Positions 1 to 64,000 of a stretch of 64,000 nucleotides of DNA are shown piece after piece; within the stretch, counting starts at the first letter, position 1, and each line of letters starts with the position of its first letter. The notes beneath the pieces were generated by a model. That model was not told the DNA's origin and ran no database searches. It worked only from the letters and a program-made list of their open reading frames with translations. This stretch comes from a candidate division FCPU426 bacterium. Lineage in GTDB: Bacteria > Oederibacteriota > Muellerivitia > Muellerivitales > Muellerivitaceae. The position numbers and the translations under genes were made by a program. The stretch spans positions 32,001 through 96,000 of the forward strand of contig CAVTWJ010000010.1 in assembly GCA_963738405.1 (NCBI GenBank), given 5' to 3'.

Positions 1-49
1 ATAAGGTTATTGAGGGTTAAATTCTTTTAGAAATGGAAAGGTATTTTCA

Positions 50-250
50 ATGAGTTTATTTTTCCCCAAAAATTGGCAATGCAGAAAATGCAAAAGTGAT
101 CTTATGAGAGAAGATGGAGTATTTGACTGCCCTCATTGTGGGACTTATTTCCCAAGGGCAGGAACCGGTGCGATTTTGAGATTTTGGCTATATTTGGTGA
201 TGGGTCTTCTTTGGCTATTTGTTTGGTATTTTACGACTAGTCACAGATAG
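50..250 (+). CDS. small zinc-ribbon membrane protein (hypothetical)
   Basis: CRKC and CPHC motifs followed by a hydrophobic C-terminal helix; GGAAAGG upstream; AT-rich. Confidence 0.6.
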   Translation: MSLFFPKNWQCRKCKSDLMREDGVFDCPHCGTYFPRAGTGAILRFWLYLVMGLLWLFVWYFTTSHR

Positions 251-273
251 AAGAGTTAATAACGAAATATTTT

Positions 274-320
274 GAATTTAATGGTTCGCAAATCGTTTAA
301 TCCGGGGAACCGTTAAAATT
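274..320. repeat. intergenic imperfect palindrome (attC-like element 1)
   Basis: TTTAATGGTTC...GAACCGTTAAA inverted repeat; its first 21 nt recur with 2 mismatches at 966-986. Confidence 0.5.
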
Positions 321-353
321 TTACTGACTTTGAGACTAAAAAACGGATAAATC

Positions 354-953
354 ATGCAAACTAAAACTATAAGTGATGCAGAAAATTTATATCGGTGGGG
401 TTATTGGTGGGCATACGGGAATCCTCGAAAAAAAGATGGGAAAAAGGCTTTTGAGTATTGGAATAGAGCGGCGCTTCTAGGGCATGTTCTCGCTCAATTT
501 TATCTTGGCACATGTTATGACTGGGGTATTGGAACAAGGAGAAACTTAAAACTTGCTAAGAAATGGTATGAAAAAACGGCAAGATTGGGCGTGATAGGTG
601 GTCAATATAATTTGGCGTTTATGTATCGGGATGGCATCGCGGTTCGAAAGGATTTGAGAAAAGCGTTTAAGTGGTTTAAAGCAGCGGCCCTACAAGGTGA
701 CTCGGAGGGCCAAAGAGATTTGGGCTACTGTTATCACGAAGGTCGAGGAATTAGGAAAAATTTCAAAAAAGGTTTTTATTGGTATTCCAAGGCTGCAAAA
801 CAGAATGATTCTAAAGCGCAATGGAATTTAGCATTGTGTTATTTAGAAGGAGATGGCATAAAACCTAATGAAAAAAAGGCAGAATTCTGGTTAAAGAAAG
901 CGGCTAAAAACGGACACAAGAAAGCAAAGGCCAAACTTAAATCACTGAAGTGA
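354..953 (+). CDS. Sel1-like repeat (SLR) protein
   Basis: Repeated AQxxLGxxYxxGxGxxxNxxKAxxWyxKAA units. Confidence 0.93.
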   Translation: MQTKTISDAENLYRWGYWWAYGNPRKKDGKKAFEYWNRAALLGHVLAQFYLGTCYDWGIGTRRNLKLAKKWYEKTARLGVIGGQYNLAFMYRDGIAVRKDLRKAFKWFKAAALQGDSEGQRDLGYCYHEGRGIRKNFKKGFYWYSKAAKQNDSKAQWNLALCYLEGDGIKPNEKKAEFWLKKAAKNGHKKAKAKLKSLK

Positions 954-965
954 TCGAATTATCTG

Positions 966-1060
966 GAATTTAATGGTTCTAAAATCCTTCTGCACTGAAG
1001 CTCCGAAGGACAAGTCGTGCAGAATGGGAAGGACTCAGATTCTGCAAGTTTCTAAATTTT
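966..1060. repeat. intergenic imperfect palindrome (attC-like element 2)
   Basis: Starts GAATTTAATGGTTC like 274; internal TTCTGCAC/GTGCAGAA and TCCTTC/GAAGGA arms; ends TAAATTT. Confidence 0.4.
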
Positions 1061-1228
1061 GAGGCGGATCACTTTTCAAACGGTGAATTCTTCCAAACTG
1101 GATTAAAAAGAACCTAAGAGTGGACAACCCTTCTCGCCGGAAAACCACCGCAAATTGTGAAACCAATGGCTGAATTTTTGTCGGGGTACAACTTCAAACC
1201 TAATTTCTTTTAAATATGACGTACGCCC

Positions 1229-1256
1229 TTGACTCCCAAAGGTCGAGGGTTAAACT
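1229..1256 (+). promoter_or_regulatory. putative sigma70 promoter of aminotransferase-serA operon
   Basis: TTGACT-N16-TAAACT, overlapped by the inverted repeat CCCTTGAC/GTCGAGGG. Confidence 0.45.
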
Positions 1257-1347
1257 ACCCGCAATTCTTTATGAATTTAAGGGGAGACCGCCCAAAGCGG
1301 GCTGGGTTTTTATTTTGAGGCCCTGATGGGGCGAAAAGAGGTTTCCA

Positions 1348-2502
1348 ATGATGAAAAAGTTCATTATGGCCCCAGGGCCCACTGCCATCCCCGCCGAGGT
1401 TTTGGCGGAAGCCAGCATGCCGATACCCCATCACCGGACCCCGGGGTTTCAGGCCTTGTTTAAGGCCGCCTCCGAGGGGTTGCAACTCTTTTTTCGCACG
1501 AAAAACCCCGTTATCACCTTTGCTTCCGTCGGCACAGGCGCCATGGAAGCTGCCGTTGCCAACCTGACCTCGCCCGGTGAAAAGGTATTGGTAGCTTCTT
1601 CGGGTTGGTTTGGAAAGCGCTGGAACGATATCTGCAAGGTCTACAGCGTTCAAACGGACTATTACGAGTGCGAGTGGGGAAAGTCGGTGGACCCGGCCGA
1701 GGTGGAAAAAAGACTCAAGGCTAGCCCCGAGATTAAACTGGTTTTTACGACCCTCAACGAAACCGCCACAGGAAACCTGAACGATGTTCAAGCCTTGGCC
1801 AAGGTGGCTCACGCCGCCGGCGCATTGATCGTGGTGGATGCCGTTTCGGGCCTGGGAGCGGCTCCTTGCGAAACCGACGGCTGGGGATTGGATGTGGTGG
1901 TTTCGGGTTCGCAGAAAGGTTTCATGATCCCACCGGGCTTGAGCTTTACCTCGGTGAACGCGGCGGCAGCTGAAAAAAACAAGACGGCCAAGAATCCACG
2001 ATTTTATTTCAGCTACGAGAAGGCTTTGAAAAAGCTGACCGAGGAAAAAATGCCGGACACCCCTTTTACCCCGGCCATCTCGCTTGTCATTCAATTGAAG
2101 AAGGCCTTGGAATTGATTCACCAAGAGGGAATGGAAAACGTCTGGAAAAGGCACGCCGGTTTGGCCAGGGCCACTCGGGCGGGTGTGGAAGCCCTGGGGC
2201 TCAAGCTTTACGCCCCCCAATCGCCCTCACCCGCTTTGACTTCTGTGATTTCCCCCGAAGGCATCGACAGCGGACTTATTAACAAGGCCTACCGGGACAC
2301 CTACGGCATCAGCATTGCCGGGGGCCAGGGTCCGGCCAAGGGCAAGATCTTCCGCATCGGGCATCTGGGCTATGTGGATGGCTCGGACACGATTTTGGCC
2401 ATTGCCCGCCTGGAAATGATTCTTCATAAACTGGGCAAGCCTGTGCCCTTGGGAACGGGCGTCAAGGCGGCTCAAGAGGTTTTGCTCGAAGAAAATTTAT
2501 AA
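1348..2502 (+). CDS. class V PLP aminotransferase (alanine-glyoxylate/serine-pyruvate family; likely phosphoserine aminotransferase role)
   Basis: MAPGPT, NETATG, VDAVS, SGSQKG (PLP lysine) and FRIGHLG motifs; adjacent to serA. Confidence 0.9.
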   Translation: MMKKFIMAPGPTAIPAEVLAEASMPIPHHRTPGFQALFKAASEGLQLFFRTKNPVITFASVGTGAMEAAVANLTSPGEKVLVASSGWFGKRWNDICKVYSVQTDYYECEWGKSVDPAEVEKRLKASPEIKLVFTTLNETATGNLNDVQALAKVAHAAGALIVVDAVSGLGAAPCETDGWGLDVVVSGSQKGFMIPPGLSFTSVNAAAAEKNKTAKNPRFYFSYEKALKKLTEEKMPDTPFTPAISLVIQLKKALELIHQEGMENVWKRHAGLARATRAGVEALGLKLYAPQSPSPALTSVISPEGIDSGLINKAYRDTYGISIAGGQGPAKGKIFRIGHLGYVDGSDTILAIARLEMILHKLGKPVPLGTGVKAAQEVLLEENL

Positions 2503-2524
2503 TTAAAACTCGAAGGGGCGCGCC

Positions 2525-4108
2525 ATGATCAAGGTCCTCGTCACCGACAAGCTTTCCGAACAGGGGATGGAAGTCTTCACCCGGGAAAAAGATTTTAAAG
2601 TCGAAGAACATTTGAAAAAAACACCTGATGAGCTCAAGGCTCTCTTGCCGGGTTTTCAAGCCTGGGTGATCCGAAGTGGGACCACCGTGACAGCCGATTT
2701 GATCCAAGCCGCCCCCGACTTAAAAATTATCGGGCGGGCGGGCGTCGGGGTTGATAACGTCGATTTAGAAGCGGCGACAAAGCGGGGGATCATCGTCATG
2801 AACACCCCTGACGGTAATACCATCTCTACCGCAGAGCACACGGTAGCAATGCTTATGTCCATGGCTCGGTTGATTCCCCAGGCCATGCAGTCTTTGCGGG
2901 AAAAGAAATGGGAACGCACCAAATTTACCGGCTGTGAATTGAACGAAAAAATCCTGGGCGTGGTCGGGATGGGACGCATCGGCACCAATGTGGCCCGCAA
3001 GGCCAAGGGTTTGGGGATGAGGATTATCGGGTTTGACCCCTATTTGGATCCGGCCCGTGCGCAGGGACACGAGTTTGAGATCGTCACTCTGGACGATTTG
3101 ATTAAAAGGGCTGATTTCATCACCGTTCATACTCCCCTCACGAAAGAAACGAAGGGGCTGATCGGGGCTGCCCAAATCGCCAAGATGAAGGACGGGGTGC
3201 GGTTGATCAATTGCGCCCGGGGCGGCATTATCGATGAGAAGGCCTTGTATGACGCTTTGAAAAGTAAAAAGGTGGCCGGGGCCGCGCTGGATGTTTTCGA
3301 GCAGGAACCTCCTTTCGAAAGTCCTCTTTTGACCCTCGACAATGTGGTGTTCGTGCCCCATTTGGGCGCCGCCACCCAAGAAGCGCAAGTGAACGTGGCG
3401 GTAGTGGTGGCCGAACAGATGGTGGAAGCTTTGAAGGGCGGGCGTGTCAGCAACGCCATCAATATGCCGTCGCTTGATCCTAAATTACTTGAGGAATTAA
3501 AACCCTATTTGGACCTGATGGAAAAAATAGGTTCATTTCATTACCAGTTGGCTGAATCTTTCATTCAATCCATCAAAGTGGAATACAACGGGGAAATCGC
3601 CAAGTATGATCCCAAACCGTTAACCTTGAGCCTGATGAAAGGCATTCTAGATAAGGGGATGAGCGGGGGCGTCAATTACGTGAACGCGCTGGTCATCGCG
3701 AAGGAAAAGGGCTTCCAGATCACCGAGGCGGTTCATAATACCGTAAAGGATTACTCTTCCCTGATTACCGTAACGGTCAAAAATGAAAAGGGTACCCATT
3801 CCATCTCGGGAACGGTTTTCGGCAAAAACGAGACGCGGATCGTGAATCTGGATGGAAGCAATACCGATTTCACCCCCACGGGGCACATGATCTGGATGGC
3901 GCACCAGGACAAACCAGGAATTGTGGGCAAACTGGGAACCATCCTGGGCAATAACGGCGTGAACATCGCCGGGCTTTACGTGGGCCGCCAGGAAGTGGGA
4001 GGAAAAGCCGTGGCCATGGTGAATGTGGACAATGAAGTTCCCGAAAAAGTTCTGGTTGAATTGAAGGGAATTTCCCACATTCAGGATTTGCGCTTCGTGA
4101 CCCTATAA
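2525..4108 (+). CDS. serA: D-3-phosphoglycerate dehydrogenase (long form with ASB and ACT domains)
   Basis: GRAGVGVDNVD, GMGRIG, NCARGG, PHLGA, C-terminal ACT DKPGIVG. Confidence 0.97.
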   Translation: MIKVLVTDKLSEQGMEVFTREKDFKVEEHLKKTPDELKALLPGFQAWVIRSGTTVTADLIQAAPDLKIIGRAGVGVDNVDLEAATKRGIIVMNTPDGNTISTAEHTVAMLMSMARLIPQAMQSLREKKWERTKFTGCELNEKILGVVGMGRIGTNVARKAKGLGMRIIGFDPYLDPARAQGHEFEIVTLDDLIKRADFITVHTPLTKETKGLIGAAQIAKMKDGVRLINCARGGIIDEKALYDALKSKKVAGAALDVFEQEPPFESPLLTLDNVVFVPHLGAATQEAQVNVAVVVAEQMVEALKGGRVSNAINMPSLDPKLLEELKPYLDLMEKIGSFHYQLAESFIQSIKVEYNGEIAKYDPKPLTLSLMKGILDKGMSGGVNYVNALVIAKEKGFQITEAVHNTVKDYSSLITVTVKNEKGTHSISGTVFGKNETRIVNLDGSNTDFTPTGHMIWMAHQDKPGIVGKLGTILGNNGVNIAGLYVGRQEVGGKAVAMVNVDNEVPEKVLVELKGISHIQDLRFVTL

Positions 4109-4136
4109 ATCGCCGCCTTTCTTGACAGGGACTAGG

Positions 4137-4739
4137 ATGAAAGATACCTTAGAACCCATGAAATCAAACCCGCTTGTTTGTCTCATTTTGTTCCTCATTT
4201 CAACTTCCCCCCTTTTGGCCGCCCCCAGTTTTTGGGGAGGGCAGGAAGAAACTCCCACACCTTCTACCCTGATGCCGGTTGAAGAAGTGGTGGCGACTCC
4301 AACCATTTCGGGACCGACCGCGACTCCGGTAGTTATTCAAAATGTTTCATTTCCCACGCCAACTCCCACGCCCTTGCCTGGGATGAAATCAAAGGACGCC
4401 ACGACCGCCGCGATCCTTTCAACGGTTTTGCCGGGCTTGGGGCAGGTTTACGATGAAGACCCCTTGCGGGGAGTCGCCTTTGCGGCTCTTTTTGGGGTCG
4501 GGCTTTGGCAGACCATCGATAATCTACAATTGGTGAACGCAAGCAATCCTGCCGGGGGTAATAAAGAAGTTAAAAATGAGGATGCGGGAGAGTTGATCGG
4601 TTTGGGGACCCTGGCGGTATATGGTTTTTGCATTCAAGACGCGGCCAATAGCGCTAATAATTACAATCGCCATAATAATCTCGCGCTGACTTTCCAGTTA
4701 AAACCCCGGAGCGGCGCCCAACTAGCCCTTCGTTTCTGA
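4137..4739 (+). CDS. exported/membrane hypothetical protein with Thr/Pro linker (DUF5683-like segment)
   Basis: Signal-like N-terminus, TPTP linker, AAILSTVLPGLGQVY motif, terminal Phe; start uncertain. Confidence 0.6.
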   Translation: MKDTLEPMKSNPLVCLILFLISTSPLLAAPSFWGGQEETPTPSTLMPVEEVVATPTISGPTATPVVIQNVSFPTPTPTPLPGMKSKDATTAAILSTVLPGLGQVYDEDPLRGVAFAALFGVGLWQTIDNLQLVNASNPAGGNKEVKNEDAGELIGLGTLAVYGFCIQDAANSANNYNRHNNLALTFQLKPRSGAQLALRF

Positions 4740-4747
4740 CTTTTGTG

Positions 4748-5785
4748 ATGGCACAAAGAAAAAAGCCATTGTTTTTCAAATTCCGGATTCTAAGTTTTTG
4801 TCTCCTGTCCCTCCTGCCTTTTTGTTTACCCAAACATCTGAGCGCGGTTGAGTTAGATCCCTTTCCCCTGCCGGAAGTTTCAAGGGAACAGGTTTCCATT
4901 TCCTTTTTTCGGGAGGAAAGGCCCAGTTTTTATTGGCTCAACGCAGGCGTACCGGATAGTTTTTTCAACCCTGTCAGCGTAGTGTCCTCCTATCCCAATC
5001 CTGTTACCTATTCCGTAAGAACCATCGAATACGGTATTCGGGCGCAAGGCTGGGTTACGGACCAGCTGAATTTGAGGGTGACTTTGCCCTTTGAGGGAAA
5101 CGCCTTGGAGGACACCGGATCGGTCAATAGTTTGGGTGAGACCATCGTGGGGACCCATAGCGCTGAAAAAATAGGCGATATCGAACTTGGGGCCACCTAT
5201 TTGATCGTGGGAAACGGGGAAAAAGGAAACTACATCGGCGTGAACGGCTGGTACCGGTTTCCGACCGGTTCCAGTCCTTTTTATCAATCCTTCCCCCTGT
5301 TGGGTACAGGGAAGGGAGCGGGGCGTGAGGCCCTGGGGATTGTGATGGACGAGGAAGCTTATGGATTTTCCCTTTTTCAAAGCCTAAACTACGAAACAAC
5401 GGACCCGGTTCAACTCAATAGCGGCTCCTGGTTTGGGTCCGGCACCTTTAATTGGCCCGACAATTGGTTTGCCACGGGAAAAATCAGCTACCAGGTTTTC
5501 CATCGGTCTCAAAGGGTCGTTTCATTTTATTATCAACTTCGAGCCCGGTTCAGCGGCTTGATGAAATTCAACGGCCAGGTTTTAGGTTATGGAGAAAATG
5601 GGAATTCTTTGGGTTTTCCCATGACAACCGACCAGCTCGCTTTTTCGACCATTGGGATGGATGTTCAGGTGGATCGGACCTTTTTGGTCGATGGGCAACT
5701 GACCTATTTTCCATGGTATATTGTGGGTGTTCGTCCGAACCAGGGCTGGCTATTCACGATGGGCCTGGACTTCAAGCCTATTTGA
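4748..5785 (+). CDS. putative outer-membrane beta-barrel ('transporter'-like) protein
   Basis: Signal peptide; GDIELG and FPTG motifs; alternating aromatic/hydrophobic strands. Confidence 0.55.
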   Translation: MAQRKKPLFFKFRILSFCLLSLLPFCLPKHLSAVELDPFPLPEVSREQVSISFFREERPSFYWLNAGVPDSFFNPVSVVSSYPNPVTYSVRTIEYGIRAQGWVTDQLNLRVTLPFEGNALEDTGSVNSLGETIVGTHSAEKIGDIELGATYLIVGNGEKGNYIGVNGWYRFPTGSSPFYQSFPLLGTGKGAGREALGIVMDEEAYGFSLFQSLNYETTDPVQLNSGSWFGSGTFNWPDNWFATGKISYQVFHRSQRVVSFYYQLRARFSGLMKFNGQVLGYGENGNSLGFPMTTDQLAFSTIGMDVQVDRTFLVDGQLTYFPWYIVGVRPNQGWLFTMGLDFKPI

Positions 5786-5810
5786 GCTTTGATTTTTAAG
5801 GAGTTCGGCT

Positions 5811-6182
5811 ATGCCTGACGCAAATATGTTTCTTGAAAAAAGGGTCCATCCCCGTATCTCGGTTAAAATTCCGGTGAAGTACAGGGTGATTGAGGACCAA
5901 AAAGAAATTGAGACGGTTTTTGAGCGAAAAAAGCGAGAACAAACCAGTCAAACGATGGATGTGAGTTTGGGCGGGCTTTACCTGGTCGCGGATCAGGTTC
6001 TCAATGTGGGCAGTATCCTCCGGCTCGATATTTCTCTTCCGGGTCATTCCGTAATGATTTCAGCCTTCGCGGAAGTGGTTTGGTCCAATGAGACCGGCGG
6101 GGGGCTGCATTTTTTAGCCATGAAAGAAGAAGACGTCGATTCGTTGAAGAACTACCTTTCCCAGACTCAACCCGGAAAATAA
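5811..6182 (+). CDS. PilZ-domain c-di-GMP receptor
   Basis: RxxxR (RVHPR) and DxSxGG (DVSLGG); AAGGAG RBS. Confidence 0.9.
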   Translation: MPDANMFLEKRVHPRISVKIPVKYRVIEDQKEIETVFERKKREQTSQTMDVSLGGLYLVADQVLNVGSILRLDISLPGHSVMISAFAEVVWSNETGGGLHFLAMKEEDVDSLKNYLSQTQPGK

Positions 6183-6188
6183 CACCTT

Positions 6189-7394
6189 ATGAACGGACGC
6201 TCCTTGTTTTTCCCCCTTTGGTTTCTTTGGGTCGTTTTGGGTGGGACTTTGGGATTTTTTTCCGGCTACCTCAACCCTTGGATTGGCTGCCCTTTGATTG
6301 GAATCTCCTTTTGGGCTTTGGGAGCCTGGGCCTTTTCCCAGGGCAGCAAGGAAGCCTTTCGATCATTTAAAGCTGGTGTCCAATCCCACGGACCTTCCGA
6401 GAAATTATCCTCCCTCGTTGAGGCTGCCGCTTCCGCAGCGAACCCATTTGAGGCCTTGGCGCTGGGCCTTGTGGAGATGGACAAAGCATCCTTATCTATT
6501 GTTCTTGAAGCAAATGGACAGGCCGGGGCAGGTCCCTCAATGGAAATTCTCGAGAATTTGGAGCGCTTGGTAAGAGAACAAGAACACACCATCCAGGCCT
6601 TTTACGCTTTTAAGGATGTGATCCGGGATTGGTCCACCACCATTGAAAAGGCGGGACGCATCAATAAATCGCTTTTACAACTCAATGAAATAATTGTGAG
6701 CGATAGCAAAAAAGTGGCTCAGGATACCGATTCCGCTGCTCGTTCCGCCACTGAGGGGATCAAGACCGTTGGAAAGGAAATCAAGGCAATGACCGAAATC
6801 AAGGCCACCATTGGTTCTTCCGCGGAAGTGATTCAACAGCTCAATCTTGCCTCGGAGCAAATCGGGGATTTTCTGGCCTCCATTACCTCTATCGCTCGAA
6901 AAACTAATCTTTTGGCCTTGAACGCGGGTATCGAGGCCGCCCGGGCGGGGGAACAGGGAACGGGTTTTGCGGTCGTGGCCGGAGAAATTAAAATTTTAGC
7001 GGAGGCTTCCGCGAAGGCGGCGGGAGATGTCAAGCATTTGGTGGACGACATTCGAAGCAAAACCTCCAGCGCCATTTCACTAATCAATACCACGGGGAAA
7101 ATTGAGGAAAACGTCAATGTTGTCTACAGTGCTGGTGATGTTTTCATGAACATCGTCAAATCGATCCGCAAGGCCGGCGGTTTATTGGGGGAAATCTCAC
7201 AAGCGCTTGATGATCAGAGGAATGATAATGAGTTGCTCGTTCAACTTTTAGAGAAGATACATAGTTCGGGCGGCCAAGTGCGCGATAAATTTGATATGGC
7301 TCAGCAGGGGCTGGATCAGGTTCAGAAACTGTCCCAAAAGATACGGGATCAAATAATTGAAGCGCGGGCTAATTCTCCGGCAAACCGGGATTAA
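6189..7394 (+). CDS. methyl-accepting chemotaxis-like protein
   Basis: IARKTNLLALNAGIEAARAGEQGTGFAVVAGEIK hairpin signature; two closely spaced N-terminal TM helices. Confidence 0.9.
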   Translation: MNGRSLFFPLWFLWVVLGGTLGFFSGYLNPWIGCPLIGISFWALGAWAFSQGSKEAFRSFKAGVQSHGPSEKLSSLVEAAASAANPFEALALGLVEMDKASLSIVLEANGQAGAGPSMEILENLERLVREQEHTIQAFYAFKDVIRDWSTTIEKAGRINKSLLQLNEIIVSDSKKVAQDTDSAARSATEGIKTVGKEIKAMTEIKATIGSSAEVIQQLNLASEQIGDFLASITSIARKTNLLALNAGIEAARAGEQGTGFAVVAGEIKILAEASAKAAGDVKHLVDDIRSKTSSAISLINTTGKIEENVNVVYSAGDVFMNIVKSIRKAGGLLGEISQALDDQRNDNELLVQLLEKIHSSGGQVRDKFDMAQQGLDQVQKLSQKIRDQIIEARANSPANRD

Positions 7395-7395
7395 G

Positions 7396-7425
7396 TTGAC
7401 AGGCTTAAACGCAGGGAGTTAAAGT
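7396..7425 (+). promoter_or_regulatory. putative sigma70 promoter
   Basis: TTGACA-N18-TAAAGT upstream of 7501. Confidence 0.4.
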
Positions 7426-7500
7426 AAAAAGGTTCCTGGTCGTCTAAAAACGTTGTCCGTTCTATTTTTGCTTTTTATTCCAACCTCAAGAGGTTTTTTC

Positions 7501-8466
7501 ATGATCAAGTGCCCGGCCTGCGGTGCGGAAAACCCCGAAGGCACGAAAATTTGCGTTAAATGCGGAACGGAACTTCCCAAAAACGAAAAGGACAAGAAAA
7601 AACCGGTTCCCGCGGCTTCCGGAGAGAAACGAAGCTTCAGGCTGGGTGATATTGCCAGGGATTTGGTGGATATTCTTTTCCTTTTGGCGATCATAGCCCT
7701 GATTGGGTTTTACTTTATAGAAGAGTCCTGCCATTGGACTTGGCCCCCCCGTTTTACGGACACAGAGGAAGCCCGTATCGTATCCAACCCCGTTTTGGGA
7801 GAGCCCACGCCTGTTCCCGCGCACCGCCGTGGCCGCATGGCGCGTCACGCCGCCTCCCCGGAAAGAACCGCAGAGGTAAATCCGGAGGTGCAGTTCGGGA
7901 ATGCCGAGACCTTTTATCAAAGGGGCAAGGCTCAATATGACTTAAAAAATTATCATGCGTCCTATAATTTCCTGAAGCAGGCCCTTCGCGTGGATCCGAC
8001 CTATTCCATGGCCTATTTCGCCCTGGGATACCTTTATCATCACTTTTCAATGGATGACGCCGCGGTTCGGATGTACGAGATGTCCCTTCGATTCAATCCC
8101 AATCACGTGGAATCGATCAATAACCTGGCCAAGATGTTTCAAGACGCTGGCAATTACGATGACGCGATGGATCTTTATCAACAGGCTGTCAGCCTGGACC
8201 CCTCCAACGCCGATTTCCATTTTAACCTGGGGGATCTTTACCTGGAAAAGAACCGAAATGAGGAGGCGCTTCAATCCTTCCAAAAGGCTTCCAGTTTAAA
8301 CCCGCAAAGCCCTGATATTTATACCGACTTGGCCTTGACCTGCGAACGGCTGGGCCGCAAACAGGACGCTGAAGACGCCTGGCACAAGGTGCTGCAATAT
8401 TCCAACCAGGCCGATTACATCCAACAAGCCAAACAACACCTGACTTTCTTGCAGGCCCAGAGCTAG
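7501..8466 (+). CDS. zinc-ribbon, single-TM, TPR-repeat protein
   Basis: CPACG...CVKCG ribbon, TM helix, about 5 TPRs; ATG 7501 follows a GAGG RBS. Confidence 0.85.
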   Translation: MIKCPACGAENPEGTKICVKCGTELPKNEKDKKKPVPAASGEKRSFRLGDIARDLVDILFLLAIIALIGFYFIEESCHWTWPPRFTDTEEARIVSNPVLGEPTPVPAHRRGRMARHAASPERTAEVNPEVQFGNAETFYQRGKAQYDLKNYHASYNFLKQALRVDPTYSMAYFALGYLYHHFSMDDAAVRMYEMSLRFNPNHVESINNLAKMFQDAGNYDDAMDLYQQAVSLDPSNADFHFNLGDLYLEKNRNEEALQSFQKASSLNPQSPDIYTDLALTCERLGRKQDAEDAWHKVLQYSNQADYIQQAKQHLTFLQAQS

Positions 8467-8471
8467 AAGAG

Positions 8472-8519
8472 AAATAAAAAAAGCCGCCTCCCTTTAAAAG
8501 GGGGCGGCTTTTTTTATTT
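8472..8519. terminator. bidirectional rho-independent terminator
   Basis: A-tract-GCCGCCTCCCTTT/AAAAGGGGGCGGC-T-tract between convergent genes. Confidence 0.9.
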
Positions 8520-8533
8520 TGGGACGGGCTAGT

Positions 8534-9229
8534 TTATTTTAGGCGGTTGTAAAGTTTGAAGAGCTCCTTGAAGGCCCTCAAAATCACCGAGAGTTTGGCG
8601 CCGGTTTGGGTGCCCGCCGTTCGGGGATAGTGGGTGACCCCCACCTCCACGAAGCGGAATTTTTCCTTGTGGGAGCGGGCCAAAAGTTCCGTGGAAACCA
8701 TGGCGCCGCCCGCCGTCAGTTCCACCTTGTCCAGAACTTTGCGCTTCATCAGTTTGAAGGCGCAGTCCACATCGCGAACCTTGAAACCAAAAAGCAGTTT
8801 TACCAAGGACCCCCACATAAAAGCGTTCAATTTACGCAGGGCCGGATCCCTTCGGTTTTTTCGGAAGCCCAGGATGAGATCTCCCTCATCGATTTTTTCG
8901 ATGAGAAGAGTGATTTCCCGCAGGTCAAACTGAAGGTCCCCGTCGGTAAAAAAGACGAAATCGTAACGGGCGGCCTTGTAACCGGATATGACCGCCCCCC
9001 CGTAGCCCTTATTTTTTTCATGATGAACGGGGCGTACATGGTCGTCTTCCTTGGATAACCGGTCAATGATCTCACCGGTATGGTCTTTACTGCCGTCGTT
9101 GACGGGAATAATTTCCCATTGTTCGGCCACCTCGGGCAGTATCCCTTGGGCTTGCCTTACCATTTTCTCGACATTGGCTTCCTCGTTGTAACAAGGGAAA
9201 AAAATGGAGAGAGAAGAAAGCTTGGGCAT
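8534..9229 (-). CDS. family 2 glycosyltransferase (polyprenol-phosphate glycosyltransferase, DPM1-like)
   Basis: PCYNEE, VNDGSKD, NKGYGGA, TDGDLQ, DVDCAFK. Confidence 0.92.
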   Translation of the reverse strand: MPKLSSLSIFFPCYNEEANVEKMVRQAQGILPEVAEQWEIIPVNDGSKDHTGEIIDRLSKEDDHVRPVHHEKNKGYGGAVISGYKAARYDFVFFTDGDLQFDLREITLLIEKIDEGDLILGFRKNRRDPALRKLNAFMWGSLVKLLFGFKVRDVDCAFKLMKRKVLDKVELTAGGAMVSTELLARSHKEKFRFVEVGVTHYPRTAGTQTGAKLSVILRAFKELFKLYNRLK

Positions 9230-9298
9230 GACGACTCCTTGCATTTGACTTTGAAAGTTTACCACGCACCGGAGAGGGCCGGAAATAAAACCCGATTC

Positions 9299-10615
9299 TT
9301 ACTCTTGAAACTCCGGGATTTCAACCGTGCTGTCAACCAACCGCGCGGCCTTGTTGCCCACATCCACGGCGAAATTAGTACCCCGGTCCTCGGGATAGAC
9401 TAAAGCCATATTGGCCAGAAAAAGATTGTGGATAGGTGTTTCGTATCCGGGTTTCAGGGCGCTGTAATGGAGTGGCACCACCGGTTGGGCGAAGAGGTCC
9501 TGGAACAAATAAATTTCCTCGATTACGGAAGGATCGAACCCGGGCTTGATGCTTTGGAGGTGGGGAAGCAATTCAGCGAAAATATCCTCTTTTTTCATCT
9601 TGAAGTACTTGTGGTCTTGCGGGAGATAGTTGGCCACATACATCAAATGCTTACCGCCATACCATTCCCGGGGAGCGAAATTGGTGTGCTCGATGAGGGC
9701 CAGAATAGGATTATCCGAGTCGCCGACATTGATCCAATACATGTCGCTGAATTTTTCTTTCATCACCAGGATTAGGCATTGGGCGCCTAGAAAATCAAGT
9801 TGGGTGAGGCGTTGAACGTAGTCGTTGGGAAGCTCCGGGCAGGTTTTTAGGAAGATGGGGGTCGCGGCCGCGAAGATCAATTTATCAAACGTTTTTTCCC
9901 CATCGGGCAATTCCAAACCCTTGAACTCGGCGTTTTGGGTCAGGACCCGCCGGATGGGCGTGTTCAGGTGGATCCGCACTCCCGCTTTGCTCGCGCCCTC
10001 GGCGAGGGCATGATGAAACACCTCGAAGCCGCCCTTGAAGTAGCCAAGGGTCTCCTTGGCCCCCTTGCGCGAGGAGAATCGGGTATGAACCCTGGCCCAG
10101 AACCAAGCCATGGCAACCTTGTCGAAGTAACGGTCGAATTTTCCTTTTAAAAGGGGTTCCCAGATGATCCGCATAACGGCGGGTCCGGTGTGCTTTTTAA
10201 GCCATTCATAGGCGGTGACGGATTCAAAAGGCTTCCAGTTATTCTTCAAACCCAGATAAAGACCCTGGAAGCCAAACCAGATTCTTTCCCAGAAGGGAAG
10301 GAGGGGCAGCTTTAAGATTTGGGAGGGGGTTCCGAAGGGGTAAAGTTTACCTTGATATGAAAGGCCCATTTGGCTTGGAAGCCAGTGTAGGCTGTCCCGG
10401 ATACCTAACTCATCTACCAGCCCCCTAATCTTCACGTCGCTGGTGAAAATATGATGGTAATACCTCTCTAAGGTTGTTCCTGCGATGGGAAAACCGGCGG
10501 CCAAACCGCCCACATGATCAGAAGCCTCATAAACATCCACTTCATGGCCCTTTTTGGCCAGGCGATAGGCCGCTGTCAGGCCCGCTACCCCCGCCCCAAC
10601 GACACCAATTTTCAT
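9299..10615 (-). CDS. FAD-dependent oxidoreductase (amine oxidase/protoporphyrinogen oxidase-like family)
   Basis: MKIGVVGAGVAGL Rossmann fold, GGLA, ERYYHHIF, VYPEDRGTN; start overlaps the upstream stop. Confidence 0.88.
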   Translation of the reverse strand: MKIGVVGAGVAGLTAAYRLAKKGHEVDVYEASDHVGGLAAGFPIAGTTLERYYHHIFTSDVKIRGLVDELGIRDSLHWLPSQMGLSYQGKLYPFGTPSQILKLPLLPFWERIWFGFQGLYLGLKNNWKPFESVTAYEWLKKHTGPAVMRIIWEPLLKGKFDRYFDKVAMAWFWARVHTRFSSRKGAKETLGYFKGGFEVFHHALAEGASKAGVRIHLNTPIRRVLTQNAEFKGLELPDGEKTFDKLIFAAATPIFLKTCPELPNDYVQRLTQLDFLGAQCLILVMKEKFSDMYWINVGDSDNPILALIEHTNFAPREWYGGKHLMYVANYLPQDHKYFKMKKEDIFAELLPHLQSIKPGFDPSVIEEIYLFQDLFAQPVVPLHYSALKPGYETPIHNLFLANMALVYPEDRGTNFAVDVGNKAARLVDSTVEIPEFQE

Positions 10616-11643
10616 TTTTTTGCCCTTTTCGGTTTTTGTTCTTCTTCCCGGCTTTTTTCCAGTTTTTTGAGGCTTAGGTGTTCCAGGCTCATGTAGTAAA
10701 GCCCCAAAAGATTGATGGGAAGCCATACCACGAAGTGGACAATGAGGATATAGCCGACGGCCACCTCGGTTGGAACCGTAAGGGAAATAAGGAGTGTTTT
10801 TCCCACAAATTCAAAAAGCCCGAAACCGCCCGGGGCATTGGGAACCAGAATGGCGATGTTTACCACCGCCATGAGCAAAGCGGCTGACCAAAGGGTGATC
10901 GGGGTTGGGGCGATTCCCATGCCGATGGCGAGAAGATAATAGCTGCCGAACTCACAGGTCCAGGCGGCCAAAGAAAAGGCCAATACGAGAAACGACTCGC
11001 GGATGTTTTGAAGAATCTTAAGACCATCGATGAAAGTATGGGCGATTTTATCAAGCGGGCTGCTTATCTTGGTGGGGAGAAGCTGGGTGAAAAAACCGAC
11101 CACCCACATGGCTCGGTCCCGCAGTAAAACAACAATAAACAAAACTAAAAAGGCGGTGCCGAAAACGTAGGGACATTTGTGTATGGCAGATTGAAGCCGC
11201 GGGTCAAGGGTTTCGGTTTGCAGATGACCAAAGGTGAGGGCGGCCCAGAGGATAATCAGCATGGCTAGGCCGTCAAAGATGCGCTCAACGATGATAGTGG
11301 CCAAGGACGCGCTTCGACTGATGTTTTCTTTGCTTCCGTTTAAATAAGCCCGAACAAATTCTCCAGCCCTGGCGGGCAAAAGATTGTTAGCCATGAACCC
11401 GATGATCAAAGTGGGAAAAAGATTGTTAAAAGAACACTTTTTGATGGGTGAAAGGAGGATCACCCAGCGGAATCCGCGGATAATATAACCGGCAAGATAA
11501 ATCAAAAGGGCCGGAAGAAGCCAGATGAGTTGAAAATGAAAAATCGCGTCCCAAAGCTGGTCCCAATGAACGTCTTTTAACACAAAAAAGAACATCACGG
11601 CCATGACGAGGAAACCAAACCAAATAACTTTTTTGGATAACAT
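10612..11643 (-). CDS. lysylphosphatidylglycerol synthase TM-domain / UPF0104 flippase-like protein
   Basis: GFMANNLLPARAGE, ERIFD, PNAPGGFGLFE; multi-TM. Confidence 0.88.
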   Translation of the reverse strand: MLSKKVIWFGFLVMAVMFFFVLKDVHWDQLWDAIFHFQLIWLLPALLIYLAGYIIRGFRWVILLSPIKKCSFNNLFPTLIIGFMANNLLPARAGEFVRAYLNGSKENISRSASLATIIVERIFDGLAMLIILWAALTFGHLQTETLDPRLQSAIHKCPYVFGTAFLVLFIVVLLRDRAMWVVGFFTQLLPTKISSPLDKIAHTFIDGLKILQNIRESFLVLAFSLAAWTCEFGSYYLLAIGMGIAPTPITLWSAALLMAVVNIAILVPNAPGGFGLFEFVGKTLLISLTVPTEVAVGYILIVHFVVWLPINLLGLYYMSLEHLSLKKLEKSREEEQKPKRAKK

Positions 11644-11810
11644 TGCGCCCTTTCTTTCTTGAAATGCGCCAGTATTTTGCCCGAAATGGGTCGAAAATAG
11701 AAATGGTTTTAGGGGTAAACCGTTCGCCTTTAAGCGATCGACCGAATAGGTGGTGACATCCCAAAGGGCGAAGTAGAATAACTTCGATTGATAACCCTCA
11801 GGAGGATTTT

Positions 11811-12911
11811 ATGAAAAGCAACTTTTGGCTGGGTTTGGGGTTGGTATGGGTGTTTCCCGCCTGGGTCGCGGCGCAAACTCCAACTTCTGCGGCGATAAAT
11901 CCTTCGGATGCCGCCTCCAGCCCGGCGGCGTCCTCTAGCTTTAAAAGTTTCAAAGAGGCCTATAAGGCGGGTAACCAGGCGGCGAAGGACCGGAAATGGG
12001 ATGATGCGGCCGGGGATTACGCTCAAGCGGCATCACTGGCCCCCAACGATAAATCCAAAAGCCAGGCTTTAAATTCACAAGGATGGGCGCTCCTCAAGCA
12101 AAAGAAATGGAAGCCAGCCGAGGCTGCCCTTAAACAGGCGGTCGATGCCGATGGAACCAATAAAACGGCCGAAAAAAACCTGGGAGTGGCTAGTTTTCGT
12201 ATTTATGAATACGGCTTTGGAGGTCCTGAAGACCTAAAAATGGCCGTCACGAATCTGGAGGCGGGGGGAGACACGGACCTGTTGGAAATGGCCAAGGGCG
12301 CCCAGACGAGGGAAGACAGCTACGCTCAGGTGACTCCGGAGGCCGAACCCAAACTGAATAGCTTGAGCTACAAGGCGCTGGTGGCTTTGGGGAACAAGGC
12401 CCAGGCCCAGGGTGAATTCGACCTCGCTTTGAAAATTTTCAAGAAGGCGGGGGAAGTGGCGCGCTCCGCCGTCTCCCAAGGCAACGCAGCTAATCTTCAA
12501 GGAAAACTCCTTTTGGATGCCCGCCGCCCGCACGAGTCCATTCCCTATTTTGAAGAGGCCGTCAAGGATCAGCCAAATGAAAAGGTTTACTTGAATAACT
12601 TGGGTTTTGGCTACTGGGTCTATTACGATTCGGGAAAGGGTGATGAGGAAACCTTGAAAAAAGCTGTCGACGCCTTTTATAAAGCCAACGCGATTGACCC
12701 ATCTTTTCATAAAGATAACCTCGTGATGGCCTTGGATGAGTTGAGAGAAATTGATCCGGACGCGGCCAAAAAATATTCGGCGACCACTGAAAAATCCGAG
12801 GATGCCACTTCGGATGAAGCTTCTAACGAATCGTCCGCCACTTCCCCGGCCGCTTCCGAAACCCCATCGCATAAAACAGATGAAGTCCCCGAGGGTGATA
12901 ATTCCAAGTAA
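11811..12911 (+). CDS. exported TPR-repeat protein
   Basis: Signal peptide, TPR-like helices, acidic tail; AGGAGG RBS. Confidence 0.8.
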   Translation: MKSNFWLGLGLVWVFPAWVAAQTPTSAAINPSDAASSPAASSSFKSFKEAYKAGNQAAKDRKWDDAAGDYAQAASLAPNDKSKSQALNSQGWALLKQKKWKPAEAALKQAVDADGTNKTAEKNLGVASFRIYEYGFGGPEDLKMAVTNLEAGGDTDLLEMAKGAQTREDSYAQVTPEAEPKLNSLSYKALVALGNKAQAQGEFDLALKIFKKAGEVARSAVSQGNAANLQGKLLLDARRPHESIPYFEEAVKDQPNEKVYLNNLGFGYWVYYDSGKGDEETLKKAVDAFYKANAIDPSFHKDNLVMALDELREIDPDAAKKYSATTEKSEDATSDEASNESSATSPAASETPSHKTDEVPEGDNSK

Positions 12912-13554
12912 CCTCCCAATAACCCCTCAAAGGCAACTGGATCTGTTGCATGGGAGAATCCGGGCCTGTTCCCTCTGCTTTCCCAAGGGAGGGAACTGTC
13001 CGGTCTCGGGTACGGGTACGGCTTTAAAAGGCGGCCTTTTTTTATTGGGCCAAGCCCCCGGGATCAAAGAACCAGCGGCTCAAAAAAATTTCGCTTGGAC
13101 CGCCGGGAAGCGGCTTTTTCAATGGTTCGCAACCATCGGAATGTCCGAGGAAAATATCAGGATTCACGCTTACATTACCGCTGTCACCAAGTGTTATCCG
13201 GGCAAGGCTTCTCATGGCAAGGGCGACCGTAAACCCAGCCCTGCCGAAGTCGCCCATTGTTCCCCTTACCTTCAAGAAGCCCTGCGCCTACTAGCTCCCT
13301 CAGTCATCGTACCCATCGGCGCTATGGCCATTGAACAGGTTATGGGACCTCATCTTTTTTCCGACGTGATCGGAAGGGAGTTCAAAAAGGATATGCCGGG
13401 GGGAAAGGCTTTTATTATTCCTATTCCCCATCCCTCGGGGGCTAGTCCTTGGCCCTATCTGCCTGGTAACAGAGAAAAATTAGATAAAGCCTTCCGGTTG
13501 ATCCGGTCCCGGCTTCTTAAAGAAAAGCTTTATTCCCGTTTTGAAAGCGTGTGA
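12895..13554 (+). CDS. uracil-DNA glycosylase superfamily protein
   Basis: CSLC, GQAPG, TAVTKCYPG, HPSGAS; GTG start at 12895 inferred. Confidence 0.85.
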   Translation: MIIPSNLPITPQRQLDLLHGRIRACSLCFPKGGNCPVSGTGTALKGGLFLLGQAPGIKEPAAQKNFAWTAGKRLFQWFATIGMSEENIRIHAYITAVTKCYPGKASHGKGDRKPSPAEVAHCSPYLQEALRLLAPSVIVPIGAMAIEQVMGPHLFSDVIGREFKKDMPGGKAFIIPIPHPSGASPWPYLPGNREKLDKAFRLIRSRLLKEKLYSRFESV

Positions 13555-13664
13555 AGTTTGAATGGCTGTATCTTTTAAAAAGCATTGGATAAAATAACCC
13601 CTCTTGCCGTGCCGTTGAACCAGGGCGGTGTTTTCAAACGACTTCAATTGATAAGGAGAGCCTC

Positions 13665-15134
13665 ATGCAATTTTTGACCATCTCGACCCCCGCGGCAAAA
13701 GATAACTGCTTGATATATTTTGCCTATGAAAAGGAAAAGGGCTTTGCAAATGCCTTGGGGAAAGAAGGGGACTTAATTCGCACGGGGCTTGAAGCGGAAG
13801 GATTTACGGGAAAGGAATCTTCTGCGGCCGTTGCCTATCCACGGGGCAAGGGCGAGACCCACAAGGTCATTGCCTTAGGGTTGGGGCCCAAATCAGGCTT
13901 CAGCTTGGAATCCATTCGAAGGGCAGGCGGCCGGTTGGCCCGGAAGGCGCGGGAAATCAGGCTAGAAGAAATAGCGGTTGTTTGGCCGGGGTTTTTTACC
14001 GATGAACATTTATCGGCTTTCGCCGAGGGGCTTTTGCTTGGTTCCTATCAATTCAACAGATATAAAACAGCCAGCAAGGATAGTCCTGCCGGTCTACAGA
14101 AGGTTTATGTTCAAGTCAAAAAGGATCGGAAATCCAAAGCTGATAAAGCTTTGGCGCAAGCCCAGGCTTTTGGGGCAGGGACCCTTTTGGCTAGAGACCT
14201 TATCAATGGAGCGCCCAGCGATGTGACTCCCAAAGTTTTGGCTGACACGGCCCGAAAAATTGCCAAGGGCAATATCCGGCTTAAACTTTTTGTGAAAAAA
14301 GACCTGATCCGGATGGGAGCGGGCGGCCTCCTGGGGGTAAACCGGGGAAGTGCACAGGAACCCTACCTCATTCATCTCCATTACAAACCTAAAGGAAAAA
14401 CGAATAAGTCTATCGCCTTGGTGGGCAAGGGAATAACCTTTGATTCGGGGGGGTTGTCCTTGAAACCCGCTTCCGGCATGGAAACCATGAAAATGGATAT
14501 GTCGGGTGCCGCGGCGGTTTTGGGTGTTTTCAGCCAATTAGCTAAAACTCAGCCTCAAATCGAGGTTCATGGAATCATTCCTACCACTGAAAATATGCCC
14601 GGGGGCAGGGCCTATAAGCCCGGCGATGTTTTGACAGCGCTCAATGGGAAGACGATGGAAGTCCTAAACACCGATGCGGAAGGAAGGCTGATTCTTTCGG
14701 ACGGGCTCAGCTATGCTGAGCGCATGAAGGTTGACGGTATTATCGATTTGGCGACTCTGACTGGGGCTTGTGTGGTGGCCCTTGGATCTCTCGTGGCTGG
14801 AGCTTTGTCCAATAATGAGGCCTTTCTTAACAGGTTTAAGGCCGCAACCGAAGTGGAAGGTGAACCCATTTGGGAATTACCACTTGTGAATGAGTATAAA
14901 GATGACATCAAAAGTAAGGTGGCCGACATAAAGAATATTGGAAGCGGAAGGGAAGCTGGAACCATTACGGCGGCACTTTTTCTTCAAGAATTTGTGGGGG
15001 AAACCCCCTGGATTCACTTGGATATTGCTGGTCCCGCCTATTTGGAAAGGGAATTTTCGGCCGTTCCCTATTTGACCCATGGTGGAACCGGGCTTATGGT
15101 TCGAAGTCTGCTGAATTTCCTCGAAAATGAGTGA
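13665..15134 (+). CDS. pepA: leucyl aminopeptidase (M17)
   Basis: VGKGITFDSGG, MKMDMSG, NTDAEGRL, ATLTGA, HLDIAG. Confidence 0.96.
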   Translation: MQFLTISTPAAKDNCLIYFAYEKEKGFANALGKEGDLIRTGLEAEGFTGKESSAAVAYPRGKGETHKVIALGLGPKSGFSLESIRRAGGRLARKAREIRLEEIAVVWPGFFTDEHLSAFAEGLLLGSYQFNRYKTASKDSPAGLQKVYVQVKKDRKSKADKALAQAQAFGAGTLLARDLINGAPSDVTPKVLADTARKIAKGNIRLKLFVKKDLIRMGAGGLLGVNRGSAQEPYLIHLHYKPKGKTNKSIALVGKGITFDSGGLSLKPASGMETMKMDMSGAAAVLGVFSQLAKTQPQIEVHGIIPTTENMPGGRAYKPGDVLTALNGKTMEVLNTDAEGRLILSDGLSYAERMKVDGIIDLATLTGACVVALGSLVAGALSNNEAFLNRFKAATEVEGEPIWELPLVNEYKDDIKSKVADIKNIGSGREAGTITAALFLQEFVGETPWIHLDIAGPAYLEREFSAVPYLTHGGTGLMVRSLLNFLENE

Positions 15135-15269
15135 TTTTCGTCAATAGGAAAGGGGTAACTCCCCTTTCTTGGATCTGAATTCCCCAATTGATAATTGGTT
15201 GAGTTATTTATATTTTTCCTTAGAAACTGGATGGCCTGCGAAGAAATTCAGGCCTTTTGACTTCAATTA

Positions 15270-15296
15270 TGAAACCTGCGGGCCTTTTGAACCGTC
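15270..15296 (+). promoter_or_regulatory. putative ECF-sigma-dependent (autoregulatory) promoter
   Basis: TGAAAC-N17-CGTC directly upstream of the ECF sigma gene. Confidence 0.6.
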
Positions 15297-15322
15297 CTAA
15301 GAATAGGTAAGCCAGGTGAAAC

Positions 15323-15871
15323 ATGACCGAACTTGAGGCGATTGATCGGTGCCGGGCGGGGGATATCGCCGGGCTTCATGTTTTATATGAACTTCATCAA
15401 AAAAAGGTTTACAACCTTTCCTGGAGGATGCTGGGAACCCCTCAAGATGCCGAAGACGCCTTGCAAGAAGTTTTTATTAAGGTTTTCGATCGAGTCAAAA
15501 ATTACCGGGGTGATTCGGCTTTCAGCACCTGGTTGTACCGGATGACCGCCAATCATTGCCTTGATATCCTGAGGAGGCGGAAGATACTCTCGTTTATGGG
15601 GTTTGAGAACGCCCCGGAAGTGGAAGACAAAAAGCAAAGCGGCCGGGAAGTGGACCTGGGGTTGAGCCCGGTAATTGAAGCGGCCCTCCAAAAACTGCCC
15701 GAGAAACAGCGGGTCTGCTTGTTGATGCGGGAAATGGAAGAATTAAGTTACGAGGAAATAGCCGAGGCTTTGGGTCTTTCCCTGGGATCGGTTAAGTCGA
15801 ACATTTTTCGGGCGAAGGGATTTTTAAAATCCAGCCTGGAAAAAGAAGGGGTTTCACCCGCGGATCTTTAA
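15323..15871 (+). CDS. ECF RNA polymerase sigma factor
   Basis: DAEDALQEVF, FSTWLYRMTAN, region 4 SYEEIAEALGLSLGSVKS. Confidence 0.95.
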   Translation: MTELEAIDRCRAGDIAGLHVLYELHQKKVYNLSWRMLGTPQDAEDALQEVFIKVFDRVKNYRGDSAFSTWLYRMTANHCLDILRRRKILSFMGFENAPEVEDKKQSGREVDLGLSPVIEAALQKLPEKQRVCLLMREMEELSYEEIAEALGLSLGSVKSNIFRAKGFLKSSLEKEGVSPADL

Positions 15872-15899
15872 ACCGGGTGCAACGAACGCGAGGTGGACC

Positions 15900-16331
15900 A
15901 TGAAAATCGAATGGAAAGACCAGGATCTGGAACGGATCTTGAAAAACCTGAATGAAACTGAAAAAGTTTCCCAGGTTTCCGATAGGGTTTGGGCGCGAAT
16001 TGAGTCCTGCCTTTCTGAGCGGGAGTCTTCTTGGTTGAATCATAAGGTGTGGCGCCCGCTGGGCCATCCGATCCGCTGGGTTATGGCGGCTAGTTTTCTT
16101 TTTTTGGCTTTGGGTGCTGCCGTTTACCAAAACCAGTTTAAAGAACAGATGGACCTAAATGCCTATCTTCTGAACATCTCCAACCCGGCCGAAAATATCG
16201 CCAAGGATTCGGGTGAGGTAAGGATTTCTTCCATCATTTCGGAAACTCCCAGCCAGGAGGGCGCGGTGATTTTAATCGGCGATGATGAGCACCCAGCTGT
16301 TCAAATAAGCGGGGATGACCTGCTGCTTTGA
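15900..16331 (+). CDS. putative single-TM anti-sigma factor
   Basis: Directly downstream of the ECF gene; cytoplasmic N-terminus and one TM helix. Confidence 0.6.
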   Translation: MKIEWKDQDLERILKNLNETEKVSQVSDRVWARIESCLSERESSWLNHKVWRPLGHPIRWVMAASFLFLALGAAVYQNQFKEQMDLNAYLLNISNPAENIAKDSGEVRISSIISETPSQEGAVILIGDDEHPAVQISGDDLLL

Positions 16332-16362
16332 TCCATCAACCTGCAGGGACAAGGGGTTCAAA

Positions 16363-16842
16363 ATGAGTAATACTCGATGGGCTTTGGCCTTTATCCTGGG
16401 AATGATTTTTTGCGGTCCCTCCGCTGCGGTTTCAGAAAACGCTTCTACGGTTTCGGATGGAAAAGCCAAGCCCGCTGAAACCGAATTGGGTCAAATCCCA
16501 CGGTTTCAAATCCTCAAGAAGCTTCAGTTAACCCCCAAACAAATGGACCGGCTCTACACTCTGCGCGCCCATTACCGAAAAACAGACGCTGAATTAAAAG
16601 GGAAACTTCAGGTAAAACAGGTGGAACTGGAAAATGAGTTGGAAAAGCCCAGTCCCGAGCCCTTAAAAATTGATCAAATCACCGGCGAAATTGGGGTGCT
16701 TTACGGCCAGCGCATCGCTCTGAAAGCCAAATCCAATATTGAATTGGAAGACAATATTCTCACCCCCGATCAAGAGGAAAAACTGAAAGAAATTGAGTCG
16801 AAGGTTTTGACTCCCGAATCAACCGCAAACCCCAAAAATTAA
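16363..16842 (+). CDS. Spy/CpxP-like periplasmic protein (heavy-metal sensor family)
   Basis: Signal peptide; LQLTPKQ and ILTPDQ (LTxxQ) motifs. Confidence 0.8.
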   Translation: MSNTRWALAFILGMIFCGPSAAVSENASTVSDGKAKPAETELGQIPRFQILKKLQLTPKQMDRLYTLRAHYRKTDAELKGKLQVKQVELENELEKPSPEPLKIDQITGEIGVLYGQRIALKAKSNIELEDNILTPDQEEKLKEIESKVLTPESTANPKN

Positions 16843-16953
16843 CAATTAAAATTGCGCTTTGAGAAAGATTTACCCAAAGTGCGACTTTCTTAAGATGTCT
16901 GAAAAAACTGGACGGCAAATTTTATCCATTTTTTTCTTTCAATTCGTTTAACT

Positions 16954-16981
16954 TTGACAATTTGACTGTTAGAAGTAAAAT
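16954..16981 (+). promoter_or_regulatory. putative sigma70 promoter (possibly leaderless transcript)
   Basis: TTGACA-N16-TAAAAT; ATG 7 nt downstream. Confidence 0.5.
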
Positions 16982-16988
16982 TTAATAC

Positions 16989-17552
16989 ATGAGCCTTTTG
17001 ATTATGAACCTCGCCTCCCCCTTCCTGAACTACCTGAAAAGGCTGGTGACAGGTATTGAGTTCAAAAAGTTCAAGGACGCCGTCCGCCGCAATCCCAATG
17101 ACCACCTCTTAAGGGTTCGTTTCGCTAAGTTCTGTCTGAACCAATATTTCGACGAAAAGGGCAAGTCCAAAATGCACGGAGTGGAAGCGGTCAATCAATT
17201 TGAGAATATCAACCATTCTGAAGTGATGGACTTGGAAGTTTATTATTTGATGGGGAAGTTTTATCAGGGTCAAAACAATGAAAAGGCCATCGCAATTTAC
17301 CGGAAGGGAATTACCCGTTATAACGAGTTTTCCACAAAGAACTTGGATTTCCGGCACGAGTATGTGGAACTGGCTTTTTCCATCGCCTTGAATTTGCTGC
17401 ACCTTGAAAACAATCAGGCCGACCCTGAATTGGAGAAATTTTTCAAAGTTATCCGAAGGACTTATCTCAAGAGATTTTTTGACGAAAAAATGGGTTTTGG
17501 CCCCGAGATTCTTGGCGGAGCCCACGGCGATGTCCGCCCCATTGCCAACTAA
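16989..17552 (+). CDS. hypothetical alpha-helical (TPR-like) protein
   Basis: Fills the intergenic space; YYLMGKFY...KAIAIY TPR-like pattern. Confidence 0.6.
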   Translation: MSLLIMNLASPFLNYLKRLVTGIEFKKFKDAVRRNPNDHLLRVRFAKFCLNQYFDEKGKSKMHGVEAVNQFENINHSEVMDLEVYYLMGKFYQGQNNEKAIAIYRKGITRYNEFSTKNLDFRHEYVELAFSIALNLLHLENNQADPELEKFFKVIRRTYLKRFFDEKMGFGPEILGGAHGDVRPIAN

Positions 17553-17620
17553 GCTTCCTACCTAAAATCCTTTATCTCCCTGTCTTTACCGGTTCTTTAC
17601 CCGCCCTTTTTTGATTTTTT

Positions 17621-18235
17621 CTAAACTAACGGCTTAATTTTATCGGCTAGGGTCATGAGGCTCCAGGCGAGGATAAAGCCGACCCCTAAGAAAAAAATAT
17701 AAAGTCCAGGGCTGAAAAAGGGGAAATGGGGCCCGGCCACCATGCAAAAAACCAAGGGAACAGATAAATAAGCGTTCAACCGGGACGCCTTAACCGCTCG
17801 CGGCCCCAGGAAAGGGGGAACGGGCTGTCCTGTTTTGATCCCCTGGATGATCTTGCGCTGGCAAGGCCAGATGATAAACCAGACGTTGAACCACATGAGG
17901 GTTCCAAAGGCCATCCCGGTCAAAATCCAGTAGCCGGGGGGGCTGTTGAGGTCCCGGACGTGGCCCGGCGCCAAGTAAACCAAGTAAAGAAGCGCCAAAC
18001 CTAAGATAAAGGTGGCCATAGCGGCCCAGCGGAAAAAGAAAAGGGCGCGGGGCATCAATTCGGGCACGACCTTTTGCCGGGTTTCAGAAGTGAGGGTCTT
18101 GTTGAAGGGGCCGTTGACAAGGTTAAAAAAATACAATAAACCCACCCAAACAATGCTCGAAACAACATGAAGCCACCGGATGATGATTTCGGCAAGGTAA
18201 CCGGGTCCAATATCCATTTTTTCCTCCAGATCCAT
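17621..18235 (-). CDS. PuuD/DUF989-like membrane protein (urate hydroxylase family, no cytochrome c domain)
   Basis: RWLHV...WVGLLYFFN, FFFRWAA, MWFNVWFIIWPCQ, SRLNAYLSVP. Confidence 0.8.
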   Translation of the reverse strand: MDLEEKMDIGPGYLAEIIIRWLHVVSSIVWVGLLYFFNLVNGPFNKTLTSETRQKVVPELMPRALFFFRWAAMATFILGLALLYLVYLAPGHVRDLNSPPGYWILTGMAFGTLMWFNVWFIIWPCQRKIIQGIKTGQPVPPFLGPRAVKASRLNAYLSVPLVFCMVAGPHFPFFSPGLYIFFLGVGFILAWSLMTLADKIKPLV

Positions 18236-18406
18236 TGTCCTAAGAACGAAATCCTACGGTAGGGATGAAGTGGGGCCCTGTCAAGCAATGGGCCGGAAAG
18301 GGCTTTGTATTTTTCGTTTTGATTCCTTGAAGGCTTTTGTGCATGATGAAGGCCTGCCCCTTTTAGTTTGGGGAAGAATCAAGTCAATTCAGGGATTTAA
18401 GACTGC

Positions 18407-19276
18407 ATGAACGAATGTGAACAGTTGCACCCCCATCTGCGGGGGTACTTGGATGATCGGTTAACCGCCCGGGACCGCCGTATGGTGGCTCGTCATCTCA
18501 ATCTTTGCGCCAACGCCCGCAAGGAACTGGATCGGCTCCGCCAAGGGGTCAAACCCGCGACCGTTTTGGACCAGCCCTTGAACGTGCCTTGGGATCAAAA
18601 AATTCTTAATTGGATGTTTCGGCCAAAACCGGTCAAGGATGATCCTCCCCCGGGTCTTTCCACAAAATCCCCCAAACGCCGTTCGGGTTCAATCCCTTCA
18701 TCTTCCACTGAATCTCCCTCGGCACCACCGCCCAAGAACCCCTCCCTTTTACGAAGCCCACTACTTTGGTTCATGGTTCTTCTTTTGGGACTCATCTTTT
18801 TGACCCATCTGGTACAAAACGCCGGCCAATACAAAAGTCTCGTGAGCATTCAGCGATGGATGGCCCGCCAGGGGATTTCTTTTTTTGGACCCAAATCCAC
18901 TTTGGATTTGGTCATGGACGTGACCCTTCCCCATTGGGAGGGTGACGATTCTCCTGTTGGTTTTGAATACGGGGATATTGTCAGGGATCAGGAGCATTTA
19001 CAGGTTTACTGGATGCTTCTGGAACCCGGAGTGGATATGCCCCAGATCGATTTTACCAAAAACGTTCTAGTACTACGTTTTCTGGGTCAGAAGCCAACAC
19101 CCGGGTATGGGATCAAATTCAAACGGTTGGAGGATTATTCGGACAAGACCCTGGTTTATTACGACGAATGGGGCCCCTCAGCGGCCTCGACCCTGACGGG
19201 GGACACCCGGCCCTGGACACTCCAAGTCATTCCAAAACCTCCCCAGGAACCTTTGCTTCAACAGAAAATTCAGTGA
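18407..19276 (+). CDS. zf-HC2-like N-terminus, TM helix and PrcB-like C-terminal domain protein
   Basis: CEQL...YLDDRL...HLNLCANAR; PQIDF...FLGQKPTPGYGI PrcB-like motif. Confidence 0.7.
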   Translation: MNECEQLHPHLRGYLDDRLTARDRRMVARHLNLCANARKELDRLRQGVKPATVLDQPLNVPWDQKILNWMFRPKPVKDDPPPGLSTKSPKRRSGSIPSSSTESPSAPPPKNPSLLRSPLLWFMVLLLGLIFLTHLVQNAGQYKSLVSIQRWMARQGISFFGPKSTLDLVMDVTLPHWEGDDSPVGFEYGDIVRDQEHLQVYWMLLEPGVDMPQIDFTKNVLVLRFLGQKPTPGYGIKFKRLEDYSDKTLVYYDEWGPSAASTLTGDTRPWTLQVIPKPPQEPLLQQKIQ

Positions 19277-19374
19277 AGAAGGGGCCCCTGGCCTTTAAGA
19301 TTTGTTGAAAAACTCGGTTATCCTCTGTCGTGAATAATTCCCCTCATTAGGAACTTAGGTTCAAGGAGACTGTT

Positions 19375-20469
19375 TTGAAAATAGGTATTGTGGGTCTGCC
19401 CAACGTCGGCAAATCGACTCTTTTTAACGCCATCACCAAGTCCAAGGCTCCCGCGGAAAATTATCCCTTTTGCACCATCGAGCCCAATGTGGGGGTCGTG
19501 ACGGTGCCGGATGATCGAATCGACCATTTGGCCGAGATGGAAAAGAGCGGCAAGAGGGTCCCCGCCATTGTTGAGTTCGTGGATATCGCCGGGCTTGTCA
19601 AGGGCGCCGCCCAGGGCGAGGGCCTGGGGAACAAATTTCTCTCCCATATACGCGAAGTCGACGCCATCGCCATGGTAGTGCGATGCTTTGAAGACGCCAA
19701 TATTGTTCACGTCGAAGGCTCCATTGATCCCGTTCGGGATATTGAAATTATTTTGACCGAACTGTGTCTGGCGGACCTGGAAACGGTAGAAAAACGCCTG
19801 CAGAGAACGGAAAAGGGTAAAAAGGCCGGGGATAAGGAAGCCGTCGCCGAATGGGACCTATTTCAATCGGTTAAGAATATTCTCCAAGAAGGCAAGCCTG
19901 CTATTACGCTTACGGCTTCTCCCGAGGAAGAAAAAAAGTTAAAAGAATTAAGCCTTTTGACTCGAAAGCCTTTCCTTTATGTCGGCAATGTCGCAGAGGG
20001 TGACTTGATGGATGTTTCGAAGAATAAGCCGTTTGAGGCCCTTCAAAAGTACGCTGCCAGCCACCAGGCTTCCTGCCTCCCCATTTCAGCCAAAATTGAA
20101 TCCGAGGTGGCCGAATTGCCTGAGGAAGAGGCGGTTCAATTTTTGGCGGATTTGGGAATCAAGGAAAGAGGGCTTCACGCCATCATCCGCAAATCCTATG
20201 AGACTTTGGGGCTTATTTCCTTCTTCACCGCCGGACCCATGGAATCCAAGGCCTGGACCATCACCAAGGGCACTCTGGCGCCCCAAGCGGCTGGAAAGAT
20301 TCACTCGGAAATCGAGAGAGGCTTCATCAAGGCTGAGGTTTATTCTTATGAGGACCTTATCGCGGCGGGAACGTCCGTTAAGGCCAAGGAAGCGGGCAAA
20401 CTCCGAACCGAGGGCAAGGAATATGTCATGAAAGACGGGGATGTGGTGCATTTCAGGTTCAACGTTTAG
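19375..20469 (+). CDS. ychF: redox-regulated ATPase YchF
   Basis: [35 protein letters not shown]-terminal TGS domain; TTG start. Confidence 0.98.
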
Positions 20470-20477
20470 GGGTGAAA

Positions 20478-20987
20478 ATGAAAAAAATCCTTTTGGCCGT
20501 TGTCTTATTCGCTTTCGTTTCCAGTGCGCGCGCGGGAAACGACGCTTTGTCCCAGGCGAGTTCCGCGCCGCTGGGCGAGCGGGTGGCCAATTATTTGCAA
20601 ACGATGATGATGGTTAAGACTGCTATTTGGGAACAGAACCGCCCTGTGGACATGGATTACCGAGAGGAAATCCATATGGCGGTCAGCTACGAGCCTTCTG
20701 AAAAACTGATCGGCGTGTCCGTGATCGGCGTCCAGGATGATTCGAATTATGTAAAATCTCTTTTGGAGAGAATTCGCAAAACCATGCTTTCCTTCGATAA
20801 AAAGCTAAAGAACGATTATGGGGTCGAATTGACAGAGTCCGATTTTTCACTGGCTTACCTGAATGTCCGGTCCGGAAAAATCATCCTTCGGTTGAAGGAA
20901 ACGGAAGTGGGTGAACCGACACCCTCTGTAACTCCGGAAGCGGAGCCTCCCCAGACTCCCAACGCGTCGGCACCCCAGACCCCGTGA
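20478..20987 (+). CDS. exported hypothetical protein (paralog 1)
   Basis: Signal peptide ending ARA; shares GERVANYLQ with the next ORF. Confidence 0.7.
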   Translation: MKKILLAVVLFAFVSSARAGNDALSQASSAPLGERVANYLQTMMMVKTAIWEQNRPVDMDYREEIHMAVSYEPSEKLIGVSVIGVQDDSNYVKSLLERIRKTMLSFDKKLKNDYGVELTESDFSLAYLNVRSGKIILRLKETEVGEPTPSVTPEAEPPQTPNASAPQTP

Positions 20988-21493
20988 AAACTTTTAAATT
21001 TTTCTTGTTGGCGGGGGTGTTTCTCGCGATCGGAATGGCCCGCGCCGCCAATGACGATTTGGGTGCGTCGGACAGCGTTCCCGTCGGCGAAAGGGTGGCC
21101 AATTATCTTCAAATGATGGTGACGGCCACTACACAAGCCATGCCCTTGAAGCCCAAGGCCAAATACCCAAATCAGGAACAGGAGCCCATCCGGGCCGTCA
21201 TTATCTATAACCCGGATGAGGAAAGGCTGGATGTGACGCTGGTAGGAAGCTTGGAAAACACGGAAGCTGTAAAAGAAGATTTCGCTTTCATGCGCAGGTT
21301 GATTTTGGGTTTTAATAAGAAGTTGGACTATTACTACGAGGTCACGCTCTCGGATGATGATATCAACCTCGAATACCATAACGTTCCCAAGAACAAAACC
21401 ATCCTCAAGTATGAAAACGGCCTCTATACAACCCCCGAAAAGGGCAAAGAGGATGAAAAGAAAACCCCTGAAATTTCCGGTGAAAGACCTTAA
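20984..21493 (+). CDS. exported hypothetical protein (paralog 2)
   Basis: Signal peptide; GTGA overlap with paralog 1; shared motifs. Confidence 0.7.
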   Translation: MKTFKFFLLAGVFLAIGMARAANDDLGASDSVPVGERVANYLQMMVTATTQAMPLKPKAKYPNQEQEPIRAVIIYNPDEERLDVTLVGSLENTEAVKEDFAFMRRLILGFNKKLDYYYEVTLSDDDINLEYHNVPKNKTILKYENGLYTTPEKGKEDEKKTPEISGERP

Positions 21494-22175
21494 CTCCCTG
21501 CTGGGACGGTCCCTTATTCTTCTTGGCCTTCTTTTATCGCCTTACGTAGTACATTCCCAACAGCCCTCTATCGAGGCTTCTATGAAAAATTTGGCTACCA
21601 ATCCCCATTTTGTTGAAATCTCCCATTGGGAGGGCGTGACAGTCGATTTGAAATACGGTACTACGGACAATTTCACCCATAAGAACCTCTACGGCCCTTT
21701 TAAAAAATGCTATGTCCATAAAATCACCGCCGAAAAATTTAAGAAGGCAATCGAGTTTCTTCACGAAAACAATCCGGGTTACAAGTTCATCATCTTTGAC
21801 GCCCTCCGGCCCCGGTCGGTCCAGTGGAAACTCTGGAATGTGGTGAAGGGTACATCCCGGCAGAAATACGTGGCCGACCCCGAAAAGGGGTCCATGCACA
21901 ACTACGGCTTCGCCATGGACATCGGGCTTTTGGACCCAAAGGGGAAGCTGGTCGACATGGGGGCGCCCTTTGACGGGTTCACGCCCCTTTCCGAACCCCA
22001 GTTGGAAAGCCGCCTGCTCAAAGAGGGCAAACTCACCCAAAGGCAAATCGACCATCGGATGATTTTAAGGAAGGCCATGGTGTGGGCGGGTTTCCGCCAA
22101 CTGCGCCACGAATGGTGGCACTACGATGCCCTGACCGAAGAGCAGGTAAGGGGAAAGTACGAGATTGTGGAATAG
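21480..22175 (+). CDS. D-alanyl-D-alanine dipeptidase (M15D, VanX/DdpX-like), exported
   Basis: DALRP, SMHNYGFAMD (SxHxxGxAxD), EWWHY; GTG start inferred. Confidence 0.9.
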   Translation: MKDLNSLLGRSLILLGLLLSPYVVHSQQPSIEASMKNLATNPHFVEISHWEGVTVDLKYGTTDNFTHKNLYGPFKKCYVHKITAEKFKKAIEFLHENNPGYKFIIFDALRPRSVQWKLWNVVKGTSRQKYVADPEKGSMHNYGFAMDIGLLDPKGKLVDMGAPFDGFTPLSEPQLESRLLKEGKLTQRQIDHRMILRKAMVWAGFRQLRHEWWHYDALTEEQVRGKYEIVE

Positions 22176-22179
22176 AGTT

Positions 22180-24156
22180 TTAATGGCTGCTTGAGGGTTT
22201 TAAATCGTAAAGCTGAAGAATGATCCTGCCGGGTTGGTTCTTGAAGCCTCTCAAAATCGCCTTATGAGTAAAGGTTTTTGGATGTGGCGTTGGTCCCTCC
22301 CAAAGGGCTGAGTCCACCCTCTTTCCGTGCTTCTCCACCCACTTGGCGATCTCACTTTTTTTACCAGTCGTTTGGGGCAATAGGATGTAACGAAGTTTCC
22401 CTTCCCCCACCCTTTGCGCGAATTCATCCCTCGATAGGATTGGTTCCTTGCCCGTGTAACCGCCAACAGCCACCGCAGGTTCACAGGTTTGGATAATGAT
22501 GGGCGCGACCGTCTGGCAGTTAAGGGCCGCGACAAGATAAGTTTCATTCTTGCGGTGGGTTTTTAAGAAGGCTATGAGTTTGGGGAGATTAAAATCCGGT
22601 TCGTTGCTTTGGATTGTCGCCAAACTCTTGTCGCTGGTTAAAAGCCAAGGGCCGGCTATCACCGATGACGCCGAGCCTAATACTGGTGTTAAAGCCCAGA
22701 ATGCGGGGCAAATGAGTAGGGTCAATATCCCCAAACCGAAAGCGGCAACTTGGAATCGGCTGATAATAAGTCCCCCCAGTGATAAAGCCGTCCCGATTAA
22801 AAGGATCGGACAAAGCTGGGACGTCCAATCGGGATATTGGGAAAGGATAAAGGCCTGCCAGAGTGCAGTCGAACATAGGGCCAGAAGCAACGGCGCGCGG
22901 AAACCTTTTAAATAATCTTCCCATAAAGCTTTGGCCCCAACGCCCGTTAGGGCGGCCAAGGCCGGAACCAGCACCACCAGGTAATAGGGATGGACTTTCC
23001 CCCTCATGAAGCTGAAAACCGCCCCATAAAAGAACAGCCAGCCCAGCCAAAAGATCAGGAATGAATGTGGGGCAGATAGGGGAAAGGTTAATCGGGTGCG
23101 TCGTGCTTCGGCCCATAAACCCATAAGGGCTAGGGGCAGAAACCAGGCCATCTGCCCCGGCATATCCTTCAAGGCCAACCGAAAAAGCCCCGGTGTACCG
23201 CTGTTCAAGCCGCTCCAGTGGCGGGAAAGGGGTGGACGCGATGTGGAAACTTTTGAATCTTCTGAAGATGAATCTTTGAATTGAGCGTCGCCATTTCGAG
23301 AGATGGTTCTCCCGGAATTCCCTGAAATATCAGGCCTGTTTCGGGTTACCAACCTTTGAAACCCATTCCAGCCTAGGGAAAGGCCCATTTCGGAATTATC
23401 CAGGGTGCTTCCCACGAAGGGCCTCTGAGCGGCAGGGGTCAAGTCCACGGCGAAAGGCCAGGAAAAGGATACGGCCAATAGAATGAGAGTGCCGATGGTA
23501 AGGTCACTCCATTTGCGAAACCGGGAGAGGGAGGGACCGGCTAGGTAAACAAAATAAAAGACGGGAAGAACAACAAAAGCCGCCATCATCTTGGTATTGA
23601 ACCCAACTCCGACCAATGCCAGGGACAGGTAAAGAAGTTTTCGGTTTCCAGTTTCGATGGAACGGATGAGGGCCCAAGCTGCCAGGACCAGTATTAAGAC
23701 CAGGCAGGAATCGGTGTAGTTGTAGCGGTCTACCGCGACGCTCACAGGGGAAAGGGCTATGGCCAAGGCCGAAAACAGGGCGGCCCAAACGCCGAAACGG
23801 CTCCGGACGAGAAGGTAAATCACAACTAGGGTGCAGAGTCCTTCCAAAACCTGGGGAAGGATGAGGGAAAAGCCGCTGTAACCCAGAATTTTAGCGAAGG
23901 CGGTTTGAATCCAAAAGGCGACGGGGGGTTTATCGATACTTAAAAATCCAGCCGGATCAAAGGACGCGAAGAAGAAATTGTGCCAGTTCATGGTCATGCT
24001 TCGTACGGCCGCGGCGTAATAGAAGTTGCCGGTTCCGTTTTTATCCAGGTCCCATAGGCGTAGACTGGCACCCAACAGAAGAATGGAGGCGAAACCTATT
24101 GGCTCCAAAAATTTAGAAGGGAATATGTTTAGCGAATGGGAGGATGTTGGTTTCAT
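22180..24156 (-). CDS. GT-C membrane glycosyltransferase (family 39 / PMT-2 / ArnT-like)
   Basis: NFYYAAAVRSM, FFFASFDP, DKPP, GFNTKM, HPYY; many TM helices. Confidence 0.88.
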   Translation of the reverse strand: MKPTSSHSLNIFPSKFLEPIGFASILLLGASLRLWDLDKNGTGNFYYAAAVRSMTMNWHNFFFASFDPAGFLSIDKPPVAFWIQTAFAKILGYSGFSLILPQVLEGLCTLVVIYLLVRSRFGVWAALFSALAIALSPVSVAVDRYNYTDSCLVLILVLAAWALIRSIETGNRKLLYLSLALVGVGFNTKMMAAFVVLPVFYFVYLAGPSLSRFRKWSDLTIGTLILLAVSFSWPFAVDLTPAAQRPFVGSTLDNSEMGLSLGWNGFQRLVTRNRPDISGNSGRTISRNGDAQFKDSSSEDSKVSTSRPPLSRHWSGLNSGTPGLFRLALKDMPGQMAWFLPLALMGLWAEARRTRLTFPLSAPHSFLIFWLGWLFFYGAVFSFMRGKVHPYYLVVLVPALAALTGVGAKALWEDYLKGFRAPLLLALCSTALWQAFILSQYPDWTSQLCPILLIGTALSLGGLIISRFQVAAFGLGILTLLICPAFWALTPVLGSASSVIAGPWLLTSDKSLATIQSNEPDFNLPKLIAFLKTHRKNETYLVAALNCQTVAPIIIQTCEPAVAVGGYTGKEPILSRDEFAQRVGEGKLRYILLPQTTGKKSEIAKWVEKHGKRVDSALWEGPTPHPKTFTHKAILRGFKNQPGRIILQLYDLKPSSSH

Positions 24157-24239
24157 AGGAGTCTGGACAGAACAAGGTGTTTGCCCGGCTCAAGAGTAAT
24201 AAAAAGATAAGCCGGGATGGAGATGAGATTTAGGATGAT

Positions 24240-24560
24240 TTAAGCACGTATATCGATGCGTTTAGAGAGGGCTTCACCAAAGCCGGAGGGGCTGTCGTCC
24301 TCTTGTAAGGTCCCGTCTTTGTTGTATCGCTGAAGCCGCAAATCCTTGGGCTGGTCCTTCTTGTCCGTTTTACCGTCTGTTGAAATTTCACGAACGGTTT
24401 TGTCTTTCATTTCTTCGACTTTTTGGAGTTCAGCCAGTTCTTCCTCGGCTTGGGCGCGGGCCCTTTCGGCCTGGCGGTTTTTATTGGCTTCCGCTACCTG
24501 CTGGGCCAACATGGCGTTTTGAGCCTGGATTCTAAGAAAATCGTTTTGGATGTTCTTCAT
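24240..24560 (-). CDS. hypothetical coiled-coil protein
   Basis: AAGGA RBS; Gln/Glu-rich; ends IDIRA. Confidence 0.6.
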   Translation of the reverse strand: MKNIQNDFLRIQAQNAMLAQQVAEANKNRQAERARAQAEEELAELQKVEEMKDKTVREISTDGKTDKKDQPKDLRLQRYNKDGTLQEDDSPSGFGEALSKRIDIRA

Positions 24561-24580
24561 TGGCTCGATTCCTTAACTGA

Positions 24581-25219
24581 TTACAAATACATTTTAGAAG
24601 AGGGGCAAATCTTTGCCAAGGTACAGATACTACAGAGGGGTTTGCGGGCATCACAAACCTTGCGGCCATGCTGGATGAGACGATGTGATATCGTCAACCA
24701 TTCCTCTTTCGGCACGATTTTCACCAAATCCCGCTCAATTTTTACGGCATCCTGGTGCTTGGTCCACCCCAGGCGGTTGCTAAGCCGGGTCACGTGGGTA
24801 TCAACCGTGATTCCAACCGAAATGCCATAGACTTCCCCTAAAACCACATTGGCAGTTTTTCGCCCCACGCCGGGAATCAAGATGAGTTCTTCCATGGTTT
24901 TAGGGAGGTTCCCTCCGTGATGGGCCAAAAGGGCCTGGGCGCAGCCGATCAGATTTTTCGCCTTGTTCTTATAAAAACCAGTTGAATGGATGATTTTTTC
25001 CACGTCCTTCTGTTTCGCGGGAGCGAGTTTTTCGGGAGTGGGGAAGACCTTGAATAGCTCAGGCGTGACAATATTGACCCGCTCGTCGGTGCATTGAGCG
25101 GAAAGAATGACAGAGCAGAGCAACTGAAAAGGCGTTTTGTAATGTAGGAAACAGCGAACATCGGGATAGAGGCGTTTGAGCTCTTTGAGGACTCTGAGAA
25201 AATTTGAATTTGAAGCCAT
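24581..25219 (-). CDS. nth: endonuclease III
   Basis: LSAQCTD, HhH IPGVGRKTANVV, VDTHV, 4Fe-4S motif C-X6-C-X2-C-X5-C. Confidence 0.97.
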   Translation of the reverse strand: MASNSNFLRVLKELKRLYPDVRCFLHYKTPFQLLCSVILSAQCTDERVNIVTPELFKVFPTPEKLAPAKQKDVEKIIHSTGFYKNKAKNLIGCAQALLAHHGGNLPKTMEELILIPGVGRKTANVVLGEVYGISVGITVDTHVTRLSNRLGWTKHQDAVKIERDLVKIVPKEEWLTISHRLIQHGRKVCDARKPLCSICTLAKICPSSKMYL

Positions 25220-25325
25220 TGAGTTCCTTATGTTTTTGTCCGGTGGCCTTGTTACCCTTTTGGGCGGTTCCTATAATGACGCCCGCTCACCTTAACTTCC
25301 TCACAATAAGGACTACCCAAAGCCT

Positions 25326-26308
25326 ATGTCCATCATCGAAGTCGAGAATCTTTCGAAAATCTACCGAACAAGCAAGAAAAAGCCTGGAATCGGCGGGGCC
25401 ATTGAGGCCATGTTCAAGCGAGAATTCACCGAGGTTCGGGCGGTGGATGGAGTTTCCTTCACGATTGAGGAAGGCGAATTAGTTGGCTTTTTAGGGCCCA
25501 ATGGTGCGGGCAAGACTACAACGCTCAAGATGCTCTCCGGCATCCTTTATCCCACCACTGGAAGCGCGAAGGTGATGGGGTTCGTTCCCTCGGAGCGTAA
25601 AAATGAATACCGCCGCCAGTTCGCCCTGGTGATGGGCCAAAAGAACCAGCTTTGGTGGGATTTGCCGGCGCAGGAATCTCTCTACCTCAATAAAGAAATC
25701 TACGGTGTTGAGGACGAAGCTTACAAGCTGGTTCTTGATGAAATGACGGAGCTTACTACAGGTCAAAAAGCTTTTGGGAATCATGGTTCGCGAACTTTCA
25801 CTCGGGCGAGCGCATGAAGTTTGAGCTGATCGCGTCCCTTTTGCATCGCCCCCGTGTTCTGTTTCTGGACGAGCCAACTATCGGTCTGGACGTTGTGGCG
25901 CAAAAGAACATCCGGGAATTTATTAAAGAATATAACCGTAAGACCAAGACCACCATACTTCTGACCAGCCATTACATGAACGACATTCAGGCCCTGTGCG
26001 ACCGGGTGGTAGTGATCAATACCGGAAAGAAGATATTTGACGGCAGGCTGGATGAGGTGGTGGAGCGTTTTTCGCAGTTCAAGCTGATTACCGTGACGTT
26101 CGAGGATGGGGGAGTCTCTAAAGAACAACTGGAAGCTTTCGGCCAAGTGCAGGAACATTCACGGCATAAGGCGGTTTTAAGGGTGGCCAGGGAGTCGGTC
26201 AAAAAGGCTTCCAACGAACTTCTCAATCATTTTGATGTGGACGACATCAATATTGAGGAAGTTCCCATCGAGGAAGTGATTGAGAAAGTTTTCAAGATTG
26301 GCAGTTAA
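25326..26308 (+). pseudogene. ABC transporter ATP-binding protein with two +1 frameshifts (pseudogene or sequencing error)
   Basis: Walker A GPNGAGKT in 25326-25817; Walker B LFLDEPT and H-loop in 25814-26308; removing one base at ~25755 and one at ~25804 restores ELLQVKKLLGIMVRELSLGERMK. Confidence 0.85.
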
Positions 26309-26336
26309 TAACATCCGTAGCATTTAGGAAGAACCA

Positions 26337-27191
26337 TTGAGCACAGAAGCCGCAATTATCAAAGCCCGCTCTCCTCTGCATAAATACTGGGTTATTTTGT
26401 CCACCCGTACCCAGGAAGATATGGCCTATCGTTCTAATTACATCGTGGGTGTTGTTTTTCGTTTTCTTCCCCTGGTGACCACCATTTTCCTTTGGTACGC
26501 CATCTATCAAACCCGCAAGGCGGGGGGGGCGGCTCCCATCATTCGGGGCATGAGCTATGAGGATATGGTGGCCTATTACGCCCTGATGTACATCGCCAGG
26601 GGCTTTTCCAGTATGCCGGGGACCATGCGGGATATCAGCGTGGACATTAAAGACGGCCTTTTGAACCGCTATTTGACCCGGCCCATGGATTACCTTTGGT
26701 ACCAGGTCATGTACCGCTTGGCCCACAAGCTGGTCTTTTGGTACGTGGCCCTTTTTTCATTTCCACCCATTCTTTACCTGATGAGGGGCTATTTCACACA
26801 TTCCCCGACTCCCTGGGAATGGGCAGGTTTTGTGGTCTCGCTTTTCATCGCCTTCTGGATCGGCATGCTTTTTTGCTTCGTCATCGGCTCACTGGCCTTC
26901 TGGTTTCTTGAAATTTCCACTTTTCTCTTTGTGGTCATGACCATTGAGTTCTTTTTATCAGGCCATTTGATCCCTTTAAACCTTCTACCCCTATCCATTC
27001 AGTCCTGGGTTTCGAGTTCGCCTTTCGCTTACGAGGGATACTGGCCTTGTGTGATATTGATGGGCAAGGTACCTCAGGACCAACTGCTTCCTCTATTGGG
27101 AATGGGGTTTGTCTGGGTCGGCGTGTTTTACGCCGTAAGCCGTGTTCTTTGGAACATTGGGTTGAAACGCTATTCGGCGGTGGGCGGTTGA
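26337..27191 (+). CDS. ABC-2 family permease (DUF990-like)
   Basis: Multi-TM; DIKDGLLNRYLTRP, FLSGHLIPL. Confidence 0.88.
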   Translation: MSTEAAIIKARSPLHKYWVILSTRTQEDMAYRSNYIVGVVFRFLPLVTTIFLWYAIYQTRKAGGAAPIIRGMSYEDMVAYYALMYIARGFSSMPGTMRDISVDIKDGLLNRYLTRPMDYLWYQVMYRLAHKLVFWYVALFSFPPILYLMRGYFTHSPTPWEWAGFVVSLFIAFWIGMLFCFVIGSLAFWFLEISTFLFVVMTIEFFLSGHLIPLNLLPLSIQSWVSSSPFAYEGYWPCVILMGKVPQDQLLPLLGMGFVWVGVFYAVSRVLWNIGLKRYSAVGG

Positions 27192-27985
27192 AAGTCCTTC
27201 AAAGATATCTAAAGCTCACGCTTCTCATGATGAGGAACTGCCTGGTTCGGGAAATGCAGTTCAAGGTCAATTTTCTCGTAAGACTTTTCACCGAGGGCCT
27301 TTGGGTTTTGATGCAGTTGATCTATATCCAGGTCATGTACGGGCAGGCCCAGGACATCGGGGGATGGAACAAATGGGACATGGTCATATTGCTTGGAACC
27401 AACAACATCATCACTCAACTCTTCGAGGCCTTTTTTTACGACAACTGCATGCGCTTGACCGACCAGATTCGCCAGGGTGATTTGGATTTCAACCTGATCA
27501 AACCCATCAACAGCCAATTTTTGGTTTCTCTTCGCTACACCGATTACTCCTCGATCCTGACCAGTTTAGTGGGTTTTGCCATGATTGGATTCGGACTGCA
27601 CCGCCTGGGCATTGGAATAGGATTTGCCGAAGTCCTGCTTTTTCTGGCATTGGTGGTGAACAGCATCCTGATCTATTACGCGATGCTGTTTACCCTTTCG
27701 GTCTGGACCTTTTGGATCGGACGATCCAGCAACCTGTTGGAGCTTTATTGGCAGTTGGGACAGTTTTCGCGTTATCCCGGGGACATTTATCCCTGGCTTT
27801 TACGGCGGCTCTTGTTGACAGTTATCCCTATGTTGATTGTGTCGAATTTCCCCGCGGGAGTACTGATAAACAAGCTGGAAGGTGGATGGATTTACTATGG
27901 TTTCGCCATGGGGGCGGTCTTTTCCGCCTTTACGGTTTGGATTTGGCAGAGGGGATTAAAAAGATACCGAAGCGCCTCCTCATAA
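27188..27985 (+). CDS. ABC-2 family permease (DUF990-like)
   Basis: IRQGDLDFNLIKP, RYPGDIYP, GLKRYRSASS; TTG start overlaps the previous stop. Confidence 0.88.
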   Translation: MKVLQRYLKLTLLMMRNCLVREMQFKVNFLVRLFTEGLWVLMQLIYIQVMYGQAQDIGGWNKWDMVILLGTNNIITQLFEAFFYDNCMRLTDQIRQGDLDFNLIKPINSQFLVSLRYTDYSSILTSLVGFAMIGFGLHRLGIGIGFAEVLLFLALVVNSILIYYAMLFTLSVWTFWIGRSSNLLELYWQLGQFSRYPGDIYPWLLRRLLLTVIPMLIVSNFPAGVLINKLEGGWIYYGFAMGAVFSAFTVWIWQRGLKRYRSASS

Positions 27986-28016
27986 ATTTACGAGACCATT
28001 TAGTTCATGAACCGAT

Positions 28017-28050
28017 AAAAAAGCCCTGGAGAAATTTCTCCAGAGCTTTT
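28017..28050. terminator. bidirectional terminator
   Basis: AAAAAAGCCCTGGAGAAA/TTTCTCCAGAGCTTTT between convergent genes. Confidence 0.7.
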
Positions 28051-28071
28051 GTGCTTCTTGGGGGAGGAAAT

Positions 28072-28467
28072 TTAGTTCTTAGTCCCGCCTGTCGCTGTCG
28101 CATCCGCTTTCGTATCTGCCAGTTCCAGGTAATTGACACCCTTGGTCTTGACGATGGTTCCGGTCAGCTCAATGGTTTGTCCCGCCTTGTCCTTGATGAC
28201 ATTCCGGGCCGATTCGAAGCTTGAGTTTACAGGCATGTAAAGATTGCCTTTCGAATCCATCAGCCCCAAATCCGTGCCTTTCATGGCGCAGGACATGGCG
28301 CAGGCCGCATGCTTGTCCCCGTGCCCGCCCCCGTCCCCCAGCGCCGCGTGATGAGCCATGCATTTCATGCAGACCACCTCATATTTTTGTGTGGTATCTT
28401 CTGCGAAAACACTTCCAGCCGCCAACAGCAGGCTGAGAACCGACCCTAAAACCAAAGATCTTTTCAT
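28072..28467 (-). CDS. exported Cys/His-rich hypothetical protein (putative metal-binding)
   Basis: Signal peptide; CMKCMAHH...HAACAMSC; GGGGAGG RBS. Confidence 0.7.
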   Translation of the reverse strand: MKRSLVLGSVLSLLLAAGSVFAEDTTQKYEVVCMKCMAHHAALGDGGGHGDKHAACAMSCAMKGTDLGLMDSKGNLYMPVNSSFESARNVIKDKAGQTIELTGTIVKTKGVNYLELADTKADATATGGTKN

Positions 28468-28596
28468 TCATTTCCTCCCCAGTTGATTTACAGTCCCCCC
28501 CGAACAGGGCCGTTCTTATATATGACCTGATTGGGAGGAAAGTTACCAGTCCCCCGGCAAAAGAGATTCAAGACAAGGTCTATTTTCGAAATCCCT

Positions 28597-28626
28597 TTGC
28601 CCAGCGGGGCTTTCCTCCCCTAGAAT
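28597..28626 (+). promoter_or_regulatory. putative promoter directly abutting the cyclase start codon
   Basis: TTGCCC-N18-TAGAAT; ATG 6 nt later; no Shine-Dalgarno. Confidence 0.45.
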
Positions 28627-28632
28627 ACGCCC

Positions 28633-30873
28633 ATGCCTGAGACCCCCCGTGAAGTTAAGGTCAGTTACAGCAAAAAAACCGCCCTATGGATGACGGCGGG
28701 AATTGTCTTTTTCCTCTGCGTCTGTAATTTCTTTAAGATTCAGTTTTTCCAATCCCTTGAGAATAAAACTATTGATTTCCGTTTTGGCGTTCGGGGTACC
28801 CGCTTGCCGGAAGCCCCTATCCGCATCCTGGCTGTCGATGAAAAGAGCCTGCGGGAAGTGGGCCAATGGCCTTGGCCGCGGGCTATTCACGCTCAATTGG
28901 TGCGGCAGCTTAAGGATATGGGCGTCAAGTGCATCTTTTACGACGTTTTCTTCCCTGAACCCGAACGTACCCAAGAAAAGATGCTCAATCAGCTGGAAAC
29001 GGTTTTGAATTCGGCCATCCAGGGCAACAGCAAGACCGCCACTAAAATTAGAGAATCCATGCTTTCCGATATCAAACGGTTCCAGGAAACACAGAACGGG
29101 GATAAGGAATTCGGTCAAGCCATTCAGGATACCGGAAATGTCTTTTTGCCCATCGAACCCCTGATCAATGGCAAGGAGGGGCGCACTCCCAATGAGGAAT
29201 CCTTACATGTAACCGGGGCCCAACTTTTTGGAGGATTCACCAATAATTTTCTGACAAGCCAATCCTTGATCATTTCCATTCCCGACCTTCAGGAACATGT
29301 GGCCGACTCTGGGCATACCCGTTATTTTCCCGATCCTGACGGTATCTATCGCTATTACCCCACGGTCATGAATTACTCGGGTGTATTGATTCCCAATTTG
29401 TCCTTGCAGGTGGCCCGGGTTTTCCAGGGAATCAAGGATCCGGTCAAGGTTTACGATGGGGACCACGTGGCGGTTGGGAAAAGCAATATCCCGATATTGG
29501 ACTTGGGTTTCGCCCTGATTAACTTTTGCGGGCCACGGGGAACCTTTATGACTATCTCGGCCAGCGATGTTTTGAATGGCCGAGTTTCGCCCGATACTTT
29601 GAAAGGATCCATCGTTTTGATCGGGGCCACGGCTGATGGCCTTTACGATTTGCGTCCAACCCCCTATACCCGAGCCTCGCCGGGAGTCGAAATCAACGCC
29701 AACATCATTGAAAACGTACTGGACAACCATTTCTTGACCTTAGCGCCGGATTATTTGAAATACATCCTTGTTCTTTTCCTAGCCTTGATTATTTGGTACC
29801 TGGTTCCTCGCGTGACACCCACCCAGGGTTCCATATGGTTCGGGGCTTTGCTGGTAATTTATACCGTCCTGTCCTGCTTGGTGTTTAGTTATATGGGTTT
29901 GATCATTAATTTGACCTATCCCGTACTTGCTCTCATGCTCACATTCCTCGCCCTCACGACCTACAAGTTCCGCACCGAAGTGCGACACAGCCGTTACATG
30001 AAACAGATGTTCCAGAGCATGGTGACGCCTAAGGTTGTTGAGGAAATTTTGAAAATGCCGGCTGGTATCGAACTGGGCGGTGAAGAAAAAGAACTGACGG
30101 TCATGTTCTCGGACATCCGGGGGTTCACCACTTACTCAGAAAAGCACACTCCCCACGAGGTCGTGGAGGTTCTAAACGAGTATCTCACCCAGATGACCAA
30201 CATGATTTTCCAAACGGAGGGCACCCTCGACAAATACATCGGAGACGCCATCATGGCCTTCTGGGGAGCCCCGACCGGACAGCAGGATCACGCCTATCGC
30301 GCCTGCTCCACCGCCCTCGGGATGGTGGATCTTTTACACACAACCCTTCATCCCAAATGGGAAAAAGAGGGCAAGGAAAAACTGGAAATCGGTATTGGGG
30401 TCAACACTGGCCCCATCGTCGTGGGGTTCGTGGGTTCCCAGGCCATCAAGAATTACACCCTTATCGGGGACGCGGTGAACTTGGGGAGCCGCTTGGAGGG
30501 TACCACCAAGGAATACAAGGTAGAAATCATCATCGGCGAACAGACATTTGAGCACGTTAAGATGGACATGCTTTGCAGGGAATTGGACCTGATTCGGGTC
30601 AAGGGCAAGCTGCAGCCCATCCGTATTTACGAGGTCGTGGATCACCGGCTCAAGGCTGTCGGAGCCAAGGAGTTAAAGGTGAACACCTTCAACGAGGGGC
30701 TCAGCTATTACCGCCTCCAGCGCTGGGATGACGCCATCAAGCGGTTCAAGGTCTGCCTGGAACTGGACCCGCACGACGGGCCTTCCAAGATATTCATCGA
30801 CCGATGTCAGCACCTGAAAGAAGACCCTCCTAAGCCCGATTGGGACGGGGTTTTCATCATGAAGACGAAATAA
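28633..30873 (+). CDS. CHASE2-domain class III adenylate cyclase
   Basis: GQWPWPR, PGVEINAN (CHASE2), 3 TM helices, FSDIRGFT, DKYIGDAIMA, YTLIGDAVNLGSRLEG, C-terminal WDGVF tail. Confidence 0.95.
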   Translation: MPETPREVKVSYSKKTALWMTAGIVFFLCVCNFFKIQFFQSLENKTIDFRFGVRGTRLPEAPIRILAVDEKSLREVGQWPWPRAIHAQLVRQLKDMGVKCIFYDVFFPEPERTQEKMLNQLETVLNSAIQGNSKTATKIRESMLSDIKRFQETQNGDKEFGQAIQDTGNVFLPIEPLINGKEGRTPNEESLHVTGAQLFGGFTNNFLTSQSLIISIPDLQEHVADSGHTRYFPDPDGIYRYYPTVMNYSGVLIPNLSLQVARVFQGIKDPVKVYDGDHVAVGKSNIPILDLGFALINFCGPRGTFMTISASDVLNGRVSPDTLKGSIVLIGATADGLYDLRPTPYTRASPGVEINANIIENVLDNHFLTLAPDYLKYILVLFLALIIWYLVPRVTPTQGSIWFGALLVIYTVLSCLVFSYMGLIINLTYPVLALMLTFLALTTYKFRTEVRHSRYMKQMFQSMVTPKVVEEILKMPAGIELGGEEKELTVMFSDIRGFTTYSEKHTPHEVVEVLNEYLTQMTNMIFQTEGTLDKYIGDAIMAFWGAPTGQQDHAYRACSTALGMVDLLHTTLHPKWEKEGKEKLEIGIGVNTGPIVVGFVGSQAIKNYTLIGDAVNLGSRLEGTTKEYKVEIIIGEQTFEHVKMDMLCRELDLIRVKGKLQPIRIYEVVDHRLKAVGAKELKVNTFNEGLSYYRLQRWDDAIKRFKVCLELDPHDGPSKIFIDRCQHLKEDPPKPDWDGVFIMKTK

Positions 30874-31084
30874 AGCTTTTGAATTGAGGCTGTTTTTAAG
30901 TTTTTTCCCGCCTTTTGAGTTTTTACCCCCCAAAACCTGATTTTTTTCTAAAATTTAAAAGACGATTGAATTTGTGTAAATATTGATTTTATCTATCTTT
31001 TGGTCGTGATTCCCCGAATCCTTGTCATGTACAATGCCGCCTCAACAGACAAGCGGGCTTTTGCAATGGCCCCAGGGGAGCCTG

Positions 31085-34000
31085 ATGAAAGTTCGCCATT
31101 GGGCGCTTTTATCTTTTGGTATCGTTTTTATTTTCGCGGCCTTCATCGGCTGCAATAACCGCTCGGCCTCGCCGGTTGCTCCTACACGAAACGCCAACCT
31201 TAATGTAGCCGTTCCTAGAACCCAGGAACTCCAGGCCAGCCTTTTAAGCTCCACCAGCGACATCCTTCTTTACAAAGCTACCACCTCAGGTCAGGCCGTC
31301 ACAGGATCGGCGGGACCTTTCAATGACCAGACTGGTTCGGGCTCGATTAATTTTTCGGTGGATCTACCAAGTTCTGGGACTTGGCTTATGGCGGTGGAGC
31401 TTATTGCCGCTTCAAACCAACAGCCTTTGGCCTTAGGCGCAGCTCAGTTTGACGCTGGAAGCGTTTCGGGTGGTGTCACGCTCGACCTGGGGTCGGTATC
31501 CAGAAATTGTTATCAAACTGATACTTGGATGGATCCGCTTGGGTCTTCTTTTTCCTTCTTGACTGATACACTTTTTACTTCGCTAAACTCGGGCGATATT
31601 AATATCGTCCCATTCGGCGCCGGTTATCAGATTCAGGCGGTTGCCCCTGCTCGGATCGAATATCTTGGTAATGGGCCGCTGGTTAATTTTGCCTCAGCTC
31701 CCGCGACTGAAACAAACACCGCTTCTTCTGTTTCGAAGATGACCGCTGGGGCCGCAGTTTCGATTCTGCAGTCGGGGGACGTTTACTGCGTTCTCTTATC
31801 AGGCGGTGGACACGCATGGATGCAGATCAGCAACCCCGGCAATGCCACAACAGGACCTTCTTTTCGTTTTCGGGTCAACGCGACACTTCCTTATTACGCC
31901 TATTATCAAACTTCTGCTGATATATCGGGCGTGTGTCTGACACCCCTGAACACCCCCACTTCCACCGCCACCTTCTCGCCGACTCCAACGATCACCCCCA
32001 CGGTGACCCCAACCCCCAGCTATACCCAGACGCCCCTGCCGACATCGACGCCTACCTCTACGAACTCGCCGACTTTAACCTCTTCGCCGACCGACACATG
32101 GACTGTGACCCCCACGCCTTCCATCACCGACACTCCCTCTTCGACTCCCACGCCGACGATTACGCCTTCTCCCTCGCCAACTAATAGCCCCATACCAACT
32201 TCCACCCCGACGGAAACCCTTACTTCCACGGCGACCAACACGCCAACCGTTACCGGGACTTCGACTTCGACCGTTTCGCCGACCTTTACCCTGACCAACA
32301 CGCTCACCTTTTCCTCGACGCAAACCTCAACATCGACCGCCACCGTTACGGGAACCGCCACGCTTACCCAAACACTTACTTCCACCCCGACGGGGTTATT
32401 TACCTCGACGATGACAAGTACCCCGACGAATACACCCACCTATACAGCCACCCCAACGACAACTTCGACTTCTACCTTCACTCAGACCAACACTCTGACC
32501 TCAACGTCGACCTCCACCGCGACAAGCCAATTCACCTTCACGCAGACATCGACTCCGACAAACACTCTATCCGCAACAACCACCGACACCTTAACGAGCA
32601 CTTTGACAGCGACACCAACCGATACTTTGACGACCACAGCCACATTTACGCAAACTCAGACGCCTACTGCGACATTGACCAATACGGTAACGGCTATCGC
32701 GACCTCAACGTCCACTGCGACCCCGACGAACACCCTGACTGCGACGCCCACCGTTACATCGACGAACACAGCCACCGTTTCGCAGACTCAAACCGTTACG
32801 TCCACTTTAACCAATACGGCAACGGCTACTTCGACCTCAACGTCCACTGCGACCCCGACGAACACAGCCACATCCACTCCGACCCAAACACCTACTTCAA
32901 CGGCGACCGCTTCGGCGACAGATACCCCAACCTCCACACTCACAACGACTCCGACGGCCACCCCGACCTCAACATTAACCACAACTCCAACAAGCACGCC
33001 AACTTTCAGTTTTACGGCCACATCCACAACCAATGGCACCTCAACCCCAACTTTGACTCCTATTGCGGGAGTAATTGACATTACCAACAATATCGATGGC
33101 GCCCCGGTTCCTGGCATCACCACCGGTGGACAGGATAATTACAGCCAAACGGTCACCTTCTGGAATGGGACTTCGAGCTTATCCTCCAGCTATGACAACT
33201 ATTCCAGTAGCGGTGCCGCAACCGCCCTCTATGGCCAGGGCGCTCCTGACCAGGCCTACCAGTTCACGCTGGCTTCTCCTAAAAATCTCTTCGTCAACCT
33301 TTGCGGCGCGAACTACGACTCGGTCCTATACCTTCGGAAGACGCTGAATGACCCGAATTCGCTGGTCGCCATTAACGACGATTCCGATTTCTGCGCCACA
33401 ACCTCTTCCAGCCTCGTAACGGGAACCCTACCGGCGGGCACGTACTACCTGATCGTGGATGGTTTCGCGGCGGGCTACCATGGCTCTTACTCCTTAACCC
33501 TCTCCACCTTCGCTCCCCCCTGCCAGTTGACGCCTCTTTCTTCACCCGTTACCAGCAACCAGCAGGTCAATACGGCGGATACCAGCAATTTCACCAACCC
33601 GGTCGTTTTAGGCTCGGTTGGGGCCGGATCGGACCTGGTAGGGGCCGGCACGGTCAATTACTTCACCAATTTCGCCAATACCTGGGCCTTCACGCCTTCC
33701 ATGACCGGGGCCTACCAGATTTCGTTGGATTGTTTCGACGATGGAACGGGCAAGGCGAGGGTAGGTTATGACCTTCTTGAATCCGATGGAGAGGGCGGAG
33801 TTTCCTTTGTCGATGTCTCCCTCGACGGTGATCCGTTAGACTCGTTGATCGAAAATCTGACTGCGGGAAATACCTATTACATCGCCGTTTACGCCTGGAA
33901 TGAAGGCGCTCCTGACGCCGATTACCACCTGATCATCAAGGGTTTGGGCAGTACGGCCACGCCCACGATCACGCCCACCGCTTCTTCAACACCCACAGAG

Positions 34001-37000
34001 ACCATCACTCCTTCCGCTACCTCGATTCCGACCGCCCAGAGCCCAGTCACCCTCAATATTTCCGGCGGCGGAGCCACGGTCACGGGCAATACCATTGGCA
34101 TGGCGGACAGTTATAACCAGCCGGTGAGCCTCTGGAATAGTATCGGAGGCGTTACCTACGATTACGGCGCGGGAGCGCCGGACACTGCCTACGCTGTCAA
34201 CGTCACGAACCCGGAAAGCCTCTTCATCAACCTTTGCGGGGCACAGTTTGACTCTGTTGTTTATGTAAGGTTTGGTTCACCCACGGGTCCGACCGTCTCC
34301 GTGAACGACGATTCGGACTACTGCAACAGCCCCTCTTCCAGCCTGGTGACCGGAACCCTGGTGCCGGGGATCTACTACATTATCGTGGATGGATTCGGTC
34401 CCGGAAGCTATGGGCCCTTTACCCTGGCTGTTTCCACCTTTAACCCCGTTTGCGGCCTGCCCACCCAAACCCTGCCGACGCCGGTTGTGAACCCGCAATC
34501 CGGTGATAGCGCGGATGACGTCAATTTCACCAATCCGGTGGATCTGGGTGTGGCTTTAAGCGGGGGCGATGTGGTGGGGTCGGGCAACGTGAATTATTAC
34601 TTCAACCATGTGCAAACCTGGAGTTTCGCGGTATCGCAGTACGGTAACTATACGGTCTCCCTGGATTGTTTTGATGACGGAACGGGCAAGGCTAGGGCGG
34701 GCTTTGACCTGCTTCAAAACAATGAGGGTTCCATCTCCTTTTTGCAGGCTTCGAACGATAACGATCCCTTGGACCAGGTGACCTATTACCTTATCCCTGG
34801 AGTCACTTATTACGTCGCGGTTTACGCTTTCGGTGAGGGGGCTCCCAGCGCGGATTATCACCTCTTGGTCACGCCCCAGGGCGGCGCCCCGGTCATCCAG
34901 GATGTCAGTTCTATCATCGGAACCGGGAACGCAATTTCGGGCAGTACGGAAGGTGCAAACGACAACAATAACCAGCCCGATTCATCCGGAACTCCCTGGG
35001 GCCAATACGGGCCGGATGTGACCTACCAGTTCGTGCCCCCGCAGACGGGCGAGTATTTCATCAATATGTGTAATGTCAATTTCGACTCGGTTCTTTATTT
35101 ACGAACCAACCCGACCGATCCAGCCTCGGTTGTGGATTTGGATACCTTCGGGAATTATTGCGACAACGGGCAGGGCACCGCGATCGCCACGGGAGTCCTG
35201 AACCAGGGGGTCACCTATTACCTGATCGTGGATGGAAATGATGAAGCGGGGAACTATTCCTTCACCATTGCGCCTTTCACTCCCCAGTGCGTCCTGACGC
35301 CTGTTTCCACTCCCGTCACTTTCACGGGACCGGCCAATACCTCCTTCAACCCAGACTTGGCCAACGCGCGGGACTTAGGCGATTTGAGCGCCGCGGGCCA
35401 GGACGCGACGGGGGTAGGCAACGTCAATTACGAATACAACGGCACCAATACTTGGCAGTTTGAGGTCACGGTTCCCAACCAGGTCTTCAATCTTTCCACG
35501 GATTGCTTTGATGACGGAACTGGAAAGAATTTGACGGATGTGGGCATTTGGAGCAACAGCGATGGGCTTCAATTCATCGCGGGTCAGTCGCAATATTCCC
35601 CGATCAACCAAGCCTCCGTCACTTTATCGACGGGAACCTATTACATCACCGTTGAATCGGACAATGACGGGGAGGACGGCAATTACCGCCTGGTGGTCCA
35701 GAACGTCACGGGGTTAAACACTCCCACCGTCACCCAAACCCCGACCGTTACGCCGACGGCCACCCCCGCAGGCGTTCCCGACGTCAGTTACGCAATCGGG
35801 CAGGGAACCGTCATCTCAGGCAATACGGCGGGCGGGACGGACCATTACAACCAAAACCTCACCAACGGCTTTAACGGTGCGGTGGATTACGGCGCCGGCG
35901 CCCCCGATGTGGCTTATCAATTCGTGGCGCCTCAAACCGGCGAGTATGTCATCGACATGTGCAACGCGGGTTTCAGCGCGGTTCTTTACCTGCGGACCAG
36001 CCTTACCGATCCGGCTTCCATGACCGATTTAAGTAATCAGTCTGATTATTGTTATAACGTGGGTTCCGGTTCTGGATATTACGCGTCGATCACGACAAGC
36101 ACCCTGACCCAAGGTGTGACCTATTACCTGATCGTGGATGGTTATGGAAGCGGCGATTACGGGAATTACGGTTTTACCATCGCCCCATTTACACCTGTTT
36201 GCTATCTCAACACGGTTTCCACCCCGGTTACTTATACAGGCTTGCCGAATGATAACGACGGCTATGAGCAAATGACCGACTCGGACGCTTCTGCCGCCGT
36301 AAATCTGGGCACGGTGACCACCGACGCAGTTGGGGTGGGAACCCTGAACTGGGCGCTCAACGGCACGGAGGTCTGGCAGTTCACCGCATCCGTGAGCGGC
36401 AATTATGCCATTTCCACGGATTGTTTCGACGACGGCACGGGACAGGACTACGCCGACCTTTATCTTTGGACCTACCAAGACGGGCTGACCGAAACCAATT
36501 ATTCTTACAACTATCCGCTGAATCAAATGGTGGTCTATTTAAACGCAGGCCAGACCTATTACGCGGAAGTCCAACCCGATTACGACGGCCAGGATGGGAA
36601 TTACCGATTAGTCGTTCAAAATCTCACGGGTTTTAATACCCCGACGCCACTCGATACGCCCACCCCTATGCCTTCTCCCACGCCCACCCCCTCAAGCTTC
36701 CGGGTCATCCCGGCGAGTTACAGCGGATATACCGACAGCCAAGGCAATTATTGGAATGGAGGGGCCGACAGCGACATACCTGGCTATTCAGGTCCAGGTG
36801 GATTTTCGAATGACAATAACATCCCGATTTTTGGCACCAAAGACCCGACACTTTATGACGACTATTACGACAATGGACCGGCGGCTCAAAACTACGTTTT
36901 TAACGTGGCTCCGGGTACCTACCAAACCACCCTCAAATTCACGGATCTCAGCGGGACTGCGGTAGGTGCAAGGGAATTCAATGTCTTTATCAACGGGTCG

Positions 37001-40000
37001 AAAGTAATAAGCAACCTGGACATTTATTCCGAGGTCGGCGGAAATGCAGCAGACGACAAGGTTTTCAATAATGTAATCCCGGTGTTCAACCCATCGGCCT
37101 TGGCCTATCAAATTCAGGTCCAGGTGGGGCCGGCCAATTCCGGTGCGCCGGTTATCGGTGCCATCCAAATTTTGCCGCAGTCTCAAACCATCGCTACACC
37201 CACCCCGACCCCGACCCGCGGACCCTCATCCACTTGGCGCGTCATCGCCGGCGGTGCCTCACCCTATATGACGCTGCCTTACACTGACAGTCATGGTAAA
37301 TCCTGGATCGGTGACACCGATTACCAGGGAGGTATCTTTCAGGCTTCCACCAATCCTGGATCCATATCGGGCACCAATGACCAAATCCTTTATCAAAACA
37401 CCCGCATGGGCAACATGATTAACGATACCTATTACCAACCCTTCAGCTACAGCTTCCCGGTACCGCAGGGTAACTACCAAGTCACCTTGAAATTCGCTGA
37501 AACTCAATACACTTATGTGGGCGGGCGGGTGTTCAATGTTTCCATCAATGGAAACCAAGCCGTCACAAACTTGGATGTTTATTCTGAGGTGGGAGAGAAC
37601 GCCGCGGACGATAAGATCGTCAATAACGTCACGCCGGACGGTACCGGCCATATCAAGATTAGTTTTGGCCCGACTAGTTCCTCGAGTAATAGCAACCAGG
37701 TCATGGTGAGCGCCATCCAGATTGTTCCCGAAGCGGGCGGGTTCTTCCCAACAGCTACCCTCACTCAGACCCAAACACCTACCCCGACGATCACCCCCAG
37801 TCCGACCCCCACTTCCACGCCTTCGGGACCCGCGGCTTTAGATATTTCAGGTGGAGGTGTCACTTTAACCGGGCAGACCACATTGGGATTACCCGACATA
37901 TACAACGAACCCGCCACCGCTTGGCTGGGGGCGAGTGGATACGCCAACTATAACTATGGGGTGGGCGCTCCGGATAAGCTCTATACCTTTACAGTGGGCT
38001 CGGGCCAAGCCGGGCAATTCTTCAATATCAATATTTGTGACGCGAACTTTGATTCGGTGCTGGCCCTGCACTCCGGGTCTCCTGCGGGGCCCACGGTGGC
38101 CTTGAATGACGACTCGGATTTCTGCGGGGGTACTTCCTCCAGCCTGGTAACAGGTCCCCTTGCCGCCGGAACCTATTACCTAATTGTGGATGGATTCCAG
38201 GCGGGTGACGCGGGCGCCTATACCCTGAAGATTTCCACTTTCACCACCACCTGTTCCTTAAGCCCCACCTCGACACCCGTCGTTTCAAATCAAACAAGCG
38301 GGGTGACAGTGGATGACACCACCTTTACCAACCCCGTTACCCTGACCACGCCATTGACCTCCGGAAATGATTTGACGGGTTTGGGGGTCGTCAACAACTA
38401 CCTTAACCATGTAAATACCTGGATGTTTACCCAGGCTTCAAGCGGCTCCTGCACGATATCGTTGGATTGTTTCGATAATGGAACCGCCTTGGGTAATTCC
38501 CGGGTTGGGTTTGACGTTTACGATGCCTATGACGACCTGATCGGGTCTTCGGCGGATGGGGATCCCTTGGATCAATTGGTCCTGGATCTTAACCCCGGCA
38601 ACTATTATGTCGCCGTTTATGCCTGGGATTACGGCGCGCCTAACGCCAACTACCGACTGGTGATCCAGGATGGGCCCATTGCGACCGCAACCCCCACGCC
38701 TACGGTCACTCCTACTCTCACCCTAAATACGACATTCACCTCTACAGCAACAATAACATCGACCCTAATGGCAACTCCGATACCCAGTTTTAGCCCTACC
38801 CCAGGAGTGCCCGCCGACATTACCTCTGCTATCAACGGTGCCCCGGTCGCGGGCGATACCACGGGCCTAGAGGATGATTATAGCCAGCCGGTGAGCTATT
38901 GGAACGGTACGGATACCTCTACCCAATACCTCGGCGCGGGCGCGCCGGATATCGCCTACCAATTCAGCATAGATGCCGGCCATGCCGGGGAAAGCCTCTT
39001 TATCAACATTTGCGGGGCTTCTTTTGATTCCGTGCTTTATTTACGTTCAGGATCGCCGACTGGCCCCTTGGTTGCGGTGGATGACGACTCGGAATATTGC
39101 GGGGCTTCCTCGAACAACGGTCTTTCCTCAAGCTTCGTGACCGGTCCCTTGTCTGCGGGCACCTATTACCTAATCGTGGACGGCTACCAATCGGGCGATT
39201 ACGGTCAATTCAGCTTGAACCTTTCCACCTACAATCCCCCTTGTTCCTTGAACCCGACTTCCACGCCCATTCCCAACGCCGAGCCCAGCCAAGACGATAA
39301 CGGGTTCAGCCAAGCCACGAACTTGGGCACGGTTTCCATCGGTACTGATACGGTAGGGTCGGGTGCTTTAGGCTATTTCACTAACCACGTAGATACCTGG
39401 CATTTCCACGCAGGAACGGATGGCGGCAACTATACCCTTTCGCTGGATTGTTTCGACGATGGGAATAACAAGGCTCGGTTTGGTTTCGACCTTTATCGGT
39501 TGATAAAAACCAACTCTTATAACTCAGTTCCCCTCTCCTTGGTTGCCTCTTCCACGGACGGAGACCCCTTGGATCAGCTGGTCGAGACTCTCCCTGCGGG
39601 CGATTATTACGTCGCTGTTTACGCCAATGATGAAAACGCCCCCAGCGGCAATTACCATCTGGTAGTCCAAGGCGGCCCTGTGGCTTCGCCCACCCCCACC
39701 ATAACCTTTACCCCCACCTATACGGAAACGCCGGGCGGGGTTATTCAAGACATCAGCTCCATCATTTCATCGGGCGTCACCATCACGGGCGATACGACCA
39801 ATGACGTGAATAACTACACCCAGGCGGTCACCCAATATGACGGCTCCAGCCCCTATGTTTTCAACACCGGTTTGGGCCCTGATGCCATGTATCAGTTTGT
39901 GCCTCCCTCGACCGGGGAATATTTCATCAACCTGTGCAACGCCAGTTTTGACTCGGTGATTTACTTGAGGACTAATCCAACGGATAGTTCCTCAACCATC

Positions 40001-43000
40001 GACCTGGACCAGTATTCCGAATACTGCAGTACCACTGGCTCCTCTATTGCGACGGGCACCCTGACGCAAGGAGTGACCTATTACCTGATCGTGGACGGCC
40101 TCAACAGCTATGATTATGGAACCTACAGCCTGTCCATCTCCCATTTCACGCCTCTGTGCACTTTAAGCCCCACTTCCACACCCGTCCTTTATACGGCGCC
40201 AGCGAATATTACCTATTATCCCGACTATGCCAACGCGGTTGATTTGGGAACGGTCTCGACGGGCGGGGACGCGGTGGGAACAGGCAACGCGAACTACAAC
40301 TTCAATTACACGAATACCTGGAAATTCACGGTTGGAACCAACGGCGGAACCTATGCCTTCTCTGCGGATTGTTTTGACGACGGTACGGGCAAAAACTACG
40401 AAGACATTACGGTTTATGACGGTAATCCCGAGGATTTGAACAGTCCTATTGCCCAATCTTATTACCAGACGCCCTTAAACCAACTGGAGATACAGAATCT
40501 CCCGGCGGGAACCTACTATATCGCCGTTCAATCCGATGATGACGGCCAGGACGGGAACTATCGCTTGGCGGTCCAAGGGTTGCAGGCATTAACCATCACG
40601 CCAACGCCGACCATTACGCCGTCGCCTACGGATAGTCCGACCGATTCTCCTACCGTCATTTCAACTGAAACTTTAACGGTCACACCTGCCAACTCAGTTA
40701 CGGTTTGGCGGGAAACGACGGGCTACCTCGCGGCTTCCTTGACCGATCACCTGGGTAATGTTTGGACACCGGATACGACAGTGGGTAATTACAGCCCATT
40801 AGGCGGCAGCACCTATCTAGGTGGAGTTGTATTTGGAACACCGGATTCCACCCTTTATCAAAACCCCCGTTTTGCCAGCCCCACTTTGACCTATTCCTTC
40901 CCGATTGAGCCAGGCTCATACCAGGTGACCCTTAAATTTGCCGAGGAAAACCCCACCTATTGGGCAGTGGGGGCGAGGGTGTTCAATGTGTCCGTTATCG
41001 GAAGTTCGACCCAGACTCTATCTAATCTTGACGTATTTGCTGAAGTGGGAGGCCAAGCACCCGATGACAAGGTCTTTGACAGCGTTTCTCCGGATGCGAG
41101 CGGGAACATCACGGTTCTATTGGGCGGTGGGACCAACTTCCCCATGATTTCCGCCATTCAAATCATTCCCCAGGGCTCTGCCGTTACGCCGACCCCGACG
41201 CCCCTATTAACCCCTTCCGCCAATTGGAGGATCATCGCCGGGGCCAGCCCCTACAGCCAACTATCAGGGACCAATCTAAAACTTCCCTATATTGATTCCC
41301 ATGGCAAGCCTTGGATGGGCGACGCTGGATTTAGCGGCGGCGAGGGGCTTGGCTCCGGCGCCTATTTTGCCTCAAGTGACTTAACCCTTTATTCATTCGA
41401 AAGGGTGGGTTATGGCGTTCCCTTCAGCTACACCTTCCCTGTTCCGACGGGACAGCAGTACCAGTTGGATCTGAAATTCATGGACTACTACCATAATGCC
41501 GATGAAAACGTGGTCGTGAACGGAGTCACGGTTCTATCGAATTTCCAACCGGGTAATGTTGGCGGCTACAGCTTCAACACCCCCATCGACCAGGTTTTCA
41601 ATAACATTTCACCCGTCGGTGGAAACATCCAAATCCAATTCTTCCCGGTATATCCCGACTATTACCCCAATTATCCGGTGGAGGTGAACGCCATCCAGAT
41701 TATTCCCCAGCCGGTTCTGATTTCGCCCACTGTAACGCCTACCTGGACGATCACGCCCAGCCCCACCAATACTCCCAATCCATCGGTAACAACCACCCCC
41801 ACCTCCACTGCTACCATTTCATCGGGGATACCCATGGTGCTTGTGGATGGGGCCCCCGTGAGTGGAACAACCGCCGGTGGAACGGATAGCTATAGCCAAC
41901 CTGCCAGCCTTTGGGACAGTTCCAACGGGGTCACCTATAACTATGGCGCGGGCGCTCCGGACTCGGTTTACCAGTTCCATTTGAACTCGGCCCAGAGCGT
42001 TTTCATTAATCTTTGCGGGGCGGCTTTTGATTCTGTGGTTTACGTTCGTACCAACCCCAATGATCCCTCCACCACCATGGCCTTGGACGATGATTCGGAA
42101 TTCTGCCACGGCACCTCTTCCAGTCTGGTGACGGGCACCCTTCAGCAGGGGACCTATTATGTGGTTGTGGATGGGTTTACGGCGGGTGATTTTGGAACCT
42201 ATTCCTTAAGCTTATCCAGCTTCAATCCAATCTGCACCCTAACGCCTATTTCCACACCAGTGGTCAACTGGCAAACCAATAATTCGGCCGACGATTCCTA
42301 TTTCTCAAATACTGTCAACTTGGGTTCGGTCACGAGCGGCCATGACCTGGTTGGGATGGGAACACTCAATTATTATCTAAACCACGTGAATACCTGGCAG
42401 TTCTCGGCTGGGACGGACGGCTCTAACTATACGATTTCGCTGGATTGCTTTGACGACGGAAATGGCAAGGCCCGGATGGGTTTTGACCTTTACCAGGCCG
42501 CTTACAATAGCTTCGACAGCATTTACTCTTACCAATTGATCGCATCTTCAAGCAACGGCGATCCCTTGGACCAGATCACCCAGAATCTCCCGGCCGGCAA
42601 TTATGTTGTTGCGGTTTATGCCATCGACGCGGAAGCCCCGAGCGGGGATTATCACTTGGTGGTCCAAGCCGGTGCGGCCCCCACGCCCCTGCCCACGGCT
42701 ACGGTCACTCCCACTCCCGTGGTGGTCAACCATTACCCCGACATCACCTCGTATATTGACAGCGGGAACCCCGTCACCGGCGACACGACTGGCCTGCCGG
42801 ACCACTACAACCAGGTTGTTATGGAAGCCTCTGAGGGCGGCGATGCGCATGCCGCTGGAAATACCAATGGCAGGCCAGTGACCTTTGGCGCGGGTTCACC
42901 GGATGTGGTTTACCAATTCACTCTCCACTCTGCGGAAAGCCTTCATATCAATGCCTGTCAAACCTATTACTTCAGCTCAGTTGTTTATATAAGGACGAAT

Positions 43001-45568
43001 CCGGATGACCCCAGCACCACGGTGGCTTTTGGAAATGATTACAACAACTGTGAGGAAGCGAATTTCGTAACCGGAACTCTTAAGCCGGGAACCTATTACT
43101 TGATACTGGATGGGGACGGATATTACGGTCAATATACCTTTTCGCTTTCAACCTTCCATCCCCTGTGCGCAGTCTCGCCTGTTCCTAATGTGACGCCCGT
43201 ACCGAATGTTACTCCTAGCGGCGACAGTACTTATTTCTCCAAACCCACCTATTTGGGAACGGTTTCCAGCGGTACGGGGGTCATTGGGCCTGGAACGCTT
43301 AATTACTACTTTAATCCAACCGAAACCTGGCATTTTAAGGCCGGGACCAACGGCGGAAACTACGCACTTTCCCTGGATTGTTACGATGATGGAACGAATC
43401 AGGTGGTGTTTGACTTTTCACTCTTTGACGCACTTCACAATCAGATTGGGCATTATCAAGGCGGTGGCGGCAGTTATCCCAACCAAGAATTCAGGACCCT
43501 GCCCGCGGGCGATTATTACGTGGCGGTCTCGGCTACGAATGAAAACTACCCCAGCGGAGACTATCACCTGATCATCCAGGGCGGCGCGGTCGCCACTCCG
43601 ACGGCAACTCCCACCCTGACGCCGACCCCCACCCCGACGCCTATCCCTGGAGGTCCCAAGGGGGCTTGGAGCGCGCCCGTAGGGTTTATCGCAGTGAACT
43701 CGGCTGGAACCACCGTTTACCTCTCCCACAATTTCGGGGTGGATAACCTTAATTTCGATAAATATGTGCGAGTTTACACATCCACCAGCGGTATCAATTA
43801 TTCCCAGTCCGCGTCATGGGGATACTTTGGCAGCACTTATGGCGGAACTTATAGTTCCTGGCAGGATCCCAATGGCCTTGCAGTCGATTCTTCTGGAAAC
43901 GTCCTTGTGGCAGACAATGACGTAATTCGTAAATACAATTCCAATGGTGTCGCGCTGGGTTCCGTGGGCAATGACGATGGTTATTACAATTACGGTGGAT
44001 ATTTCACCTTGGCGAGTGATGTGGCTTTGGACTCGTTTGGCAACATCTATGGTGCCCAGGACCGGACCAGCTACGGTACGGTGCAACTTTTCAATTCTTC
44101 GGGAATCTTTCAGGGAATTTTGGGCTCGTATCTGGCTTATGGACAGGTAGGGAATTTCGATTACCTGCCATCGGTGGCCGTGAACGCATCCGCCTCCTCT
44201 ACGATCGTTTACGAGGCGGCTTTGGGCGATTCTGTAATCAATGTTTACCAGGTAGTTCCGGGTTCTTCTTATAAAATCTTCAATTCTCTCGGCCAATGGG
44301 GGGCGGGAGCGGGTTCCTTTAGCGTCGGGTCCTTGGCTGTGGCTCCGGCAGGGAGCCCCTATGCCGGATTCCTTTACGTCTCAGACACCGCGAACAATCG
44401 GATGATGGAATTCGACCCTTACGGAAATTTCGTGGGCCAATGGGGCAGTTACGGAACCGCACCTGGAGAGTTCAACTACCCAGGTGGAGTTGCGGTGGAT
44501 GGCGCTGGCAATGTTTACGTGGCGGATGTTAATAACAACCGCTTCCAGAAATTCGCGCCACCTATACCTCAATCTATTATCCCGACACCGACTGGAACTC
44601 CGACAAATACTCCTACTGTCACCTCGACTCCTACCCCGTTTGGACTTCCAACAGCGACCACCACACCTTTGGTTTATAGTTCCGCGGTGTTTGAGAGCGG
44701 GCTTCCTTATCCGCAAGGAGTAGCGCTTGATTCCAGTTCGAATCTTTATGTCGTCAACGACCAGCCCAGTTCCGGGCAATATTACCTGAAAGTATTTTCG
44801 CAATTTGGATCATTGCTTAACTCTTGGCAGTCCTTTTCTTCCAGCTTCTTAGATTTCCCGGACGCAATCGCGGTTAATGGCGCGGGTACTTCCATTTTTG
44901 TGGGCGACAGTAGCGGAAGCAACGAGCTGTATCTTTTGAACAGCGGTGGAACCGTTGTGAATAGTACGGGGGGGTTCAGCTTTATCGGTGGTTTGGCTTT
45001 AGATGTCGCGGCTACCAATCTTTATGTAGCGGATGATTCGGCCCATAGCCTTAAACATATCAGCCTCAGCAATTCAACCACCGTAGCCTTTGGGACCTGG
45101 AACAATAGCCAGGGCTTGGGCTATATCCAGGCACCCATTGGAGTGGCGGTAGATAACAGCACCAACTGTAACGGCGGACCCTGTGTTTACTCGATCGATT
45201 ATGGAAACGAAAATGTTCAAAAATGGGACACCAGTGGAAACCCCATCACCTTTTGGGGTGGTCCGGACTTGAACTACAAGAACTCGAGCTCGGGAAATGG
45301 AATGTTTTACGCCCCCTCCGCCATCGCGGTGGATGCCAATACGAGCTGTAACGGAGTGCCCGGACCCTGTGTCTATGTCTCGGATAACGGCAACCCGAAT
45401 AATTACCATTGGATCGAGATATTCGATTCCAATGGCGGCTTCATACAACAAATCTCAACTAGTTATTATCCGCAGGGGTTGGTGGCACTGCCTAATGCGA
45501 CGGGTTTGCCCGGTGCGTTCTATGTGGCTGATTTTGGCGATGGAGCGATTTATAAATACACGCCTTGA
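31085..45568 (+). CDS. giant multidomain surface lipoprotein/adhesin (~4,827 aa)
   Basis: Uninterrupted 14.5-kb ORF; GGGGAG RBS before ATG 31085; lipobox-like FIGC; Thr/Pro stalk, PPC-like repeats, malectin-like domains, NHL repeats. Confidence 0.9.
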   Translation: MKVRHWALLSFGIVFIFAAFIGCNNRSASPVAPTRNANLNVAVPRTQELQASLLSSTSDILLYKATTSGQAVTGSAGPFNDQTGSGSINFSVDLPSSGTWLMAVELIAASNQQPLALGAAQFDAGSVSGGVTLDLGSVSRNCYQTDTWMDPLGSSFSFLTDTLFTSLNSGDINIVPFGAGYQIQAVAPARIEYLGNGPLVNFASAPATETNTASSVSKMTAGAAVSILQSGDVYCVLLSGGGHAWMQISNPGNATTGPSFRFRVNATLPYYAYYQTSADISGVCLTPLNTPTSTATFSPTPTITPTVTPTPSYTQTPLPTSTPTSTNSPTLTSSPTDTWTVTPTPSITDTPSSTPTPTITPSPSPTNSPIPTSTPTETLTSTATNTPTVTGTSTSTVSPTFTLTNTLTFSSTQTSTSTATVTGTATLTQTLTSTPTGLFTSTMTSTPTNTPTYTATPTTTSTSTFTQTNTLTSTSTSTATSQFTFTQTSTPTNTLSATTTDTLTSTLTATPTDTLTTTATFTQTQTPTATLTNTVTAIATSTSTATPTNTLTATPTVTSTNTATVSQTQTVTSTLTNTATATSTSTSTATPTNTATSTPTQTPTSTATASATDTPTSTLTTTPTATPTSTLTTTPTSTPTFSFTATSTTNGTSTPTLTPIAGVIDITNNIDGAPVPGITTGGQDNYSQTVTFWNGTSSLSSSYDNYSSSGAATALYGQGAPDQAYQFTLASPKNLFVNLCGANYDSVLYLRKTLNDPNSLVAINDDSDFCATTSSSLVTGTLPAGTYYLIVDGFAAGYHGSYSLTLSTFAPPCQLTPLSSPVTSNQQVNTADTSNFTNPVVLGSVGAGSDLVGAGTVNYFTNFANTWAFTPSMTGAYQISLDCFDDGTGKARVGYDLLESDGEGGVSFVDVSLDGDPLDSLIENLTAGNTYYIAVYAWNEGAPDADYHLIIKGLGSTATPTITPTASSTPTETITPSATSIPTAQSPVTLNISGGGATVTGNTIGMADSYNQPVSLWNSIGGVTYDYGAGAPDTAYAVNVTNPESLFINLCGAQFDSVVYVRFGSPTGPTVSVNDDSDYCNSPSSSLVTGTLVPGIYYIIVDGFGPGSYGPFTLAVSTFNPVCGLPTQTLPTPVVNPQSGDSADDVNFTNPVDLGVALSGGDVVGSGNVNYYFNHVQTWSFAVSQYGNYTVSLDCFDDGTGKARAGFDLLQNNEGSISFLQASNDNDPLDQVTYYLIPGVTYYVAVYAFGEGAPSADYHLLVTPQGGAPVIQDVSSIIGTGNAISGSTEGANDNNNQPDSSGTPWGQYGPDVTYQFVPPQTGEYFINMCNVNFDSVLYLRTNPTDPASVVDLDTFGNYCDNGQGTAIATGVLNQGVTYYLIVDGNDEAGNYSFTIAPFTPQCVLTPVSTPVTFTGPANTSFNPDLANARDLGDLSAAGQDATGVGNVNYEYNGTNTWQFEVTVPNQVFNLSTDCFDDGTGKNLTDVGIWSNSDGLQFIAGQSQYSPINQASVTLSTGTYYITVESDNDGEDGNYRLVVQNVTGLNTPTVTQTPTVTPTATPAGVPDVSYAIGQGTVISGNTAGGTDHYNQNLTNGFNGAVDYGAGAPDVAYQFVAPQTGEYVIDMCNAGFSAVLYLRTSLTDPASMTDLSNQSDYCYNVGSGSGYYASITTSTLTQGVTYYLIVDGYGSGDYGNYGFTIAPFTPVCYLNTVSTPVTYTGLPNDNDGYEQMTDSDASAAVNLGTVTTDAVGVGTLNWALNGTEVWQFTASVSGNYAISTDCFDDGTGQDYADLYLWTYQDGLTETNYSYNYPLNQMVVYLNAGQTYYAEVQPDYDGQDGNYRLVVQNLTGFNTPTPLDTPTPMPSPTPTPSSFRVIPASYSGYTDSQGNYWNGGADSDIPGYSGPGGFSNDNNIPIFGTKDPTLYDDYYDNGPAAQNYVFNVAPGTYQTTLKFTDLSGTAVGAREFNVFINGSKVISNLDIYSEVGGNAADDKVFNNVIPVFNPSALAYQIQVQVGPANSGAPVIGAIQILPQSQTIATPTPTPTRGPSSTWRVIAGGASPYMTLPYTDSHGKSWIGDTDYQGGIFQASTNPGSISGTNDQILYQNTRMGNMINDTYYQPFSYSFPVPQGNYQVTLKFAETQYTYVGGRVFNVSINGNQAVTNLDVYSEVGENAADDKIVNNVTPDGTGHIKISFGPTSSSSNSNQVMVSAIQIVPEAGGFFPTATLTQTQTPTPTITPSPTPTSTPSGPAALDISGGGVTLTGQTTLGLPDIYNEPATAWLGASGYANYNYGVGAPDKLYTFTVGSGQAGQFFNINICDANFDSVLALHSGSPAGPTVALNDDSDFCGGTSSSLVTGPLAAGTYYLIVDGFQAGDAGAYTLKISTFTTTCSLSPTSTPVVSNQTSGVTVDDTTFTNPVTLTTPLTSGNDLTGLGVVNNYLNHVNTWMFTQASSGSCTISLDCFDNGTALGNSRVGFDVYDAYDDLIGSSADGDPLDQLVLDLNPGNYYVAVYAWDYGAPNANYRLVIQDGPIATATPTPTVTPTLTLNTTFTSTATITSTLMATPIPSFSPTPGVPADITSAINGAPVAGDTTGLEDDYSQPVSYWNGTDTSTQYLGAGAPDIAYQFSIDAGHAGESLFINICGASFDSVLYLRSGSPTGPLVAVDDDSEYCGASSNNGLSSSFVTGPLSAGTYYLIVDGYQSGDYGQFSLNLSTYNPPCSLNPTSTPIPNAEPSQDDNGFSQATNLGTVSIGTDTVGSGALGYFTNHVDTWHFHAGTDGGNYTLSLDCFDDGNNKARFGFDLYRLIKTNSYNSVPLSLVASSTDGDPLDQLVETLPAGDYYVAVYANDENAPSGNYHLVVQGGPVASPTPTITFTPTYTETPGGVIQDISSIISSGVTITGDTTNDVNNYTQAVTQYDGSSPYVFNTGLGPDAMYQFVPPSTGEYFINLCNASFDSVIYLRTNPTDSSSTIDLDQYSEYCSTTGSSIATGTLTQGVTYYLIVDGLNSYDYGTYSLSISHFTPLCTLSPTSTPVLYTAPANITYYPDYANAVDLGTVSTGGDAVGTGNANYNFNYTNTWKFTVGTNGGTYAFSADCFDDGTGKNYEDITVYDGNPEDLNSPIAQSYYQTPLNQLEIQNLPAGTYYIAVQSDDDGQDGNYRLAVQGLQALTITPTPTITPSPTDSPTDSPTVISTETLTVTPANSVTVWRETTGYLAASLTDHLGNVWTPDTTVGNYSPLGGSTYLGGVVFGTPDSTLYQNPRFASPTLTYSFPIEPGSYQVTLKFAEENPTYWAVGARVFNVSVIGSSTQTLSNLDVFAEVGGQAPDDKVFDSVSPDASGNITVLLGGGTNFPMISAIQIIPQGSAVTPTPTPLLTPSANWRIIAGASPYSQLSGTNLKLPYIDSHGKPWMGDAGFSGGEGLGSGAYFASSDLTLYSFERVGYGVPFSYTFPVPTGQQYQLDLKFMDYYHNADENVVVNGVTVLSNFQPGNVGGYSFNTPIDQVFNNISPVGGNIQIQFFPVYPDYYPNYPVEVNAIQIIPQPVLISPTVTPTWTITPSPTNTPNPSVTTTPTSTATISSGIPMVLVDGAPVSGTTAGGTDSYSQPASLWDSSNGVTYNYGAGAPDSVYQFHLNSAQSVFINLCGAAFDSVVYVRTNPNDPSTTMALDDDSEFCHGTSSSLVTGTLQQGTYYVVVDGFTAGDFGTYSLSLSSFNPICTLTPISTPVVNWQTNNSADDSYFSNTVNLGSVTSGHDLVGMGTLNYYLNHVNTWQFSAGTDGSNYTISLDCFDDGNGKARMGFDLYQAAYNSFDSIYSYQLIASSSNGDPLDQITQNLPAGNYVVAVYAIDAEAPSGDYHLVVQAGAAPTPLPTATVTPTPVVVNHYPDITSYIDSGNPVTGDTTGLPDHYNQVVMEASEGGDAHAAGNTNGRPVTFGAGSPDVVYQFTLHSAESLHINACQTYYFSSVVYIRTNPDDPSTTVAFGNDYNNCEEANFVTGTLKPGTYYLILDGDGYYGQYTFSLSTFHPLCAVSPVPNVTPVPNVTPSGDSTYFSKPTYLGTVSSGTGVIGPGTLNYYFNPTETWHFKAGTNGGNYALSLDCYDDGTNQVVFDFSLFDALHNQIGHYQGGGGSYPNQEFRTLPAGDYYVAVSATNENYPSGDYHLIIQGGAVATPTATPTLTPTPTPTPIPGGPKGAWSAPVGFIAVNSAGTTVYLSHNFGVDNLNFDKYVRVYTSTSGINYSQSASWGYFGSTYGGTYSSWQDPNGLAVDSSGNVLVADNDVIRKYNSNGVALGSVGNDDGYYNYGGYFTLASDVALDSFGNIYGAQDRTSYGTVQLFNSSGIFQGILGSYLAYGQVGNFDYLPSVAVNASASSTIVYEAALGDSVINVYQVVPGSSYKIFNSLGQWGAGAGSFSVGSLAVAPAGSPYAGFLYVSDTANNRMMEFDPYGNFVGQWGSYGTAPGEFNYPGGVAVDGAGNVYVADVNNNRFQKFAPPIPQSIIPTPTGTPTNTPTVTSTPTPFGLPTATTTPLVYSSAVFESGLPYPQGVALDSSSNLYVVNDQPSSGQYYLKVFSQFGSLLNSWQSFSSSFLDFPDAIAVNGAGTSIFVGDSSGSNELYLLNSGGTVVNSTGGFSFIGGLALDVAATNLYVADDSAHSLKHISLSNSTTVAFGTWNNSQGLGYIQAPIGVAVDNSTNCNGGPCVYSIDYGNENVQKWDTSGNPITFWGGPDLNYKNSSSGNGMFYAPSAIAVDANTSCNGVPGPCVYVSDNGNPNNYHWIEIFDSNGGFIQQISTSYYPQGLVALPNATGLPGAFYVADFGDGAIYKYTP
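31940..33065 (+). repeat. Thr/Pro/Ser-rich low-complexity stalk (~375 aa)
   Basis: Continuous (TxT)n sequence; near-identical nucleotide blocks at 32678-32733 and 32810-32865. Confidence 0.9.
33070..43585 (+). repeat. nine ~280-290 aa bipartite repeats interleaved with two malectin-like pairs
   Basis: Each unit carries variants of APD..Y.F, FINLC...DSVLYLR, GTYYLIVDG and DC(F/Y)D(D/N)G; malectin-like pairs at ~36697-37735 and ~40697-41712 (Y.VTLKFAE...G.RVFNV). Confidence 0.88.
43660..45565 (+). repeat. NHL-repeat beta-propeller region (two blocks)
   Basis: FNYPGGVAVDGAGNVYVADVNNNRFQKF and related repeats. Confidence 0.85.
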
Positions 45569-45735
45569 AATATAGGGGTGTTATTCAATCGTTTGAGTTG
45601 GACTAGGGCTTTAAATGAGGGGTTTCTAGGTTCAAAAGACCGCTTTTTATTAAAGGAAACCCTTTTCATTGCCGGTTTTTTCTTTAAAATACGCCCCAAG
45701 TTGCAGTCGGGGCTTAATCCCTGAAAGGGGCCGTC

Positions 45736-46533
45736 ATGAATAGAATTTTGATTTTGACAATACTGATTCTGGTGCCGGTCGGACGACTTTGGGCCGTAAC
45801 GGAGGCCATCTTTACCTCTGTTACTGGTAAGATCGAGATCAGGGGCCACGCCGGCCACAAGCTCCGGATTGCCCAAAAAGACACTACCGTAGTTGAAGGC
45901 GAACGTATTGTCGCCGGCGCGGACGGTCAAGCGACCCTGCAAACCTTTGATGGGTCCCAATTGACAATCAGTCCCAATACCGATTTCTGGTTGGATAAAC
46001 TCCAACAACCTGATCCCAATAATAAGATTATTCAATTCAAAATGATGCTGGGCCAGCTCTTCGCCAAGGTCACCAAGCTGGTATCGGCCAAGTCCTCATT
46101 CGAAATCAACGCCGGGGGCGTCATCTGCGGCGTTCGGGGAACTCAATACCAGGTCAAATTTGATCCCACCACCAACACCGTTTATTTGGGAGTTGTGGAG
46201 GGAACTGTTTTCACCACCTCAAACGGTCAAACGACCGATTGGGGCGCCGGAAGCAGTGCGGTTTTCCACAACGGAACCCCTTTAGGTGGTGGCAACAATG
46301 GAATACCCGGCGGCAATAATGGAAATAAAGGTGATAACGGAAACAATGGTCAAGGAAATGGCCAGGGGGATAATGGTGACAACGGTTCCCTTGGCTCTCT
46401 CCAAGACCTAAACGATCAATTCGGCGGAAACAATAACTCTAACGGCAACACGACTCTTACCGATCCGTCGGTGGAGGGTTCCATAAGGATCAATATCACC
46501 GCCAATATTCCTACCCAGGAAAATACGAATTGA
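45736..46533 (+). CDS. FecR-domain periplasmic protein with Gly/Asn-rich tail
   Basis: Signal peptide; L.TFDGSQL.ISPNT, GVICGVRGTQY, V.EGTV FecR pattern. Confidence 0.85.
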   Translation: MNRILILTILILVPVGRLWAVTEAIFTSVTGKIEIRGHAGHKLRIAQKDTTVVEGERIVAGADGQATLQTFDGSQLTISPNTDFWLDKLQQPDPNNKIIQFKMMLGQLFAKVTKLVSAKSSFEINAGGVICGVRGTQYQVKFDPTTNTVYLGVVEGTVFTTSNGQTTDWGAGSSAVFHNGTPLGGGNNGIPGGNNGNKGDNGNNGQGNGQGDNGDNGSLGSLQDLNDQFGGNNNSNGNTTLTDPSVEGSIRINITANIPTQENTN

Positions 46534-46547
46534 AGGAGAAAAACATC

Positions 46548-47705
46548 ATGAAAAGTTTCTTTGCGGGACTTTCCCTCTTTTTACTCGTCCTTCCTGTCCA
46601 AGCCGGCCAATTCAGTATCGGAGCCATTTACGATGGTTGGAACAGCAACTATCTAACCCCATTGACCGGATTAAACACCAATCAGGGTTCTGAATTTTGG
46701 GTCCCCATGGCTTTAAATCTGAATTTGGAAAAGGGATTTCAGGTTTATGGGCAGGGGTCTTTCGCGACTGCCTCTTACATTTTTCCGCCCGATCAGTCGG
46801 GGGCTAATGAGACGCTGAATTTGACAAATCTGACGGACTCAGTTCTCGGAACCGAGATTCAGTTCAAAAGTTTCGGCTATTCTTCGCTCCTTAATGTCAG
46901 TATCAATCTGCCGACGGGCGACCCAACCTGGGAAACGAAACAGATTGTGGCTATTATTCCCACTGAGTTCATGGATTATCGCTACCGTGGTCGTGGGTTC
47001 GGTTTTAACGGCCTTTATGGGATCAGTTTCCCCATGGGAAAAAGTTCCATCGGTGCAGGTGTTGGTTACCTGCATTCGGGTTCCTTCGATGCGACCGGCG
47101 ATTCGACCGCACCCCTGCAATTGGGTGATACGATGTTTTTGGCTTTCAACTTTGTTCAGCCGGGAACCGGCGGGTACAAGGAAATCGCCCGGCTTTCGGG
47201 TTATTACTCCTTTACGACTCAAATCGCCGGGGTTAACGAGTTTCAGCTTGGGACCAATGTGAATGCCTCTTATAGTTGGATTAATCCCCATGCCCTATCC
47301 GTTGATTTGGGAGCTCAGTTTTTCCTTCCCTCTCAAAGATTGAGTACAGATAACGTTTTGACCACCGAATCCAATAATTACTACGCCCCGCGCTTTTACG
47401 TGGCTCCCAGTTATTCATTTGGAGATATCAACTTGTCCGCACAAGTGAAATATATCCTGCCCAATGATTATCCAGATACCTTTTCCGGTTCTGGCGTGAA
47501 TCCAATGTATTTCGGCGGAGGTTGGCTTTTTGGAATCGGCCCTTCCTGGAAAGCTGCCCTGGATGACAAGTCGAGCCTCAATTTCTATGGTGCCTACGAC
47601 TACATCGTTCAAAATAACGCCAATATTGATTCCACCGGAACCACCTTGGTTAACGCCACATACAATTATTGGATCATCGGCACGAACTACCAAATTAATC
47701 TCTAA
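46548..47705 (+). CDS. putative outer-membrane beta-barrel protein
   Basis: Signal peptide (VQA); amphipathic aromatic-rich strands; NLPTG; terminal strand WIIGTNYQINL. Confidence 0.65.
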   Translation: MKSFFAGLSLFLLVLPVQAGQFSIGAIYDGWNSNYLTPLTGLNTNQGSEFWVPMALNLNLEKGFQVYGQGSFATASYIFPPDQSGANETLNLTNLTDSVLGTEIQFKSFGYSSLLNVSINLPTGDPTWETKQIVAIIPTEFMDYRYRGRGFGFNGLYGISFPMGKSSIGAGVGYLHSGSFDATGDSTAPLQLGDTMFLAFNFVQPGTGGYKEIARLSGYYSFTTQIAGVNEFQLGTNVNASYSWINPHALSVDLGAQFFLPSQRLSTDNVLTTESNNYYAPRFYVAPSYSFGDINLSAQVKYILPNDYPDTFSGSGVNPMYFGGGWLFGIGPSWKAALDDKSSLNFYGAYDYIVQNNANIDSTGTTLVNATYNYWIIGTNYQINL

Positions 47706-47755
47706 TTCGTTATTCAGTCCCCGGGGAGCGGGTCTTAACCAAAGGAGACGGCTAA

Positions 47756-48775
47756 ATGAAAATCGCATCGAATAAATTTTTTATCGCCTCGAGCCTGTTT
47801 TCAGTCCTGATTATGGTGATATGGGGCTGTAATGGTTCTCGTCCCTTGGCTCCCGCCCAAAATGTCAATTTGGGCATTTCTTTGGCGCCCTCCAAGGATC
47901 TTCAAGCCAGCTTGCTGGGAACAACTTCGAACACCCTTCTCTGGAACTATCAAATCAACGGCCAGTCTGGGGAGCATGGCCAGGCGGGTCCCTTTTCCTC
48001 CAATGTCGGCGCCGGAAACGTTAATTTCTCAGTGAATCTGCCTGCGGGCGGTAAAAAGATATTCTCCATCCAATTAAACGACGCCAATACTGGGCAGGAC
48101 CTGGCGGTTGGTTCTGCTCTGATTGATCTGACGAACCCAACAGCGAATATGTCGGTAACCATCGCCCTGGGATCGGTGGTTCGGGCCTGTTACACATTGA
48201 GCAATGCAGGGCTTTATAACTACTATGACTTGATTGACCATTTCATTCAGTACTATCCCCAGCAATCAGACCTGGAAGTGTATTACGGGGATACCAACTA
48301 CTCATTGTGGGACGCAAACTATAACGCCACGATCGCATACTTGGGCAATGGGAATCTGGTCGATTACGACTATGTTCCCTCGGATGATGTTTTTTCGTAT
48401 TATTCTATTGAAACCAAATATGAGGTCCTGAATCCTTCCAGCGCGAAACCCACTCCTGTGCCGACTTACGGTGGCGGTTCCGCTCGAAAAAGCACCAAAG
48501 CCAGCACGGGACAAAATTTAGATCTAGAAACTGGGGATGTCTATTGCATTAAGTTGACCAATCTTCCCGGGGATTATGCCTGGGTTCAGGTAACAGATTC
48601 CGGCAACCTCAATAATTCTGTCGGTCCCAGCTTTTGTTTCCGCATCAGCACCGATCCTTTCTATTCTTACTACCAGACCAGCGCGGACCTTCTTCAAAAT
48701 TGCTCATGGGGCGGTACTAGCGGCAGCGGCAGCGGCGGTACCAGTGGGGGTGGCGGAAGCGGCGGCGGCGGTTAA
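47756..48775 (+). CDS. lipoprotein paralogous to the N-terminal domain of the giant protein
   Basis: Lipobox-like IWGC; shared LQASLL, AGPF, NFSV.LP, LGSV.R.CY, YLGNG.LV, GDVYC, GPSF.FR, YYQTSAD; Gly-rich tail. Confidence 0.85.
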   Translation: MKIASNKFFIASSLFSVLIMVIWGCNGSRPLAPAQNVNLGISLAPSKDLQASLLGTTSNTLLWNYQINGQSGEHGQAGPFSSNVGAGNVNFSVNLPAGGKKIFSIQLNDANTGQDLAVGSALIDLTNPTANMSVTIALGSVVRACYTLSNAGLYNYYDLIDHFIQYYPQQSDLEVYYGDTNYSLWDANYNATIAYLGNGNLVDYDYVPSDDVFSYYSIETKYEVLNPSSAKPTPVPTYGGGSARKSTKASTGQNLDLETGDVYCIKLTNLPGDYAWVQVTDSGNLNNSVGPSFCFRISTDPFYSYYQTSADLLQNCSWGGTSGSGSGGTSGGGGSGGGG

Positions 48776-48787
48776 ACCCCAAAGCCC

Positions 48788-49369
48788 GTGACTTGGACTG
48801 ATCTTCTCGGCTTATTCCTTCCTCTTTTTGTGGCGGTGGACCCATTGGGGGTCCTGCCGGCCTTCCTTCAAATGACATCCGGCCTCAAAGAAAAGGCTCG
48901 CCGAAAACTGGTGGACCTTTCGGTGCTTACCGCGGCGGCGGTGGGCCTTCTATTTATTCCCTTGGGGCCAATGGTGTTGGGCACCTTGGGCCTAAAAACC
49001 GGGGATTTTCAGGTGGCCGGCGGCCTTTTGGTTTTAGTCGTCGCGTTGCGGGATGTGGTTTTTGACAAGAAATCCTTCCACCCTGGAGCTGGGGAAGGGG
49101 CCGGTATCGTGCCGATTGGCATCCCCCTTTTGGTGGGTCCTGCGGTATTCGCCACCCTCATTCTTTTGAGGAGCCGTTTTGAATGGTGGCAGATCGCCAT
49201 AGCGTTACTGTTGAATCTTTTGTTCAGTTGGGTTGTTTTCAGGCAGTCGGTCACCCTACTGCGATGGATGGGCCCAACAGGTTCTCGGGTCATTTCCAAA
49301 TTGGCCGCGCTGCTTTTGGCGGCCTACGCGGTCATGATGATCCGGGTGGGTTTACAGTCCTTTCATTGA
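48788..49369 (+). CDS. MarC family membrane protein
   Basis: LFVAVDPLG, FQVAGG, VPIGIPLLVGP. Confidence 0.9.
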   Translation: MTWTDLLGLFLPLFVAVDPLGVLPAFLQMTSGLKEKARRKLVDLSVLTAAAVGLLFIPLGPMVLGTLGLKTGDFQVAGGLLVLVVALRDVVFDKKSFHPGAGEGAGIVPIGIPLLVGPAVFATLILLRSRFEWWQIAIALLLNLLFSWVVFRQSVTLLRWMGPTGSRVISKLAALLLAAYAVMMIRVGLQSFH

Positions 49370-49441
49370 ATTTTTTCTTCAAGTATGAGACCCCCTGATG
49401 GAAAATGCTCTGAAGCAATACATGATCAAGGCGGAATTGCC

Positions 49442-50350
49442 ATGAAATCCCCTAAAGTTCTTGTCGTTTATAAAGAAAGTTCGTTGACCCGCCTTGAAAA
49501 GGTTCGGCCGATTCCCCGGCGGATCAAGCTGGGGAACTACTGGGAGGTTTTAAAGGGAAGTCATCAAAGGCATCACCATACGGTACAGGGTGTTCGCGAA
49601 ATACTGAGTGAAATGAAACTGAAGGCGGACTTTATCCTCCGTCGAAAAATGAACCAGATGGGTTTCGCCGATGGGCGTTATGGCCTGGTGGTGACGGTCG
49701 GGGGGGACGGAACCCTGCTGGACGCTTCCCACTCTGTCAAGGACCTCCCGGTTTTGGGAATCAACTCGGACCCCTTGAGAAGCGTGGCCCGTTTCAGCGG
49801 CTGCGATCTGGGTAGTTTCGAGAAGGTACTCAAGAATTATCTTTCCGGCCGATTGAAACCTGTTCTCGTGCCCCGCCTGGAGTTTTCCTTAAACGGGCGG
49901 AAACATCCTCGCCCCATTTTGAACGATTTATTAGTGACCACCCGCAGCCCGGCCGGTACCTCGCGCTACACCCTAAAGATAGGGAAGAGGGTCGAAGAAC
50001 AGATGTCCAGCGGCATTTGGGTCAGCACCCCGGCGGGTTCCACCGCCGCAAGCCTTTCGGCGGGGGGGAAAATCATCCCCCCGTCAAAAAAATGCTTCCA
50101 ATACGTTGTTCGTGAAGCCTACCTGCCGAAGTTCGGGCGTCGAAGCCTCATCAAGGGAATCCTTGGAATAAAAGATAAAATGGAAGTGGTTTCTTATATG
50201 CGGGACGGCCAGATATTTCTCGATGGGGCCAACAACTACCTGCCGTTTGTTCTAGGGGACCAATTGAAAGTTTTTCTGTCGCCCCATCCCCTCAAGGTCC
50301 TTGGGTTCAGCGTCCAAAAGGGACGGGTACCCCGTCGCCAAACCGATTAG
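49442..50350 (+). CDS. NAD(+)/NADH kinase family protein
   Basis: GGDGTLL, LGIN, LND, STPAGSTA..LSAGG. Confidence 0.85.
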   Translation: MKSPKVLVVYKESSLTRLEKVRPIPRRIKLGNYWEVLKGSHQRHHHTVQGVREILSEMKLKADFILRRKMNQMGFADGRYGLVVTVGGDGTLLDASHSVKDLPVLGINSDPLRSVARFSGCDLGSFEKVLKNYLSGRLKPVLVPRLEFSLNGRKHPRPILNDLLVTTRSPAGTSRYTLKIGKRVEEQMSSGIWVSTPAGSTAASLSAGGKIIPPSKKCFQYVVREAYLPKFGRRSLIKGILGIKDKMEVVSYMRDGQIFLDGANNYLPFVLGDQLKVFLSPHPLKVLGFSVQKGRVPRRQTD

Positions 50351-50378
50351 TCTCCTAATTTTAAACGATTAAGACGGT

Positions 50379-51155
50379 CTAGGGAGCGCAGGCGGGGTCA
50401 ACCGATTGGGCTTGCCAGAGGCGGATTAGGGCTAAATGGGACTTCAGATAAGCCTCTCCTTTGACTCCCCCAAGGGGCAGAAGAGTAGAGAGGTCGCCCA
50501 GGGCTTGAAATTGTTTTTGAAATTGAACGGCCAGGGGATAGTAGCTCCAATGCCAGTGCTCATCGGTGATAATTCCCGAATCGCCCCGATAAACCCTGCA
50601 AAAACCGTAACGGGGCGCATTGACTGCCATCCATCGGTAAAAAGCCATAACTTTCGGAGAGGGATCATCTGATTCGGAAAGTAATAAGCCTCTCAGACTT
50701 TTCTCTGAAATGTCCAACTCGCTCCCCCAATGGTGTCTGGAAAGTCCCGGAAGGGAAGTGTACCTCAGTTGGGCCTTTACCTTTTCCTCCTGTGATTCCT
50801 TTCCGGGATCGTCGTAGAGAGAGTTCCAGAGGTTTTTTTGGCTAATGAAAGAACGGTATCCGGACACCAACACCAAATTCCATCCCGCTTGCTTGGCATC
50901 TAACCTGAGCTTTTTGAAGGCCTCAATAACCTCGGGCAGGGCCGCTTTGCCTGAAACGGGATCGACGACGAGACCGGGGGGAGGTTCCAACCCGGTTAAC
51001 TGCCGGGGAGTTAGGAAAAGACTTTTCCCATACTGCGAGGGAAACGGATTTTTCAAGGAAGCGCAGCCGAGGATTAAAAGGAAACCAATAAGAAAGCCCC
51101 ATCTTCCAAGCGGAAGGCGGGGCTTGGCATTTGGCTCCTGAATAGAGTTTTGCAA
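50379..51155 (-). CDS. D-alanyl-D-alanine carboxypeptidase (M15B, VanY-like), probable lipoprotein
   Basis: SGYRSF, PGLSRHHWGSELD, EHWHWSY; LGC lipobox; start uncertain. Confidence 0.85.
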   Translation of the reverse strand: MQNSIQEPNAKPRLPLGRWGFLIGFLLILGCASLKNPFPSQYGKSLFLTPRQLTGLEPPPGLVVDPVSGKAALPEVIEAFKKLRLDAKQAGWNLVLVSGYRSFISQKNLWNSLYDDPGKESQEEKVKAQLRYTSLPGLSRHHWGSELDISEKSLRGLLLSESDDPSPKVMAFYRWMAVNAPRYGFCRVYRGDSGIITDEHWHWSYYPLAVQFQKQFQALGDLSTLLPLGGVKGEAYLKSHLALIRLWQAQSVDPACAP

Positions 51156-51296
51156 GGGGATTAACAGGTTGTTGAATCCCCTTTTCGGGGATTCCTATTT
51201 AGGAACGAGCCGTAAAAGACAAAAGACATCTTTTTAAAGGCTCGTTCAAGCCCTTGGCTGTCGACAAAGTGATAAAAAAGTATTTTCATCACTTTG

Positions 51297-51920
51297 TTAG
51301 CGCAGATCCTTCGAAGATAGGATCTTTAGGTTGGAATCCATTTCATAAATGCGCGGGATTCCGGTGTCCAGGTTCAAGGCGATGACCTGTTCCTGGCTCA
51401 AACTTTCTAGATGCATCACAATGGACCGCAAAGAATTTCCGTGGGCCGCCACCAAAACGTTCTTGCCTTGTTTGAGGTAGGGGGCGATATGGGTGTCGAA
51501 ATAGGGAAGGGTACGCGCGGCGGTATCTTTAAGCGACTCCGTAAAGCCGGTGCTGTCCGGCGGGGGGGGAACGTCATAGCTGCGCCGCCAGATCTTGACC
51601 TGGTCCTCGCCGTATTTCTGGGCTGTTTCGGCCTTGTTCAGACCTTGAAGACCGCCGTAATGCCGTTCGTTGAGGGCCTGGTCCATATAGACCGGAATAT
51701 CTTTCATACCGGAGGACTGGAAAATAAGCGACAAGGTTCTTTGGGCTCTTTGAAGGGCTGAGGTGAAAGCCACGTCGAACTTGTAGCCTTTCAGCTTTTC
51801 TCCGGCCGCTTTGGCTTCTTTTTCTCCCAACTCAGATAGGGGAACATCCACCCAGCCGGTAAACCGGTTTTCAAGGTTCCATTGGGATTGGCCGTGACGC
51901 ACAAGAGCCAGAATGGACAT
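51297..51920 (-). CDS. gpmA: 2,3-bisphosphoglycerate-dependent phosphoglycerate mutase
   Basis: [25 protein letters not shown]. Confidence 0.95.
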
Positions 51921-52130
51921 AAAGCACCCCTTTCAAACGCATATGAAATTTCAAACCCAGCTTGATAAGGCTTTCCCTGAATCAGGAATTTTTGCGGGTT
52001 TGGTTCGAACGAGGGCCGATTTTAACCTTGGCTTGTGGATTAGGGAAGGGGTTTAGGAGGGGGGGCGGGTTGAATGACGGAAGACCTTCGACCATACTTG
52101 ATAACGATCTTTTTGAATGGATAGGGACCC

Positions 52131-53228
52131 GTGATAAGAAACGATCATTATTGGATGGAACGAGCGCTTGAATTAGCGCAAAGGGGAAGCTTCAATGTTT
52201 CCCCTAATCCCCGGGTTGGCGCGGTTTTAATAAAGGATGGTCGCGTGGTTGGGGAAGGGGCCCATTTGAGGTATGGGGGTCCTCATGCCGAAATAAACGC
52301 TTTGAGACAGGCCGGGAAAAAGGCCGAGGGAGCGACCCTCTTTGTGACCCTGGAGCCCTGCGCCCACCTTGGAAAAACACCTCCCTGCGTTGAGGCTCTC
52401 ATTCAATCGGGAGTTAAAAGGGTGGTGGCGTCCATGCGCGATCCCTTTCCCCTGGTGAAGGGAAAGGGGTTCGCGAGTCTTCGCAAAGCAGGCATTAAGG
52501 TCGCGGTGGGGTTGCTGGAAAAAGAAGCAAGCGCTTTAAACGAGAATTTTATTTTCAGCATTGCCCATCTGCGTCCTAAGGTGATCCTCAAAGCCGCGAT
52601 GACCCTTGACGGCCGTATCGCAACCGCGACTGGGGCATCGCGTTGGGTTACGGGCGACAAGGCACGGCGGAAGGTGCATGAACTCCGGGCGCAATCGGAT
52701 GCCATCCTGATAGGGGTGGAGACGGCATTGAAGGACAATCCTTCTTTAACGGTTCGGCTTCCGGGTTTTAACCGAAAGGATGGCTGGCCCTTAAGGGTGG
52801 TTTTGGACTCTGATTTAAGGCTTCCGCCGAAGTCTAGAATTTTGAATCAAGGTCCTGGAATGGTGATTTTTACCTCGCAAAAGGCATCTAGGATGCGACA
52901 AAAGGCCTTGGAAAAAAGAGGAGCGGACGTTTTGCGGGTTATCGGCACTCAAAAAATGTTATCTTTACGGGCCCTATTAAAATCGCTCTTTCGGATGGGG
53001 GTTCGAACCCTGTTGGTAGAGGGCGGCGGCTTGGTTCACGGGTCCTTTATAAAAGAAGGCCTCGCGGATGAAGCAGCCCTATTTATTGCCCCTAAAGTGT
53101 TTGGGGCTGGCCCCGCTTGGGCCAGGGGGTGGGCTGTCCGTGATCCTCAAAGGTCCCCCCGGCTTAAGGATGTGATAATGGAACCCATGGGCGAAGACTG
53201 GCTTTTGACAGGCTGTTGGGAGAAATGA
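52131..53228 (+). CDS. ribD: bifunctional diaminohydroxyphosphoribosylaminopyrimidine deaminase/reductase
   Basis: PNPRVG, HAE, TLEPCAH..TPPC, VEGG. Confidence 0.96.
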   Translation: MIRNDHYWMERALELAQRGSFNVSPNPRVGAVLIKDGRVVGEGAHLRYGGPHAEINALRQAGKKAEGATLFVTLEPCAHLGKTPPCVEALIQSGVKRVVASMRDPFPLVKGKGFASLRKAGIKVAVGLLEKEASALNENFIFSIAHLRPKVILKAAMTLDGRIATATGASRWVTGDKARRKVHELRAQSDAILIGVETALKDNPSLTVRLPGFNRKDGWPLRVVLDSDLRLPPKSRILNQGPGMVIFTSQKASRMRQKALEKRGADVLRVIGTQKMLSLRALLKSLFRMGVRTLLVEGGGLVHGSFIKEGLADEAALFIAPKVFGAGPAWARGWAVRDPQRSPRLKDVIMEPMGEDWLLTGCWEK

Positions 53229-53229
53229 A

Positions 53230-53841
53230 ATGTTTACCGGATTAATCCAGGAAGTGGCCAGAGTCGAATCGGCCGAAAGACGGGAGGGAATCCTCCAGTT
53301 ATCCCTTCGTGCGCCGCAAACGGCTCCAAAAATCAAAATCGGGGATAGTGTGGCCCTTAACGGCTGCTGCCTAACCGTTATCAAACTTCAGCCGCCCCTG
53401 GTTTTCTTCGAAGCGGTGCCCGAAACTTTGAGGCGGACGATCTTGGGTCTTTTGAAGGCCGGGGATCCGGTGAACCTGGAGCTTCCCTTAACCTTGGGAG
53501 GCGCCCTGGGAGGACATTACGTGCAGGGACATGTGGATGGGATGGCAGAAATCCTTTCTTTTGAACCGGAAGGGGAAGGCAAAAGGCTTACGGTTCGTCT
53601 TCCCGACGTGATCACTAAATTCGTGGTCGAGAAGGGAAGCATCGCCCTGGACGGCATCAGCCTGACGGTGGCGGCCATTGAGGGGGATGAAATGGAAGCA
53701 GCTTTGATTCCGCATACCTTGGAAAACACCAACATGAAGGCTAAAAGGACAGGTGATCTGCTCCACGTTGAGGCGGATATGCTGGCCAAGCACCTTGAAA
53801 AGCTGGCTTTGGGGTATTTTGCTCCCGAGGCGAAATCATGA
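53230..53841 (+). CDS. ribE: riboflavin synthase
   Basis: MFTGLI N-terminus, NGCCLT, GGHYVQGHVD, DGISLT. Confidence 0.96.
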   Translation: MFTGLIQEVARVESAERREGILQLSLRAPQTAPKIKIGDSVALNGCCLTVIKLQPPLVFFEAVPETLRRTILGLLKAGDPVNLELPLTLGGALGGHYVQGHVDGMAEILSFEPEGEGKRLTVRLPDVITKFVVEKGSIALDGISLTVAAIEGDEMEAALIPHTLENTNMKAKRTGDLLHVEADMLAKHLEKLALGYFAPEAKS

Positions 53842-54269
53842 AAATTGAACCGGTCGGGGAAGAATCCGCCCCCCTGAACGAGCCCATCCTTTCTTCATTG
53901 GCCCCCCTGATCCAGGAAAGAGTGAAAAAGATCCAGGACCCCGCCCTGCGGGAGGAGTTGTCCCGCCTGATTGGGGATGTGGAAGAGAAGGGGAAAAAAC
54001 TTTTTTCCTCCAAGGCGAGGCAGGAATTTGAGGACTATAAAACATCCGTTAAAAAATTCATGCAGCGGATCATCCAGGGCTCTTTCAAACTTGAGGAAAA
54101 GCAAAGCCGCAAACGCGACGGTAAGTTCGTGATTTACCTTACCACCCAAAAGGTGGACGAGGCCTTGGATCATTTGGGGCAGATGCTTATCGCGGGCCAG
54201 CAGGATTCCATGAGGGTCTTGGCGGCCCTCGATGAAATTCGCGGGATGCTATTGGACCTCTATCTTTGA
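53838..54269 (+). CDS. YaaR/DUF327 family protein
   Basis: YK..VKKF and the C-terminal [10 protein letters not shown] motif. Confidence 0.8.
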
Positions 54270-54297
54270 AAAGACCTCCGGGTCGAAGACGGGAAAA

Positions 54298-55518
54298 ATG
54301 GAAATCAAACGGGTAGAACAAGCCATTGAGGACATCCGGCAGGGCCGGATGGTCATTGTGGTGGATGATGAGAACCGCGAAAACGAGGGCGACCTGGTGA
54401 TGGCGGCCGAAAGGATAACCCCTGAGGCGGTCAATTTCATGGTCAAGGAGGGCCGCGGGCTGGTTTGCGTGCCGATGCTTTCGGAGGACCTGGACCGGCT
54501 CGGCCTTCCCTTGATGGTGAATCAACAGGAAGACCATTTTCGAACGGCCTTTACCGTGTCCGTGGACGCCCGTGAGGGGGTGACCACCGGTATTTCAGCC
54601 CAAGACCGGGCCAAGACCATATTGGTCATGGCCAATGCCTCTTCCATGCCACGGGATATCGCCAAACCGGGCCATGTTTTTCCCCTCCAATACCGGGCTG
54701 GAGGCGTCCTACGCCGGGCCGGGCATACCGAGGCCGCGGTGGATCTGGCTCGACTGGCGGGCTTGAGACCCATGGGAGTCATCTGCGAAATCATGAAAGA
54801 TGACGGCAGCATGGCCCGGATGGATGATTTAAAGGTTTTCGCCCAAAAGCAAAAATTGAATCTCATCACCATCGCCGATTTGATCCATTACCGCCGGGAA
54901 AAAGAAAAGCTGGTGAAATCGGTTCTGGAAGTCATGCTTCCCACCGAGACGGGTCAATGGAAAGTGATCGTTTACAAGGCCTCCACTGAGGATGATGACA
55001 GCTTGGCTATGGTGAAAGGCGATTTATCGGGTAGTGAGCCGGTGCTTGTCCGTGTCCATTCCGAATGCCTAACCGGGGATGTGTTTCATTCCCTTCGATG
55101 CGATTGCGGCTCCCAACTGCACGCGGCCATGGGCCAAATTGATCGGGAGGGACGGGGAGTTGTGCTCTACATGCGCCAAGAGGGCCGGGGGATCGGCTTA
55201 CTAAATAAGCTGAGGGCCTACCAGTTACAAGATGAGGGATTGGACACGGTGGAAGCCAATGAAAAGCTGGGTTTCCCCGCCGACTTGAGGGATTATGGAA
55301 TCGGGGCCCAAATTCTTGTGGATTTAGGCATAAAAGAAATCAGGCTATTAACCAACAATCCAAAGAAGATTGTGGGGTTGGAAGGCTATGGTTTGAAGGT
55401 GGTCGAAAGGGTACCGATTGAAATCCCTCCCAACTCAGTTAATTCACGTTACTTGAACACGAAAATGGAAAAAATGGGCCATTTGTTTACGAAAAAAAAC
55501 AAGGCAAAGCCGGATTGA
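54298..55518 (+). CDS. ribBA: bifunctional DHBP synthase / GTP cyclohydrolase II
   Basis: [40 protein letters not shown]. Confidence 0.97.
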
Positions 55519-55527
55519 GGGATTAGA

Positions 55528-55998
55528 ATGTCGCCCGTCATGATCCAAGGAACACCCCAAGGAAATGGAAAACGAGTCGCGGTGGTGGTGAGCCGATTCA
55601 ATGATCTTATCGGTCGAAGGCTTCTCCAAGGGGCGTTGGAAACCCTCAAATCGAGGGGCCTGTCAGAGGAAAACATTGAAACCGCCTGGGTTCCAGGCGC
55701 GTGGGAACTAGGAGTGGTTTCGGCCAAATTGGCCCGGACGGGCAGGTTCAACGGGCTGATCGCTTTAGGTGCCATCATACGGGGTGAAACCACCCATCAT
55801 GAGGTTCTGGGCCATGAAATCGCGTCAAGTCTTGGAACCCTTTCCCTCGAAACGGGCATTCCGGTGGCTTTCGGGGTACTGACCACCGAGAATTTGGACC
55901 AGGCCCTGGCAAGGGCGGGAGAGCGATCGGACAACAAGGGCGCTGAGGCGGCCCTGCATCTTTTGGAGACCATGTCGGTTTTGGACCAGATTCAATAA
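55528..55998 (+). CDS. ribH: 6,7-dimethyl-8-ribityllumazine synthase
   Basis: SRFN, VPGAWE, IRGETTH, NKGAEAA. Confidence 0.95.
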   Translation: MSPVMIQGTPQGNGKRVAVVVSRFNDLIGRRLLQGALETLKSRGLSEENIETAWVPGAWELGVVSAKLARTGRFNGLIALGAIIRGETTHHEVLGHEIASSLGTLSLETGIPVAFGVLTTENLDQALARAGERSDNKGAEAALHLLETMSVLDQIQ

Positions 55999-56018
55999 AC
56001 AAGCGGAAGGGAACGACT

Positions 56019-56423
56019 ATGGGTTTAAAACGACGAACCCGGGAATTGGCCCTTCAAATGCTTTTTCAAATGGACCTGGGGACCGTACAAATTAAGGATC
56101 TGGAAGAAAATTTTCTTCCCAACGCCAGCGCGCCCGAGGCGGCCAAGGAAATGTCGATGGCGTTGGTGAAAAACGTTTGGGACAGGGTTTCGGAAATCGA
56201 CTCCAATCTCCGCCGTTTCACCGAGCATTGGGACCTGGCCCGCATGGCGGGGGTTGACCGCAATGTTTTGAGGCTTGGGGCCTACGAGATTCTTTTTGAC
56301 GATGAGGTGCCCAAATCGGTGGCCATTAACGAGGCCCTGGAAATTGTCAAACGCTACAGTACGGAAGAATCCAGCCGTTTCGTGAATGGGATACTGGACA
56401 AATTAGATAAAAAGGTTTCGTAG
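56019..56423 (+). CDS. nusB: transcription antitermination factor NusB
   Basis: RELALQMLF, DRNVLR, VAINEA, FVNGILD; follows ribH. Confidence 0.95.
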   Translation: MGLKRRTRELALQMLFQMDLGTVQIKDLEENFLPNASAPEAAKEMSMALVKNVWDRVSEIDSNLRRFTEHWDLARMAGVDRNVLRLGAYEILFDDEVPKSVAINEALEIVKRYSTEESSRFVNGILDKLDKKVS

Positions 56424-56517
56424 AACCCGGAAAAGTCCGCCTGGTACTTTAAAATATTAAAGAACCAGCGCCTGAGAAGGGTCTAAATGGATGGGTTGAT
56501 TATTTAAGGAAGAACCA

Positions 56518-56868
56518 TTGGAAATTGATATCCCCGCTGAAATGAAGGCCTTTCTCGATGAGGTGGTGGATTCTTTTGCCATGTGGGACCTTTTGATTTT
56601 CTTTTCGAAAAAAGAGGGAGAAACGGAATCGGCCGACCGGATCGCCCAGCTCCTGGGGCGCCAACCCATTGAGATGGAAAAACCCATGGTGAAACTTGAA
56701 AAAATGGGTTTGTTGACCCGGCTGAAGCGGCTTGATGGTGAAATGGCCTGCCAATTGAACCGAAGCGGGTTCCTTTATCCCGGACTTCAGAGGTTTTGGG
56801 CCTTTAACGAAAGCCAGGAAAACCGCCTAAGAATTCTCAGCTACCTTCTGCAGAAAAAGGTCCGATAA
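56518..56868 (+). CDS. hypothetical protein (winged-helix-like)
   Basis: IAQLLGR...LEKMGLL HTH-like pattern; TTG start after AAGGA. Confidence 0.55.
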   Translation: MEIDIPAEMKAFLDEVVDSFAMWDLLIFFSKKEGETESADRIAQLLGRQPIEMEKPMVKLEKMGLLTRLKRLDGEMACQLNRSGFLYPGLQRFWAFNESQENRLRILSYLLQKKVR

Positions 56869-56955
56869 GCCTCCGGACCCGTGGATTTCAAGCCTGTGTT
56901 TCCCCTAGTCCCCGTGTTAAAATAAGCCTGTTTTTACCTCCGGTTTTGGGGTCTT

Positions 56956-57687
56956 ATGCGTTACGGTATTTTCTCGGATATCCACAGCAATCTTGAGGCC
57001 ATGACGGAAGTGGCCAAGGCCATGAAAGCTGATGGGGCTGAGCAATTTCTCTGCCTGGGCGATCTGGTTGGGTACTATTCCAATCCCAACGAGGTTGTTG
57101 AATTGATCGATTCCCTCAACTGTTGGAAGACCGTGATGGGCAATCATGATTCGGCGGCGGTGGGGCAGACCACGCTTTCCAAGTTTAACCCTCCCGCCGC
57201 GGAGGCTATCCGATGGACCCAGCAAAAACTCACCCCTAAGAATTTCCAAATTCTGCAAAAACTGCGGCTCCGTGAGGAAATTGGGGAAATCCAGTTGGTC
57301 CATTCTTCCCCCTTTCAAAGCGAAGAATGGCATTATTTGACCCAGCAGGAAGATATTGAACGGAATTTCCGCTATTTCCAGGGCTTCATATGTTTTTTCG
57401 GCCATGTCCATAAACCCTTTATCGCCGAACAAACGAAGAGCGGAACCGTTACGATCCTGTCGGAAACCGAAAAGGTACTGGATCCTTCCTGTCGGTACCT
57501 GGTGAATGTTGGTAGCGTCGGCCAACCCCGTGATGGGGACCCCCGGACCTGTTACGTCCTTTACGATTCCAAAAGCCTTAAACTTTCTATCCGACGGATC
57601 ACCTATGATTTCGAGGCCACCTTTCATAAAACCATCTCGGCGGGACTCCCTGAATACCTGGCCCAGCGGTTAAAAACGGGGAAATAA
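56956..57687 (+). CDS. metallophosphoesterase family protein
   Basis: SDIHSN, GDLVGY, GNHD, GHVH, NVGSVGQPRDGD. Confidence 0.92.
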   Translation: MRYGIFSDIHSNLEAMTEVAKAMKADGAEQFLCLGDLVGYYSNPNEVVELIDSLNCWKTVMGNHDSAAVGQTTLSKFNPPAAEAIRWTQQKLTPKNFQILQKLRLREEIGEIQLVHSSPFQSEEWHYLTQQEDIERNFRYFQGFICFFGHVHKPFIAEQTKSGTVTILSETEKVLDPSCRYLVNVGSVGQPRDGDPRTCYVLYDSKSLKLSIRRITYDFEATFHKTISAGLPEYLAQRLKTGK

Positions 57688-57733
57688 CCTCTTAAGCCCC
57701 GCGAAGTTTCAAATTCGCAAGAAGGAGTCATTC

Positions 57734-60810
<3,077 letters not shown>

Positions 60811-60814
<4 letters not shown>

Positions 60815-61635
60815 AATCCGGGACTGCGCCGGCCCCTTCGCATGCCGGGCCGCGCCTCCGGTTCATGACGGCTTGGTGGTTTCGGCTTTATACGGTGGTT
60901 GTCATTACTTCCTTTCCTGTTCTTCTTTATTTTGGGTGGGGCTTTTTGCAGGCTTATTACACCATCCCATCGCTTGTGAACCTCAATTCCAATGAATTCG
61001 TCATGAATCGCCTCAACCTGGATCAATGGGTGCCTTTGGGAAACATTTCCCCCGAGGCGGCGAACGCGGTCCTCGTGAGCGAGGATGACGATTTTTTTCG
61101 TAATAGGGGGATCGAGTGGGAATCGATCGAGAAAGCCTTGACGGAAGACTGGGAAACCCAGCGTTTCAAGAGGGGCGGCAGTACCCTGACCCAGCAGGTG
61201 GTTAAAAATGTTTTTTTGACGAAGCGTAAGACGCTTGCCCGGAAAATCACGGAAATGGTGTTGGCTTCGCAGGTGCCGAATTACGTTTCTAAAAACAGGG
61301 TTTTGGAGGTTTATCTCAATTGCGCCCAGTGGGGCGGTCAAATTTACGGTATCGCCTCCGCCTCCCGTTTTTATTTTAAGAAAAATCCCTCACAGCTTCG
61401 CGCCAAGGAGGGGGCCTTTTTGGCCATGATGCTTCCTAGCCCCATCCGGTACGGCAAATCTTTTGAGAAGTGCGAGCTGACTCCCTATGCGCAAAAGGAG
61501 ATTCAAACCCTTTTGGATCGGATGCATGTGGAGGGGCTTCTAAGTGACGAGGATTACGCCGGGGAAAGCCGGCGTCCGCTCGCTTTTGAGAAAAAAGCCA
61601 TGGAATCGAGCGGAGCTCCCGAACCCCTCCTCTAG
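60811..61635 (+). CDS. monofunctional peptidoglycan transglycosylase (GT51, MtgA-like)
   Basis: SEDDDFF, GGSTLTQQVVKN, RKITE, LEVYLN, GIASASRFYF; no transpeptidase domain. Confidence 0.9.
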
Positions 61636-61734
61636 GGCTAATCGCCTTGAACCCCCCTATTAAAGACCCTATACTTATGCCCCTTGAGCCCCCCAAAAAG
61701 GCTGAATTTTCGCACATTCCCATAAAGAGGACCC

Positions 61735-64000
61735 ATGTTAGAAAGCCTATTAACCAAGATTTTCGGCAGTAAAAACCAGCGCGCCCTGAAGGCCTTCGAG
61801 GCCAAGGTGGCGGAGATCAACGCACTGGAAGAGGGCCTTAAGGCCCTGTCCGACGACGATTTGAAAAAGAAAACCCCCGAGCTCAAGGAACGCTTGGCGA
61901 AGGGCGCCACCCTGGACGATATCCTCGCCGAGGCATTCGCGGTGGTGAGGGAAACCTCCCGCCGGGTGATGGGCATGCGCCATTTCGACGTTCAGCTGGT
62001 GGGCGGAATGGTGCTCCATAGCGGCAAGATCGCCGAGATGAAAACCGGGGAAGGCAAGACCCTCGTGGCCACCCTGGCCATCTACCTCAACGCCCTCTCC
62101 GGCAAGGGCGTCCACCTGGTCACCGTGAACGACTATTTGGCCGAACGCGACAGCTTAGGCAGAGGCAGCTTTAAGGGCATGGCCAACATTTACAACTTCC
62201 TTGGCCTCACCTGCGGGGTCATCAAGCACGGTCTCGCACCTCAAGACCGCAAGGCGGCCTACGCCTGCGATATCACCTATTGCACCAACAACGAGCTGGG
62301 TTTTGATTATCTTCGAGACAATATGGCCCAAAACGGCGAGTACACCGTATTGAGGGACTTGAACTTCGCCATTGTGGACGAGGTGGACAGCATCCTCGTG
62401 GATGAGGCCCGCACGCCCCTCATCATTTCCGGCCCCTCGGAAGAATCCACCGACCTCTATTACCGCATCGACCGCATCATCCCGGCCCTTCACAAGGGCC
62501 CGGATTACGATGTTGAAGAAAGAACCCGCTCGGCCTTCCTGACCGAGGGCGGCGTCAAACATGTGGAGCAATTGCTGAAGGTCGATAACCTCTACGACCA
62601 CAAGAACGTCCAGCTGGTCCACCATGTCAACCAGGCCCTCAAGGCCCATGTGATCTTCAAGAAGGATGTGGACTATATCGTCAAGGACGGCGAAGTGGTG
62701 ATCGTGGACGAGTTCACGGGCCGCCTCATGCCGGGGCGCCGCTATTCGGACGGGCTTCACCAGGCCCTGGAAGCCAAGGAACGGGTGAAGATCGAGGCTG
62801 AAAACCAGACCCTGGCCACCATCACCTTTCAGAATTTCTTCCGTATGTACAAAAAGCTGGGGGGGATGACGGGAACGGCCGAAACTGAAGCCTCCGAATT
62901 CAAGGAAATCTACAACCTGGATGTCATTTGCGTGCCCACCCACAATCCCATGGTCCGCAAGGACGACGCGGATTTTGTGTACCGCACCGTGCGCGAGAAA
63001 TTCAACGCCATTTCCGATGAAATCGCGGCCATGGCCGAAAAGAAACAGCCGGTTCTGGTCGGCACGGTTTCCATCGAGAAAAACGAGTTGTTGTCTGGGC
63101 TCCTGAAAAAAAGAGGCGTCAAGCATGAGGTGTTGAACGCCAAGTTCCACGAAAGGGAAGCGGAAATCATCTCCCTGGCGGGCCAAATGGGAGCCGTCAC
63201 CATCGCCACCAACATGGCGGGACGCGGCACGGACATCGTGCTGGGGCCTGGCGTGAAGGAATTGGGCGGTTTGGCGGTATTGGGCACCGAGCGGCATGAA
63301 AGCCGGCGCATCGATAACCAGCTTCGCGGACGTTCCGGCCGCCAAGGCGACCCCGGCTTGTCCCGTTTTTACGTGGCCTTGGAAGATGATCTCATGCGCA
63401 TCTTCGGCACCGACCGGTTGAAAGACCTCATGACCAAACTGGGTATGGAGGAGGGTGAGGTCATTTCTCATCCCTGGGTTTCCAACGCCATCGAAAGGTC
63501 GCAAAAGGCTGTGGAAGGCCACAATTTCGATATCCGCAAACATTTGCTCGAATATGACGACGTCATGAACAAGCAGAGGGAGCGCATCTATAAGGAACGC
63601 AACCGGGTCCTCTATGAGAAGGACATCCGCGCCCACATGCTCCAGATTCTCGAGGATGTGGCCGCCGACGGTGTGGAAAACTACCTGCCCGAAAAGGGCG
63701 GCTCCGACGCTTGGGATATCGAAGGCCTGAAAAAATGGTATCTGGGCATTTTCCAACAGGCGCTGGACTGGAATATCGATAATTTACGGGTCATGGATCA
63801 GCAGGCGCTTTTTGCGGGCCTCAAGGAAGACATGATCAGGGCCTATGAGAAAAAAGAAACCCAGATCAACCCCCAAATCATGCGCACCCTGGAGCGGGCC
63901 ATTTTATTGGAAGTCATCGACAACCAGTGGAAGGACCATTTGCTTTCCATGGACCATTTGAAGGAAGGTATCGGACTGCAATCCTACGGCGGCAAGGACC
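61735..64000 (+). CDS. secA: preprotein translocase ATPase SecA (runs off the window end)
   Basis: Read by hand from ATG 61735 ([16 protein letters not shown]); [50 protein letters not shown]; absent from the ORF track because it has no stop in the window. Confidence 0.98.

Follow-up and report, generated by a model that had tools for sequence, protein, structure and literature searches.

NsrA of Sinorhizobium meliloti is a surface receptor that contains a FecR-like part, in the form of a FecR/TPR fusion. As two papers describe it, this outer-membrane protein, whose barrel portion spans residues 600-1200, can drive the CHASE2 cyclase CyaK within a relay that comprises NsrA, CyaK/CyaD1/CyaD2 and Clr (PMC7529298, PMC13001267). 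The locus considered here likewise combines an inner-membrane CHASE2 class III adenylate cyclase with an outer-membrane barrel, linked in 24 of 30 genomes. However, NsrA is one large receptor chain, whereas here FecR is secreted as a protein of its own that ends in a tail; the 16-strand barrel stands alone with about 365-385 residues against the ~600 of the NsrA barrel, as compared by description; and a lipoprotein with swappable cargo has been added to a cassette that is itself multiplied. The family cassette looks like a rebuilt version of the rhizobial surface-to-cAMP relay.

CHASE2 and FecR domains have also been reported together elsewhere. In Campylobacterota, a cluster encodes a CHASE2 cyclase, a phosphodiesterase, a FecR-domain protein of the outer membrane and a TPR protein, with no lipoprotein cargo system in the part of the account available (PMC9239204). 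The likeness lies in a CHASE2 cyclase beside a FecR-domain envelope protein; the phosphodiesterase and separate TPR protein, by contrast, are absent among the neighbours scanned in the window (the whole 64,000-nucleotide stretch of DNA analysed). Burkholderia BiofilmReg/PA4035-PA4036, as described, similarly encodes a secreted FecR-domain protein next to a CHASE2 sensor, but the sensor is a histidine kinase, LysM takes the place of the barrel-linked tail and there is no barrel (PMC5192318). An earlier note on this DNA knew of no described system with such a layout; these printed clusters, and NsrA-CyaK as functional precedent, make the layout less novel than that.

Three further systems share single elements with the locus. 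T1SS retention modules (MpIBP RIN, LapA) contain a homologous periplasmic beta domain followed by a linker able to span a pore. RIN plugs its barrel on the periplasmic side, and plug and adhesin form one chain through TolC in the text available (PMC5550230), whereas here FecR, barrel and cargo are three Sec-type proteins, encoded apart and provided with signal peptides or lipoboxes. With FecA-FecR-FecI/FoxR signalling the locus shares a FecR domain, here with a Gly-Thr pair that may correspond to the self-cleavage site (PMC12036975). Unlike that system, it has no membrane-anchored anti-sigma part, the cytoplasmic portion being absent, and its output would be cAMP; the absence of an adjacent ECF sigma factor or TonB-dependent receptor, claimed earlier, holds among the neighbours scanned, and the seven TonB receptor matches of the source genome all lie away from the locus. 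Slam, of type XI secretion, is a DUF560 protein with TPR and a 14-strand barrel, and its cargo bears a C-terminal small barrel as signature. Here too a dedicated barrel is encoded next to lipoproteins, but there is no DUF560 match, the strands number 16 and the cargo signature is N-terminal. The literature searched, sparse in subscription papers, yielded nothing joining surface lipoprotein, beta-barrel and CHASE2 and, among the papers listed, nothing that describes this cassette or connects retention modules with FecR.

Composition of the locus

ORF calling of the window confirms that the five co-oriented genes at 28633..48775 are all real and correctly placed (Table 1). Gaps of ~210 nt and 167 nt separate cyclase from giant lipoprotein and giant from FecR, marC starts 12 nt past the small lipoprotein, and promoter and terminator scans gave signal near shuffle level. 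A search for RNA holders listed none, which has no bearing on expression.

Table 1. Features of the locus (positions in the window).
Feature	Position	Strand	Remarks
CHASE2 adenylate cyclase, 746 aa	28633..30873	+	N-terminal TM, periplasmic CHASE2, more TMs, class III cyclase, weak C-terminal TPR
Giant lipoprotein, 4827 aa	31085..45568	+	Length from likelier start ATG 31085; ORF opens TTG 31022
Shared N-terminal anchor domain of giant	31151..31945	+	Lipobox Cys at nt 31151; pilotin/type-V-pilin-like beta-sandwich and HmuY-like subdomain (fold from model of small paralogue)
Thr/Pro/Ser-rich stalk of giant	31919..33082	+	ORF aa about 300-687
Nine PPC/DVUA0089-like repeat pairs (A+B) with four malectin domains interspersed	33086..43612	+	
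Two C-terminal NHL-type propeller regions of giant	43694..45565	+	
Secreted FecR-like protein, 265 aa (putative relay or tether)	45736..46533	+	Signal peptide, then head, Gly/Asn linker and conserved tail
FecR head	45793..46275	+	Invariant CGVRGT; Gly-Thr pair ~nt 46138-46143; N-terminal part homologous to MpIBP plug RIN
FecR C-terminal tail	46393..46524	+	Co-diverges with barrel and anchor domain
Outer-membrane beta-barrel, 385 aa	46548..47705	+	ATG 46548; unannotated family
Small lipoprotein, 339 aa	47756..48775	+	Anchor domain without cargo

No CHASE2 protein other than the cyclase was found in the source genome. The enzyme's CHASE2 domain (aa 26-386, E 1.7e-57 by Pfam profile search) has no PDB sequence match; the cyclase domain follows at aa 486-661, and the TPR falls below the Pfam cut-off. 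The proposed ATP specificity is borne out at the level of residues, as the Lys of DKYIGD and the Thr of NYTLIGD align with the same residues of Pseudomonas aeruginosa CyaB (3r5g). Nine cNMP-binding matches in the source genome indicate only that receptors exist.

The barrel, without Pfam or NCBIfam match, models as the barrel it had been taken to be (pLDDT 88, 16 long strands by DSSP count), and is present in 31 of 31 family genomes, mostly in several copies. Among the matches listed, the closest folds are the export barrels PelB, BcsC and CdiB, a likeness of fold only; porins also appear and Slam and NsrA-type barrels do not, and PF13557 is carried by 16% of members in the nearest Atlas cluster. 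Relatives include natural FecR-barrel fusions (P0059, L065, L176) and TPR-barrel fusions. Distant relatives, of which one subcluster was surveyed in depth, have FecR or CHASE2 in none of 80 loci (searched with profiles built from the family, in flanks of at most 8 kb), and because 80 of 80 lack both, the barrel family does not need such a relay; a lipobox protein adjoins the barrel in 24 of these loci.

That the small lipoprotein carries the giant's anchor domain, as earlier suggested, is clear from an alignment of 318 columns with 33% identity (E 7e-45). The domain has no PDB sequence match, and an Atlas search was uninformative (score 0.76). By fold, subdomain 1 resembles pilotins, namely ExsB (Z 9.8, with rmsd 2.3 over 94 aligned) and 5wec (at Z 9.1), values near 10 being middling. 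Type V pilins (Mfa/Fim) are lipoproteins with a transthyretin-like N-domain that mature by proteolysis and polymerise by donor strand; fold matches in this group are Mfa2 (5nfi; Z 8.1, rmsd 2.9, 102 aligned) and 3r4r (Z 8.5), while subdomain 2 matches HmuY instead. Homology of subdomain 1 to Desulfobacterota lipoprotein N-termini is a lead only: hhalign gave a probability of 5.6 (E 0.007) and the best single match of an HMM search in 2,865 ORFs was no better than E 0.76, while 17 of the top 40 were barrel-adjacent against ~1.5 expected, an excess to which kinship and composition may contribute.

What follows the anchor domain ranges from nothing through LRRs and NHL propellers to the PPC-repeat/malectin/NHL fibre of the giant, that is, from no cargo up to about 4,500 aa; the fibre likely binds glycans or surfaces. 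Cargo-less anchor domains (about 300-370 aa) occur in many cassettes, the small lipoprotein here included. A large anchor-domain lipoprotein lies between cyclase and FecR in seven of 30 loci, with cargo varying even within a genus; LRR proteins occupy the giant's slot in three same-genus genomes, and large cargo at the cyclase locus recurs in several genera (G000, G047-G049, G051, G072, G073). The giant, earlier counted as a part of the system, is thus not a fixed one: differing or missing cargo across the 30 cyclase loci rules it out as an obligatory component, and the comparison of sequences shows it to be an exchangeable cargo carrier.

The conserved unit is instead a triad of FecR-like protein, 16-strand barrel and anchor-domain lipoprotein. 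Of the 77 barrel ORFs whose neighbour could be seen, 72 have FecR as the upstream gene; an anchor-domain lipoprotein is the downstream gene for 56 of 72, and all four anchor-domain proteins of the source genome fall within its three barrel loci. The expected synteny with the cyclase is supported. FecR and barrel adjoin the single CHASE2 cyclase in 24 of 30 family genomes, which are kin and not independent samples: directly in 17, usually with no large lipoprotein in the triad, and with a lipoprotein in between in seven more. Three genomes have cyclase, FecR and barrel without an adjacent lipoprotein. Since the second barrel subtype is the neighbour in G050 and G054, either subtype is possible there. 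Yet the triad is not cyclase-specific, as three of 30 cyclases lack an adjacent one, the source genome has two further triads without cyclase, and the majority of triads in the family have no cyclase alongside.

Two histories within the FecR-like protein

Co-divergence, taken as Spearman correlation of pairwise distances over 49 triads, ties the tail of the FecR-like protein to barrel (rho 0.81) and anchor (0.81), and barrel to anchor (0.87), but the head hardly to the barrel (0.20). For head windows of equal length, all six correlations with the barrel were in the range 0.10-0.18, and within-genome paralogue pairs (n=42) gave 0.78 for tail-barrel and -0.28 for head-barrel. Heads are 45% identical inside the main barrel subtype and 44% identical between subtypes, whereas barrel identity drops from 48% to 24%. 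By these distances, the protein is made of two parts with different histories, a tail that tracks barrel and anchor and a head that does not. Recombination of heads between subtypes, hinted at by a FastTree drawing, gained no support from an AU test, which did not reject a single clade of second-subtype heads (p 0.33).

The FecR domain is recognised at E 2.5e-11, and a head profile has MpIBP RIN (5IX9) as sole significant PDB match (E 6.8e-6, 64 profile positions), a match to NF033682 (E 8.8e-5) lying below cut-off. Of 66 FecR proteins encoded next to a barrel, 65 have GxRGT, a putative counterpart of the mapped FecR cleavage site. The tail profile matches three of eight FecR-like proteins, exactly the barrel-adjacent ones, one of them by construction. 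No homology was found between this tail and the tail of the CsgG-like proteins that partner distant barrels (hhalign probability 0.3). Head and CHASE2 correlate at 0.32 overall and 0.19 within the main subtype; in cyclase-linked triads (n=16) the value is 0.70, against 0.66 for a head-NAD-kinase control, and shared ancestry could be the source.

A candidate relay and its competitors

There is an about even chance that the locus joins a CHASE2 adenylate cyclase to a single copy of an outer-envelope cassette that occurs repeatedly, in which a barrel tethered by the FecR tail puts cargo lipoproteins on display and the head signals to CHASE2. The 16-strand barrel would bind the anchor domain and keep the lipoprotein on the cell surface; the tail, judging from co-divergence, would engage both; and the head, on its flexible linker, would remain periplasmic in the manner of a T1SS adhesin plug and contact CHASE2. 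Binding or load on the cargo may then shift the head's seat on CHASE2 and alter cAMP output, and a single cyclase may take input from several paralogous cassettes. Of the earlier proposal that the barrel exports or docks the shared domain, docking gains support from co-divergence and, to a lesser degree, from prediction: for barrel, FecR and anchor domain together, with the anchor scored, the complex score was 0.44 (runs 0.73, 0.00 and 0.44) against 0.05 for the best control, in which the barrel had been replaced, the runs agreeing in at least 0% of contacts and partner pLDDT being at least 69. Of 157 solved pairs 116 attained that mark, as did two of 215 mismatched pairs; this score supports the complex weakly because only 18 of the 157 solved pairs, but both mismatches, attained it at 0.60 or under.

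A somewhat unlikely alternative is that the module serves display or secretion only, the barrel translocating or holding lipoproteins, FecR acting as plug or chaperone and the cyclase being a regulatory neighbour that makes no contact. The abundance of cyclase-less triads, the head's homology to a structural plug, the cargo lipoproteins retained by distant barrels and the export folds (fold likeness only) all fit. Against it, a triad of either subtype sits beside the cyclase in most genomes, the head stays constant across subtypes while all else diverges, which implies a common outside partner, and CHASE2-FecR linkage recurs in unrelated phyla, as far as the two sources describe it (PMC9239204, PMC5192318).

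The bolder extension of the signalling reading, a TonB-independent swappable surface mechanosensor, is doubtful. The barrel would show anchor-domain lipoproteins, a self-cleaved FecR tether would link it to the sole CHASE2 cyclase, and pull on any of several swappable adhesins would change cAMP by dislodging or splitting the head. If true, CHASE2 domains in general would have the FecR head as their ligand, and in Desulfobacterota this barrel, shared across phyla, would have been rewired to serve a CsgG-TPR relay with a Ser/Thr kinase beside it.

Decidedly unlikely is a monitor of assembly or envelope integrity, by analogy with RcsF, in which uncaptured or damage-released FecR would switch the cyclase and cargo binding would be irrelevant to signalling. 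The many cargo-less anchor domains suit such a monitor, as does the usual lack of a large lipoprotein where, in 17 loci, the triad directly follows the cyclase; large cargo at the cyclase locus in several genera does not, nor does the answer of NsrA-CyaK to an outside protein signal, as the available text has it (PMC7529298). Finally, it is highly improbable that the barrel is a small-molecule channel with the lipoproteins as periplasmic pilotin-like assembly factors and FecR binding imported ligand, for which the ExsB and 5wec likenesses, the porin folds and PF13557 speak, given that the Z-scores are middling and that cargo of up to ~4,500 aa with malectin, LRR, NHL and Thr/Pro stalks is what surface proteins typically carry and would hardly find room in the periplasm.

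Implications for CHASE2 signalling and lipoprotein display

The accessible portions of the NsrA-CyaK papers give no physical mechanism for that relay (PMC7529298, PMC13001267), and the input of CHASE2 was described in 2016, in the text available, as unknown (PMC5192318). The family cassette presents such a relay split into small parts with separable histories, a constant head against a tail, barrel and anchor that change jointly, and it suggests the FecR head as a testable partner for CHASE2, a widespread sensor domain. Separable parts likewise permit cheap binding tests of head with CHASE2, tail with barrel and anchor with barrel, in matched versus mismatched subtypes. More broadly, this unannotated barrel family may be a route for the surface display of lipoproteins whose natural cargo ranges from none to ~4,500 aa.

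The cassette and its setting

All five co-oriented genes described in the earlier note are present in the window, in one orientation. The first encodes a protein in which domain searches find CHASE2 together with a catalytic domain of class III and, weakly, a TPR; its likely substrate is ATP, as had been proposed from the same Lys and Thr, because these specificity residues line up with their counterparts in P. aeruginosa CyaB. The supposed outer-membrane protein does model as a barrel (pLDDT 88, pTM 0.82; 16 long strands counted from the model's DSSP list), with no match among Pfam or NCBIfam families, and its closest folds, PelB (Z 19.6, rmsd 3.6, 260 aligned), BcsC (18.3) and CdiB (18.2), are evidence of fold and no indicator of function. 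Upstream, and divergent from the cyclase gene, lies the gene of a small secreted protein that has Cys/His motifs and for which Pfam gives no match; an ABC-type ATPase gene, also upstream, is broken across two frames near 25800, either frameshifted or an assembly error.

By single-sequence query the barrel occurs in 33 of 99 phylum genomes, comprising 31/31 of the Muellerivitaceae and 2/2 of one other family. The fetched family loci, covering most, not all, of these matches, hold 79 barrel ORFs (pieces of two frameshifted copies included); the upstream gene encodes FecR in 72/77 and the downstream gene an anchor-domain lipoprotein in 56/72. One full-length CHASE2 cyclase is found in each of 30 of the 31 family genomes; FecR and barrel come right after it in 17/30, or after an intervening large lipoprotein in 7/30, three lack a triad after it and three reach a contig edge. 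The claimed linkage thus stands for cyclase, FecR and barrel in 17+7 of 30 and fails in 3/30; further, the source genome, G000, in which the window is C10:32001-96000, has two additional FecR-barrel-lipoprotein triads, both without cyclase, one on contig C2 (3953-aa lipoprotein, its cargo unrelated to that of the window giant) and one on C20 (350-aa lipoprotein). Since the family genomes are kin, these counts describe one family and not independent trials.

Close behind the cassette lie marC and a NAD kinase gene, and ORFs of matching size come after it at most family loci; this flank marks an orthologous site at which cassettes come and go by insertion, duplication or loss. Some cassette genes are split or frameshifted, at L032, L034, L182 and L183: in G048 the cyclase and two barrels, in G051 the giant. 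Upstream of triads away from the CHASE2 locus, 6/13 regions have a cyclase-domain gene of non-CHASE2 type at a distance of a few kb or less, which could be chance because the source genome has about nine cyclase genes; the six include regions in G053, G065 and G066, whose CHASE2 cyclase has no adjoining triad.

Coordinates of the features discussed
Feature	Location	Strand
ABC-type ATPase gene (ORFs 25326-25817, 25814-26308)	window 25326-26308	
Small secreted protein	window 28072-28467	-
CHASE2 cyclase	window 28633..30873	+
Giant lipoprotein	window 31085..45568	+
FecR-like protein	window 45736..46533	+
Barrel	window 46548..47705	+
Small lipoprotein	window 47756..48775	+
marC, NAD kinase	window 48788-50350	
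Second giant of the source genome	G000:C2:162289-174150	
Non-CHASE2 cyclase-domain genes near triads	L191:1546-3114	
	L192:970-2541	
	L193:951-2339	
	L194:2526-4337	
	L195:3680-5194	
	L201:6308-7726	
Example of a distant barrel locus	L098:5667-15569	

Anchor domain and cargo

The giant probably starts at ATG 31085. After its lipobox and an N-domain of 265 aa come a Thr/Pro stalk, nine PPC-like repeat pairs interspersed with four malectin domains and, C-terminally, two NHL regions; the small lipoprotein is 33% identical to its N-domain, the anchor. Complete anchor-domain proteins, two split fragments left out, range from 265 to 4848 aa, and a lipobox-like Cys (loose pattern) stands at the domain's start in 68/68 tested. 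The giant is exchangeable cargo of an anchor-domain lipoprotein, and its proposed role as a set component was not borne out: its slot holds LRR proteins of 1425-1589 aa in three same-genus genomes, with anchors 70-74% identical to its own, and shorter A/B-repeat versions in G072 and G073. Malectin was found in this giant only, among 37 large proteins tested. In the anchor model (pLDDT 84), structure comparison gives middling Z values for a sandwich like that of pilotins or type V pilins (ExsB, Z 9.8, rmsd 2.3, 94 aligned), followed by a subdomain resembling HmuY (3h8t, Z 9.8, rmsd 3.2, 118 aligned); Foldseek returned no match under E 0.001.

The second giant, on C2, has the anchor as its sole part in common with the window giant, and its probable orthologues in G053 and G067 have no Pfam match at E 1e-6. 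Anchor-domain lipoproteins of 610-3646 aa without an adjoining barrel occur at L187 (G061:C47), L188 and L190; the two tail-less FecR genes near that of L187 suggest a barrel encoded at another site. Several contigs of the source genome also encode many large secreted proteins with Thr/Pro linkers and a common C-terminal sorting-like end, which we take to resemble that of T9SS cargo and which the anchor-domain giants lack.

A FecR-like protein in two parts

The FecR-like protein comprises a signal peptide, a head in which CGVRGT is invariant, a low-complexity linker and a conserved tail some 45 aa long. GxRGT is present in 65/66 barrel-adjacent FecR proteins, and the linker spans 8-534 aa, mostly 14-40 (62 proteins); at L064, L067, L069 and L176 it is expanded by about 100-530 aa. 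Among eight FecR-like proteins of the source genome the tail profile matches only the three barrel-adjacent copies, and one on C12 has a partial motif below the passing level.

Pairwise distances were compared for 49 of the 64 FecR-barrel pairs, namely those followed by an anchor domain in a genome that also has a cyclase; the correlation is 0.81 for tail-barrel, 0.81 for tail-anchor and 0.87 for barrel-anchor, as against 0.20 for head-barrel and 0.32 for head-CHASE2. The contrast is not due to length, because six 55-column head windows gave 0.10-0.18 against the barrel, and it recurs among paralogues within genomes (42 pairs; tail-barrel 0.78, head-barrel -0.28). Two barrel subtypes supply much of it: with the main subtype taken alone, tail-barrel is 0.65 and head-barrel 0.46. 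Head identity is 44% across subtypes and 45% within the main one, and the cyclase's neighbour may be a barrel of either. By these comparisons the protein has two parts with different histories. Two results caution against taking this further: at 16 linked loci the head follows an NAD-kinase control almost as closely as it follows CHASE2, and an AU test did not show head exchange between subtypes (p 0.33).

Against the PDB, the head profile significantly matched only MpIBP RIN (E 6.8e-6), in the excerpt of PMC5550230 a periplasmic plug too large for passage through the TolC pore. Going by the motif, the head's Gly-Thr is inferred to correspond to the pair at which E. coli FecR cleaves itself (PMC12036975, in excerpt).

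A candidate relay and its distant relatives

Co-folding of barrel, FecR and anchor gave the anchor a score of 0.44 (runs 0.73, 0.00, 0.44; contact agreement at least 0%, partner pLDDT at least 69); the best control, with the barrel replaced, reached 0.05. The mark was passed by 116/157 solved and 2/215 mismatched pairs; prediction lends a barrel-anchor complex weak support, and supplied no interface, because at 0.60 or under it was reached by just 18/157 solved pairs and both mismatches.

The analysis establishes what the loci contain and their synteny, the exchange of cargo, the folds and the co-divergence. A mechanism is proposed, and credited with about an even chance, in which the barrel would keep the anchor at the cell surface, the FecR tail would attach to barrel or anchor, the head would remain in the periplasm and touch CHASE2, and engagement of cargo would alter cAMP. 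That the triad serves display only is rather unlikely, and that it monitors assembly more doubtful still; a channel with periplasmic helpers is highly improbable.

Such a surface-to-cAMP relay would resemble NsrA-CyaK in split form, so far as excerpts of PMC7529298 and PMC13001267 describe it, and differs from that system in receptor architecture. The layout had been called undescribed, yet excerpts of published work already report CHASE2-FecR clusters in Campylobacterota (PMC9239204) and Burkholderia (PMC5192318); what stands, for the literature searched and partly in excerpt, is that no account was found of the anchor/cargo cassette, the barrel family, an anchor domain with exchangeable cargo, a two-part FecR tether or a retention-module link.

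A barrel profile search returned 228 representatives with an E-value no higher than 0.001, including a distant group homologous to the family barrel (hhalign 99.4%) with members named Nitrospinota, Nitrospirota and Desulfatiglandaceae. One subcluster was surveyed (25/68 aligned sequences; best 80 of 99 confirmed stretches). These loci (L071-L150, Desulfobacterota and Nitrospirota) often carry a cluster in convergent orientation that encodes a small CsgG/FlgO lipoprotein, a redoxin-TPR-CsgG protein (42/80), a Ser/Thr kinase (28/80) and trypsin-like, PP2C and FHA proteins; the arrangement may feed a kinase in the manner of TagQRST; type VI secretion genes lie close by at L098 and L127. Three short metagenome loci from another subcluster, inspected by eye, had no FecR.

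Family-built profiles found FecR or CHASE2 in 0/80 surveyed loci; a secreted CsgG-like protein with its own conserved tail stands at most two genes upstream of the barrel in 70/78, and a lipobox protein with varied cargo (Ig, fn3, PKD or propeller) adjoins it in 24/80. With CsgG-like proteins and kinases instead of FecR and CHASE2, the barrel and its cargo lipoprotein therefore look portable, their relay and output apparently exchanged.

Follow-up and report, generated by a model that had tools for sequence, protein, structure and literature searches.

The small gene at 47756..48775 of the 64,000-nucleotide stretch of DNA analysed here (the window) encodes a stand-alone member of what its sequence indicates is a rare and undescribed lipoprotein family. 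We tentatively propose, with a confidence that stops just short of an even chance, that this protein is the core stand-alone outer-membrane lipoprotein of an envelope-spanning cyclase sensor, a binding role and function that we infer. The sensor as a whole would most likely fall within cell-surface signalling, a kind already known, with the lipoprotein family as its undescribed part. The small gene, its parts and the neighbouring genes discussed below are listed in Table 1.

Table 1. Coordinates of the small lipoprotein gene, its parts and its neighbours in the window
Feature	Coordinates	Strand	Evidence or remark
CHASE2 - class III adenylate/guanylate cyclase - TPR membrane sensor, 746 aa	28633..30873	+	PF05226 E 1.7e-57, PF00211 E 1.9e-30
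Giant lipoprotein	31085..45568	+	family domain, Thr/Pro stalk, repeated modules, NHL repeats at C-terminus
Second domain copy, N-terminus of giant	31085..31942	+	BLASTP E 4e-44; profile E 1.4e-94
Secreted FecR-domain protein, 265 aa	45736..46533	+	PF04773 E 2.5e-11
Outer-membrane beta-barrel, 391 aa	46530..47705	+	AF2 and Foldseek; database form starts 46548
Stand-alone family lipoprotein gene	47756..48775	+	339 aa, ATG start
Signal peptide with lipobox-like I-W-G-C end (Cys25)	47756..47830	+	Cys25 conservation
Conserved family domain, aa 26-318	47831..48709	+	AF2 model and A1 columns
Clade-specific insertion, mostly disordered, ~aa 225-255	48428..48520	+	gap in BLASTP alignment with giant
Gly/Ser tail, 21 aa, disordered, aa 319-339	48710..48772	+	sequence; pLDDT <50

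Sequence inspection places an AGGAG Shine-Dalgarno motif 8 nt 5' of the small open reading frame, and promoter and terminator scans at this locus performed no better than shuffles. The encoded protein matched no Pfam or NCBIfam family at E ≤ 1, the first 338 residues of the giant lipoprotein matched none in Pfam and a single NCBIfam family at E 0.7, and a 309-position profile built from the family (A1) found nothing better than E 0.53 among PDB sequences, which bears out the unrecognised status that the first-pass annotation had given to the domain. In the ESM Atlas the small lipoprotein drew only PEGA clusters, at 0.76, lower than shuffled proteins reach. An identity with DUF4136 was considered and rejected, the protein having no DUF4136 match in Pfam.

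The same domain occurs a second time in the window, at the N-terminus of the giant, and a six-frame scan of all open reading frames of at least 80 aa with A1 found exactly these two copies. BLASTP aligned the small protein with positions 31085-32100 at 105/318 identities (33%), 52% positives and 142 bits, with the similarity spanning the first ~290 residues of the 4,848-aa giant. Both copies match A1 over its full length and N-terminally (E 1.7e-119 for the small protein; envelope at residues 26-311 of the stop-to-stop reading frame starting at 31010 for the giant). The collinear similarity described from the letters alone is borne out, in that every motif pair quoted falls in register in the BLASTP alignment (giant/small: LQASLLGTTS/LQASLLSSTS, AGPF, NFSVNLP/NFSVDLP, LGSVVRACY/LGSVSRNCY, YLGNGNLV/YLGNGPLV, GDVYC, GPSFCFR/GPSFRFR, YYQTSAD), and the conserved cysteines it mentioned are evident in A1: conservation reaches at least 90% at Cys25 and Cys316 and is complete, across 26 sequences, at Cys145. 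A disulfide between Cys145 and Cys316 is predicted. The profile further carries the motifs AYLGNG and AW.Q. The insertion at about residues 225-255 has no counterpart in the giant's copy, is found in only some rows of A1, and has a pLDDT below 50 at residues 236-251 of the AF2 model.

Searches with the small protein returned 27 homologues excluding itself (28 near-length matches in all), and an exhaustive profile search found 133 family representatives among 1.84 billion. Labels on the relatives include Firestonebacteria and 'Proteobacteria' MAGs, and homologues occur in many uncultured bacteria. The domain stands at the N-terminus in every match that retains its own N-terminus. Of the 82 complete copies, 54 are stand-alone and 28 are fused via Thr/Pro linkers to NHL, LRR, Kelch or PPC heads. 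A word-index search for longer proteins gave a single match (P0029) and undercounts the fused forms, because the exhaustive profile search found many. A Pfam scan of 38 long family proteins recovered NHL/SGL propellers in 21, LRR in 4, Kelch in 1 and PPC alone in 1; of the rest, 1 had a below-threshold Rax2 match and 10 had no Pfam match. The giant itself carries malectin in four stretches (E 1.5e-56) together with NHL (E 9.7e-10). The modular design with variable C-terminal passengers that had been predicted is thus what the family displays: in the sister paralogue the same domain is the base for Thr/Pro stalks with interchangeable NHL, LRR, Kelch and malectin heads, on proteins of 600 to 4,800 aa. 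The family domain is absent from neighbouring lipoproteins that have Thr/Pro linkers and Kelch heads, and is therefore not required merely to carry a head. Nothing supports the decoy and polymer-subunit roles offered in the first-pass annotation, stand-alone copies being the majority form.

As had also been noticed, the small protein ends where the giant goes on into its Thr/Pro-rich stalk. C-terminal to its last conserved Cys-x-Trp stands GGTSGSGSGGTSGGGGSGGGG (residues 319-339), the coding part of which contains the sole tandem repeat, (AGCGGC)x3 at 48719-48736. This low-complexity, linker-like tail, together with the stop at the start of the giant's linker, could be taken to mark a decay product, namely a recent truncated duplicate of the giant's 5' end with the tail as a remnant of the stalk. 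That origin was rejected because the tree contradicts it, and we give it next to no probability. The copies share just 33% identity, against 66% between the small protein and its orthologue at locus L001 and 72% between the giant's domain and its own orthologue there. The small protein falls in a stand-alone clade of 10 (support 100) and the giant in a separate clade of 19 (support 97), 18 of them fused and one cut by a contig end. Across the 90 rows of the tree the alone/fused label changes only 4-5 times, compared with a mean of 26 after shuffling and with 0/500 shuffles as low, and within one six-row clade (100% support) the N-domains carry LRR, NHL or malectin plus NHL. In addition, W, Y or F is the last residue in 34 of the 54 stand-alone forms. 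The tree thus shows both copies in the window to be old paralogues, and not the outcome of a recent truncation. The 'bare Gly/Ser linker' is present as described but does not stand as a general trait: Gly-rich tails of 13-21 aa occur in the nearest relatives (P0001-P0004), T/P-rich tails of 28 aa in P0007 and P0012, and the Gly/Ser tail is a peculiarity of the closest relatives. It would be a flexible, fast-evolving appendage of one sub-clade, not the essence of the protein.

Members of the family begin with a signal peptide whose hydrophobic core is followed by the conserved Cys25, a lipoprotein-type N-terminus that fits the anchor role earlier suggested for the domain. A strict lipobox of the PROSITE type consists of six positions without charge followed by [LIVMFWSTAG]x2-[LIVMFYSTAGCQ]-[AGS]-C. 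This pattern is found in 34/82 complete members, and a relaxed form that allows W at -2 in 66/82; W occupies that position in half of the latter (33/66), including the window protein with its I-W-G-C. The other 16/82 depart even from the relaxed form; among the sequences listed, the hydrophobic stretch in these still precedes a Cys that comes after [GASN]. The window protein conforms to the relaxed rule only and fails the strict one, which counts against our proposal, as does the fact that the protein may face either the periplasm or the surface.

The AF2 model of the small protein (pLDDT 73.2, pTM 0.70) has two all-beta parts, an N-terminal beta-sandwich at about residues 36-140 and a second part at about residues 150-312. 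Good local Foldseek matches cover 111-138 columns and are to generic beta-sandwiches, which we provisionally assign to the N-terminal sandwich; a Foldseek search of BFVD returned small sandwich proteins only. Over ~121 columns and at probability 1.00, Foldseek matched the protein with two secretin pilotins, ExsB (2yjl, TM 0.58 by target) and AspS (5wec, TM 0.63), and the lipoprotein gene adjoins that of the barrel. Both points would suit a pilotin or assembly factor, that is, a periplasm-facing accessory of the barrel (folding, targeting, gating) with no sensing role of its own. We consider this quite unlikely. The E-values are only ~1e-3, and the same part is equally like starch-binding CBM20 (1cqy, TM 0.65) and carboxypeptidase-regulatory-like sandwiches, so that the fold is best regarded as generic. 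The match to the pilotins is partial, the locus reading frames scanned with Pfam contain no secretin, and an assembly factor would be unexpected as the base of the large head-bearing paralogues.

A single PDB entry matched the small protein at E ≤ 0.001, the Parabacteroides 'fimbrial assembly protein' 3r4r (E 9.2e-4, 312 columns, TM 0.20/0.24, rmsd 13.6), followed by Bacteroides fimbrial/adhesin-like lipoproteins and Mfa3 (4gpv, 5cag, 3up6, 5nf4), the last of these weakly (5nf4, E 7.2e-3, TM 0.23). These are the best, if weak, whole-length matches, and type V pilins and the Bacteroides fimbrial-like lipoproteins share with the present family a lipoprotein precursor and two beta-sandwich-like parts. 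The small protein might accordingly be imagined as the shaft subunit of a type V (FimA/Mfa) lipoprotein pilus with the head-bearing paralogue as tip adhesin, which we judge very improbable. The long alignments have TM 0.20-0.24, rmsd 13-17 Å and probabilities of 0.38-0.75. Type V pilins need an Arg/Lys maturation cut after the lipid cysteine, and A1 has no conserved basic column between Cys25 and the first conserved strand. The FecR/barrel/cyclase context is unlike that of fimbrial operons, and the relatives are not labelled Bacteroidota.

The secreted FecR-domain protein of 265 aa has a linker rich in Gly and Asn and, at its C-terminus, a conserved motif (alignment A3, 7 homologues), and PF04773 was detected in 7 locus proteins at E 1e-11 to 2e-14. 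The window barrel matched no Pfam or NCBIfam family (Pfam E ≤ 1), five further barrels had no Pfam match at E ≤ 0.01, and all 59 homologues are unnamed or 'hypothetical'. Its AF2 model (pLDDT 88.5) matches FadL, AlgE, MOMP and porins in Foldseek with E down to 1.2e-10 and query-length-normalised TM of 0.34-0.50 among the matches listed. The barrel also has a conserved segment at 46893-46997 of the window. Its nearest ESM Atlas clusters are unnamed proteins of ~380 aa at 0.98; one of these clusters has PF13557 on 16% of its members, a lead only.

Gene order was compared at seven places, the window and loci L001-L006. The FecR-domain and barrel neighbours remarked on in the window proved to be conserved, with the order FecR-domain gene, ~390-aa barrel gene, family lipoprotein gene in six of the seven; the remaining locus, L006, stops at a contig edge. 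The lipoprotein of this triad is the stand-alone form in the window, L001, L002, L003 and L005, where 10-51 nt separate it from the barrel gene, and an NHL-fused form in L004, where it follows a TPR-barrel fusion; a second FecR-barrel pair in L004 has no family member after it. In 5/6 stand-alone pairs, including that of the window, the end of the FecR gene and the start of the barrel gene share 4 nt. Barrel and lipoprotein matches fall five times on contigs of equal size (2332, 150225, 64228, 31701, 10287), which suggests that these are the same contigs. A CHASE2 cyclase is adjacent in 5/7 places (window, L001, L003, L004, L006), the four outside the window being orthologues of the window's own. 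In the minimal locus L003 the small lipoprotein accompanies cyclase, FecR-domain gene and barrel, and the 20.9 kb of the locus contain no fused copy; the small form therefore looks like a core component instead of a derivative of the giant. At L002 and L005 no cyclase accompanies the triad within the stretch covered; the triad may thus use other outputs or act alone.

That last observation would also suit a role in export and display, in which the barrel moves family lipoproteins to the surface as their dedicated translocon or socket, the shared N-domain is its recognition or plug module, the small protein is headless surface cargo or a plug, and the cyclase is a mere neighbour or regulator. 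Slam (type 11 secretion) handles neighbouring lipoproteins, LptD holds LptE, and in these as in RcsF-OmpA a barrel gene stands beside the gene of a lipoprotein partner, much as the lipoprotein gene lies directly 3' of the barrel gene in six of the seven places. A TPR region joined to a barrel is the Slam layout, and the L004 barrel at L004:3540-5060 bears an N-terminal TPR region, the only one of seven barrels to do so, the window barrel having none. Thr/Pro stalks with carbohydrate- or protein-binding heads likewise imply extracellular exposure. On the other hand, neither DUF560 nor any other Pfam family matched the barrel at E ≤ 1, and Slam cargo is recognised through a C-terminal barrel domain, unlike the N-terminal module shared here. 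Export would also leave the FecR-domain protein without a role despite the overlap of its gene with that of the barrel. We regard export and display as unlikely on balance, if ahead of the pilotin; it overlaps the sensor proposal, and both can hold together.

In the sensor that we propose, the small protein would be lipid-anchored in the outer membrane, where its association with the barrel and the secreted FecR-domain protein would make up the outer-membrane end of a relay across the envelope. The bridge from there to the CHASE2 domain in the periplasm would be the FecR-domain protein, with cAMP as the relay's output. The head-bearing paralogue could then be a variable antenna or adhesin that docks via the shared domain, with the small paralogue as the constant base or co-receptor, able to work alone, as in L003. 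A bolder form of this hypothesis, which we hold to be rather unlikely, is that the FecR/barrel/lipoprotein triad constitutes an undescribed outer-membrane receptor complex feeding CHASE2, in which the small lipoprotein is the constant co-receptor, a paralogue sets swappable NHL/LRR/Kelch/malectin ectodomains on the same base, and the binding of an external macromolecule is turned into cAMP. If true, bacteria would possess in this triad an equivalent of a modular receptor and co-receptor pair. The four-gene set of cyclase, barrel, FecR-domain protein and lipoprotein is a testable candidate for the missing outer-membrane input of CHASE2, and, should the small paralogue be the barrel's constant partner, it would offer a handle for reconstituting the system. 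Very large surface proteins of little-known uncultured bacteria would likewise be anchored through this new lipoprotein domain.

Among known systems, FecA-FecR-FecI likewise pairs an outer-membrane barrel with a PF04773 protein and relays an external signal across the envelope. It differs in several respects. Pfam detected neither a TonB-dependent receptor nor a plug or STN domain in the window barrel, and in place of a membrane anti-sigma factor there is a small, secreted FecR-domain protein. A CHASE2 cyclase takes the place of the output gene, and a Pfam scan of neighbouring reading frames in the window turned up no ECF sigma factor. The lipoprotein forms a third, constant partner.

To our knowledge, the only worked CHASE2 example requires an outer-membrane barrel, NsrA. 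In Sinorhizobium meliloti the CHASE2 class III inner-membrane cyclases of the NsrA - CyaD1/CyaD2/CyaK system need this barrel for an external, protein-type signal (PMC13001267, PMC7529298), and within that regulon a FecR-domain protein, SMc02177, is also tied to the NsrA pathway (PMC5498481). The ligand of CHASE2 is described as still unknown in PMC5192318. Literature searches on CHASE2 with FecR gave nothing describing the lipoprotein family, those joining a CHASE2 adenylate cyclase with an outer-membrane lipoprotein gave no paper, those on COG4254/COG4252 and on CHASE2/FecR gene neighbourhoods gave nothing relevant, and PMC8195603 treats CHASE2 in another context only. Clusters that combine FecR-domain genes with CHASE2 sensors are described from Campylobacterota (PMC9239204) and from Burkholderia (PMC5192318). 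The Campylobacterota cAMP cluster has FecR-domain and CHASE2 genes side by side and a TPR protein, and the Burkholderia 'BiofilmReg' operon has adjacent FecR and CHASE2 genes with a small protein of unknown function last. The latter differs in its histidine kinase output and in its lipoprotein, which belongs to DUF4136, a family that the small protein here does not match; neither cluster, as described, has a ~390-aa barrel or a member of the lipoprotein family. NsrA, as described in PMC7529298, is a protein of ~1,200 aa with its barrel at residues 600-1200, compared with 391 aa for the window barrel (a comparison by size, not sequence), and no lipoprotein partner has been described for it, in contrast to the family lipoprotein here. 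The NsrA system and the window nonetheless share the combination of outer-membrane barrel, CHASE2 cyclase and FecR-domain protein.

The window encodes a stand-alone protein (hereafter the small protein) that the first-pass annotation had described as collinear with the N-terminal domain of the 4,848-aa giant. BLASTP bears this out: the small protein and the giant's first 338 residues (31085-32100) share 105 identities over 318 positions (33%), with 52% positives and an E-value of 4e-44, far above chance, and all of the motif pairs cited by the annotation fall in register. The conserved cysteines it reported are likewise present in the family domain alignment (A1), where Cys145 is invariant and Cys316 is kept in at least 90%. 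Run on every six-frame ORF of 80 aa or more in the window, the A1 profile picks up the domain exactly twice, in the small protein at E = 1.7e-119 and at the N-terminus of the giant (31085-31942) at E = 1.4e-94. The small protein also stops, as had been claimed, where the giant's stalk starts. Past the last conserved Cys-Ser-Trp its final residues are GGTSGSGSGGTSGGGGSGGGG, and at the same point the giant continues into a Thr/Pro-rich stalk. This tail (aa 320-339) is disordered in the AlphaFold2 model, and the sole repeat in its DNA is a short (AGCGGC)x3.

Coordinates of the genes and features discussed, in order along the window
Feature	Position	Strand	Remarks
Flank of the chromosomal slot	26337-27985		
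CHASE2-cyclase-TPR gene	28633-30873	+	first in order
Giant gene	31085-45568	+	after the cyclase
FecR-domain protein gene	45736-46533	+	after the giant
391-aa barrel gene	46530-47705	+	4-nt overlap with the FecR gene
Most conserved barrel stretch	46893-46997		~aa 116-150 of P0030, the barrel form
Small lipoprotein gene	47756-48775	+	339 aa; ATG start; AGGAG 8 nt upstream
I-W-G-C of the small protein	47819-47830		
Pro/Lys/Ser-rich insertion	48428-48520	+	aa ~225-255; in the small protein and some relatives; aa 236-251 predicted disordered; absent from the giant's copy
MarC gene, then NAD kinase gene		+	downstream of the small lipoprotein gene
Flank of the chromosomal slot	48788-50350		

The domain had also been called unrecognized, and curated families and PDB sequences indeed yield no relative. 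At E ≤ 1, Pfam and NCBIfam have no family for either copy, save for one NCBIfam match to the giant's head (E = 0.7), and the A1 profile has no match among PDB sequences (best E = 0.53). A word-index search returned 28 proteins including the query, nearly all of 229-367 aa and unnamed or "hypothetical," and an exhaustive profile search of 1.84 billion representatives recovered 133 family representatives at E ≤ 0.001 (86 at E ≤ 1e-30), with the domain at the N-terminus of every match that keeps its own N-terminus.

In the A1 alignment the signal peptide is followed by a cysteine kept in at least 90% of rows. A strict PROSITE-type lipobox rule fits 34 of the 82 proteins with a complete domain, and 66 when Trp is allowed at position −2. 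Because of the conserved signal-peptide cysteine and these lipobox fits, the small protein is likely a lipoprotein. Trp occupies position −2 in 33 of the 66 pattern-matching members, including the small protein, making WGC a family hallmark, and 60 of the 66 have a P..[P/S] motif at most 13 aa past the lipid cysteine; the two may form a lineage-specific sorting or tether signal.

The AlphaFold2 model from A1 is all-beta and of moderate confidence (pLDDT 73.2, pTM 0.70). Its long-strand sandwich (~aa 36-140) is followed by another beta-rich part (~aa 150-312), which has no convincing structural relative in the libraries searched (PDB, BFVD, and ESM Atlas). Against PDB, the only Foldseek match at E ≤ 0.001 is 3r4r, a Parabacteroides fimbrial-type lipoprotein, at a TM-score of only 0.20-0.24. 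That the small protein forms a type V-pilus-like polymer is highly improbable, given this weak fold match, no conserved cleavage site, and a different gene context. Better local matches (111-138 columns) are to generic sandwiches, namely the pilotins ExsB and AspS, the starch-binding CBM20, and DUF1812, and a pilotin-like role as an accessory to the neighboring barrel seems quite unlikely. The BFVD search gave matches of a similar generic kind, and ESM Atlas yielded no usable relative of the lipoprotein.

Stand-alone forms make up 54 of the 82 complete members; in the other 28 the domain is fused, with at least 60 aa attached to it. The "bare Gly/Ser linker" of the first-pass annotation is real in the small protein but is not family-wide: Gly-rich tails (13-21 aa) occur only there and in its three nearest relatives (database homologues P0002-P0004), P0007 and P0012 have 28-aa Thr/Pro-rich tails, and stand-alone forms end in Trp in 24 of 54 cases, in Tyr in 9, and in Phe in 1. 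Because Gly-rich tails are confined to the nearest relatives and stand-alone forms end mostly in these aromatic residues, the Gly/Ser tail appears to be a fast-evolving trait of one sub-clade and no property of the family.

Most fused forms carry a Thr/Pro-rich linker after the domain. The C-terminal domains fused to it (heads, or passengers) had been proposed to be swappable, and NHL/SGL, LRR, Kelch, and malectin heads all occur on the shared N-terminal domain. A Pfam scan of 38 long proteins (those of at least 454 aa from the profile search plus P0028 and P0029, several being N-terminal fragments) identified an NHL/SGL beta-propeller in 21, LRRs in 4, and Kelch, PPC only, and a sub-threshold Rax2 in 1 each, with the remaining 10 lacking a Pfam match. 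By Pfam, the giant bears four Malectin stretches and C-terminal NHL repeats, its 1,589-aa homologue at related locus L001 bears LRRs, and the 558-aa homologue at L004 bears NHL repeats. The giant's Thr/Ser/Pro stalk extends over several hundred residues, many repeated modules in the protein are without Pfam identity, and the related long forms P0123 (3,942 aa) and P0137 (2,301 aa) lack any Pfam match.

On a quick IQ-TREE phylogeny of 90 domain sequences (midpoint root, SH-aLRT support only), only 4-5 changes account for the alone/fused label; shuffled labels take 26 on average, and 0 of 500 shuffles were as low. The small protein falls within an all-stand-alone clade of 10 (support 100) and the giant's domain within a clade of 19, comprising 18 fused members and one cut by a contig end (97). 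Around the giant, a six-row subclade (100) holds LRR (L001, P0108, and P0109), NHL (P0029 and P0112), and malectin plus NHL (window) heads. Identity is 72% between the giant's domain and the L001 LRR protein, and 66% between the small protein and its L001 counterpart. The separate clades, separate L001 orthologues, and mixed heads of the six-row clade therefore indicate that the paralogy between the two window copies is old, each having its own orthologues, and that heads have been exchanged among closely related bases. A recent truncated copy of the giant is rejected on the strength of the separate clades and orthologues, and an origin of the small protein by decay of a copied 5′ end of the giant gene is scarcely credible.

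One scan of genome contigs yielded six related loci (L001-L006) from five MAGs, making seven places with the window; locus ORFs were examined by profile searches and Pfam scans. The order FecR-domain gene, barrel gene, family lipoprotein gene occurs in six of the seven, and at L006 a contig edge cuts the family gene. The lipoprotein is stand-alone in the window, L001, L002, L003, and L005; at L004 it has an NHL head and follows a barrel fused to TPR repeats. Where the barrel gene stands alone (six pairs), it overlaps the FecR gene by 4 nt in all pairs but L004's second, which has no family member behind it. In the five loci with the stand-alone lipoprotein, 10-51 nt separate its gene from the barrel gene. 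Equally long longest contigs suggest that five further lipoprotein and barrel matches share contigs. The window, L001, L003, L004, and L006 have an adjacent CHASE2 cyclase, which is absent from the stretches examined of L002 and L005. At L003 the complement is minimal, with cyclase, FecR, barrel, and the small lipoprotein but no fused copy. Because the giant or fused gene between cyclase and FecR is present in the window and L001 and missing at the L003 slot, it appears to act as an insertion.

The window, L003, L004, and L006 share one chromosomal slot, in which a pair of ABC-2 permease genes precedes the cyclase and MarC and NAD kinase genes lie downstream. At L004, two FecR-barrel pairs flank the cyclase; the TPR-barrel fusion (L004:3540-5060) has its Pfam TPR match at aa 70-137, residues 147-518 match the barrel profile (E = 3e-134), and the NHL-fused lipoprotein follows directly. 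Three other probable lipoproteins encoded by neighboring genes (L002:2236-3135, +; L002:7861-9465, −; L005:5974-7038, +) each have a Pro-containing tether after the cysteine, and in the two from L002 the part of the sequence inspected shows a Thr/Pro linker. Two of the three, L002 (533 aa) and L005 (355 aa), have a Kelch propeller as head, the other (L002, 300 aa) has a small unknown domain, and the family domain is found in none of them.

The 391-aa protein has no curated family match (Pfam and NCBIfam), and its 59 homologues are all unnamed. It is confidently modeled as a beta-barrel (pLDDT 88.5) resembling FadL, AlgE, MOMP, and porins, with E-values down to 1.2e-10 and query-length-normalized TM-scores of 0.34-0.50 among the matches listed, and is thus predicted to be an outer-membrane barrel outside any defined family. 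Conservation among the barrel homologues is highest in a stretch (N..NLPTGDPTWE...P..F....Y.GRG) modeled as part of a long inter-strand connection containing the mature protein's only helix. FecR-domain proteins of the window and L001-L005 (alignment A3) have an unusual build of signal peptide, FecR domain, low-complexity Gly/Asn-rich linker of variable length, and conserved C-terminus, whose ~25-aa motif (consensus FTDPSVGGS..IN..AN...E.VP) looks like a tethered docking peptide.

We tentatively propose, with slightly less than even confidence, that the small protein is part of the outer-membrane end of an envelope relay to the CHASE2 cyclase. As an outer-membrane lipoprotein it would partner the barrel and the secreted FecR-domain protein, the three would relay to the cyclase's periplasmic CHASE2 domain with cAMP as output, and the head-bearing paralogue, built on the shared base, would serve as a variable antenna or adhesin. 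The analysis directly supports the family and its signal, two classes of paralogue, swappable heads, a barrel fold, and a gene order that is conserved; the function of the system, whose hosts are uncultured, is inferred from gene order, with gene context taken from the seven places inspected, and from analogy. Against the relay stand the small protein's atypical lipobox, the two triads without a nearby cyclase (L002 and L005), and the neighboring lipoproteins with Thr/Pro linkers and Kelch heads that manage without the family domain. That the barrel acts in export or display in the manner of Slam, a reading compatible with the relay, has a rather low likelihood.

As precedents, published accounts describe S. 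meliloti CHASE2 cyclases that sense an external protein via the outer-membrane barrel NsrA (PMC13001267; PMC7529298), gene clusters of Campylobacterota (PMC9239204) and Burkholderia (PMC5192318) that join FecR-domain genes and CHASE2 sensors, and an E. coli FecR domain that touches the outer-membrane protein FecA (per PMC5498481). A literature search of a limited collection found no account of this lipoprotein family or triad. Identity of the barrel with Slam was rejected, as it has no DUF560 match. The finding is real and coherent, and touches the question of the input to CHASE2 sensors. Unlike in FecA-FecR signaling, the barrel here has no TonB-receptor, plug, or STN match and the operon no ECF sigma factor by Pfam. 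By size, NsrA is three times as large as this barrel. The lipoprotein and barrel families are new here, and envelope-spanning sensing is of an already known kind; by analogy, the system appears most like FecA-FecR cell-surface signaling and the NsrA-CHASE2 cyclase pathway, while probably a member of neither.
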